The notes beneath the pieces were generated by a model. It had not been told where the DNA came from. It searched no databases and was given only the letters and a program-made list of their open reading frames with translations. A DNA stretch of 63,433 nucleotides, filler included, from Kipferlia bialata (lineage: Eukaryota): assembly GCA_003568945.1 (NCBI GenBank). It is 5 parts of 5 records of this genome, joined end to end, with 100 filler letters (N's around TTAATTAATTAA, not from the genome) between each part and the next. Parts side by side here need not be neighbours in the genome. Positions count along the whole stretch, not along the records: positions 1 to 16,307 come from BDIP01000615.1; positions 16,408 to 32,703 come from BDIP01000616.1; positions 32,804 to 49,098 come from BDIP01000617.1; positions 49,199 to 60,311 come from BDIP01000640.1; positions 60,412 to 63,433 come from BDIP01000713.1. One strand, given 5' to 3'. Made by a program: the position numbers and the translations under genes. The number at the start of each line of letters is the position of its first letter. Within the stretch, counting starts at the first letter, position 1. Of the stretch, positions 1-63,433 are shown in pieces.

Positions 1-49
<49 letters not shown>

Positions 50-70
50 GACAGTGGTAAGTGAACATAC

Positions 71-295
71 CTAGGACAGGTGACACTGTGCCCTTGCCAG
101 CACCAGGGGGTCCAACCAGAATGATACGGGGTACTGCCAGTAAGAGAGAGGGAGGGAGAGTGATGTCAAGGAGAGAGAGGCATTACTAATCCCTTAGTGT
201 GACAAGTGTCTATAAATGGACCATCTCACACACAACAATAGCGGTGTCCTCACTGTAGTTAACAACAGCATACACCCACCATAGCGCTCTGACAT
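71..295 (-). CDS. adk: Adenylate kinase, first two exons (3' part runs off the scaffold)
   Basis: Exons 295-280 and 133-71 splice via a phase-1 GT-AG intron to MSERYVPRIILVGPPGAGKGTVSPVL, the N-terminal P-loop signature of adenylate kinases. Confidence 0.85.
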
Positions 296-469
296 GGTTA
301 AGGCAGTGTGGTAACGTAGTATTGCACTGGGTTCGGTGTGTTTGGGGGGTGGAAACAGTGATTCGGCACCGACATTGAGCAGTCAAAAACGAAAAAGGGT
401 GTAGAGCACGTTTTGACATATCGACCTGGTCGATTTGACCCTCTCTCTTCTTGCACTCATACGAATACA

Positions 470-2529
470 ATGGCTGCTGAGAACACACCTGAGGGAAAGG
501 GAAAGGGAGGTCGTGAGGCTGATGCCACCGATGCCCTTGCCCAGTACTCCTACGAGGCCTTCATCGCCAAGTTCGGTGCCAAGGTATAGTGTATCTGTAT
601 CTATCATATCTATGCTACTATATGGCGGCCTGGTTGGGTGAGGGAGGGATGTCTACGTCTCTGTGTGTGGTTCGTGATTGTGTATGGCACGGTGGCGTAT
701 TATTGTTCCCTGTATGTGATGCCACATGTTGTGTGTAGATCAGTTTGTGTGGTATCTTCCCTGCTTAGTTGTATTGTGTCTACTCCCCCTACCTCGCTCC
801 CTCTCCATTCATCCCTATAGTGGTCTTCCCTGCTATGTTTATATGCACTTCTTCTTCTTCTTCTATCCTCTCTCTCTCTCTCTCCCTCCCTCTCCATTCA
901 TCACTGGATACTGATTCCCAGGGCATATCTCTTCGTCTCCCCCCCCCCCCCCCCCCCCCCCCCTTAAACCCTATGCCTACTCACCCTCAGCCCCCTGCCC
1001 CCGAGGCCAAGAGAAAGCCAGCAGCCAAGGTGGGTAGTGGAGATTCATATATGTCATTGTAGCCATATATGTAATAATGTATATTCCGTGATATACCTCC
1101 GATGTGGAGAAGGCCGCGAAGGCATACAATAAGTGTATATATATATACATCTTCATCTACATATTTGTTATAGGTCATCTATGTCACCACTCACCCCCAG
1201 CCCAGTGATGAGGAGAAGGCCGCCAAGGCAGCTGCCAGAGAGGCTGCCAAGATAGAGAGAGAGAGGGTGGCAGCGGAGAAGGCAGAGGCCAAGGTGGGTA
1301 CACAGTGTGTATTTGTATACTGCTCTCTCTCTCTCTCTCTCTACACACCCACACATATTTATGTATATAAACATATGCCCTCTACCCCCAGGCTGCCAGG
1401 GAGGCACAGAGGGAGAAGACCAGGCTGGAGAAGGAGGCAGCAAAGGTATGGTGGTATGGTCTACAATATCACTTGCTGAATTTCATGAGTATTTTTGTAT
1501 GGTTTCTCCCTTACTCCCCTGACCCTTCAGGCCGAGAGGGAGAGAAAGAAGGAGGAGAGAGAGAAGATCAAGGTGGGTGATGTCTCATTGTGTATAGAAC
1601 AGTCCTGCCACATCATACTCTGAATTCTAAACTCTATACTGTATACTCTGTACCCTGTACCCTGTACTCTATTGTCATATCCCCACAAACTGACCCCAGG
1701 CCGAGAAGGAGGCCGCCAAGGTGGAGAGGGAGAGACTGAGAGCCGAGAAGGCAGCCGAGAAGGCCAAGGTGTGCACTGACCCCCCCTCATTTACACTTCA
1801 TATCTTCACCAATCACTTTCTATGGGAAGAAGCGTATAGGATGTTCCCTATCCACAATGTAATGCATCCCCACTCACCTGACCTTTCAGGCCGATGAGGC
1901 ACGGGCCAAGGCCAAGGAGGAGAGACTGGCAGCTGCTAAGGCTAAGGTATGTATATATATATGTGTATATATATATGTGTGTATGTATATTCTTTCTGTA
2001 TAGTGTTATATCCCTATCCCCCAAGGCCGAGGCCAAGGAGGAGGCAGCCATTCTATTATGTAGACATGAATGCATCTTTGTACATATATATATGTATATA
2101 TATGTATATGTATACATATACATATATATCGTTATTATATGACCCCAGGCCGAGGCCAAGGAGGAGGCAGCCAGGCTCAGGGCTGAGGCAAAGGCTAAGG
2201 TATATAGCATAGTGATATTTATACATATGTATGTAAGTACAAATATATGTACCCCTAACCGCAGGCCGAGGCCGAGAGGGCTGAGCGGGAGAGACTCAAG
2301 GCTGAGAAGAAGGCTCTGCACGAGACTAACCAGAGGAGGATAGCAGGTGGGCTATCCATCACCTCTGTAGCGTCACCATACTCGTATCTAACCCCCAGAG
2401 GTGCTAGATGAGGACTCTGACTCCTGTGTGCCCTCCATCACATCCAGTGATGAGGAGGGGGAGGAGGGGGAGCAGCAGGCCTCCGATGCAGAGAGAGAGA
2501 GTGGCTCTGAGGAGAGCAGCAGTGAGGAG

Positions 2530-2560
<31 letters not shown>

Positions 2561-3877
2561 GTACCCCCGAGGCCTCTGAGGCAGATGCTCCCTCTGTGGC
2601 ACCCACACCTAGGGCAGCCGCTAAGCCAGTCACAGGTGGGGGTGTGGTGTGTTCTGTTGTATACTATGTGTATACATGTATACATGTATATGTATTGTTT
2701 TGCTGCCTTACCCCCCAGACTCCGACGCCTTCATATGTATCCCGACGTTCTTATATCCCTCTATGTTGTTTCAATCCCGTCTTACCCCCCAGACTCTGAC
2801 GATGAGTCCAGCGAGGCCTCCTCCGACTCTGACTCAGACGAAGAGGACAACCCAATGTCACTCCTGCTGGGACTTGGACAGGTACAGCATATACTTGTCT
2901 GTATGTGATTCAATTATCTGCCTTTTCAGTATCAGTATCAGTACCAAGTCAGTAGTGTCAGTAATACCATTGACTTTATCTCTTCCTAACCCACCCAGAA
3001 GTCAGCCCCGTCCACCCCTGCCAGACCCTCTGTGGAGGAGCCATCGGCCGCAGATGCTCAGCGCCTCAGGTATGCGCATATTTTAGGGTATATATGTACA
3101 ATATGAATGTGTAACCCCAGCCGTGACCTGCAGAGTGCCTCTCTGGACGAGATGTCCATTATTATACAACTAATGTATCAGTATACTATATAGTATATAT
3201 GCAAACATGCTCACTCCAGCCGTGATCTGCAGAGTGCCAGCCTAGACCAGATGTCCAGCATGGTGACTAGAGTGGCAGTGCAGAGCACAGGGGTCAAGGA
3301 CACAGGGGTGTCACTGCTCAAGGTGGGTGCATAGTATTGTAGTATTATAGTCCTTCTTGTTCGTGTGCCCCCCCCCCCCAAGGAGACGTATGTGTCATTC
3401 CTGGAGGTTGGCATGGCACTTGATACTAACAACCCCCCACCCCCCCCTTCCCCTCACCCCCAGCCCACCAAGCGCAGTGCCCTCAGCATGGACAAGGACG
3501 GGGTCAAGAAGGTATATGCAGATACTCACACACATATATGTATATATGCTGTCTGTATACATAGTATCCATGTATGAATGTATGTGTGTGCCCTCAGCAT
3601 GGACATATACGGGGTCAAGAAGGTATGGAGTGATAGTACACACACATATATGTATATATATCTATTTATACTAGGTATTCATGTTTGTATACGTATGTAT
3701 GTGTGTACTCAGCATGGACAAGGACGGGGTTAAGAGGTATTGTATTTGAATGTATATACAAATATGTATCTGGTGTCTACATATATTGTGGGTGTGCACT
3801 CGGAATGGAATTAGTCACTTTGCATGCTCACTCCCCAGGCCAAGAAGGCCAAGAAGACCAAGAGGTCCCAGAAGTGA
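470..3877 (+). CDS. Multi-exon K/A/E-rich coiled-coil protein with an acidic S/D/E tract and basic C-terminus (hypothetical)
   Basis: ATG at 470 (MAAENTPEGKG...FGAK). About 14 phase-compatible exons follow (AAREAAKIERERVAAEKAEAK; EDSDS...ESESES; ...KKAKKTKRSQK*). TGA at 3875-3877. Confidence 0.7.
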
Positions 3878-4009
3878 GGAGCCTAACACAGTCTATCAAT
3901 TTTGTGTGACAAGTGTGTCCGTCTGAGAGGTTGGCCAGTCGGTTTCTATATTGAAGTGTTGTTTCGTGTGGTGTCTGTCCATGTGTGTGACAGAGATTAA
4001 ATAGTCGTG

Positions 4010-4482
4010 TATAGACACTCTATACTATAGATTGTTGTTTCTTTATTGGCATATTTGGTAGACTGGTACTACTCATTACTGATGATCACTATTTCATACT
4101 TGTTTCCGGTAGGATGATACAACTAGCATAATCCAAGAAGGGGATATGCTGCGTCTACAGCACCCAAATGTCTCTTGGTCTATTGGCATGTGGTAGATTG
4201 GTATTCTTACTAATCATCACTGTCTGAGTATGAAACTACCTCTACAGCACCCCCAATGTCCTCTGAATTCTAGTAGAGTATTGCTTCTATTGGCATTTGG
4301 TAGATTGACTTCTTGCTGATCATTACTGTATGAGTGTGGTACTACATCTACAGCACCCCGATGTCCTCTGAATTCTAGTAGAGTATTGCTTCTATTGGCA
4401 TTCGGTAGATTGGTATTCATACTGAACATCTCTGTATGGCACTACAACGCTAATGCATCTACAGCACCCCGATGTCCTCTGT
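4010..4482. repeat. Degenerate tandem repeat (~107-nt unit) that includes the last codons and stop of the SDR gene
   Basis: CTACAGCACCCC(G/CA)ATGTCCTCTG recurs at ~4242, ~4348 and ~4459, and degenerately at ~4155. TATTGGCAT..GGTAGA recurs four times. Confidence 0.7.
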
Positions 4483-4819
4483 CCCTGTGTACTGGCCCTC
4501 CTCGTTGAAGAACCTGCCCTTCCTGGACCTGGCAGTCAGGAACTTCCACATGACCTGGGGTTAGGGTGGAGGTACTTATATACAAATGACACTGCACATA
4601 TAGATATATAACAGGGTACATGTACCTTGGGTGTGGTGAGCATCTTGTGGTATGTGCCGGAGGAGCCCTCCTTGGTGGCCCTGGGGTGAGAGGGGTATGT
4701 GTGTTGATGCTAAGGATACAATACACATACAAATCAATGCGACAGAAGGATGACACCATAGATACTGTGTGTTGTACAATTGTATGTACCAGATCCTTGG
4801 CACGAGGAATTCACAGAAT

Positions 4820-4862
<43 letters not shown>

Positions 4863-7256
4863 ATATACTAGAATACATATACCGGACAGTATGCACCTTA
4901 TCCTTGGCACGAGGAAGTCTGCCACTGAACTGGGCAGCTCAGCCAGGATGTTGAAGATGGGGACGGCCTCTGAACGGTTAAGATAGGATACATATGTCAA
5001 TACAAAGAGAGAGAGAGAGAGAAGCAGGATGTTGAAAATGGGAACAGCCTCTATCAATGAGAGAGAGAGAGATACATACAGAGCGAGAGAGAGAGAGAGA
5101 GAGAGGCCGCTCTGCCAGGATGTTGAAGATGGGGACGGCCTCTGGGGGGTTAAGATATAGGATACATATGTCAATACAAAGAGAGAGAGAGAGAGACGTG
5201 TTGGGTTAAGATGGGGACGGCATCTGCGGGAATGAGAAATATCGGTCATATAGTAGGATATGATACAAAGTGCACACATTTAGAGACACTTAGAAGTAGA
5301 ATTACACATATGCAAGAATCTGGGTTGAGATAGAGAATGGAGAAAAGTCTTGGAAAGTACCTGGTGTCACATCGTGCAACAGTAGGTCTGTCAGCACCAT
5401 ACCAGGGGAGATGGTGTGGATGCCAACACCAGTGCCCTGGGGTTGGAGGAGTGATATCGAGTAGTTACGTAACATATCGAGTAGAGACATAACATGTCTA
5501 GTAGAGACACAACAAAAGTACAAGGACAAGGACGCTTGGTCTCCTCATATACCATATATGATATATGTATGCAATGATACTTGGGACACATGCACTCTCA
5601 CCTTTGTCTCCTTGCCAAGGACCTTGGACAGATAGGGGATGGCGTTCTTGGAGACACCTGGGGTGAGAAGAGAGAGATGATATTTGATACGTGTAGTGAT
5701 ACATAATATACCACCCTTACTCACCGTATGTCATGTACCCAGCTGTCATCATTCCATTGGACCCAGCCCCATCCATGTTGAAGATGTGGCCATGGCTATG
5801 ATGAGATGAGTGTGGCACAACTTATAGTATACATAAATAGTATCAATACAACCACATACCCCTTCTCAATCATGTATGGCAGCACAGCCCTGCAGCACAG
5901 CAGAGTGCCAGTGAGGTTGGTCTCAATCACAGACTGGGGATTAGGGTGCAACAAAGAATACTATGTTGGATTATACACACTCTATACCTTGATCTGGGTG
6001 GGCTCTGTCTCCACAAAGACACATACAACTACCACATATGATATATATATACCCATATAGTCCCGTCAGTATAATAAACCTTTATCTGGGCGGGCTCTGT
6101 CTCGACTAGATTGACGTTGATGCCGTTGATACCGGCATTGTTGATCTGGGGGTGAGGGAGAGAGAGAGAGAGAGGGAGAGGGAGAGGGAGAGTCACAAAG
6201 AGAGGCAAGGGGGGGAGAGTTGATGCCGTTGATACCGGCATTGTTGATCTGGGGGTGGGGGAGAGGGGAGACTAGGACAAGCAGAAAGAGTGAGTGAATG
6301 GGTGTATAGGTATCTCATATGGGGGGAGTGGTTGTATTACCCTATAACTAAGAGAAGAGAGTCACTTGTAATATGTACAGTGTCCCTCACCCACATGTCT
6401 ATGCCCCCCAGCCACTGTGCTGCACTGGTGACAAGGGCGGTGAGGGAGGGGAAGTCTGAGGGTAAGGAGTGAATGAGAGAGAGAGAGAGAAAGAGGGAGA
6501 GGGAGAGAGGGAGGCGAGGGAGGGGAAGTCTGAGGGTAAGAAGGGTAGAGTGAATGAGAGAGAGAGAGGGAGAAGAGTGTGGAATAGTGGTCAGAAGGGA
6601 GGTGAGGAAGGGGAAGTCTGAAGGTGAGTGGGTGGGAGAGGAGAGGAGATGTCTTTGAAGAAAGAAATAGTCACAAGGTGAGGAGACATATATGAGGGGA
6701 ATATGGGGTGGGGGAGGGGGGGGAGGGGGTTGAAAAGTGAAGAATAATATACTCATTGTACATTACCCGTGACATCAGCCTGCATGACCCTTGCTCTGTC
6801 ACACACGTCGGGGTCAGAGAAGAGAGATGCCTGGGGGTAGAGATGACTAGTGCTGCCAGATAGAAATAAATATGGGTCCACACCTGCATTTCTGCCACCT
6901 TCCTCTCACTATAGAGAGGTATAGCCACAACAGTACCCACAATGCATATATATACTATTACACATAGTACTGGTATTACACACCTGCATTTCTGCCACCT
7001 TCCTCTCACTCCTGGTAGTAACAACCACAGAGTCACCCTCCACCAGGAACCGTCTGCAGAGGGCAAGGCCAATGCCCCTGGGGGTTAGGTGTATAAGGTT
7101 ACTGTGATGTATACTATAGTCCATCAGTTATCAGAGGGGATGAGAGAGAATGGCGGGGGGGGGGGGGGGGGAGGGCGTAATCACAATACAGAACACGCCA
7201 CTAGTATGTCACGTGTGAGTATAATACCTTGTTCCTCCTGTGATTACTACTCTCAT
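4459..7256 (-). CDS. Short-chain dehydrogenase/reductase, NOL/NYC1 (chlorophyll b reductase)-like
   Basis: The spliced product has MRVVITGGTRGIG (TGxxxGxG), INNAG, TNLTGT, HIFNMDGAGSNG, YxxSK, HTISPGMVLTDLL, FNILAELPSSVADFLVPRIR and ends ...EDIGVL* (TAG 4461-4459). Confidence 0.85.
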
Positions 7257-7537
7257 GTTGTTCGTGTGAATGTGTCTGAGTGAAGAGAGACATGTCAAAC
7301 TCACAATCTGACACCGAGGAAAAAGGGACCGGGCTGACAAACACCAATGCCGCAACATTGGGCGTACTCTCTTGACTGCGTGCTCTCTTCCAGCACTGCT
7401 GGTGTGGCAATAATAGTCAGAGTATTACTGACTTGCGCAAAAGGAGTGGAAATACTGGTGGACCGCTGCACACAGAGAGAGGAAACCGCATTGGGGTCCC
7501 TGACCAGTGAAGTGATAGCACCGACTTCGATTAGGAC

Positions 7538-10500
7538 ATGCCCCCCTCTGCCACCCCTAGACCATGCGTCACAGAGGACATCCCACAGCTGTGCAGGTAT
7601 GTGAGATGCACTATGTATGACTGTTAGTGTCAGTAACGGTGTATACATATCGGCAATGTAGGTGTGTGGTCAATCCAATCCATTCACCGTTCTCTTCACC
7701 TCTTAGCCCCGGTCTCGCACATCCTCCCTCTAACATATACTGTGTCTTTTGTACATACCTGAGTTAGGATATCCCCCCCCCCCCCCCCCCATTACCCCAG
7801 TTGCTACACTATAGGAACATATGAATGTCATTCTTCTGTGGACCTCTTCTCTGCCCTCACCCCACAGGGACATGGTATGTGCCCAGGACCTGTCTCTGAC
7901 TGCAGCCCTTGCCATGTCCTGCATCACAGTGGGAGACACATATGCACCAGGTATATATAGAGTGTATAGTATATATAGTATATACATGTNNNNNNNNNNN
8001 NNNNNNNNNNNNNNNNNNNNNNNNNNNNNNNNNNNNNNNNNNNNNNNTATGTATATATATGCAGCCCTTGCCATGTCCTGCATCACAGTGGGGGACACAT
8101 ATACACCAGGTATACATAGATAGTAGGGTACATGTGTTCATCTACTCCCTCTCTGACCCCAGGTGTTGCCCTGTCTCTGACTAGGAGTGACCCAGACATG
8201 GCAGAGCTGGTCAAGGTATGTATGTAATATACCTCGTCAAGGTATGGGATGGATCATGTATACATATAGCACCTATCTATGAATACCGGTACAGGAGTGA
8301 CCCAGACATGGCAGAGCTGGTCAAGGTATGGGGTGGAGTATGTCTCTATACCACCTGTATATATGTAAACCCTGGTGGATATGAGATAATAATTGAGTGG
8401 GTACCTGTACTACCGAGAGTTCTTTCCTTACCCTAGAGCATGCGCAAGAGATATGGCGTGCTACCCAGTGTCACAACACCAGACTCAGACTCTATGGAGG
8501 AGAGAGGGAGAGAGAGAGAGAGAGTGGTGACGAGGTCATCCTCCTGTCAGACTGACCCAGTCAAGGAGAGGGAGAGGGAGAGACCCACGGTGGCCAGGAA
8601 GATACCAGGTGCCATCATATATAGTACATCGGTATTTGTATACAGTACACAACATATATATACATGATACTGACCCCCCAGGTGTCCCTGTGCACACCCA
8701 GACTGACCCCTTACCTACACCTGCCCCTGTACACCCACCCTTATACAATAAGGGCAATGGAGGTGGGGGTACCTGGGGCATGGCTGATACCATAGTGCCT
8801 AAGAGTGGCTCCACCCCTGTCCTAGATCTGGAGGATGATGAGTTTGCCATGGACTTTGGGGATGATAGCGTGGGTGCACCCAAGGCACCCTCCTCTACTG
8901 TACAGAAGGGTCCACCCAAGCCCTTCAGGGGTAAGCCCGCCAAGCACAACCACCACGAGAGGCAGCAGCACACGGTGAGTGTGTGTTTGATCTATGTCTA
9001 TCCTCATCACTATATATATATGTATTCTATTTGTCACGAGAGGCAACAGCACACGGTGAGTGGATATGGGCTCTGAGTATACATGCACACATATATATAC
9101 ATACATATTTATGGGTGTGCATGTCTCACCCTCAGATTGGCCTGCAGAGTGCTGCTGAGCTAGGGGGGAAGGCAGCCAAGAGAAAGAGCAGGTGATTACT
9201 TGTGATTACATATCAGTCTACTCTCTCATTGGTGTCTGTGGATAGGATATATGTCATATATAGAACACCCATCCTTCTGACCCCCAGGGCCACGAGTGCC
9301 GCTGCCCTGGGTCTATCGGCCAACACCATACCAGGTAGGCGTATCAGTTTGTAATGTATCGTGATATTTCTCAACCATATACCAACTACTGATATGCAAG
9401 TGTTCTCAGAGCCTCTAGTAAGTGAAACTCAATGCAGTTCTTTGAGACCAATATACATAATTCTATAGTATATACTATAGTATATAGTACAATAGTAAAT
9501 GTATCAATTCGTCACACCAGGTGCCCGTAAGAAGAAGGAGCAGGAGGATAAGAAGAGGAAGAAGAAGGAGGGTGATAGCGACAAGGTGGGGTGTACTTAT
9601 CATATAGATATATATATATATATACTAATGTATATATCATATCGAGCAAATTTATATATTTATGTATATGAGACGAGTATATATATATATATATATATAT
9701 TGAGTTATGCAATACTACATAAATCCCACTGACTGCCAGGCCTCTGAGGACCAGCAACTGTTGGACACCATCAGAGAGAACATAGTCCAGGACACAGGGG
9801 TTACACTAGATGAGGTTGTGGGGCTGAGGTGGGTACATCACAGCTACATCCTTATATATATACATATACTCTCGATATGTGTCCAAACTATCCCTTACAC
9901 TAGAGTGGCCAAGGAGCAGCTGAACGAGGCCCTTGTCATATTCAGATATATATGTGTTATAGNNNNNNNNNNNNNNNNNNNNNNNNNNNNNNNNNNNNNN
10001 NNNNNNNNNNNNNNNNNNNNNNNNNNNNNNNNNNNNNNNNNNNNNNNNNTATCACTATCTCTCACCCTCAGAGTTGCCAAGGAGCAGCTGAACGAGGCCC
10101 TTGTGATGCCCATCAAGTTCCCAAACCTCTTTGGCGGGAAGCACGGCAGGTGGGGGTTCATAGTATATGCACTATAATATATATATATTTATATATATAT
10201 ATATATGTGTGTGTGTATATATATATAGTGGAAGCACGGCAGGTGGGGGGTTAGTGCTATACACATAGTGTAGCTATATACCCCTCCCTAATGATCAGGA
10301 CACCAGCCAAGGGCATCCTGCTGTACGGACTGCCGGGAACAGGTATGGACGGGATTGTATATACATATATATATGTATATACTTGCATGTACATGTCTTA
10401 TAGATGCCTGCCTGACCCAGGCAAGTCCTTCCTGCAGTCTGTGTAGTATCCATGTTTCTACTATATTGTGAATATATACAATACTGATACCCCAGGCAAG

Positions 10501-13081
10501 TCCTTCCTGGCAGCTGCCGTGGCAGGCCAGATCAACTCGACATTCTTCTCAGTGGTCTCATCATCCATCGTGTCGAAGTGGCAGGTGTGTATATATGTAT
10601 GTATATATATATATATTGTTTGTATATCCCCATTATGATATGTGGTGTCATCATCCATCGTGTCGAAGTGGCAGGTACGCATATTATCAGCATCTACCGT
10701 ACCGTTAGAGTAGTTGTCTGCATAATGATATGTGGTCTCATCATCCATCGTGTCGAAGTGGCAGGTGTGGACTATGTATATTTACAGCTTGATACTCCCA
10801 TGTATATCGTGTAGTTTACCCACTCATCCCAGGGCCAGTCTGCCAAGCTGATCAGGGCCCTCTTTACAGAGGCCAAGGCCAGATCACCCAGCATCATATT
10901 CATCGATGAGATAGGTATTATTTAATATGTCATGATATATTCCCACATATTGATTGTACTGATCTCAGACTCTCTGTGCACCTCCCGTTCCTCCTCTGAT
11001 AGCGACGCATCGCGTAGAATCAAGACAGAGTTCCTGACCTGTATGGACGGTATGTATATAGTGTACACTATATATCTTAGTGTACCAGCATGACTGTCGT
11101 TCTCACACCCCAGGCGTGAGTGCCAAGGCCGATGGGTCCAAGGTGCTGGTGCTGGCAGCCACCAACTACCCAGACGCCCTGGACTCGGCACTTCTGTACG
11201 TAGTGTGACTCATACACAAACACATATATTTATCTTACTATATAAATATATATATTCTTATTCTTCAATATATATATATATATATGTATATATATTCATA
11301 TCCACCGTAGAGCATTTCAATCTCACATAGAGATTGTATCTGATATATTGGAACCTCTCACCCCTAGGAGACGCTTCAGCAAGAGAATATGCATCGACCT
11401 GCCAGATCTGGAGGTGAGAGTTGGTACTTCCTGTATCTGTGGTGTATACAATCTTCCGTATGGCTTCACGAGGTCTTTTGTGTCATGTTTCTAGCCTGAA
11501 TGGAGGACGTCGTGTGTACCTATTATTGCACTGCACTTTGTAGTGTAATCCTGCCACCAACCCTCAGGCCCGTTATGTCCGCCATGTTCCGTCTGTGTCT
11601 AGTCCACCAAATACTCCTGTATATATGTAGAGTATAGTAACATTGTATTAAACTAACCCTCAGGCCCGTGCCGCCATGTTCCGGCTCAGGTTGATACACT
11701 ATATACTACATGTATAGTGTATACATATATATAATACACACAATACATAAGTATATATTATTTATCTTATCCTAGGCCCGTGCCGCCATGTTCCGTCTGA
11801 GGTTGAGTGCCCAGTCAGATGCAACCCCTGAGCAGTACACACAGTTCGCACAGGCCACAGAGGGTATGTATATATATATTTATATGAACATCTCTATACA
11901 TATATAGAAATATACCAGTACACTCAGTTCGCACAGGCCACAGAAGGTATGTACCATGTGGTGTAGTAGTGTACATATGTGTATACATATTGGGGGAGAG
12001 AGAGAGACAGAGAGAGACAGAGAGAGAGAGAGTACGCTCAGTTCGCACTCTTAACAGAGGGTGGGTGCACTATTATGCATACCATACATACCATATACAT
12101 AAGTATGTATATGTCAAGCTCCGCTCCGATTCCAGGCTACTCTGGGACATTGAGCATGTGCAAGAATACTATTGATTCTGTTATAGTAACTGATTTTACT
12201 ATATGTTCGGCATATATCCATGTGGTTCAAGCTCCCCTCTCACCCCAGGCTACTCTGGGAGTGACATTGAGCATGCGGTGTACTTGACAATATGACTCAT
12301 ATGAGTATATGATATTCATTATATGTTGTCATTCATGTATACTTTCATGCTCTCATATTCCAGGCTACTCTGGGAGTGACATTGAGCATGTGTGCAACGA
12401 TGCCCTAATGGAGCCAGTCAGAGATATGAGGGAGTGCCACTGCTTTGCACTGAGGTACGTTTAGTGAGTATTACATGCTACTCTGTGATGACTCTCTCTG
12501 GGTTCGTGTCCCTCTGTCTCCAATATCTACACCAATGTATACACCTTGTATACTATGTCTCACCCACAGGCATGTTCTGTATGCTATGCTATCTCCCTGT
12601 CCATTTTCCGCAAAGCAGCGCAACTCGTCCAGCATATACGTAACCATATATTGTATACTATAGGCTCACCCCCAGGGATGGTCTGTATGAGATGGCAGAC
12701 CCCGCAGACCCAGACGCATGGTGAGCATATGTCTTTGTATATATATATATATATATATACGCATATTGATTTACTTATACAGCTATATACTCTCTCTCTC
12801 GCTCCGTCTCTCTCTCGCTCTCTATACGTATATGTATATATATATCCCTCACCCTCAGTGAGGTATCCATGATGCAGCTGGATGGAGACGTGAGACCACC
12901 ACCCACAACAGCTGAGGTATCGAGGCGCATATATCTACTATGTATATACACTATATATATGTATATATATCGGATATGTCACCCTCTCACCCAGCATGTC
13001 CTCAAGGCCATATCTCGGACCAAGTCCTCTGTGGCATCAGCAGACAGACAGAGGATAGCACAGTTCAAACAGACACACTGA
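7538..13081 (+). CDS. VPS4: Vps4-like AAA+ ATPase with a long low-complexity N-terminus
   Basis: Spliced exons give TLDEVVGLRVAKEQLNEALVMPIKFPNLF, Walker A GILLYGLPGTGKS, pore loop VSKWQGQS, Walker B IIFIDEID, RRIKTEFL, AATNYPDALDSALLRRF, GYSGSDI, a beta-domain-like insert and a Vps4_C-like end (RTKSSVASADRQRIAQFKQTH*). The start codon is inferred. Confidence 0.8.
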
Positions 13082-26486: not shown

Positions 26487-27896
26487 ATGTATGCCTCTAT
26501 ATGTCGGTGTTTCACTATATGTCTACATATGCCTGTCCCAACATCAGAGATGTGCTGAAGAGGCTTGACCAGTGCCGCCCTGACCAGAATCTGTTTGTGG
26601 CAGCAGCCCAGTCCATGGCATCGGACATATCCCAGGCAGTGGATGAGAGGGTGGCTAAGGTAGGGATATCAGAGGGGTGCATGAATATATATGTGTGGAT
26701 AGATATGTCACAGGCTGTGGATGGGATTGTTCATACATGTCACCTTGCACCAGACCCACCCCCAGCTCGAGGCCACTACCTCTGCCTCCCTGTCCACCCA
26801 GATAGAGAGAGAGAGACAGGCCGCCCTGGCAGATGTACAGACAGCGGTGGAGGAGGGGGAGAGGCGCATAGCATCGGCACTGGCTAGTGCACAGGCACAG
26901 GTATGGACAGAGACATATATACATAGGATATATTCCTGTATACTTTGTGTATATACCTCTACTGACCCTAGGTTGAGGCCGACAGACAGCGTGCCCTAGC
27001 CGAGGTTGAGACTGAGAGGACCAAGGCAGTGGCCGATGTGGAGACACAGAGAGAGAGGGCACAGGCTGAGCTGACGGCCACTGCTGACTCACTCAGTCAG
27101 AGGGTACACGCACTCATGCAGGGTATGGAGGATGAGAATGAGTATATGTATGTGTGTGTATCTGTGTTGCTAAGTGCCCCCCTGACCCCCCTGACCCCCA
27201 GACATGGCCGATGAGCGTGATGCCCACCTGGCCTCTATCTCTGAGGGCATAGCAGACAGACAGAGACAGGCACAGACAGCATGCACAGCGGCACTCACTC
27301 AGGTGGGGGTCAGCGTCAGTGTAGTGTGGTGTATTGTGTAGTAGTATATCTCTGACACCAGGCCGTTGAGGGTGTGCAGACCCAGGTTGTGCAGGGCATA
27401 GAGGCCTCCCTCACTGATGCTGTCAAGGAGAGGGTGCATGCCCAGATGCTGGATGAGGGTATGGCCAATGGGGTGGGGGCAGTGATCAGAGGCATAGCAG
27501 ACACACACCTCGAGGAGATAGAGGCCAGGCTCACAGGGCAGGTACGGGAGGGTGGGGTGGCTTTTATAGTGTTTAGTGTTATTTGATATACACATCTGAC
27601 GCCCAGGTCCTTGCCAGGCTCAGAGACGTCAGAGAGGGAGGGGAGGGCGAGGCAGAGAGTGACACGCCAACACCCACCAACCCCATCAGTGCCGGTGACC
27701 TCAGGGCCCAGCTCCATCTGTCAGCCAGGCAGAGCAGCGTGGCACTGTCAAACCTCACGCAGGTACATGTATATGTATCCAATGTATCCAAGTAGATAGT
27801 AATACTGTTTGCATACTATACTTCCACTGACGCCAGGACTATGAGAGGCTGAGGCAGAGGGTGCAGCTCATGGAGAGGAGGAGGCGGAGGCGCTAG
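24520..27896 (+). CDS. Multi-exon coiled-coil hypothetical protein
   Basis: MSGGTDNRQPGK|SIKVDANQYP...; EMLLFRRRLNSIEDTF; VGRERETLQGEVSRQL; ...DYERLRQRVQLMERRRRRR* (TAG 27894-27896). Confidence 0.65.
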
Positions 27897-28254
27897 GTCC
27901 CAGTATCATGTGATACTGAGAAGGAGGCGCTGGTACTCATCATGAGTGGGGGTTGTATTTGTAGTAGGACGGTTTTGTGTTTCTAAATGGATGACTATAT
28001 GAGGATATGTGTAGCTTTTCGGACAGATCGTGCTTGTCACATTGTTGCGATGTCTAAACAGTCACACTGTGACGGGTAGCCAGTAACTGGTCAGTGAGAG
28101 AGTGCAAATGTGCTTCAAACGCTCTCCGATTTCCGACCCTTCCGTTTCTCGCAGAGGTTGTTTCTCCAGTCTCTCTTTGTCTTCAGCCGACAGCACCCCC
28201 GACCCACTCGCCCCCCGACAGTATCAGTATCACCAGGGTACTGGTACTGAAGAG

Positions 28255-28614
28255 ATGTCGTCTGAGACTGCCCTGGAGGTTGTGCAGATAGGGTCTCTGT
28301 CTGTGGGCCTGGCCTTTGTGCTGTACCTGGTCATTGCGGCACTGCTGTCCAGGAAGGGCGAGAGGCACATCAAGACCATCGACGTGTTTGTGGGCCTGGC
28401 TGTGCTGTCCGACTCACTGCACCTCTTTGCATGGTGGGCCAGTGTGCAGCTGGTGGACTCAACCCTGGGGTGCCAGGTATGGTGTGCTCTCTCTCTCTCT
28501 CTCTCTCTCTCCCTCTCTCTCTTGTCTGACAGTCAGACTGCCTTCATTGTGGACTATGTGTGTGGCCTCCTGTCCCCTGTCATAGTGGCATGCATGGCAC
28601 ACTGCTCCACCCAG
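28255..28614 (+). CDS. Polytopic membrane protein N-terminus (TM1-TM3), GPCR-like; 3' part missing
   Basis: Exons 28255-28476 and 28537-28614: TM1 (IGSLSVGLAFVLYLVIAALL), TM2 with LAVLSD, a loop ending LGCQ, and TM3 (TAFIVDYVCGLLSPVIVACMA). Confidence 0.45.
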
Positions 28615-28774
28615 GTCAGTGTATACTGTATTCATTGTGTGTGCTCTCTCTCTCCCACACTCTCTGGTCTTCCCATAGTGAAGAAAAGGGAAAGTCATAA
28701 ACCTTGTTGGTTTCGCCATAACTCTTCTACTTCTCTTTCTCTCTCTCTCCCCCCCCCCCCCCCCCTCGCAGGCA

Positions 28775-28813
<39 letters not shown>

Positions 28814-28872
28814 ACACAAGAGTGACTATATATATCTTGTGTGTGTCATGGCATGCATATATGTCCACCCAC

Positions 28873-31800
28873 CTCATCAACAGGCGCCGTATGGCCTGCC
28901 CGACGTGTCGGGTGGTGCGTCTGAAGAGCCACAGTCGGAAGAAGACTATGAGCATGGACACCACTGTACATGCCACCAGTATACATGCAGAGATGGGGGA
29001 GTGGGGGTAGAGGACAGCCGCGAAGCCAGTCTGGTGTTAGAGTATGGCTGCTGAAGTAGTGTGGGAAGGTAGACTACTTAGATACCTTGGGACAGAACAG
29101 CTTCAGGGCTATGTACATGGGCAGCACACACTGTACACTCGTGATGGCAGTCACTGCCGTGTGGTTCTTCTGTATGATAAGGGGTGGGGGTATGGCATAT
29201 ACACACCAATGGTAGAATACACACCACTCCTCAACTACTGACTGACGCAGAGTGCTGATTGGACACACGTACCATATCCTTGAGAGTATCGAGGAAGAAG
29301 AGACACACTGTACACTATACACTATACACTATACACTATACACTATACACTACACAGTCAGATGCAGAGTGTTAATCGTATACTATACGTACCATGTCCT
29401 TGAGGGCATCGTGGAAGGTGAGGAAGGCGCAGTTCTTGTAGGCCTCGCCGGTACTGCCCTGGGGGGTAGAGAGGGGGTATAGGTTATCTGTACGTAGGCA
29501 GAGAGATAGATATCGATAGACCCCCACCTTTATGATCCTCCTGATGGCCCTGATCATCTTGGTCATGGTACCCCAGTGGTGGAGTCTGTGGGAGAGGGGC
29601 ACGTCCTTGGAGCGGGGTGCCTTGGTGGTAGGGGCATCGGCGGCATCGACACATGCACTGCCTGCCCCACTGTCTGTAGATGGTAGGCCTCTGAAGGCAG
29701 TGTCCCACCTGGGAGGTTAGATATATTCAATACATATAGATATATGGATATTGAACTGTTACCCCACCTCTCCCCTGGGTCCTGTAGGATGTGTGCTCTG
29801 TGCTGAGTGGTCAGTATGTGGCAGGGGGTGCCTCGGGAGAAGGCGGCATCCATGACCTAGACGTTAGAGGGGTATATACATACACTTCCGATAATCTGTC
29901 ATGTGTTACCCTCACCTCAATATCGTGTAGGATGAGAGCATCGAGCACCAGCACCACCCTGTCCTTGGGGGTACCATCCCCCTCACCCTCTCCCTCTCCC
30001 TCCCCCCTTCTCTCCTCTGCCTCTGCCTCTGTGTCTGTAAAAGGGTCCATGACCTTGCCACTTGTGGAGGATGTACCCCCCGACGACAGTCTGTCCTTGC
30101 CCTTGCCCTCATCACTCCAGGCTCTCTCTCTCCCTCTCCACGGCATGGACCCCTGCCCACTCGTGGTGTCCTCTCCCCCTGCCGCCCCTCCCTCTGCCCC
30201 TGGCTCCATGTAGCACTCATTGAGCTGTGATGAGTCGTCAGGCACCTGGGTGGGTGGGGCAGCCAGTCCCCACATGACACACCCTCCCTCTGCCGTGGTG
30301 ACTGGCAGTGTATCCGTAGACACAGACAGGGTCAGGGGGGCATCCGGTATCATGGCATTGGGCAGCACAGAGCGCGAGGAGGCATGGCCCGTGGAGCCCT
30401 GGGGGTCAGGGGCGGTGGGCTATGCATATACACATCCATACACATATAACTACAACATACCGTCTCTGCCCCTTGTGCCCCATCCTCTGCGTCATCGGTC
30501 GAGGGTCCGTACCAGGAAGGATATGCATCGTCAGACTAGAAGTGAGAAGGGAGAAGTCCAGAAGTCCTTTGTATTATGATAATGAATGTCTATGTTTATA
30601 TATATATGCCCACATACCGTGTCTGTGAGAGCTGCCTCCACTATAATCTCCTGTCTGACCCACTCCCCTGAGCCTGTGTCTGACTCACTCTCGTTGTAGT
30701 GCGAGTGGCTGCCAAGGGAAGAGGCAGGGACCTAGGGTGAGGGGGTATGTCCAAACACTCAGTATATACACATATATATACCCTCACCTGCCATGATCTG
30801 AGAGGCCTTGTGCTCCCTCCCCCTGTAGAGCTGCCGTCCCCACTGGACAGGGACGCAGACCCCGAGGGGTGGGTGGATGACTTGTGGTGCATGGAGGGGG
30901 AGTGGCTAAGAGAGGCAGTGCCCCCGATGTACATGCCGAGTGTTCTGCTGCACTCAGGAGAGGTGGTGGAGACGGAGACATCTCTCTCTCTCTCTCTCTC
31001 TGACCCCAGGCGCCCTATGGGTACGTGGGTGTGACTCGGTGAGTACACACCCATGTATGAGTCTGTACCCGTGTCACTGTAGCTGTCAGAGTCTAGGCCC
31101 AGGTCGAGGTAGGGCCGGGAGCAGCTGCGGCTGATGGCCTAGTATAAGAGGGGGGGGGGGGGGCTATGTATTGCTAGTCTCTATATATACCTGGGGTGCA
31201 TCTGTCCCCAGTGTGCCGAGGGGGTTGCGGTACAGACCGGATGCCTCGGCAGACAGACCAAACATCAGACGGCGCATAAGGACACGCTGGGAGTTGGAGG
31301 GACACATCTTGATGTGATGTATATATAGAATATTTCCAACTACCACCCATGCTATACCGTACCTCTGGCACCGGCACCTCAGGCACCTCCAGGTACTGTG
31401 CCCCACTGCCAGTGGTATACCCTGGCACGGCAGTGAAGCTGGGGGTGAGGGCATGTGCCCACTCTATATAACACCTATATATGTATACATACATGTACAC
31501 ACCTAGCTCTGATGACTGTCCAAGGTGTGTTGAATATGGCATGCAGTGCGTGGTCATCCCCCTGGTGGGTGGGTCTGTCCAGCATCCTGGGCACCTCGGG
31601 GCTGGGGGGGACGGGGGACACAAACTGGGGGTGGGACAGGAGAGTAGTATATCAAGACAGTAGTAACATGTCTACTATCCCCATGTATAGGAACTGTTGC
31701 CAGTCTAAATGTAGTATCATCTGTACACACAGTCAAGATACCTTCCCCTGTGCCCCCTTGCTCTGGAACAGCTCTCTGACACTCACTGTGTCCAGGTAGG

Positions 31801-32657
31801 CAGAGGCAGACAGGATGCGGCTGGTCCAGCTAGAGCCGAGCTGGGGGTGAGCACAGAGGGACGAGAGGATGGGATTACAGAATCTACGCGATACCAACCC
31901 TACCTCGAGCACCGCCTGTACATATGTCTGGAGGGTGCCCTCTGTGTCACTCACAAAGCGAGGCATGTCGCTGGGGGTGTTGGTGAGGGGAGAGGAAGGG
32001 CAATAGTATACCAGTGACATACATATACACACATATATGTATACGCTCTGTGGCCCTACCTCTCAGCCACATACACCCTTCTGACCGGGCATGCTCCCTT
32101 TCCCTTAAGTAGGAGTGACATGGGGGGGGAGACGGCAAACTCGACATGTCTGGAAGGTGAGTGTACATAAAGTGTAGTAGTATAGTGTAACATAGTCCAC
32201 AGAGACATACCTCAGCTCTGGTGCCTTGAGAGCATCTGAGAGTGGTGCCTGCAGTCTCTGTGCCACCTCCTCTGTCACCAGGGTCTCAAACACACCCGCC
32301 TCGCACATGAGCCTGGAGGGGTCAGAGGGATATTGACCAGTGCAAGGTGTGCATATGGTAGGGTACATGCTGAGATAGTCTATACCTCGCTGCTGTGTTG
32401 ACTGTGTCTCCAAACACATCGTACATGAGCTCGTAGGTCCCTAGTACACCACACATCACCCACCCACACGCCACACCAGCCCTGGGGGTGAGTGTCACGC
32501 ACACATATACAACAGCACATACGGTCAATGATAGAGGTGTATCATACCTAATACCCTCGACTGTGGGCAGGGGTATGCCACTCTCCCTGAGGGCAGAGAC
32601 CCCTAGGGACACAGCTGCTATCATGCGGCACATGGACAGGCACTGGTGCTGCAGAAC
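28873..32657 (-). CDS. Class III nucleotide cyclase (adenylyl-type) with downstream transmembrane segments; both ends truncated
   Basis: Exon 32481-32386 reads AGVACGWVMCGVLGTYELMYDVFGDTVNTAAR, then LMCEA. A long low-complexity linker follows, then hydrophobic exons (ISACILVACTVVSMLIVFFRLWLF). Confidence 0.75.
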
Positions 32658-32803
32658 CTAGCAGTCGGGGGGGGGGGGGGGTAGAGGCAGAGGCAGATAT
32701 ATANNNNNNNNNNNNNNNNNNNNNNNNNNNNNNNNNNNNNNNNNNNNTTAATTAATTAANNNNNNNNNNNNNNNNNNNNNNNNNNNNNNNNNNNNNNNNN
32801 NNN

Positions 32804-34802
32804 AGCTGACCCTGCACGTTGCCAAAGACACTCCCCCTGTGGTATAGAGCAGACGATGGAGTGGCTACAGATGGGATAGACCCAGCAGTCTCCCTTTCAC
32901 CAGCAAGTGTCACCCACCCCTCATGTGGTGAGTAGCGACTCACACAGAGTACTTCCATGTCCTGCCTTAGCCACACAGCAAAGCACCCAGTGCCGGTGGA
33001 GCAGCGAAGGGTAGGTGGGTTGTCCCAGGGTGCTGTGGCAGACTGAGCCCAGTCATACACCTCAGCTGCAGGCTGGGGCTCTGTGGCCACGGGCAGCTGG
33101 GGGGTGTCTCGAAACTGAGCTAGCTGGACACGATGAAGATACACACCCATGCGTCCTCTGGAGGAGTACACTATACAGTTGTCGTGTAGGGCGTAGTCTA
33201 GGACAGTGCCGCATATGTAGACAGAGGTGCTGTGGAGGACGGACACGTGGAGGGCCTCCCCTATCTGCACTATGGAACCGATCTCACAGGGTGTGCGTGT
33301 GTAACCGTCAGAAGAGAGGGTGGCAGCGGGGGTTGCAGCACGAGTGCGTATCACAGACAGTGTGCGTGAGGACGTGTCCACTCGGAGTGTTGAGTGTGAC
33401 CAGTCGTAGTGTGTGAGTGACACGTGGACTGACCCGTCTGGCTGTGTGGACAGGGTGCATATATCGGTGTCTTGTAGAGCAGCGGCGGCGTTGGGACTCA
33501 CAGTAAGCTCTACAGGCTGCCAGCAGAGTCTGCCCTCACTGTGTTGCAGGCGGAGAAGGGTGGGGGTGAAGGAGTCCTCGGGGAGGGAGAAGAGATGGAA
33601 TCGGTTGTCCTGAGGTTAAAAGATGGGACATATCCTCAACACATTTGTGTTGGACATGATATATAGTATTGATTTAAGGTCTAGCACATATCCAATGTGT
33701 ACATATATATATAGTGACTGAGAACAAATAGTAGTCTTGTACATGAGTAGTATGTACCTGAGTACACAACACACAGTCATCGGGCACTTGTGTTGCATCC
33801 ACGCACATTGTCTGTACAACGACAGAGTCCAGTACATTAACAAGAACAGACCTGGTTCTGGAGGTTAACACAGATCATCACTATGTTGCAAGAAGTATAC
33901 GAATGTCAGAGTCTATATTTATGTGTTGTTGCTGCCATAGTGACACAAGAATGTATTGAATACATTGTATTCGGTTCAAAGGCCGAGGGGGCTCTTGTAT
34001 ACATATTCATAGGCCTAGAATGCGGGGAGGGGGGGGATTAGAATTCTATATTCAAGTACCAAACAGTATGTTCAATGCCATATGGAATAGTGTATGTATA
34101 TACACGGAGTTCACATACCTCATATCGATGTATCTTTTATACAGACCCACGAAATCAAGAAAGGTTATACACTATATCGTATATACATTCTCATATCACG
34201 CACCTGTTCAGCAGATTGACCACCCTGCCTGATACCAGCACTGCAGCAGGGTCCGCATCAAAGGATGGCCCTAGGACAGCCAGACACTCTGAGACTGGGG
34301 AGGGGCAGACAATGCGGCCTGTAGGGGTGTAGTCTGTGAGAGAGGCACATCCCACCAGCCCCACATCTAGACCGGGGTGGGTATCAGCACCAGACTCTGT
34401 ATCTATAGACACCAGTGTGAATACCGCCGTCATCTCTAGCACCCCGAGAGTGGCATGGGCTAAGCAGAGGCCGAGGGGGAGGGAGGGAGAGACGGGCCGG
34501 TGCTGGATGTGGAGAGAGACACACTCTCTCATACCCTCTCTCATCAATGCATCCAGAGAGTGGGAGTACTCATCATCAGAGTCACTCTCAATATCAGAGG
34601 CAGAATCCTCCCCCTCTGCCTGCACTGCCTGTCTGGCCTTGTGCACAAGAGGTATCAGGACACCAACAGGGTCAGTCACAGATACACAGCCAGAAGAACT
34701 GGAGGAGTGGGAGGTGTCTTGGGGGGCATCACCATCACTTGATGCCGCAACATCCACCGAACACAGTGGTGTGCCTACACAGTCCAGTATTCGAATTTTC
34801 AT
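32804..34802 (-). CDS. Hypothetical protein with three large exons (3' truncated)
   Basis: ATG at 34802 (MKIRILDCVGTP). Exons ~34802-34204, ~33858-33758 and ~33610-32804 are stop-free with GT-AG boundaries. Confidence 0.6.
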
Positions 34803-35383
34803 TCTGAGAGCACCAATGCGTGGATAGGCGACCAGCAGAGGCAAGCATCCGGTTTTTCTCCGATTCAAGCAAACGCTACACCCTTTCTTCAATGACGCTC
34901 AATGCTATACAATATTTTCCAGGACGATTCCCAGCCTGGCTTTCCCAGCCCATCAGTGATCTAGCCGTCTACTAATAGCTGATTTACCGTGGTGTTATGT
35001 ATACAGTTTCTGCTAGGTCAAGTAGGAATTACTCATTCCGAATTAGTCTTGTACTGGACCAAAGTATAATGAATTGTAATTCCTCTCTCTAAGTCCATCA
35101 CACTTTGTGAAGAATGGGAACTCTTCCCAATTATACCTTGCCTGTGTGATTCACACACCTATTCGTTCACGGATTACCATCTATTACTCCTCTTGCTACC
35201 GACCCTGCCACTCCCAGGCCATGACTGACATACCAACCCTCTATTACGTAACTGAATGTATATAGTCCCACTAGGCCTAGGCCTGATACCGACCCTCCCT
35301 CTCCCAGTCCATCACTGGGTACAAGTCATATATTACTAGATTCTCAACGTAATAGTAAAGATAACCAGTTGTAGCACTACAAG

Positions 35384-38300
35384 TCATCGACTCTGTCTCT
35401 CCCAGTCCATGACTGGGTACGTGCCAAGGTCAAGGTCAGGACCATCAAGAGACCTGGGGTTAGAATATTTATGTAGAATATATAGAGTCTTCCTTTGTAA
35501 TACGCCCAGGCCAAGGATAGGACATCACTCAATAAGCATATATGTTGGGTAATGTATGTGATCAACATGAACTGTTTTTGTACCTGATCATGAGTGCTCC
35601 CTTTGCCCCCATCTTCCGTCTGCACGAGTAGACTGGAACATACTCTGCACCAGCCTCTATCTGAAGGGCCTTCACAACACTGACATGAGAAACTGATATA
35701 TAGTGTATACACTGAGATGAGCTGTATTGATATATATAGTGAGATACTAATATATATGGTGGACACAAAACTGGCAGAAAGAAAAACACTTGGTAAGCTG
35801 AACGCGATTCTAAGGGACAAGAATGGAATGGAGCTGACCATGCAATCAGTCCATGAAAAAGCAGAGAGGTGCTTACGTACACTCCGTCCATGCACAGTTG
35901 GAGCCAGCCTTTGCTGGAGTCCACAAGGAGTCCCAGGATACTCTTGCCACCCTATGGTGAGTGGAGCAGAAAACATATACAGGAACACGTACATACACAC
36001 ACACACACACACATATATATAAATATACCCAAGTGTGCACCTTCCTGATATTGATTGAACTAGTATACAATTTATGCGTACCTTCCTGGTCCATGGGTCT
36101 GTGGTGCCATTCTCCACGCTGAGGGTAAAAGCAGAAAGGGGAAGAGAAGGAACAGGGAGATAGTCAGAGTATAACACTATTATATGTATATAATAATAGG
36201 TGTATATATGGCAATTCTTACCTTCCCCCCATGTGGCTCCACTCTGTCCTTGCAGACTGGGATCAGATAACATCGTGGTTTATACACAAATATATACACA
36301 TCATTAGTCAGATAGATCAACGCATCATATGGTAAGATACGGACTGCGGGGATACATCATAGTGGGTAATGTCTCTTCCAGTACATAAATACATAGATAT
36401 ACCAAAGACGCCCAACCACCGCACACATTGAATGATACCCTACTACGCTACTTACATATGCTTTTGTATTATCAATGATACCTTTGCATTTCCCACCATC
36501 CACCAGTAGGATCCCTCAGTGGTAATGTAGTTGCTGGGGGTCAGAGAATAGTGTGTCCTGGAAACATGTATATGCATACAATACATATATACATGTATAT
36601 ACGTACTCATTGTACTGTAGTCTGTCGAGTGTGTATGTATATACCTATACATACTAAAAGCACATATATATATATATACATGTATATACGTACTTATTGT
36701 ACATCAGTCTGTCCAGCGAGTCTGCCCTGGCTATACCAAGACAGGTGTCGATGGCCTCAGACACATGCACCTCAAACTGGGTGTTAGCACAAGAATGACA
36801 ATGAACTTTACAACTGATAAGCTATTTGAATATCATAATACAGTGTCGATACAGTGGGACATGCACCTCAAACTGGGTGTTGGGACAAGGCAACTAAATA
36901 TATCATGAGAAGAAAGGTACTACTATACGTGACAAACTAATTCACCACTTGGGATATACCTCAATGTATGTGGCCCTATTAATAAATATAGAATACCGTT
37001 ATTCTATATTATATTCTATTTCTATATTTTTGAAGCCCTAACCTCAATGTATGTGGCCCTATTGGCCTGGCATGTGTAGTCACAGGCCACAGCGGCATAT
37101 GCATGGGCCTTGGCTGGGGTGAGAATATATAGTCAGGTACGTACATTAGTTATTAGTAATATATAAGTTCGTCACAGGCCACTGCGGCATATGCATGGGC
37201 CTTGGCTGGGGTGAGAATAGTCACATAAGAGAATGTATTAATTATTAATATTAATTATTAATATTATTAAAATAATTATTAATATTTGCATGGGCCTTGG
37301 CTGGGGTGAGGCAAGGATATAGGTACATGATATGGCGGTATTAGTATATATCAGAATGATGCAACTAACTCATCAGAGTCGTATACCTTGCATCTTGCTG
37401 TATAGCTCAGAGCCAAGCACAGGCCTTGCGTCACTAGCGCTGGGCTGACTGGCGCCTGAGGTCAGGATAGAGCAAATAGTGTGAAGTATGGGACACAGAA
37501 CACAGACTGATGAGGGGCTGACAAGTTTCATGGCGGAGTATCAGAAGAGTGTATTTGTTTGCTAGTAATTAACAAGAATTAATACAATACTATATATATA
37601 AATATTACACATAAACAATAGTACCATTATACACACATAGAAAGATACAGGACTAGTACCTGAGGGAGGTATGGAGACTGTCTCGTATAGCACACATATT
37701 ACAATATAGAAAGGAACCAATAATGTACTAATAATAATAGCTAATATATATATATATACCTGGGGGAGGTATGGTCACTGTCTCTTCCATTACATAGACC
37801 TTGGCCCTGTGTGGACCAGAGGCAAAGGAGACTTGACCTAAGGGTGAGAATATACTGCAGATTGGATTTGATGCACTACATACAAATGTCTGAAGCAAAG
37901 GAGACCTACCCTAGGGGGTGAGAATAGAATCCACTGTAGGTGATTAGACTATCCACTGTATGGAGACTGAATGGACTGCAGATTGTCAAAGTGTACTACC
38001 TTCTATTCTATGGTATTGGAATATAGTGCACCGGTATACCTGGGTACACAATGTACTAATACTATATAATATATAAAATAATATTCATATATTATTTCTA
38101 TATAATACAATTATATATATAGTTATAATACCTGGGTACACAATGTCCTTGGGTACTCTGTGTGGGGGAATAGGGGGTGGGGGTACACTCAATACAGGGG
38201 AGGCATCTCTCTCTGATACCTCCAACTCTGCCTCCCTCTCTATCTCCCCCTTATCCACAGCCACCTTGGCAGCAACAGTCTCTCTCTCTCTCTCCGCCTT

Positions 38301-41300
38301 GTGGGTCATAGGTGTCTTGACACTCTGGGGTGAAGCGTCTCCGACACCTTCCACAGGAGCCTTGGAATGAAGGTCCGAGGAACTCGCTCTCTCCCTCTCC
38401 CTCTCCTTCTCCCTCCTCCCCTTGGAGAGCCCCTTCCTTCTCCTGCTCCCCTCGCTCTCTCTCTCCCTGTCTCTCTTGCGTCTCACTAGGCGCCTCTCCC
38501 TGCGCCTCTCCCTCTCCCTCTCCCTGTCTCTCTCTGCCTCGTATATACTGGTGTCCATGGTCAGGGAGGTGTCATCATCCACAGTCAGGGTGGTCATAAG
38601 GGAGTCATCATCCCTCTCCCTCTCCCTCTCCCTCTGCCTCTCTCTCTCCCTGGAGGTTCTTCTCCCTGACCCCCCGAAAGTCTCTCTCCTCCCCCTCCCT
38701 CTCTCCGTGTCTCTCTCTCTCCTCATTTCCCTTCCACCCAGTGTCTCCCTCCTTCTCATCGGCACTGGTGACTCTCTCTCTCTCTCCCTCCCTCTCTCAC
38801 GCCGCCACTCCTTACTGGGAAGTCTCATATCTCCATCTCTACGTCTCTTCCCGTACACAACCTCAGGCGAGTAGTTACGCTCGTCATACATGCCCCTCGC
38901 CCTCTCTCTCTCTCCACCTCGCCTGCCATGCCACTCTCTCTCATCCTGACTGTTATCTCGCGTCAAATCTACCACAAACATGTCAATGATGTATCATACG
39001 ATAGTGGGTAGCACAGGTACATACCTCGACATAGTAGCCAGGTGCTCGGTGGGCTAGTATCTCCTCCCTGTATGGCAGCTCCCTTCCGCGTCTCTCTGTC
39101 TCTCTCTCTTTGGCATGGTCGTGCCACCCAACGTGTCTCTCCTGCAATTAGAGTTTAGTAAACTGAGTATATATGTATACATATATACCCCGAAAGCATA
39201 TAAAGACGAGGGAATTGTGTCTATATCAAATATAATAGTGAAGTTATTAGAAGCACAGTATGTCATAAACTATCATCTACCTCAGCCACGGGAGCTGTTG
39301 GAATTGTGTGGGGCATAGATACGGACTGAAGGGCCTGGTATTAGACTACTATATACACATACAGTATAACAATATGTGAATCGTAATAGTTTCATGTATA
39401 ACATGAAAGAAACCGGGAAGTCGTAACAATACACTATTAGAGTGAATCCTATCTGCATATATATGACACTGATATCACCACAGTACCTTCAGCTCCTCTT
39501 TGTGCTTCTTCTCTCTCTCCTCCGCCGCTCTCAACAGCTCTGCTATCCTCTCCTCCTTCTCTCTCTCCCTCTGCTCCGCTGCCTCCTTCTCCCTCAACAG
39601 CTGAGGTGAGAGAAATGATGATTAATAGTACTATTAATTAATAGATATACTACTATTAATAGTATTATTAGATTTATAGTATATACTGATACTGCCTCCT
39701 TCTCCCGCAACAGCTGAAGTGAGAGAAATGATGATGAATAGTATTATTAATAGATATAATACAATTATCAATGCAATTAGATTAATAGGATATAGTGATA
39801 CTGTATCCTTCTCCCGCAACAGCTGAAGTGAGGGAAGTGATGATAAATTATAAATGCAATATTATTAGTAGTATTATTAGATCAAAAAGAGATACTGATA
39901 CTGCCTCCTTCTCCCTCAACAGCTGAGGTGAGTGAAGTGATGATTAATAGTATTATTAATAGATATATGACATTATTAATACTATTGGAATAGTATATAC
40001 TGATACTGCCTCCTTCTCCCTCAACAGCTGAAGTGAGGCAGAGGGAGATCATATCACTGTCACTATATATAATGAGTATGTACTGATATACTGCCTCCTA
40101 TTATTTCGTCGAAAGATGAGGTGAACTGACATCTTACTTATAACACATAAATTATCGAGGGTATATAATATACATAACAGACCAAAGTGCAACCGCACCT
40201 GCTGCTCCCTCTCTCTCTCCTTCAGAGTGGAGAGAAACTCCATCTCCAGTCGGTGCTTCATCTCCCGCTTGGCCTGGGAGTGAGGTCTCTTTCTTCCCTA
40301 TAAATACATATACAAATAAACATATGATGCTACTGACAAGTGAGAATACACAAACCTTTATCTTGTTAAGGTAACTGTAATGCTGAAAGAAGAAACAACT
40401 AAGAGCCATAAAACCTCTCACCTATTAATCATCAATAATTTGAAATGTATATATCCATCAAAATACCTGCATCTTGTAGTACTCCTCCCCGAAACCTGCA
40501 AGTCATCATAGGTATGTATATATATATATATATATGTATGTATATGTACCTGCATCTTGTAGTACTCCTCCCCGAGTGGTGTGTATAATTATATCTATAC
40601 TCACTATAGATATGTTGTATATACATACATACATATACCACTGACCTGCATCTTGTAGTACTCCTCGCCGAGTGGTGTGTACACCCCACCTCTGCTGCCC
40701 ATCTCCAGCACCCTCTGTGTTCTGAGGATTAGGGTGAGATATATATTACCGAAATATACAATAGGAAACGCGAGATATATATATCGTAAGAATATGATAG
40801 GGAAGACATACAAAAGTAACATGCACCCTCTGTGTCCTGAGGATAAGGGGGGATAAGCAACAATAGTATATAGTATTCAATCTATAATGGTAATATATAT
40901 GATATTATTTATGATATATAGCACCCTCTGTGTCCTGAGGATAAGGGAGGATGAAGTATACAGTAATATATCAAAGACGATGGCACCCTCTGCGTCCGCC
41001 TGAGTATTCTCTGCATCTACTAAAACCAGTGTATATATGCTGGTATATGCGTACACATATATATAATACAAATGCATGTATAGTAGAAGTAGTACCTCTG
41101 GATAAGGGCAGATGTCTCCCTCCTCCCCTCTGCCTCTGCCCCTACTAGTCTCTGTGTATATATAGGTATACTATATATATGAGTATATACTACTATAGTG
41201 TATAATACCTCTGAATTAGTGCTGTGGTCTCTCTCCTCCCCTCTGCCTCTGCCCCTACTAGTCTCTGGGCCAGGTCAGGCAGAGACACAGGGGGGGAGAG

Positions 41301-42730
41301 AGAGGTCTGAGAGAGAGGGAGAGAGAGAGATGCATCTTGGACAGGCGGGACTGCCTGGACCCTTTTCACAGGAACTGAAGGATCTGAAGGTACATGATGT
41401 ACAGGGACATGGCTTGACACTACTACTGAGGGAGGAACCTCATTCCCAGGTGGAACCTGCTCTCTGAGTGGCCGAACCGTGATCACGGGAACAGAGGGTA
41501 CAGGGATATGCTTAGGTGCAGGCTTTGCCACGGCCTTTGCTTCTCCAGACCCCCTCACCACTGGCACCTCCTTCCCAGGTGATATGTGCTCTCTGTGCGG
41601 GGGGTATGATATGTCAATGGCCGAGTCATCGCCCAGCAGACGCTCTGCTTCCCTCTCTCCCTCCTCAGGGGTGTCAGTTCTCTCTCTCCCCCCCTCTCTT
41701 CCCTCCTTGTCTACTGTGACAGGTGTTTGGTTTCTCTTGAAGGCATTTAGAAACCTGATAGTGAAAATAGTTGTTTGTGGATGGATAACACAACCTGATA
41801 CTCCAATGATATATGTGGGTCGGTGTAATTGAATATAGTCCTTTTCTTTAGTTAATAAATGAACTGCACTATTGATAATGCACTATTGATAATGAAACAT
41901 TAGATATATATCATGGCAATTATAATACACTGGGGTAACTCTCTTCATATATGTATAGTACCTTGGTGTCTCTGTAGGGGTCTGGGCCACAATGCGTCTC
42001 TCCCTCTCTCCCCCTCCCTCTCTCTCCCTCTCTCCCCCTCCCTCCCTGTCACTGTGGAAGTGGGTGTCACCGGTCTCCTCTTCACTGCTGGAGTCACCGT
42101 ATGAGGAGGGGCTCTGGAATTAGATACATCCAACATGCGCATATACGTATATATATGTGTGTGGGTGGGTGAATATACATTTGTGATTGAGCTGAGAGAG
42201 AGATACTCTCTTCACTGGTGGAGTCATCATACGAGGGACTCTGAGGTTAGGTACACACCAATATACACACATATGAAAATAAGAGATGCTCTATTAGGGG
42301 TGGAGTCACTGAAAGAAGGGTCTCTAATATAAGAGAGAGGGAATATTGATATATATATATATATATATATATGATTGAGTTTAGAGAGAGGTTCTTCACT
42401 GCTGGAGTCAGCATATGAGGGGGAGGGGCTCTGATGTTAGATACATCAAGAATATATACTAGATACATATATATATATATATATATTTATATATAGAAGT
42501 GATTGAGTTGAGAGAGAGATATTTGAATAGTTGGTCTCACCATATGGGGGACTACTGAGGGACCCTGGTATTAGAACGAGTGAAGAGACAAAAGTATATA
42601 TAGGAACTAGGAACTCTGATGTTATATACATTTAGAGTACTATTAATATGCATACATAAATATATATATATGTATACAAACAGCGATTGGGTCGAGAGAG
42701 AGATTATTTGATAGTTGCTCCAGCCATAGG
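35384..42730 (-). CDS. Large R/E/P-rich protein with a C-terminal SPRY (B30.2)-like domain
   Basis: C-terminal exons (37111-35384) splice to RATYIEFEVHVSEAIDTCLGIAR...GGKSILGLLVDSSKGWLQLCMDGVVVKALQIEAGAEYVPVYSC...RQSR*. Upstream lie a large RE-dipeptide exon (~38131-38990) and a P/V-rich exon (~41208-41755). The 5' limit is uncertain. Confidence 0.6.
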
Positions 42731-42821
42731 AGGGGGAAGGATTCTGATGTTAGAAAGTGAGTGAAGAGACACAAAGACATGTTTGTGAAATGAGAGAATT
42801 GAATGCATACATCCAGTGAGC

Positions 42822-42870
<49 letters not shown>

Positions 42871-42887
42871 AACATACATCACACCCA

Positions 42888-43332
42888 CCTCTGGCCCTGT
42901 GTATAGGAACAGTGCCATGAGTGTGGGCACTAGGATCCTGATGACAAAGAGCACAAGCCTGGGGTCAATGGGTGGATATGGGGTGATATGAGGGAGAGCC
43001 AGGAGAAGAGGCACCTTACTTACTGGTATATACATGTATACCCAACATGGACACTATAGGTATGCACAAAACCGAGAGAGAGAGAACAGGGTGTATAGTA
43101 TATGAGAGTCGGATACCTAATGACACACATATCCACTTACTATCGCTCTCCTAGCACCATTCCACCTACATTATCTACCCACAATACCATCGTGATACAT
43201 ACGCCCCCTCCCTCCTGACCTTGAGTGCATGGTGTCCACCACATTCTTGACAAACAGACCCTGGAACTGCTCGTAGTGCAGGGACCGCCACAGATGGCGC
43301 CGCTCATACGGGGACCGCTTGGCGTGAGCCAT
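42888..43332 (-). CDS. First two exons of a membrane protein (5' end of the SPRY gene, or a separate gene joined at a poly-G tract)
   Basis: MAHAKRSPYERRHLWRSLHYEQFQGLFVKNVVDTMHSR|LVLFVIRILVPTLMALFLYTGPE; a poly-G tract at 42824-42868 follows. Confidence 0.5.
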
Positions 43333-43704
43333 ACGGCCTCACACCGACCTGAGCACGTATACGGTGAGGGGGGTAGCTAGTGGGACCCCCAGTGTTCAGA
43401 CAATCACAGCGGTGGAGGTGGAACAAACGATAGAGTCAGGGCATCGGTTCATGTGCTTTGGCACAGAAACAAAAACAACTGAACCCTTTTGCCAGTCTGC
43501 TTGGACCCTTCTTTCACAAAGTTTGTATCCTCTGCATCTATCTCCATCGCCAAAAACATAGATTCTCTGCATCTATCTACATCACTTACATCTACTATTT
43601 TAATAAATAATACTCTATTGGTGCAAGTACCCGTCGTCAGGGTAAGAAAACATGTGTACAGTCACTCTTTCATCGACGACGAGAGTTAGGATATACTTCC
43701 GAAC

Positions 43705-43985
43705 CTACTTCCACTCCCCTGACTCGGAGAGTCTACCAGCGGTCCACTCTCCCTCACACGCCACCCCATTAGCATGTGTATACACGCCCTGTCCGTGCTT
43801 CTTACCGTCCTTCCACCTCATACACATCTCCATTGCTATAGGTATATGTGCCGTGACCGTCCCTATAGGCCATCCTTCCACCCACCCAGATACATGGTGC
43901 CATCTGGGTCGGCAGATGTACCCTGGCCATGCATCTTGCACTCCACAGGACCCACTCTCCACAGTGTTGACTATCGTCGGCTTTT
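43705..43985 (-). pseudogene. Frameshifted MORN-repeat pseudogene
   Basis: MORN units are spread over different frames: DDSQHCGEW / KMHGQGTSADPDGTMYLGGWKDG / RDGHGTYTYSNGDVYE / WKDGKKHGQGVYTHANGVACEGEW...*. The indels are too small to be introns. Confidence 0.75.
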
Positions 43986-44502
43986 GGTAGCACAGTGAAC
44001 CACCGCACGGTTTACAATGCAAACTTTACGGCCAAAGGGGTCAGAGTAACCCCACGCATATGCAACAATAGGTAAATGTCAGACACTGACGGCATCAGAC
44101 TGGGACGTTCTATTACAGTCTGAGACAAGGCAGCATATTCAGGACACTGACTGGGTTGTAAAGCTGGTCACCTGGGTTGAGTGGGCCATCAGTTAGGTAC
44201 GTATATGTATCGAGACATCATACTTGGCATAATGTATCACTAAACGGCTCCCAAGTCCCAAAACAGGCATTGTTGTGATGTGGGAGCTTTCTGTCTGACT
44301 ATCGGATATCTCTCTGCTTCCCTCGAATTTGGAGACTATCATATCTTGGACGTTTGATAGTAAGTCACTCCAGGACATCTACAAGAGATCAATTACTATT
44401 CACTGGTGTTTGAAACCCGCACACTACTGTTGACCTAGTCTTCCCCAGGATGATACCTCTCTCTCCACCTCTCTATCGCCCTCTCTCTACCAACCCCTCC
44501 AA

Positions 44503-46940
44503 CATGACATTCTCCATGGTCGGGTACATCTCCGACGATGAGGTGTTCGACGTCCTCGATGTGCAGTACAGAGGATTCAGGGAGTACTACGCCCTAGTGG
44601 CAGGTGTGGAATTCATCATCCAACTGGAAGTCTCATACCAACCTGCTGTTGTGATAGGTCTTCCCGAACAGTACCCTTTTCATTTTACACAGAGTATATG
44701 GGATATACAGTATATCATATACTCTTTCAGCCACTCTATAGTACTCTCTCTGTTGATATCTCTCTGACCAAGGACCTTGGTCCAAGGTTGTACTCAACCA
44801 CATTGACTACACACTCTACAGTACTATCCAGCAGATAGTAGCCCACACCACTTGTGAAGGGGCTCTTGACTATAATTGACTTCCATTGACTATATTTGAC
44901 TCACTGACTAACCCATAGCTCAGTGGGGCCACACAGGCTTTGACAGAGGCCCGAGGGAGACATACACAGACGGGGCAACCGTAAGTAAGTAGTATCTGTA
45001 CACTGTATACTAGCTGACTTAGTACGTGTTCTTCCTCTTCAACACAGATCCATGCCTCAAGATGGTATAGTATACTTAGTCTAAAGCTAAATATATATGT
45101 ATATAGTGTATATGTTACTGCCACTTACTATAGACGTCGTACCGCTCGTACAAATCACATCCTGTTTCCCAACAACATCTATATGGAGACTGCCTTACTG
45201 TAACCTAATATATATAGATAGATCCTTCCTTATATATATAGATAATAGATATATAGAGCTGGCAGTGCCAGCCTGGCACGTAAGACTTACGTAGTAAGTG
45301 ACGTGGGCTACTAGCTCTAGACTCCATGTCCTTCGTGTCAAGATAGTATAGTATACTTAGTCTATAGCTAGATATATAGATATAGTGTATATGTGGGCTA
45401 CTAACTCTAGACTTCATGTCCTTTGTGCAGGGCATACTGACAGAGGCAGCCAAGGTCTGATCCGCGGGGTTTTATCTCATACTCAGATGATCATGCATAT
45501 ATATACATATACATATTCACACCTACTTGATGGTATGTATGGCATATGTACATACAGGCATACTATATATACAATATGTGGAACATATATGACAGCGGCC
45601 GCCAAGGTATTTATCGACACAGTCTCTTGGGATACAAATGCAACCTAGTGTATCTACACACGGTCATGAATAGAGTAACAGATGCATATATGCTGCACTG
45701 GACATGTTTATACATACGTGTATAAATTGGATCGTGATACTGACTCACCCAGGTCCCCCAGGCCTGTGAGTCAGAGGCCAACTGAGTATATGGGACATGT
45801 GATATATAGTATATATATCAGATACATGCATGTGTGTACACTGTGACACTGACTCCCCTAGGTCCCCCAGGCCTGTGAGTCTGAGGCCAAGAGGGAGCAG
45901 ATGCAGAGAGACGTCCCAGGGCAGTACATCTTCCTACACGGCTGGACAGCTGGGGATCTGAGGTGTGTCTATCCCATATATGATGTATGATATATGATTC
46001 ATCGCAATCTTTGTGTCCCATTTTCGATGTATAGAGTCTCTACTTTAGACGGTTTACCCAATAATCTCCGCCAGGCAATTGTGCTGACCCTAGATAGAAT
46101 CCATTCAAATACCGTATACTCACTGAGTATAATACTCAGTCTATCAACTCGATTCTTATGCCAGATGGACCCCTGCTGAGTGCACACAAGTGGCAGACGC
46201 CCTGGACACAATAGGCATGCAGTTCTTATAGCACCGACTGATACCTAATACTCTATTTCCGATGTGAGAGTATTGTACTGTGTTGTGTGTTATCGTTCCA
46301 GACATCAAAGTAACTAACCCCAGACCCCGCTGCACTGCAGGCCGAGGTGGATCCCAGGCATGGGCCAACACATTTAGTACATATACAATACTAACAACAA
46401 TAGTATACATAATGTATATACAGTGAATACACAATACTCTTCAATTTCTACTATACTATAGTAGAGAACCGGCCGAGGTGGAACCCAGTTTTGGGTACAG
46501 AGATAGAGATACTGTGTATACTAGTGTATATTCGTGTGTTTGAGTATACTACTTTACTGTACTAGTAGAGAACCTGAAGAGGTGGATCCCAGGTAGTCGT
46601 GCACGATACCTTTATAGGCTATGTGGTAGAGTATATATATTTAGTGCTATGAACACAGAGTATGAGTTGCTAAGTATACTGTAGACTATTCTCTCTGTAG
46701 ACTACATACCCCAGGTCAAGTTGCACAGGCTGAGACACTGACCGTATGACACATATGCACGCATATGTGTATACTACACAATATACATGATAGTCTAATC
46801 ATATACCATATGTACCCCACCCATCATTAACTACAGGGCCTGGGGCACTGACGGCATGGTAGAGCTGCACAACAAGCTGGTGACTGGACTGAGGAGGTGT
46901 GCGGCGGAGGGAGTGGAGATGAGGGGAGGGTAAGACTCAC
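44503..46940 (+). CDS. Possible multi-exon hypothetical or degenerate gene
   Basis: MTFSMVGYISDDEVFDVLDVQYRGFREYYALVA|, then short exon-like islands (QWGHTGFDRGPRETYTDGAT; VPQACESEAKREQMQRDVPGQYIFLHGW). A full model could not be closed. Confidence 0.3.
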
Positions 46941-47575
46941 CCGGTGACTGGAGTGGGACACTGGTAGAATGAGTATACACGCATTCCATTGAAGTGTATT
47001 GGAAGAGTCTACAACTGAAATTGGATTACCTACTATACTGGAACTCAATAGAGTGAGTAGCGGTTGTCTCAGGCCGAACAGTGATCTAGGGTTTGTATTC
47101 ACTTTGGTGTATCATCCACTTTCAAGGTAGTACATTCTTTCGCTGCAGTAGTGTTGAACCTTACCTGCAAAGATGGGCTTTGGACTGTTTGGAGTCCAAT
47201 CGCTGGACTGCTATCTTCTTATAAGTCTTGCAAATTGCAAGTTGCAATTACATGGCGACCCCACTTCCAGTATAGTGTGCTAAACCACAATTTTAATGGT
47301 CCACATTCAGTCAGGATTCCCTCAGTCCACTATAACTGCCATAGGTGCCGATAGGAATGGAAGAATACTCTACTGTGTTCAAGGACGAAGTAATGCTCAG
47401 AAATACTGTATTGCTGGAACCCCAAAGGTACCATATCTTTGCCTGTTTACTTCTCCATTTAGATTTCACCTGATACCGTTTTCAAGTACCCGTCTATAGT
47501 ATAGAAACGGCGTCTATACCCATATACTCAGGTATGGAAGAGTACGTTAACCGTCTCTATCTCGTTGTCATGCCA

Positions 47576-48789
47576 CTAATTAATTAGATATTCAACACCA
47601 TTGGGACTGGTGAAAGTGCCACCTCCCTCCCTCTCACCGGACCTCCACACACCTTTGTACACACTCCCATCGGGATAGGAGCAAGTACCCCACCCGTCCT
47701 TCGTGTCTTGCTTCCACTCTCCCACATATACAGTACCGGATACAGTAGTGTATGTGCCATAACCGTGTCTCCTGTCATCCCACCACCCTCCCGTGTAGAC
47801 ACTTCCGTCCGTGTACATCTGTACTCCCTGGCCATGTCTAAGATCAGAACGCCATATGCCTTCGTACACGCCACCGTCAGGATATGTGTAAGTGCCAAGT
47901 CCAGTCATTGAGTTGTCCCTCCACTCTCCCCTGTATACACCGCCGTCGGGAAAGGTGCAGTTGCCACGACCCCACCTCCAGCTCCCCTTCCATTCTCCCC
48001 TAAATATTTCTCCATCGGAATATGTTTCCGTACCAAGCCCGTGTCTCTTGTCGTTCTGCCACTCACCAGTGTACACCTCACCATCGGGGAAGTTTTGTGT
48101 ACCAAACCCGTGCCTGACATTGTCTAGCCAGTGTCCCATGTACACACTCCCGTCCGCTTCCTTCTGAGTGCCTCTCCCATGCCTAAGGTCTTTCTTCCAG
48201 TCTCCAGTGTATACCCCACCATGCGCAGAGACTTGAACTCCCCGACCGTCTCTGCAGTTATCCTTCCAGTCTCCTACGTACACTTCACCATTAGGAAAGG
48301 CGAATGTCCCGTATCCGTTAATGACACCATCTTTCCACTCTCCCTTGTAATAGTCACCTTCTGGACCAGTATCAGTTCCATGACCATCCTTGACTCCCTC
48401 TTTCCACTCTCCGACATACATAGAGCCGTCTGCACGCTTAATAGTACCGTTGCCGTGAAACTTGTCGTCTTTCCACTCTCCATTGTACCCAGATCCGTCA
48501 ACATCAGTTATGGTGCCATGACCATTCCTCATGTTCTCCCGCCACTCTCCCGTATACACACGACCGTCTGAATACGTGTATGTACCATGACCTGACATAC
48601 AATCCTCCTTCCACTCTCCGTCATATGTATCCCCACTTACACTCGTGAGTGTACCCATCCCATGCCTCTCTCCCCCCACCCATTCCCCCTGGTACACACA
48701 ACCGTCGGGATATGTGTATGTGACAATACCGTCAGGGGTTGCCTGCTGCACTCTTAGTCTCTCTGCCAGAGACACAGCTCCAACATCCT
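47576..48789 (-). CDS. MORN-repeat protein (~16 tandem 23-aa repeats in one 1.2-kb exon)
   Basis: Repeated YxGEWKxxxRHGxGTxTYxDGxV. An acceptor CTCTACCTCAG precedes 48789, so the true start is upstream. Confidence 0.9.
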
Positions 48790-49293
48790 CTGAGGTAGAG
48801 GTGCTAGATGCACAGTGAGGGATGGAATCTACCCCACCCTGGCATAAGCCGTATCGATATCAGTGACGCTAAATGGTATCCCGAGTTGAACTATTCACAG
48901 TACTATAATACTATATTAATATTGACAATTGATATTATTATATACTATAATAATGCTGATAATATAATAATACTATACTCATTACATCGTAAGTATGCTC
49001 TGTATGTACCTGACCAAGGATACTTATCTCCGCTGAGAGTGTTGTCACGTCTATGCACTGACCGATGTGGCACTCAGCCATACACTCGGGGCATACACNN
49101 NNNNNNNNNNNNNNNNNNNNNNNNNNNNNNNNNNNNNNNNNNTTAATTAATTAANNNNNNNNNNNNNNNNNNNNNNNNNNNNNNNNNNNNNNNNNNNNTA
49201 CTAACATTTCTCTTTTCCCCCCCCCCCCCCCCCCCCCCATGTCTCTCTCTCTTTAGTCTTGCCTCAGCCCACTATTCTCACTTTAACACTCAG

Positions 49294-52200
49294 GAGGCTC
49301 TCCTTTACATTTGTTACGGCCTCTTCCTGCTCTTCGGAGTACTCCCAGCCTTTACCAACACGTACGTTGTATTTAAAGATATGTACACCGCAGTGTCTGG
49401 AGACCTAGTTAATGATAGTCATAGCGCTGTTTCATTATTGTTGCGGCCTGTGGGTCTCTCACTGCAGTTTCTGGGGCCTGTTCTTCTGGCGCACCATGAT
49501 TGGATTCCCAGCCGGCCTGGCATTCCCCATCATCATCGGTACGGTCTCTCTCTCTCTCTCTCATTGCTAAACTACTGACACTCTCTCTGACCCTCCAGAC
49601 ATGATGTCCCAGCGCTTTGAGCCTGTCCAGAGGACCAAGGTCCTCGGCTGGTGCTCCCTCTCTCTCTCCTCCCAGGTACGCAGGAGTCTTGGGTGTTCGG
49701 ACTTACTATTGTGTGAATTTACCTACTATTGTGTGTAACTATTCGACTCTGCCACCAACGGGTCTCTTATCGTTCTCATACACAAGGCAGGTATATATGT
49801 GCATTATAAGCAGTATATACATACCTTTAGGGTAGACAGTAACCCTCACCCCCAGGGCTTTGTGTACTCCCTGCTGGGCGGATACCTTGCCAGGACCGAC
49901 TACCACCTCGTGTTCTATGTGCAGCTGGTAAGTTATATAGTGGACACACACCTTAGTGGTCTGAATACAACAGCATATATTATATATATTATATATATTA
50001 TATATTCTTCTTCTATGTTCCCACCCCCAGATCATTGCCCCCATCATGCTCTTTGGCTACATTGTGGGTCCCCTCAAGGCACTGCCCCCTTCCCCATCCT
50101 TCTCGGGAAGTGACATAGGTAGGCATATATATGTCTCTCTCTATGTCACTCTCCATCACTCCGTTTACCCGTCCTCTCCCATGTATATGTATATCTCTCT
50201 GTATATTGTATTCATAATAGTATGAATAGAGATATCACTCCCTTACCCCAGTCCTTGCCCCTGTGAGCGAGGAGAGCAGCAGAGACGCAGTGGCCGTGGA
50301 GGCAGACCTCGAGGTATTGCATGCAGTGTACAAGTTACAAATATGGTACTTTACACTCTACTCAGTCGCTAGCTGTACAGGGTCTGGCTCTCTTAGTACC
50401 ATACTCCGAGTACTCTCTCTGACCCATTAGGCTGACCTGGAGGCCGCTCTCAACGCTGAGGACAGTGACAGGCAGAGAGAGCCAGTCTGTGACGTCCCTC
50501 CCTCCCCCTGTGCAGAGGCAGGCTACCAGAACGAGCACATCGAGGCACATGATACCGCAGAGGGTGTGTGCGAGTACGACGACGTCTGTGACGAGGTTGA
50601 GGTTGTTGTGTGCCCCAACTGCAAGGGGGGTGCACCCATGCCCGTTGATACAGCCCTCTCTGCCCTCGAGGGCAGCACCCCTCCCTTCCCCCTGGGCAGT
50701 GTCGTGTGGTATGCCGCCATGTACACTCTGACACAGGGCACATGGTACGGGGGACTCTGTCTCTACAGTACCTTACTCTCTTTCTCTTCATCTTTCTTCT
50801 AGTCTCTGTCCCTCTCTGACCCCAGGTACCTCCTCCTAGTCCTGTCCTCTCTCCACCTGGCCGAGGACCTCGAGATCGACGACACATTCATCGCTGGTGG
50901 GTGCATCATACCCCATATACACCCCTTGTATTTCTAGTTGTAACCCTCACCCCCAGGCGTGGCCTCTGCCTCCAACACCATCGGTATGATGGGAGGGGCT
51001 GCCATCGTGTCTGCCATGGTCAGGCACTTCCCAGACGCAGCAGGTATATATACACATTATATATATATATATTGTGTATTATATAGTACAACTATTGGTA
51101 TATATATATGCCATCGTTGAATACTATGCATATTGTGTCTGCCATGGTCAGGCACTTCCCAGACGCAGCAGGTATTAATTGTATATATATATACATATAT
51201 AGAATATAATAGTATGTATATTGTATATATATTTACTTATATATACCATCCTTGAATACTATGTATATCGTGTCTGCCATGGTCAGGCACTTCCCAGACG
51301 CAGCAGGTATATAGATGTTTATGTATGTACACATATATCTCTCTCTGTCTCCCAATTCCCCCCTTGTTTCACCTCAGTTCTTAGCCGTCCAAGCGATATA
51401 CATATATATATATATGCGAGAATTATATATATATATGTGTATGTGTATAATATTACTACTAATTCTTATACCCTCGTTGAATGTTTCACCTCAGGCCCCA
51501 TGTACTTTGCCGTCCAAGCGATATACACACTCACATATATATATGTATATTTCATATATATATATGTATGTGTATATTATTACTATTAATTCTTATTCTT
51601 ATACCCTCGTTGAATGTTTCACCTCAGGCCCCATGTACTTTGCCATCCAGGCTACCGGTATCCTCCTCGGCTCCACTGTCAACCTATACGTGGTTATCCT
51701 AGGTATTGCTCTCCTACCATGTCTCTATTCTCATCATGTGCTACGATATATATTCATATATATGCAACCATATATACCAATACATTTTTCCATACCAATA
51801 TACTGACCTAGTATATATATACCGTTCTGACCCTAGGATGTGTTCTCTGTGGTGTAGGGGCCGGTGGACTCCTGCCCCTGCTGCTGGGAAAGGCCTCTAG
51901 CTACCACCCCAGGTATTTAGCATGTTCAACTGTACACTTTCCCCAACTCCATTCTGTGACAAGTTGTGCCTAACCCTCAGCCACACTGCCACAGCTGGGT
52001 CAGTGTTCCTGGCCATGCAGAACACAGGTACGCGAGCTCTATCAATCGAACCTCCCTCTCTATTTCACACATACACTATAATTATATTATAATCCCTGTG
52101 TACGTCCAGCGATCTCTATCAATGGAATCTCCCTCTATTTCATACCTATATTTATATAAGAATATATATAAGAAATACCTATGTTTTCTGTTGACGTCTA

Positions 52201-52455
52201 GGCATGGTTGTCTTCCCAGCCACCGTCAGTCTCTTCTCCAACTCGGGCGACTGTCTGCTATTTGGAGGTACGGCACTCATTAGGATAACCCACCCCCCCC
52301 ACCTCCCCATATATTCCATGTATGCATCCTATATTCTTTGTGTCTCCTGACAATCTCTATATATCCCAATCCTCACCTAAGGCATTGTTGCCTCTATCGC
52401 CACCCTCACCTGGCTTGTTGGGGAGTGGAAGCAGATCAGGACAAAGAGAGTGTAG
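49294..52455 (+). CDS. Major facilitator superfamily transporter (5' truncated)
   Basis: Multiple TM exons: FWGLFFWRTMIGFPAGLAFP; QRTKVLGW; SLLGGYLARTDYHLVFYVQL; an acidic central loop; GVGAGGLLPLLLGKAS; TATAGSVFLAMQNTG; ...KQIRTKRV* (TAG 52453-52455). Confidence 0.8.
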
Positions 52456-52687
52456 ACAGAGGGAGATACTCTGCAGAGTCAGTGTGGGCTGGATTAGACC
52501 CACGTATTTCATTAGTCAGTAGTATACATGCACATTCATTAAATGTATCGTGACCTTGACAGGTGAGTGTGACATGGAGTAGTACTACCAATTTGGACCC
52601 TTTTCATATTTTTGAGTGACCTCTACACGCTTCATGTTGACATTCTCTACCGACCACTCTTCCACTCTCTAGTCTTGTGTATAGTCG

Positions 52688-55600
52688 ATGCCTGTGGCCA
52701 CTGCACAGCCTGATGTCAAGTTAACAGTGGGAATTGACTTTGGAACTTCGCACAGGTGGGTGACTGGTTAATCGGATTAGCTTAATCCTATAGTCACTCT
52801 TGCATCATGTCATTACCGTGTATACACTGACACTAGTGGCTATGCCGTCTCCCATGTCGCCAAGCCTGAGGAGGTCGAGGCCTTCTACGACTGGCCTGGA
52901 CAGCCGGCACCCTATGCAAAGGTTAGATGTACTGCATTATGACTACACTGTAGACTCCTCCCCCCTTGTCACTGCCTCTGACCTCTCTCTCTCTCTCTCT
53001 CTGACCTCAGACACTGACCGCTCTCTTCTATGAGCAACAACCAGATGGTACCTACAAGGCCACATCCTGGGGATTCCAAGCATGGTACGTAGCATTCTTT
53101 GTGTCAATGTCTGTGTCACGTTGTCACTTTGACCAATCTCCTCAGTGTCACTAATCATGCTTGTAGTATAGTGCCCATCTCATGTCAGGCTGCGTCAGCG
53201 AGAGATTAGCTGTAGCACCACGTCTCTGTATGTGAGCAGGTTCAAGCTCTTGCTGGATGAGTGTGTGGCTGGGGGTGAGGTTGGGCTGATGAGCAAGGAG
53301 CGGCCACTGGATATCATTCGCATACCACCAGGTTAGTATAGATGAACAAATATTTACGTATTACCCCGTTTCTCTAGTATTGCTGCATTCATCTCGTAGT
53401 GACTGCCCTATCACATCTCTGACACTAGGCCTTACTCTTGAGTCTGTAATAGGCGACTACCTCAGATACCTCAAGCAGAGTGTGGAGACAGTCATACGGA
53501 AGCAGGTGAGTATAGCAGTAGTATATATACGTACCAGTCTACTCTCCAACATATACCTGAGCCCCCCCCCCCCTTCTCACCCCAGTACGATGGCATCCTC
53601 ACACTGGACAATGTACAGTGGTGCCTGTCAGTCCCAGCCATGGTGGGCATATATATATATGAGATATGTATATGGTACATATATTCACTTACGGTATTTA
53701 TGGGGTACCAGCCATGGTGGGTATAGTGTATAGATATATATTGTATAAACCCTTGCATTATTTATGGCCTCCCAGTCATGGTGGGTGGCAGTACTCTCTG
53801 GCACATGTATTACAGTCATAGACCAAGATGACTAATTACCAATGGTAATACTATTATCCCCCTCAATCAATGTACTCCTTTCTACCCCCAGTGGACGGAC
53901 AGAGCCAAGGCCCGCATGCGTCAGGCTGCCTACATTGCAGGCATGATACCAGACATAGACAGTCACAGGTACACGTGTACATAGTATTTCATACTATACA
54001 ACCTATATGCTACTATGTGATCTTACGCCAGGCTCACCTTCACCCTTGAGCCCGAGGCCGCAGCTGTGTACTGCAGCCACAACCGTTCCCAGTACCACTT
54101 TGGCAAGGGCCAGAGCTTCATGGTGGTGGACGCTGGCGGGGGGACAGTCGACCTCACGGTGCACAAGGTGTGTCTACAGTTGTATATATTTTCATTTTAC
54201 TCTTACCCCTAGGTGACTGAGTCAGGTATTTCTAAACTCCTAAACACTATCTACCATTGTTACCACTATCTTCCTGCCCCCAGGTGGTCTTCTCTACATA
54301 TGTATATTTCGCATTGACTTCCCACCCCCAGGTGACTGGGTCCGGTGCCATGGAGGAGGTGACCAGGGGCCATGGCAGGTCGTGTGGGGCCACCTATCTC
54401 GATGTCGAGTTCCTCAAGTTTGTGAGGGGGAAGCTGGGGGAGGAGGTATGTATCCCATTAGAGTGTATACACTAGTAGTGGACCAGTGCTCCCATGACTC
54501 CCTCACCCAGTACTACTCTGAGTGGTGCAGCAAGTACCCGTCAGAGATGGCTGTCCTGATGTCAAGGTGCCTTGGTATTACTAGGCCTAGTATATATAGA
54601 GAGGCGGCCTAGTTGATAGTTGGCATGGTTCCTTGCTGTGTTACACTGACTCCAGCTGGGAGAAGTGCAAACGCAACTTCAGTGGGCCTGAGGATGAGTC
54701 CATGTTCATAGCAATGCCACCCAAGATGTACAAGAGGCTGCCGGTGGGGGTCGAGGACAGGTATATCATTCATAATGTTTACCTACTCAGTCTGTAAACC
54801 AAGTATAGTACTATGGTATTCCCATCCTAGTATGTCTCCTCTGACCCCAGGCTGACTGACGAGCAGGATGGCTATGATGACTGTCTAGTCGTCACTGGGC
54901 CTGAGGCAGTGGCTGTCTTTGATCCAGTTGTGGCCAAGGTATGTGTATACATATGTAAATGAACATATATGGATCATATATAGATATATAGATCCAGTGG
55001 TGTCCAATGAATGTATCTTCCTCCTAATCCCTCTCGTCTTCCCTTACACCAGGTCCTGGGTTGCATTGAGGAGCAGATGAAGAGACTGAAGGAGGAGGGA
55101 GGGGACACAAACAGACAGGTGACTGGCTGTCGTAGTACATGTATATTATATTACATGTATATACTTCCAAGAAGAGACCCCCACCAAACACTCCATTGGT
55201 TAACGTATACAATACATCTGCTACTACTTATATCGTTCTAACACAAGCTCAAGGCTATGCTGCTTGTTGGGGGATTCTCTGCTTCCCCCTACCTTATCAA
55301 GAGGGTGAGGGAGGTGTTTGGTGATAGGTCAGAGTGCATCATTAACCCACCACAGCCAGGTATATATTATATATATATTATATATACATTGTATGTCATA
55401 TCATGTGTATTTCTTCAGACAGCAAGACAGTGGAATCAGTAGGTATGTAAACTGACTACAAACCCATCATATTATTCTTTCAACTATCTTGTCTCACCTC
55501 TAGGCGCTGCTGTGGTGGTTGGTGCTGTGCACTATGGAAGCAACCCCTCTGTCATCAAGGCCAGGATCAGCAGGTCAGGGGTCATATTCAATCAGTATCT

Positions 55601-56103
55601 CATTGATTCACCAGTTGGCTCTTTGTTCTCTTGTGTACCTGTATTGAATGGTACTTAGTTACTCATCCAGGTTCACTTACGGCTTCAAGGGCGGGGCTGT
55701 CTACAACCCCCAGAGACCAGGCCACAAGAGGAGAGAGAGCCAGGCGAGCTGGGACGAGAGGGCCCAGGCCTTGAGGTTCAAGGGTGTATTCAACCCAATC
55801 ATTCGCATGGGTGACCGTGTGCCATGTGACCATACCGTAGTCCAGACGGGACGGAAGCCCATCTACGCCGACCAGACACGGGTGTCGTTCCAGCTGTACT
55901 GCTGTGCCGGGAGTCCCTTCTTTGTGACGGAGGATGGTGTGCAGCAGTTGGGTGAGAGGGTTACAGTTACAGTGCCAACAGAGGAAGAGAGACACGTTGA
56001 CCTGAGGTTCCTCTTTGGCGACACCGAGTTCCGAATGGTGGTCACACCCCGTGACAAGTCGTGCCCTGCTCTAGAGACCACAGCAAAGTTCCAGAGCAAG
56101 TAA
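52688..56103 (+). CDS. HSPA12: HSPA12-like atypical Hsp70
   Basis: VGIDFGTSHSGYA, WPGQPAPYAKT, RFKLLL, DYLRYLK, QWCLSVPAMWTDRAKARMRQAA, LEPEAAAVYC, FMVVDAGGGTVDL, CGATYLD, LLVGGFSASPYL, SRFTYG, FLFGDTEF. TAA at 56101-56103. Confidence 0.9.
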
Positions 56104-56282
56104 ACATGTAGAGTATATTCAATAGAGATGATGAGAAAACACTTTAGTCACAGAGGCTTGCACTTGATCTATTGTACACTTCTCCAGGGCGGGAAGGGGG
56201 GTAACAAATGATATGGAAACACTATATCCCATATATAGGCGGAACTACTGCTAAATTCTACACGATACTCTCTCCAACCCCT

Positions 56283-57186
56283 CTATGTCAGGCTGAATCC
56301 GTCCAGCGTGACATGGTTGGAGGTACCCTCCCTTGGTATCCGTCTCTCCCTCTCTCTCTCCCTCTCCCTCTCCTTGGCAGCTGCCCTGTCTCTCTCTGCC
56401 GCTCTCTCTCTGGCCACTGTGGCCCTGTTCATGCGCGGCACCCTCTCTCTCTCTCTCTCCCTCTCTGCCCTTGCGCTAACCACTGGGGCTGCCTCAAAGT
56501 CTCTCTCTCTGTGTCTGACTGTCTCCCTCGGTGCCATTGGGGAGGGAGAGGGTGCCAGGGCGTGTCTTGTATCATACACCCTCAGGGATGGGTCATGGCG
56601 CCTGGGGTGGGTGGGAGAGTATATACTAGCACATATCACATCGACTCAAACCCATAAGAGGGACACTACCGACCTTGCGTCTCTGCTCTGCCTCTCTGCC
56701 TCCAGGTGGTGCTGTCTCTCTCTCTCAGCCACCGCACTCCGCTGTCTCTCCCTCTGCCTCTCGCTGTCCCTTCTCTGCATGCCAGACAGGAAGGAGATAC
56801 GTTGACTGGGGTGAGAACAATGAACTATTGGGCTGGATGTCTGAACTCAATGAGAGTGAGACTCATAGTAGGTATACAAAATACACCCCACCTCGACAGG
56901 ACCTCTCCGTTGATGACCCTGACGTTTGGTATGGAGTTGAACACAGACACCTGGTACCTGGGGGTGGGGGGGGGGTATAGTGATAACGAGGGTTGACATA
57001 TACGAATGACTGAGGGCACCCTATTACCGTCACATATGTATGTGTAAGCACTATCAGACTCTTACACAAATACATACCTCGCAAGCTTGGCCACTGGGCA
57101 CCCTGCCATGTCTATGCTCTGGAGCATGGGACAGGCAGAGTGGATGGAAGACAGGGTGGACAGGGAGGAGATCTGGTGTTAGGTAT

Positions 57187-57227
<41 letters not shown>

Positions 57228-58820
57228 CAGAGTGGATGGCAGACAGGGTGGACAGGGAGGAGATCTGGGGTTATTGAGTGAGAGATACACAGTGAAGATA
57301 GGGAGGAGATAACGAGGGAGGACGATATACATTACGCAACACAGAGTAGAGAAGAGTTGCGGACGAAGGAGAGAGAGCAAATGCATACCTTGTTCTCTGC
57401 GAGTGAGAGTATCATGAGCCTGGGCAGCACAAGGGACCGAAGGAGAAGGACCAGTCCCTCATCGTCAAGGGCATTGCCAGATAAGTCAAGGGTGGTCAGC
57501 TCAGAGAACACACTGGGTGGCCTGTCTTCAAGTGCTGCGGCATCAGCAGCAAGAGACCCAGCTAAAGGGTCTGGTACCACATCTCCCTCTCCCTGTATGA
57601 CTCCTGTCTCTGGCCCAGTCTCTGATACCGGCACACTCCCTAGCCACATGAGACCATCCCTCTGGTGGCTGACATCTAGCTCTCTGGGGGTAAGAGGGAG
57701 GGAGAGGGTGTTTGAGTGAAAGAAACAGAGAGAGGAAGGAGTGGGAGGGAGATGTGTACCTGAGGCATGGCAGAGAAGACCAAGAGTGTAAGTGTCGGTG
57801 AGCTACTTATCCACACACACGCACACACACACTCACACATATATATATATACATATATATATATATATGTATGTATGCATGATTATATCTCATATAAATA
57901 GTGTACCTGAGGCATGGGAGAGGAGGCAGGCTCACTGTCCTCATCGAGTTGTAGCCTATCCTGGATGTGAGAGGGGGAAGGCCCATAGGTGATGAGCAGA
58001 GAAATATATTGTCTGGAATATTGAGAGCAGGATAGGATATAGGCTGACCGATGACACAGAGACAGACACACGTACCCTACCTCAGTATGGACAGTCTCGG
58101 TGTGCATATGAATACAGAAGTTGTAGGTAAAGTACATATACATTGTATACTATACAGGATATACCTCAGTATGGCCAGTCTGGGTGTCAGATGAATATGG
58201 AAGTTGTATATAGTACACTGTTCTATATGTTATACAAGCATACCTCAGTATGGCCAGTCTGGGTGTGAAGAGTGACAATGGGTATGTGGCCAGGCTGTTC
58301 TTGGACAGGTCCAGCTCAATCAGGTTGGGGAGGTGGGCACCGGAGACCTGGGGTAAGTATTGTACATATTTCTAGGAGAAAGTGATAGGAGAAGAGGGGG
58401 GGGGGGGCATCCATCACATGGCGACAGAGACCAGACATGTATGGTAGACCATGTGTGAATTGAACCTTGAATACATATCGGGAGACTGTGTATGATCAAC
58501 CAGTCTCTACATATACCTACCTCTGTGAATGCGTTGTCGAATGCCATCAGGCTGGTGAGTATGATATATATATATATATACACCATACACTATAAATAAT
58601 GATATGGACTAACACTCTATACACCTCTGTGAATGCGTTGTCGAATGCCATCAGGCTGGTGAGGTTGGGGAAGAGAGAGAGACAGTCCAGGGGGCCAGAG
58701 AGAGACGCATGGGACAGCATGCCAACACGCACTCGGGACCTAGAATGAGATAGTAGAGAGAGAGAGAGAGAGAGATGCATGGGACAGCATGCCAACACGC
58801 ACACGGGACCTAGAATGAGA

Positions 58821-58851
<31 letters not shown>

Positions 58852-58956
58852 TGTTACGCATGGGACAGCATGCCAACACGCACTCGGGACCTAGAATGAG
58901 ATAGTGGGAATATAGAATATAGAGTTCTTCTGTATATTGGGAGAGGGGGGGGGAGT

Positions 58957-58987
<31 letters not shown>

Positions 58988-59068
58988 TGTTACTAACCTG
59001 ACCCTGCTGATGGGCTCCCCCTTCTTGGTCCTCTGGGAAAGGGTCTTCTTGGCACGGTTCAGCATGAC
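56283..59068 (-). CDS. Leucine-rich repeat protein with LRRcap and a charged C-terminal tail (5' truncated)
   Basis: FPNLTSLMAFDNAFTE; LPNLIELDLSKNSL; LTTLDLSGNALDD; LMILSLAENKISSL; LQSIDMAGCPVAKLARYQVSVFNSIPNVRVING. Confidence 0.75.
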
Positions 59069-59208
59069 CTAGGATGAGTGAAGGGTGTTATAAATATAGA
59101 CAGAGGTATATACACTCCACTCCTTGGGAGGGGGGGGGGGGGGGGGGGGGGGTTGCAAAAAAGCGCCCCCCAGAANNNNNNNNNNNNNNNNNNNNNNNNN
59201 NNNNCCCC

Positions 59209-59245
<37 letters not shown>

Positions 59246-59306
59246 ACCCCGTACCACTTATTCATTCGTTCATGAGTTGACAATCTCTAAGTCCCACTAA
59301 CTCCAG

Positions 59307-59380
59307 ACGATGCCGTCTACCCGTGTGTGAGGGACTTCATGGTGGATACGGCCATGGCCAGAAGGAGGGCATATGACTAG
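59307..59380 (+). CDS. Orphan terminal exon of a plus-strand gene whose body is missing
   Basis: Acceptor CACTAACTCCAG, then (D)DAVYPCVRDFMVDTAMARRRAYD* with host-like codon usage. Confidence 0.45.
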
Positions 59381-59593
59381 TGTAATATAGAGAGAGAATG
59401 TGGTTGGATGTACACATGTGTTACTGATCAATACCACAACACAGATGGCAACTAGGATTTAACGGCTCTATCTCTCACTTCATTCTACTGTCTGTATATT
59501 CAGTCCTGTCTCGTGGGTGTGGGTCAAATAGACCTCTGTGAAGCACCCATGATGTGTCAATGCCCCCTATACCAGTCACACAATGGTTCCCTC

Positions 59594-60259
59594 TCAGTCC
59601 TCTATGAGGTCATCCAGCTGCTCCCTGATAGCTGCCATATCTGAATAGAGCACACTGCCAAATGTGGCTGGGTTGGAGGGGGGGGACCGGGTCTGGGACA
59701 CCTCAGACACTGATGCTGACGCTGAAGCAGATTGCGGCTTGACTGATGGCGACTCGCTGCCAAAGTCAACCATGGCCACAGGCTCCTCGCCAAACTCAAT
59801 CATGGACACCGGTGCCTGTGTCTGTGGCTGTGTCTCCACAGGGTCTAGGTCCACAAGGGAGGGAGACCCGCTCCCACCCTCATCCATGTCTATGAGAGAG
59901 GCCCCAGTCTCAGGGGAGGGAGAGGGAGAGGGAGAAGGCTCCATATCCACCAGAGACACACCCTCAGACTGGGGCACAGGGTCCGAGCCAAAGTCCACTA
60001 GGGAGGCACTCTCTTCAGGAGCAGGGGAGGCAGCCTCTCCAACAGCCTCCACCCCAGTCTCTGCCTCTACCACTGCCTCTGTCTCTCCATGCACCTCCTC
60101 TCCCTGCCCCTCTGCCATTGGTGACACAGCCGGGCATGGGATGTCGGGGCACCCTGCCTCTGCCTCTGGCTCCACAGCTATGGCTAGGGCAGCACCGCCC
60201 TCTGGCTTGGTCATGCCCCCTGTGATCTGGGAGATGGGGACACAAGCACGGGTCTCAAT
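59594..60259 (-). CDS. Terminal exon of an acidic disordered protein with six clathrin-box-like motifs
   Basis: Acceptor CTCACCTCAG before 60259. Motifs SLVDFGS, SLVDMEP, SLIDMDE, SLVDLDP, SMIEFGE and AMVDFGS; ends REQLDDLIED*. Confidence 0.7.
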   Translation of the reverse strand: METRACVPISQITGGMTKPEGGAALAIAVEPEAEAGCPDIPCPAVSPMAEGQGEEVHGETEAVVEAETGVEAVGEAASPAPEESASLVDFGSDPVPQSEGVSLVDMEPSPSPSPSPETGASLIDMDEGGSGSPSLVDLDPVETQPQTQAPVSMIEFGEEPVAMVDFGSESPSVKPQSASASASVSEVSQTRSPPSNPATFGSVLYSDMAAIREQLDDLIED

Positions 60260-60459
60260 CTGAGGTGAGGAATGGGGGGGGGGGGGGGGGGTTTTTTAGA
60301 CCCTATTAAATNNNNNNNNNNNNNNNNNNNNNNNNNNNNNNNNNNNNNNNNNNNNTTAATTAATTAANNNNNNNNNNNNNNNNNNNNNNNNNNNNNNNNN
60401 NNNNNNNNNNNGGGGGGAAGAGGGAGGGGGGGGGGGGGGGGGGGGGGGGGAATATATAC

Positions 60460-61020
60460 CTTTTCAGAATCACACTCTGCTTCTCTCTCGCACTTTTCTG
60501 GAATCCCCCTATCCACAGCGCCTGTGTTGGATGAATAAGTGTAGAGGGGGGGGGGATATAGAGAGTAAGAGATTGGGGCACACTAAAGTTGATGTAAATG
60601 TAATGGATCTATAATGTATAACGTGCAGATAGCTGAGAGGGAGGCAACTGACAGATGAGGAGAGAAACTGATGCCTGGTTCTCCCGTATCTGCACCAGTA
60701 TCAGTACCCTTAGAATTATATATGAGTATAATAGTTATACATATGTGTACTCACTGAGTGTATGGGATACAGATACATTGTACCTGGTTCTCCCCTATCT
60801 GCACCAGGGCGTCTGTGTACCCTATCCTCTCCCAGCCCCTGACCTCACAGTCACTCACATACAGACCGGGGGGGCGGGGCATATGTGTGATTAGAGAGTC
60901 TAGACACTGGATAGCTGGACCCTTATTTGGTTCTTCAAAAAGGGTGAAGTGCGTGTACATGATTATCAATATACTCAATATATTGATACCTTGATTTACG
61001 TACCGGACAGCAAATACCAT
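60460..61020 (-). CDS. 5' exons of a probable paralog of the neighbouring Kelch-like gene
   Basis: MVFAVR|...GWERIGYTDALVQIGENQ|ALWIGGFQKSAREKQSVILK. The ALWIG exon matches ALWIGSF at 63177 in start and phase. Confidence 0.5.
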
Positions 61021-61285
61021 GCGCTGGGTAAGTAGGATTTACATTCATTTTAGGACGAGAAATCAGTGACTATTAGTCACCCAAAATCAATAGTGCATCG
61101 AGCACAACCACCTATCTGTATCTATTGAACAGCTCATACACCCACATGTATACATATACCCAATGCTGTTAATCCATCCCTGCAGATACCTGGTCATCCC
61201 CCCAGGCAGCACTACATCCACCAAGACCAACTGGTGTATGATTATACTATGCACATATACATATCCAGTAGTCTCTGATCTATTA

Positions 61286-63177
61286 CTACTCTATTGCACC
61301 ACATCCATCACCCCCAGGCAGCACCACATCCATCACCACTAGCCTGTTGTCACTATCCACACCTAGTGCAACACCGTCCGCCATCATACATACGTAGTCA
61401 AAGGACCTGTTACATACACACATCTCCACGCACTCTCCCGATACATCACTGTAGCATATCGCACACTCATCTTGGTGGGTCTTGTTGTTAAATACCACGA
61501 CGTGATGGCTAGATGCAGCCAATACTGAAGCATCTTGCACCACGTCTGGAGGGAGGTTAGGGTACTCCCTACATATAGTGCCTCCTGTTTTACCAAATAC
61601 TATGGGTTTTGAGTGCACTACAGGTCCCGTTAAAGCGTTTGGATCCCCTGGAGTATACACAAAGTGTGCTACCGACCTCTGGAAGCAGTTCGCGACTGTT
61701 GCACCCACAACTGAGAACAGGTGTACATTGGTTCCGAGGACGGCTACTATAGGGGCGCTGCATCTCTTCATAGTATCCGCCAGAGATACACTCTGTGGAA
61801 CCGATCCTGGCTCCTTAATCGCGCCCCATTCTGCCTCTCTCCCAAACTCACCCTCTGGTACGAAGACGTACATGCATGGGCCGTACGGGTTCTCTCGGAT
61901 TCCCAACACATATAGAGTGTCGTCAGCGACAAACGCAACCTGGTCTAGGAAAGCTGACGATTAGCAAAAAGTCGACCACCCACTCATAAATCCCGTTGAA
62001 ACAGTACAATAGCGTGACTGACGCTTCCCTTCCCAAGTAGTAAGTTCAGTGTACATGGAGTCCACGTCCCATGTCCCTAATCTCCTCTGTAGTAGTGTAA
62101 CTCTCCCATCTATATTACAAACATACTTATACACAACCATAGTGTGTTGTAGCGTACCTGGTATCCAAGTGCCATCACTAATCTCATCTTCCTTCCCCTC
62201 GTTGTCTCCCAAGCAGTGCCACTCTCTAGACACAAGGTCCAATACCCATACATCAGCCAGATACTCCATCATCATGTTGTCACATCCTCCAATGACATAC
62301 ACCTTGTCCCTCAGTCTTGAGTTAGACACAAGAGCACATACATATAGTGCAAATGGAATATGTATAGGCAACAAATATTTCTATCTTGGTCTCACAGCCT
62401 CCAATGACATACACTTTGTCCCTCAGCCTAGGGTAAGACATTTACACCCAGATATATAGTATACATACATAGGATACACAGTATATACATATATACATAT
62501 CATCATGTCATCACAGCCTCCAATACCTTATCCCGCAGCCTAGGGTTAGCCCTATATACACGCATATATGTAGTATACATACATACAGAAGAGTAGTAGA
62601 GAGCAGTATAGAGCTGGAGACACACAGATAGATAGAGAGGGCGAAACAGCATGCCTCTGTTGGAGGTTCACATTGCATCAATACTAATACTACTATGTAT
62701 ATAGAAACATGGCAGAATACCTAGCGACTGAGAACGAGTTTGCACTGTAACTCATTGGACACTCTATGTGCTCAGTCTCTATGACCATAGCATCAGAGAC
62801 TGGGTCATATACCCTGGGGCATAAGGATATGAAGAGAAATCTATATATTATATATAATTAAATTAAATATACTTATAAGTAATATAATATATACATATTT
62901 ACATACATTAGTAGTCAAGCGTCAGTAACTCTGGTCATAGACTCTGGGGGTGAGGCAAATTGCAAATGCAGCCAATATGAGAGAGAAGAAGATAGACGGA
63001 GCGAGAGAGTTACAGACTTAGTCATATCACTAATACAAGACCATCTAGAACCGAATATGTAACCACATATCCCTGTACTGTATATGGAAGCCAAGAGAGG
63101 GAGAGATACATATACCTTGTAATTATCATACACCGCTTCTTCGCATTCATTGTGCAGAAACTCCCTATCCACAGGGC
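61286..63177 (-). CDS. Kelch-type beta-propeller protein (5' truncated)
   Basis: ALWIGSF...|VYDPVSDAM...SVAR|LRDKVYVIGGCDNMMMEYLADVWVLDLVSREWHCL...WIP|AFLDQVAFVADDTLYVLG... All phases are compatible. Confidence 0.7.
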
Positions 63178-63433
63178 CTGGGTTAGGTATAGATGGAAGA
63201 CAGAGAGAAGAGAGAGAGAGAGAGAGAGAATACCCTATCCACAGGGCCTGTGTTAGGCATAGATAGAGATGAAAGAGATGGAGGAGACATAGGGAGAGAA
63301 AGAGACAGAGGGAGTGCAAGAATGAAAATACCCAATCCACAGAGACTGTGTTAGGTACTTATTAGTGACTACAATATAGGACTAGGGAGATGAGGGGGGG
63401 GGGGGGGGGGGGGGGGGGGGAAAAAAAAAAAAA

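What the first reader, a model, noticed from the sequence alone, without database searches (positions are those of the whole stretch)
3111..62545. Intronic 'exon echoes' diverge from their exons mostly at synonymous sites
Seen: introns in all five scaffolds contain 20-50-nt truncated copies of the adjacent exon end. Each copy runs into TA-rich intron-like DNA without a second splice site, so it should be non-coding, yet the differences mostly preserve the protein. Examples: 3121 vs 3220 (GAC/GAT, CTG/CTA, and TCT/AGC, both Ser; one E/Q change); 5026-5050 vs ~4945-4970 (GCT/GCC, GTT/GTC, ATT/ATC); 9904 vs 10072 (GTG/GTT, GTC/GTG); 11665 vs 11776 (CGG CTC/CGT CTG); ~11917 vs ~11833 (ACT/ACA, GAA/GAG); 18697 vs 18899 (GCT/GCC, CTT/CTG, GAA/GAG); 20068-20118 vs 19946-19996 (6 of 8 changes at third positions); ~23717-23747 vs 23628-23658 (GGT/GGC, GTC/GTG); ~62395-62428 vs ~62280-62315 (AAA/AAG, GGC/GGA). 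These pairs were picked by eye. Inference: the echoes were or are under coding selection. Possible explanations are (a) continuous exon turnover, (b) capture from divergent alleles by unequal crossing-over, or (c) real use through direct-repeat-mediated RNA or DNA excision that yields chimeric exons. I know of no named system for this.
Basis: partly seen in the sequence, partly recalled or inferred. Interest (0 to 1): 0.9.

Follow-up and report, generated by a model that had tools for sequence, protein, structure and literature searches.

The report
Retired exon ends in Kipferlia introns
A third of the introns examined in this stretch of the free-living protist Kipferlia bialata hold a short copy of the neighbouring exon end with its splice site, spliced out wherever the mRNA could be checked yet differing from the exon mostly at silent codon positions, likely because the copies come from recombination with other, divergent working alleles, which would make one genome a record of past genetic exchange and exon-end turnover.

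Summary
In 17 curated gene pieces, 55 of 162 introns carry echoes: 5-59 nt of an exon end plus one splice site, in units of about 100 nt. DNA contigs join echo and exon at full depth (10 of 29 pairs lie in the eight contigs listed), and an RNA-like run splices echoes out. Across 64 exon ends, 64 of 101 differences are at third positions; pN/pS is 0.17-0.23. The right null is 0.5, not 1, and it is rejected (p<=2e-4); lax end-trimming gives 0.33-0.43. Echo splice signals score near real ones, while flanking intron DNA is near saturation. Present use is unlikely: 71 of 76 echo sites would give a stop or frameshift. Best reading (0.55): tandem duplications whose exon part came from divergent functional alleles by misaligned recombination. 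A toy simulation fits only with exchange between haplotypes at 8-14% silent diversity. No second strain was found, so this is inferred. Junction-spanning duplications are known (human F7, CBS), and the scan noted similar echoes in a sea-urchin gene (unchecked); the scale and the coding signature were not found in print.

The parts
470..3877 (+). Gene A, 15 exons, charged coiled-coil protein of 395 aa; 5 echoes
   Evidence: three introns confirmed by RNA-like contig
1101..1124 (+). Acceptor-side echo of exon 1201 (AG lost)
   Evidence: one DNA contig with its exon
2026..2050 (+). Acceptor-side echo of exon 2149, 25/25 identical
3121..3158 (+). Acceptor-side echo of exon 3220; 6 differences, 3 silent codons incl. 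Ser TCT/AGC, one E/Q
   Evidence: cis in DNA contig 2568-3438; spliced out
3588..3735 (+). Two donor-side echoes (3588-3622, 3708-3735) of exon end 3511
4150..4370 (-). Three copies of the last codons and stop of gene B in its 3' UTR (starting 4370, 4265, 4172); no splice site involved
4459..7256 (-). Gene B, 12 exons, short-chain-dehydrogenase-like (label recalled from its motifs, no call); 9 echoes
   Evidence: introns confirmed
4793..4809 (-). Donor-side echo of exon end 4897
5025..5221 (-). Three acceptor-side echoes of exon 4969; the nearest has 3 private silent changes, the next matches the exon there
   Evidence: spliced out
5988..6011 (-). Donor-side echo of exon end 6080
6219..6910 (-). 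Four echoes in gene B: 6219-6248, 6508-6529, 6588-6617, 6884-6910
7538..13081 (+). Gene C, 21 exons, AAA ATPase with a weak Vps4_C match; 14 echoes
   Evidence: exon sums 308 and 1041 nt equal the RNA-contig offsets
8060..9055 (+). Donor-side echoes 8060-8109 (across an N gap), 8293-8325, 9035-9055
9904..10764 (+). Echoes 9904-9936 (across an N gap), 10230-10242, 10421-10434, 10642-10674, 10732-10764
11579..12275 (+). Echoes 11579-11595, 11664-11694, 11916-11944, 12031-12060, 12136-12164 (4-nt deletion), 12249-12275
   Evidence: first three in one DNA contig with their exons
13652..13670 (-). Acceptor-side echo of the last exon of gene D (13440-15940)
18691..18803 (+). Two acceptor-side echoes of exon 18899 (outside the counted set; the intron starts in an N gap)
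18899..23284 (+). Gene F, 14 exons seen, coiled-coil; 22 echoes in 12 of 13 introns (19091-22996), incl. 20067-20118 with 8 differences
   Evidence: no read data laid here
23717..23917 (-). Array of three acceptor-side echoes of exon 23658 (gene G); two silent changes shared by all
25769..25787 (+). Donor-side echo in gene H2 (1 of 13 introns)
29273..29297 (-). Donor-side echo in gene I (1 of 18 introns)
35197..35322 (-). Two copies of the last codons of gene K in its 3' UTR (starting 35322, 35236)
35384..42113 (-). Gene K, 20 exons seen; 16 echoes, incl. a four-copy array 39692-40027 and 41096-41154 (59 nt, 7 differences, 5 silent codons)
42210..42754 (-). Array of five increasingly diverged acceptor-side echoes of exon 42113, two with 3-nt indels (outside the counted set)
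45590..45781 (+). One donor-side and one acceptor-side echo in gene piece M
51135..51516 (+). Three echoes in one intron of gene O; 51267-51306 is 40/40 identical to the exon with an unrelated flank
52688..56103 (+). Gene P, Hsp70-family protein identical to a K. bialata record; one counted echo, 54991-55007
57225..58890 (-). Eight echoes in gene Q (57225-57264, 57300-57310, 57760-57775, 58081-58104, 58165-58187, 58521-58559, 58767-58809, 58856-58890)
60675..60698 (-). Donor-side echo in gene piece S2 (GT changed to GC)
62385..62538 (-). Two acceptor-side echoes of exon 62315; four silent changes, one 7-nt deletion

Best explanation
The echoes are real tandem units of about 100 nt that hold one splice site and a short stretch of exon and are spliced out wherever RNA was checked, and their exon part and splice signal likely derive from working exon ends of other, divergent alleles through misaligned recombination. 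Shown: the anatomy, cis linkage, removal from the main mRNA, the silent-site bias, working-type splice signals and near-saturated flanks. Inferred: between haplotypes whose exons still match but whose TA-rich introns do not, a break within about 60 nt of an exon edge is repaired by invading the homologue's exon, copying across the splice site and 50-100 nt into its intron, and joining back without proper annealing (or by offset exchange between homologues). The incoming end would take over and the old end would be pushed into the intron; later misaligned conversion may reload echoes from yet other alleles. Exon and echo then differ as two alleles do, plus a little decay. Only events with a single splice site, and a spacer that reads as intron, would survive; the spliceosome must use the site nearest across the exon.
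For: pN/pS 0.17-0.23, 0 of 2000 bootstraps >=0.5; binomial p 1e-4 to 2e-7 against the 0.5 null, 1.6e-4 with trinucleotide context kept. Per echo, 0-fold sites differ at 0.025 (36/1432), 4-fold sites at 0.143 (53/370), flanks at roughly 0.6-0.8 substitutions per site. Where a nearer echo differs and a farther one matches the exon, 13 of 16 changes are silent (12 if one multi-base block is recounted), which exon-lineage change cannot easily give. Silent differences are balanced in base direction (19 towards AT, 21 towards GC), replacement ones lean to AT (17 against 7), tallied. Echo splice sites score near real ones (4.8 vs 6.2; 9.1 vs 10.2 bits); a branch motif is in 25 of 44 echo acceptors (real 33 of 44, background 5.6%), 8 times as a different valid motif. 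Echo blocks are at most 59 nt even beside exons of 546 and 814 nt; the intron left outside the array is of ordinary length (91.5 vs 90 nt); copies also occur at 2 of 10 gene ends tested, where no splicing is involved. Toy simulation: exchange between haplotypes at theta 0.06-0.15 and c/mu 40 gives pS 0.11-0.17, pN 0.03, ratio 0.16-0.27; same-chromosome conversion gives 0.47-0.73. Context: metamonads lack NHEJ and fornicates replaced Rad51A by two Dmc1 paralogues (PMC8516963); Dmc1 tolerates mismatches (PMC8682777); crossovers prefer exons in a hypervariable fungus (PMC4209137); ends from two homologues can join and two-chromatid breaks give tandem duplications in mice (10.1101/2020.06.23.168138).
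Against: No second strain or allele was found and the sequenced culture shows one variant site in 15.8 kb, so the required 8-14% silent diversity and genetic exchange are unobserved. Flanks are 4-5 times more diverged than 4-fold sites, which single capture explains only if introns evolve much faster. Spacers after working donors are far more TA-rich than the flank after the echo donor at matched positions (0.239 vs 0.132, n=31, p 5e-6; no such difference at acceptors), so they are not ordinary allelic intron starts and need a filter or another origin. Flank and exon-part divergence are uncorrelated (rho 0.06). With lax trimming pN/pS is 0.33-0.43, not bootstrapped. Replacement changes are not significantly conservative (p 0.19). 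The near absence of units under 70 nt (1 of 89) is unexplained. The simulation has 3 replicates, N=400, and models conversion, not capture at birth.
Confidence: 0.55

Rival explanations
1. One or a few ancient hybridisation or genome-doubling events supplied the divergent donor (a homeologue); exchanges left echoes, and the second gene set was then lost.
For: Gives the same coding signature and saturated flanks; echo density differs strongly among genes (12 of 13 introns in F, 1 of 18 in I; chi-square 50.5, df 10, p 2e-7), as regional tracts would give.
Against: Arrays of 3-5 copies with different private silent variants need several donors; echoes run from 0 differences in 40 nt to 8 in 52, a wide spread for one event; no second copy of the Hsp70-family exon among the 166 candidates of 252-2000 aa scored.
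Confidence: 0.15
2. Old same-chromosome tandem duplications whose exon part is kept alike by gene conversion with the own exon while the slippage-prone intron part escapes; the silent bias comes from selection against echoes that would damage the exon on conversion, or from a higher silent rate in exons.
For: Some flanks are clearly homologous (31 of 87 with signals; 18 of 87 without); young expansions with 84-91% identical flanks exist; TA-rich spacers would diverge fast; needs no sex.
Against: Simulated cis conversion, second-order selection included, gave ratios 0.47-0.73 and never pS near 0.15 with pN near 0.03 (6 settings); no decay gradient along echoes (0-fold 0.026 vs 0.029) and ends are sharp; different-but-valid branch motifs are not expected.
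Confidence: 0.15
3. Echoes are in use now, through rare splicing, RNA template switching or DNA excision between the direct repeats that yields chimeric exons, and are selected for that.
For: Splice signals are near working strength and GT/AG is kept in 76 of 87; no stop codon among the changed echo codons; contigs drop rare forms (tool note).
Against: RNA-like contigs match the exon alleles with 0 other letters and skip the five echo-bearing introns they cross; echo bins have depth 0; exon sums without echoes fit exactly over 18 exons; 71 of 76 echo sites give a stop or frameshift and only 2 echoes have a plausible partner site; clear 4-, 7-, 4-, 2- and 1-nt deletions in echoes; DNA contigs cross echo and exon at full depth; copies also lie in 3' UTRs.
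Confidence: 0.1
4. Assembly artefact: alleles or strains concatenated by the assembler.
For: Short-read draft assembly; two pairs span N gaps; the DNA run may be the source of the assembly and so is not independent data.
Against: Separately built contigs hold echo and exon in one piece with 0 differences for 10 of the 29 pairs in the region laid (only 8 contigs are listed), at depth 405-455 like the 3.5-kb contig at 442; one variant site in 15.8 kb; truncated copies in arrays of 3-5 are not what two alleles give.
Confidence: 0.03

Closest known systems
Human F7 intron 7 37-bp VNTR (PMC1557585, abstract)
   Same: Tandem unit spans an exon-intron border; downstream copies of the donor stay silent and the most upstream is used.
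   Different: One locus, near-identical short units; here a third of the introns examined, both donor and acceptor sides, ~100-nt units, saturated flanks and a silent-site bias.
Human CBS 844ins68 (PMC1334203, passages; that it duplicates the intron 7-exon 8 junction is recalled)
   Same: An insertion at an acceptor is skipped by use of the other site, giving mostly wild-type mRNA, and the skipped copy carries a different base.
   Different: A single polymorphism whose skipped copy bears a missense change; no array, no coding-type divergence.
Tandem duplication and interhomologue end joining at meiotic double cuts (10.1101/2020.06.23.168138, passages)
   Same: Breaks on two chromatids give tandem duplications, and ends from two homologues can join, with aborted gap repair: the proposed route to copies of different allelic origin.
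   Different: Shown in mouse germlines, mainly without ATM, at kb scale; interhomologue events shown there were deletions; breaks and junctions were not tested here.
Exon-biased crossing-over in hypervariable Schizophyllum commune (PMC4209137, passages)
   Same: With 14% between parents, 51 of 71 crossover regions lie in exons, where similarity is high.
   Different: Faithful crossovers, no duplications reported in the passages read; diversity measured there, only inferred here.
Intron gain by internal duplication of an AG|GT exon segment or by break repair (summarised in 10.1101/051292, first half read)
   Same: Short direct repeats at intron ends from local duplication or repair.
   Different: Those create a new intron between two exonic copies; here an existing intron grows and one copy lies wholly inside it.
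Concerted evolution by gene conversion between duplicates (theory recalled; simulated)
   Same: Constrained parts stay alike while fast flanks escape.
   Different: One partner is non-coding, and the cis form does not reach the observed pN/pS.

Membership tests
Splice-junction-spanning tandem duplication (F7 IVS7 / CBS type) | Direct copy includes part of an exon and one splice site, next to the real junction | tested here: met
   89 of 95 echoes within 8 nt of the junction; GT/AG in 76 of 87
Splice-junction-spanning tandem duplication (F7 IVS7 / CBS type) | The duplicated site is silent; the exon-proximal site is used | tested here: met
   RNA-like contigs, genes A, B, C only; rare forms not visible
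Splice-junction-spanning tandem duplication (F7 IVS7 / CBS type) | The intron part of the unit is a recognisable copy too | tested here: inconclusive
   Above the unrelated-intron 95% level in 31 of 87 with signals and 18 of 87 without; donor spacers differ in make-up
Duplicated (cassette or mutually exclusive) exons | Copy has both an acceptor and a donor and keeps the frame | tested here: not met
   2 echoes with a plausible partner site, one in frame; 71 of 76 sites give stop or frameshift
Introner or transposon insertion with target-site duplication | Inserted pieces at different loci form a sequence family | tested here: not met
   61 spacers, 1820 pairs: the three best matches inspected are TA-microsatellite only; window only
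Introner or transposon insertion with target-site duplication | Short target duplication that decays without regard to codon position | tested here: not met
   Blocks up to 59 nt; 4-fold sites 0.143 against 0-fold 0.025
Intron gain by tandem duplication of an AG|GT segment | Both copies stay partly exonic and a new intron lies between them | tested here: not met
   Echo lies inside a pre-existing intron of ordinary residual length
Allele concatenation by the assembler | Copies on separate haplotypes at half depth, with variant sites around | tested here: not met
   not shown for the two pairs across N gaps
Inter-allelic unequal exchange or conversion | Copy and exon differ as two functional alleles (pN/pS well below 0.5, signals kept) | tested here: met
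Inter-allelic unequal exchange or conversion | Echo variants segregate in working exons of other isolates; high silent diversity | not testable with these tools
   No other strain found
Inter-allelic unequal exchange or conversion | Microhomology or templated filler at new junctions | not tested
   Needs young or de novo events; flanks here are too diverged

The most novel reading that the evidence does not exclude
K. bialata renews its exon ends routinely: mismatch-tolerant repair between highly divergent haplotypes, in a cell without NHEJ or Rad51A, installs a foreign exon end and retires the old one into the intron, so that a large share of its introns are stacked archives of former alleles, a main source of intron length, and standing decoys that a reduced spliceosome ignores by reading exon-sized, TA-bounded units.
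Probability: 0.35. Interest if true: 0.88.

Novelty: new variant of a known kind. Interest (0 to 1): 0.72.

Why it matters
If the copies come from other alleles, one homozygous genome yields population diversity and evidence of genetic exchange in a free-living fornicate. Each echo adds about 100 nt (intron medians 90, 192, 270, 391, 549 nt for 0-4 echoes), a measurable route of intron growth. Thousands of natural decoy sites of near-real strength would be a ready test of how a spliceosome with 87 of 174 surveyed proteins and no snRNA candidates found (PMC6679479) chooses sites. Practically, echoes trap gene finders: my own permissive predictor called many as exons.

Tried and rejected
No whole genome is held, so everything rests on one 63-kb window and prevalence cannot be extended genome-wide. 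No RNA holder on record was listed; run X2 is RNA by guess, though its contigs skip GT-AG introns. Reads were laid only on 400-16250 (both runs) and 2990-6850 (X2); genes F-S have no read support and their frames rest on open reading and GT-AG. Other strains: two metagenome scans found none; the adenosine deaminase exon had no relative above 45% among the 120 best of 4316 hits. A self-trained gene finder merged genes and took echoes for exons; replaced by hand curation. A decay gradient along echoes, predicted by repeated partial renewal, was not found (p 0.06). Conservative replacement changes: not significant. Echoes upstream of start codons: none in 6 tested; downstream of gene ends: 2 of 10, one of the ten mis-set by a few bases. 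An element family among spacers: not seen. Mutation spectrum or context as the cause of the silent bias: rejected. The 105-nt skip at 4255-4361 in the RNA contig is taken as a collapse of a UTR repeat (ends AT..CG, 42 letters fit both sides), not as echo excision. Literature: searches found no description of this in K. bialata or of a silent-site bias in such copies; the library lacks most subscription papers and I read no supplements, where intron statistics of the genome paper could bear on novelty.

Full report
What the window is. Five scaffolds joined by N-flanked linkers from an intron-rich eukaryote. The last exon of gene P is 100% identical to a Kipferlia bialata Hsp70-family protein, the only hit among 166 candidates, and my 16-exon model equals that protein letter for letter. 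K. bialata is a free-living fornicate with 124,912 GU-AG introns in a 51-Mb short-read draft (PMC5874029, passages and section 12). No whole genome was held, so all counts are from this window.

Gene models. A self-trained predictor was too permissive, so I curated 17 gene pieces with 162 introns, all GT-AG, with open frames after trimming two overlong last exons. An RNA-like run confirms them where laid: the offsets inside one 2166-nt contig require 308 and 1041 nt of exon, exactly the sums of 3 and 15 modelled exons without any echo; a second contig shows ten GT-AG joints in genes A and B, five of them across echo-bearing introns (150, 327, 216, 391, 146 nt), with 0 other letters in the eight pieces listed and depth 0 over the echo bins.

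Observation. Aligning each exon end to its own intron, at a score reached by 0.86% of 1742 non-cognate pairs, gave 95 echoes in 55 of 162 introns (about 3 expected by chance); intron medians are 90, 192, 270, 391 and 549 nt for 0-4 echoes. I dropped 6 hits more than 8 nt from the junction and kept 89 at 64 exon ends. Acceptor-side echoes lie upstream of their exon, donor-side echoes downstream; GT/AG is kept in 76 of 87. Trimmed blocks are 5-59 nt, median 24, units median 100 nt. They are genomic: eight listed DNA contigs hold echo and exon together for 10 of the 29 pairs in 400-16250, without differences, at depths like the longest contig, and only one variant site appears in 15.8 kb. That run may be the source of the assembly. 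Two pairs span N gaps and are not shown in cis.

The silent-site bias. Counting each (site, allele) once, 101 differences fall 22/15/64 on codon positions 1/2/3; pS 0.13-0.16, pN 0.028-0.030, ratio 0.17-0.23 by transition weighting, bootstrap limits 0.11-0.33. Stricter end-trimming gives 0.12-0.16; laxer gives 0.33-0.43, because it runs into spacer DNA that is at background identity within a few bases, but it is a caveat. That null is rejected too (p 1e-4 to 2e-7; 1.6e-4 keeping trinucleotide context). In arrays, changes in a nearer echo where a farther echo matches the exon are 13 silent to 3 replacing (one of the 13 belongs to a replacing block), so echoes themselves carry silent variants. 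Against a strong reading: replacement changes are not significantly conservative (p 0.19), and several echoes have frameshifting deletions, so they do decay.

The flanks. A young duplication should copy the intron as faithfully as the exon. It does not: 19 echoes identical over 19-40 nt have flank identity 0.56-0.88; 31 of 87 flanks beat unrelated introns with signals included and 18 of 87 without; simulation puts the median near 0.6-0.8 substitutions per site, against 0.143 at 4-fold and 0.025 at 0-fold sites. Identity falls to background 7 nt past the donor; echo sites score 4.8 against 6.2 and 9.1 against 10.2 bits and equal or beat the real site in 19 of 40 and 21 of 44 cases; 25 of 44 echo acceptors keep a branch motif, 8 as a different valid one, 12 having lost it. 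This is the profile of two working versions of one junction. Ends are sharp and there is no gradient of decay. Spacers after working donors are much richer in TA than matched positions after echo donors (a first, unmatched comparison pointed the same way), which the allele model does not predict without a filter.

Mechanism. Shown: anatomy, cis linkage, splicing-out in three genes, coding-type divergence. Inferred: the donor of one copy was a functional allele. In a toy Wright-Fisher model (N=400, 3 replicates, 12 settings), conversion on the same chromosome gave ratios 0.47-0.73, while conversion between haplotypes at theta 0.06-0.15 and c/mu 40 gave pS 0.11-0.17, pN 0.03 and ratios 0.16-0.27; at theta 0.02 it gave 0.56-0.68. 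I therefore commit to misaligned recombination between divergent alleles (0.55): homology exists only in exons and signals, so a break near an exon edge is copied from the homologue into its intron and rejoined as a duplication, retiring the old end. This fits the short echoes beside long exons, the ordinary residual intron, copies at 2 of 10 gene ends, and near-far toggling. It is in keeping with the loss of NHEJ and of Rad51A, with two Dmc1 paralogues, in fornicates (PMC8516963, passages), Dmc1's mismatch tolerance (PMC8682777, abstract), exon-biased crossovers in Schizophyllum (PMC4209137, passages) and interhomologue end joining in mice (10.1101/2020.06.23.168138, passages). None of these was tested in K. 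bialata, and no second strain was found. Capture at birth and later reloading cannot be told apart here. Rivals: ancient hybrid donor 0.15, cis conversion or rate differences 0.15, present use 0.10, artefact 0.03.

Splice-site choice. Use of an echo site would give a stop or frameshift in 71 of 76 cases, and only 2 echoes have a plausible partner site. The mRNA uses the upstream donor and the downstream acceptor, that is, the site nearest across the exon; upstream-first scanning as shown for F7 (PMC1557585, abstract) explains donors only. Exon-sized recognition, TA-rich spacers read as intron, or decay of mis-spliced RNA are the candidates (inference).

Comparison and novelty. Silent duplicated junctions are known from single human loci (F7; CBS 844ins68, PMC1334203, passages; its junction-duplication structure is recalled), and intron gain by duplication is summarised in 10.1101/051292 (first half read). 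This is the same kind of object, but not a duplicated exon, an introner or a newly gained intron (membership rows). Six searches found no report for K. bialata or of the silent bias; listings only were seen for most hits, supplements were not read. The scan's index holds no note on this genome and one unchecked AI note on similar echoes in a sea-urchin gene (e1-7787398), seen after I had found F7; it is a lead, not support. Verdict: real, non-random, a new variant of a known kind; interest 0.72.

Noticed in passing
window, donor-side spacers (e.g. 19273-19325, 51044-51134): DNA just after a working donor that has an echo is much more TA-rich (0.239) than after the echo donor (0.132) or in echo-free introns (0.149); no such contrast at acceptors. 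May be a filter for silencing, a fragile sequence, or filler.
   Followed up: partly
window, all echo arrays: Units are 70-213 nt in 88 of 89 cases (median 100) and spacers are 46 nt or more in 87 of 89, close to the shortest intron seen (52 nt); UTR units are also about 86-105 nt.
   Followed up: partly
window 16712-17584 (+): Adenosine deaminase with an 873-nt uninterrupted first exon in a genome of 50-100-nt exons; best relatives 40-45%, mixed bacterial and protist. Possible lateral gene or retrocopy.
   Followed up: partly
window 3837-4552: Genes A and B converge with overlapping 3' UTRs that assemble into one RNA contig.
   Followed up: no
window 43709-43970 and 47623-48789 (-): Two almost intron-free genes with tandem 23-residue repeats, MORN-like by recall (translations; no family call made).
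   Followed up: no
window 28873-32657 (-): Gene I holds a segment resembling an adenylate/guanylate cyclase catalytic end (motif recalled, no family call); only 1 echo in 18 introns.
   Followed up: no
window 61190-61343 (-): A strongly diverged pair (about 12 codons, most changes silent or conservative by eye) left out of the counts because the gene model there is uncertain.
   Followed up: no
window 46324-46358 and 46165-46221 (+): Possible GC donors in gene piece M; model not resolved.
   Followed up: no
window 3756: Only variant site in 15.8 kb: the DNA contig reads T where the window has A; probably an assembly error.
   Followed up: no
window 52032-52140, 793-902, 53634-53790: Local repeats with little or no exon part inside introns scored as echo-free; 4 of 108 such introns have one.
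   Followed up: partly

What the first reader, a model, noticed from the sequence alone, without database searches (positions are those of the whole stretch)
10470..12460. Nested polarity of decoy splice sites: donor echoes follow the exon, acceptor echoes precede the next exon
Seen in the Vps4-like gene: real ...GTCGAAGTGGCAG|GT (10584) is repeated with its GT at ~10674 and ~10764. The acceptor plus GCCCGT... occurs at ~11568 and ~11665 before the real exon at 11776. Donor copies lie at ~11946 and ~12060, and acceptor copies GCTACTCTGGGA at ~12135 and ~12249 precede the real one at 12364. In the introns I examined, the order is real donor, donor echoes, acceptor echoes, real acceptor. No decoy pair defines an exon, and the outermost sites must be joined. 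Inference: this implies strict exon definition despite short introns, or stepwise inside-out (nested) splicing in which inner decoy pairs are removed first.
Basis: partly seen in the sequence, partly recalled or inferred. Interest (0 to 1): 0.75.

Follow-up and report, generated by a model that had tools for sequence, protein, structure and literature searches.

The report
Exon-edge echoes that evolved like genes
In the free-living protist Kipferlia, a third of the introns examined hold short copies of the neighbouring exon edge with full-strength splice signals that the one transcript seen skips; their nested order follows from how such duplications stack, but they differ from the real exon mostly at silent codon positions, so they are likely former working exon edges displaced by repair from a diverged gene copy.

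Summary
In Kipferlia bialata, 84 echoes lie in 49 of 144 introns; donor echoes follow the exon, acceptor echoes precede the next, and 10 of 10 mixed introns are ordered. The order is geometry, not mechanism: only the first donor copy and last acceptor copy stay joined to an exon. The class is known (amphioxus 'mirages', human F7 intron 7), and this scan has found it in several animals. An RNA contig joins the outermost sites. Inside-out splicing is unsupported: 43 of 49 introns are one-sided or unbalanced, and no recursive sites form. Exon-side choice is supported, because echo sites score as strong as real ones. Unexpected: echoes differ from their exon at fourfold-degenerate sites 5.6 times more often than at non-degenerate sites (ratio 0.18, CI 0.11-0.27; neutral simulation 0.49). 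Echo acceptors differ at 5 of 14 bases yet keep full strength, and most spacers are unrelated to their neighbours. Best reading (inferred): echoes are former functional exon edges, displaced when aborted homologous repair copied about 100 nt from a diverged allele. No second allele was available to test this.

The parts
7538..13081 (+). Vps4-like AAA ATPase gene KIPB_003277, 21 exons, 595 aa; 14 echoes in 9 of 20 introns
10496..10584 (+). real exon (Walker A end to ...SSSIVSKWQ); donor GT at 10585
   Evidence: RNA contig piece 10493-10579 followed by 10830; annotation match
10642..10676 (+). donor echo 1: 33-nt exon tail (one synonymous change) plus GT
10732..10766 (+). donor echo 2: 33/33 identical exon tail plus GT; spacer unrelated to echo 1 spacer
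10833..10914 (+). real exon
11368..11413 (+). real exon; donor joined to 11776
   Evidence: joint 11411>11774 cut +2
11552..11595 (+). inner acceptor echo (AG at 11566-11567, exon head with a 4-nt insertion)
11648..11694 (+). outer acceptor echo (exon head from 11664, two synonymous changes); acceptor scores 9.8 bits vs 3.9 for the real site
11776..11863 (+). real exon; donor joined to 12364 across 500 nt
   Evidence: joint 11862>12363 cut +1
11916..11948 (+). outer donor echo (exon tail with silent changes, plus GT)
12031..12062 (+). inner, more decayed donor echo plus GT
12061..12135 (+). 75-nt core between innermost echo donor and echo acceptor; looks like a normal intron, inferred to be the oldest intron here
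12120..12160 (+). inner acceptor echo (exon head from 12136, 4-nt deletion)
12233..12275 (+). outer acceptor echo (27/27 identical head from 12249); acceptor scores 20.5 bits vs 7.2 for the real site
12364..12454 (+). real exon
10405..10434 (+). short acceptor echo in intron 10343-10495
4155..4370 (-). three stop-codon echoes in the 3' UTR of the neighbouring dehydrogenase-like gene: same process, no splice site; an RNA contig runs through two of them and the real stop

Best explanation
The echoes are real ~100-nt duplications across exon edges that the sequenced mRNA skips, and they are likely former working exon edges pushed into the intron when aborted homologous repair copied a new edge from a diverged allele. 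SHOWN: (1) Each unit is 12-59 nt of exon edge, the splice signal and a 42-130-nt AT-rich spacer (median period 97). Only the first donor copy and last acceptor copy touch an exon, so the nested order is automatic. (2) The mRNA contig joins the outermost sites. (3) Echo sites are as strong as real ones. (4) Echo-versus-exon differences are mostly synonymous, echo acceptors diverged without losing strength, and most spacers show no homology to the neighbouring unit. INFERRED: (5) The spliceosome picks the sites closest across a full-length GC-rich exon (58% GC vs 37% in introns) and ignores a short GC-rich island, removing the whole interval in one step. (6) A break near an exon edge invades an allele that is alike only in the exon, copies that allele's edge plus about 60-90 nt of its intron, and rejoins the other end without trimming. 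The old edge and old intron survive as echo and core. Later conversion from alleles may refresh the exon part. About one in seven units has a homologous spacer and looks like an ordinary same-allele duplicate.
For: Census: 84 echoes in 49 of 144 introns, null 2/1025, 10/10 ordered. RNA: 7 GT-AG joints listed, all at outermost sites, plus piece boundaries for 10584>10833; three more echo introns skipped whole in gene 1. Site strength: acceptor echo 12.5 vs real 12.4 bits, background -4.0; donor 6.5 vs 7.1, background 3.5; echo at least as strong as own real site in 26 of 40 donors and 23 of 44 acceptors. Codon signal: 78 synonymous vs 50 non-synonymous where 26% of possible changes are synonymous. 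Fourfold 57/348 vs non-degenerate 43/1306, significant for each of the four bases and in RNA/annotation-based genes alone (26/182 vs 19/674). Fixed 12-nt windows 20/150 vs 9/564. One echo per family: ratio 0.18, CI 0.11-0.27, against 0.49 in simulations of a neutral echo run through the same detector. Echo acceptors differ at 5.1 of 14 intronic bases with a median change of +0.55 bits; neutral decay predicts -6.0 (range -9.9 to -2.8). Spacer homology z>3 in 12 of 76 pairs and unrelated to exon-part identity (rho -0.09). Homologous-spacer units look neutral (6/139 vs 2/35); non-homologous ones do not (18/561 vs 25/144). Inner echoes are more decayed (14 vs 6, p=0.006). Core length equals normal intron length. 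Fornicates lack NHEJ and Rad51A, and metamonads lack Rad54 (PMC8516963 passages); aborted allelic synthesis with microhomology re-invasion makes tandem duplications and RAD54 suppresses them in mouse cells (PMC12309385 abstract; the template there is the sister chromatid).
Against: No second allele or strain was found: the metagenome scan returned only distant AAA proteins at 34-42% identity, and the assembly's second copies of P0002 and P0003/P0004 are protein-identical, so they are not the diverged source. Spacers near random identity (0.54 vs null 0.45) beside fourfold divergence of only about 0.17 need introns to turn over several times faster than silent sites. The class difference in fourfold divergence is not significant (p=0.11). 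Only 3 of 81 spacers are under 45 nt where uniform truncation predicts half; the model does not explain that floor without added selection or a fixed tract size. RNA evidence is one contig per gene from one run; contigs drop rare forms, so transient inner splicing is not excluded. 85 of 144 introns rest on my own gene models.
Confidence: 0.55

Rival explanations
1. Ordinary mirages: same-chromosome tandem duplications that then decay neutrally, perhaps homogenised with the adjacent exon by gene conversion. The splicing part is as in the best explanation.
For: Explains the order, the period, the age gradient, the frameshifts and lost GT/AG and the 12 of 76 pairs with homologous spacers. It is how mirages are described in amphioxus (PMC3087553 passages).
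Against: Predicts a non-degenerate/fourfold ratio near 0.5 (simulated 0.49); observed 0.18, CI 0.11-0.27. Predicts weakened echo acceptors; none seen. Ten exon-adjacent echoes of 25 nt or more have at most one mismatch yet no spacer homology.
Confidence: 0.2
2. Echo sites are used now: the intron is removed stepwise, inside-out or recursively, and selection keeps the echo splice signals.
For: Echo sites keep full strength. The core has normal intron length and spacers rarely fall below the minimum intron size. The 11864-12363 intron is balanced, with a 75-nt inner pair. Contigs cannot show transient intermediates.
Against: 43 of 49 echo introns are one-sided or unbalanced. No site is regenerated after an inner cut. 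It gives no reason for a codon-position bias in sequence that is never translated; echo use keeps frame without a stop in only 6 of 81 cases. Echoes also occur at stop codons in 2 of 10 genes. The single contig laid showed no inner joint.
Confidence: 0.1
3. Assembly artefact: haplotypes of a heterozygous or mixed culture were stacked in tandem by a short-read assembler, which would mimic allele-like divergence.
For: The genome is a SPAdes Illumina assembly (PMC5874029 methods). The period is close to a typical 100-nt read length (recalled, not in the section read). Two echo introns of this gene contain N gaps. Two of three tested genes occur on a second contig.
Against: Echo tails are preceded by AT-rich sequence that no functional allele would carry. 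Some echoes have frameshifts or have lost GT/AG. Inner echoes are more decayed. Up to five versions per site occur. The RNA contig runs through two stop-codon echoes and the real stop with no mismatches. The paper reports one eukaryotic coverage peak, and no diverged second protein is on record.
Confidence: 0.07
4. The spacer is newly made filler DNA inserted at a staggered break that duplicates the exon edge, and the echo is later refreshed from other copies.
For: Most spacers have no homology to their neighbours; identity drops to background within about 8 nt of the donor.
Against: Filler alone gives an echo identical to the exon at birth, so it predicts the neutral ratio of 0.49 and decaying splice signals.
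Confidence: 0.08

Closest known systems
Amphioxus 'mirages' (Adh3, globins BflGb6 and BflGb9, troponin C, PGBD5); PMC3087553 and PMC3902484, passages seen
   Same: Tandem copies spanning an exon-intron boundary, at either 5' or 3' boundaries, many with AG/GT kept, and normal mRNA made.
   Different: Here in a fornicate protist with short introns (median 89 nt), in 34% of introns and about a third of intron sequence. BflGb6 units are 81-100% identical over the unit; here most spacers are unrelated while the exon part shows protein-level constraint. The passages I saw report no codon bias.
Human F7 intron 7 37-bp VNTR and 'oriented scanning'; PMC1557585, abstract and discussion seen
   Same: Functional donor copies follow the real donor and only the most upstream is used.
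   Different: One locus, identical monomers, donors only. Kipferlia shows the mirror rule at acceptors too, where the last site wins even when an upstream echo scores higher.
Exon-centric versus intron-centric proximity rule; PMC9225289, passages seen
   Same: Under exon definition the sites closest across the exon are chosen, as here.
   Different: That paper ties exon definition to introns over about 250 nt and expects the inner pair to win in short introns. Kipferlia cores are about 96 nt, yet the outer sites win.
Nested and recursive splicing, stwintrons, intrasplicing (search listing only)
   Same: Introns containing inner splice-site pairs.
   Different: These need balanced pairs or regenerated sites; neither is present here.
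Tandem duplication by aborted allelic synthesis plus microhomology re-invasion; PMC12309385, abstract seen
   Same: Proposed engine for the duplication step.
   Different: Shown in mouse cells with the sister chromatid as template. Use of a diverged homologue is my inference.

Membership tests
Mirage (boundary-spanning tandem duplication) | Unit contains an exon edge and its splice signal, copied head-to-tail into the adjacent intron | tested here: met
   84 echoes, most anchored within 3 nt of the intron-facing exon end (36 of 40 donors, 40 of 44 acceptors); GT kept in 34 of 40, AG in 38 of 44
Mirage (boundary-spanning tandem duplication) | Normal mRNA made from the outermost copy | tested here: met
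   one RNA run, contigs only
Mirage (boundary-spanning tandem duplication) | Minisatellite-like similarity over the whole unit, intron part included | tested here: inconclusive
Mirage (boundary-spanning tandem duplication) | Copy-number instability between haplotypes | not testable with these tools
   No second haplotype or genome held. One 105-nt UTR unit is missing from the RNA contig but is flanked by a 42-nt identical run, so contig collapse is equally likely
Nested (inside-out) splicing | Balanced inner donor-acceptor pairs | tested here: not met
   6 of 49 introns balanced
Nested (inside-out) splicing | Inner junction reads or lariats | tested here: inconclusive
   None in the 1 contig laid; contigs drop rare forms
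Recursive splicing | AG|GT ratchet site with a true acceptor upstream and a donor regenerated | tested here: not met
   2 of 38 acceptor echoes are AG|GT (donor scores 0.2 and 0.8); 4 of 29 AG-ending donor tails reach the 5th percentile of real acceptors
Exon-definition splice-site choice | Of equal-strength sites, those nearest across the exon are used | tested here: met
Exon-definition splice-site choice | Cross-exon complexes; exon skipping when a site is mutated | not testable with these tools
   Needs minigenes; composition-based recognition as in plants (PMC2682935 passages) or first-come donor use fit the same data
Vps4 (host gene) | Single AAA cassette with lid and Vps4_C | tested here: met
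   PF00004, PF17862, PF09336; VPS4B E=5e-80 among solved structures, below two-ring Cdc48/p97 hits
Vps4 (host gene) | N-terminal MIT domain (recalled as typical of Vps4) | tested here: not met
   No MIT hit at E<=0.001; filed only as Vps4-like, no tree built

The most novel reading that the evidence does not exclude
Kipferlia introns grow by a splice-site replacement ratchet: exon edges are repeatedly overwritten from diverged alleles, and each displaced, still functional edge is archived inside the intron. A single genome would then record past alleles and hidden outcrossing. A reduced, short-intron spliceosome would have been driven to strict two-sided exon definition, testable at thousands of natural splice-site competitions if the window is typical.
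Probability: 0.35. Interest if true: 0.8.

Novelty: new variant of a known kind. Interest (0 to 1): 0.6.

Why it matters
Two points. First, the textbook expectation is that short introns are recognised across the intron, so the inner pair should win. Here equal or stronger inner sites bounding a normal-size intron are skipped, on both sides, in a lineage with a reduced spliceosome (87 of 174 proteins, PMC6679479 abstract). If the window is typical of the 124,912 introns (PMC5874029), the genome is a very large natural test of how exons are defined. Second, untranslated sequence that carries a protein-coding selection signature points to a way of making mirages that was not in the passages I read: copying from diverged alleles. 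It is directly testable with a second strain and could be checked in the animal mirages this scan has already collected.

Tried and rejected
No whole genome is held for this window, so the census covers the window only. The run search listed one holder, X1, guessed to be RNA; its GT-AG joints show it holds spliced RNA. Whether it comes from the assembled culture is unknown. It has no raw reads, so absence of inner junctions is no evidence. The metagenome scan for relatives gave 79 loci at 34-42% identity, none used. A first gene-model pass over-called echoes as mini-exons; I replaced it with per-gene models. Six of 17 modelled intervals were left out as low-confidence, and one predicted mini-exon (20347-20376) was removed by hand as an echo. 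One ambiguous hit (2025) counts among the 84 and was dropped from then on. Rejected ideas: echoes as in-frame alternative ends (6 of 81 keep frame with no stop; period mod 3 is even, 28/29/25); alternative tail swapping through hidden internal sites (no AG or GT pattern visible at breakpoints, by inspection); echoes as relics of lost mini-exons (most are shorter than the smallest real exon, 34 nt, and lack an upstream acceptor); weaker echo sites as the discriminator; base composition as the cause of the codon bias (holds for each base); detector bias (simulation gives 0.49). Literature searches and scan look-ups showed no description of these echoes in Kipferlia; I read only passages and no supplements, and subscription papers are not searched.
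Full report
Origin and gene. An exon at 8684-8974 matched one protein at 100%, KIPB_003277 of Kipferlia bialata, 595 aa. It has AAA, AAA_lid_3 and Vps4_C domains and no MIT hit, so 'Vps4-like' is fair. A 21-exon model at 7538-13081 translates to it exactly. No whole genome is held, so all counts are for this 63-kb window, which is five contigs joined by N-linkers.

The observation. One run, X1, holds spliced RNA. Laid on 10055-12500 it gave a single 2166-nt contig at depth 88 with seven listed GT-AG joints: 10149>10299, 10342>10496, 10914>10969, 11049>11114, 11195>11368, 11413>11776 and 11863>12364. The 10584>10833 joint is read from piece boundaries, since its row fell in a skipped repeat. 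All use the outermost sites. On 400-16300, 15 of 50 joints were shown, 12 of them GT-AG; those over echo introns (1029>1201, 3069>3220, 3511>3839) are also outermost. Contigs drop rare forms, so this shows the main product only.

Census. I used 11 gene models with 144 introns: 59 from RNA joints or annotated proteins and 85 from my own model; six weaker intervals were left out. Aligning each exon to its flanking introns found 84 echoes in 49 introns, against 2 hits in 1025 mismatched pairs. Forty are donor-side, all downstream of their exon; 44 are acceptor-side, all upstream. All 10 mixed introns read donor echoes first (P about 1e-4). The median period is 97 nt, and echo units make up 33% of intron sequence. 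Density ranges from 12 of 13 introns in one gene to 1 of 18 in another.

The order is geometry. If a stretch spanning a donor is duplicated, only the first copy remains continuous with the exon; at an acceptor only the last does. The old intron stays in the middle. As expected, the core between the innermost sites has normal intron length (median 96 vs 89 nt, p=0.63). The same process makes echoes of stop-codon regions in 2 of 10 genes, with periods of about 90-110 nt. The class is known: amphioxus 'mirages' (PMC3087553 and PMC3902484, passages) and the human F7 intron 7 repeat (PMC1557585, abstract and discussion). I was led to these papers by earlier notes of this scan.

Nested splicing is not supported. 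Only 6 of 49 echo introns are balanced; 39 are one-sided and 4 unbalanced. An inner cut in a one-sided intron would use up the only partner site, and none is regenerated: 2 of 38 acceptor echoes are followed by GT, both weak, and 4 of 29 AG-ending donor tails reach the 5th percentile of real acceptors. The balanced 11864-12363 intron could in principle be cut inside-out (75-nt inner pair), and contigs cannot exclude it.

Exon-side choice is supported. Echo acceptors score 12.5 bits against 12.4 for real ones and -4.0 for background AG; donors score 6.5, 7.1 and 3.5. Site sequence therefore cannot be what is read. The exon-centric proximity rule fits, although it is described for introns over about 250 nt (PMC9225289, passages). 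Echoes carry at most 59 nt and 75% of their exon, and exons are 58% GC against 37% for introns. I infer that a full-length GC-rich exon is recognised and a short island is not. True cross-exon assembly, composition-based recognition as in plants and first-come donor use are not separated by these data.

The unexpected part. Identity is about 90% on the exon side and falls to background within about 8 nt of the donor and about 16 nt of the acceptor. Spacers of neighbouring units are clearly homologous in only 12 of 76 pairs, and exon-part identity does not track spacer homology (rho -0.09). Echo-versus-exon mismatches number 78 synonymous and 50 non-synonymous, where 26% of possible changes are synonymous; by codon position they are 35, 14 and 79. 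Fourfold sites differ at 57/348 and non-degenerate sites at 43/1306. This holds for each base and for the RNA/annotation-based genes alone, in fixed windows, and between neighbouring echoes (14/94 vs 13/336). With one echo per family the ratio is 0.18 (CI 0.11-0.27); a neutral echo beside an exon that fixes silent changes gives 0.49 through the same detector. Amino-acid changes lean conservative (p=0.03). Echo acceptors differ from their real site at 5.1 of 14 intronic bases but lose no strength, where neutral decay predicts -6 bits. Yet echoes cannot be translated: 6 of 81 would keep frame without a stop.

Reading. Sequence that shows coding and splicing constraint but is not used must have been copied from, or have been, a working exon edge that differed from today's as one allele differs from another. 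The simplest route is a break near an exon edge, invasion of a diverged allele through exon homology, synthesis of about 100 nt into that allele's intron, and rejoining without trimming. The newcomer sits next to the exon and the old edge moves inward. This fits the normal-length core, the greater decay of inner echoes (14 vs 6, p=0.006), and the neutral look of units with homologous spacers (6/139 vs 2/35) against the rest (18/561 vs 25/144), though that class difference is not significant (p=0.11). Fornicates lack NHEJ and Rad51A and metamonads lack Rad54 (PMC8516963, passages); aborted allelic synthesis yields tandem duplications in mouse cells (PMC12309385, abstract). This mechanism is inferred. 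Against it: no second allele was found, introns would have to diverge several times faster than silent sites, and the floor of about 45 nt on spacer length (3 of 81 below) is unexplained.

Artefact. A short-read SPAdes assembly of mixed haplotypes would mimic allele-like divergence. But echo tails abut AT-rich sequence that no allele would carry, some have frameshifts or lost GT/AG, the RNA contig runs through two stop-codon echoes and the real stop without mismatches, and no diverged second protein is on record. I put this at 7%.

Verdict. Observation confirmed; exon-side choice supported; nested splicing unsupported. This is a new variant of mirages, notable for its density in a short-intron protist and for the coding signature in the copies. 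Searches showed no prior description in Kipferlia; I read passages only and no supplements. Interest 0.6.

Noticed in passing
window 16308-16407, 32704-32803, 49099-49198, 60312-60411: Each is N44-TTAATTAATTAA-N44: the window is five contigs joined by an artificial linker. The first (16307 nt) and third (16295 nt) match the contig lengths listed for P0001 and P0004.
   Followed up: yes
window 3837-4552: One RNA contig spans the 3' ends of two convergent genes (plus-strand gene at 470-3877 and minus-strand dehydrogenase-like gene ending 4459), which suggests overlapping 3' UTRs; a contig across two genes does not prove it.
   Followed up: partly
window 35200-35384 (minus) and 4155-4459 (minus): Stop-codon echoes in 3' UTRs with the same period as splice-site echoes.
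   Followed up: yes
window 56283-59068 and 35384-42958 (minus): Both genes have a protein-identical second copy on another contig (KIPB_005480/KIPB_003373; KIPB_006031/KIPB_003285, 869 of 869 aa). Assembly redundancy or recent segmental duplication.
   Followed up: partly
window 16712-17584 (+): Adenosine deaminase (PF00962, E=3e-66) with an 873-nt uninterrupted first exon, unusual in a genome whose exons are mostly 35-120 nt.
   Followed up: partly
window 48077-48787 (minus): MORN-repeat protein (PF02493, E=4e-50) in a 711-nt uninterrupted frame.
   Followed up: partly
all 11 gene models: Echo density is very uneven: 12 of 13 introns at 18899-23284 but 1 of 18 at 28873-32657, 1 of 15 at 52688-56103 and 2 of 15 at 24520-27896. 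Unexplained.
   Followed up: no
window introns: By eye, acceptors carry a branch-like CTNAC a few bases before a C-rich CAG, as in the fused branch point and 3' site of Giardia and Trichomonas (PMC6679479 passages); spacing was not measured.
   Followed up: no
window 16409-16450: A stretch at a contig start resembles the 3' half of a tRNA by eye; ARAGORN found no tRNA in the window.
   Followed up: partly
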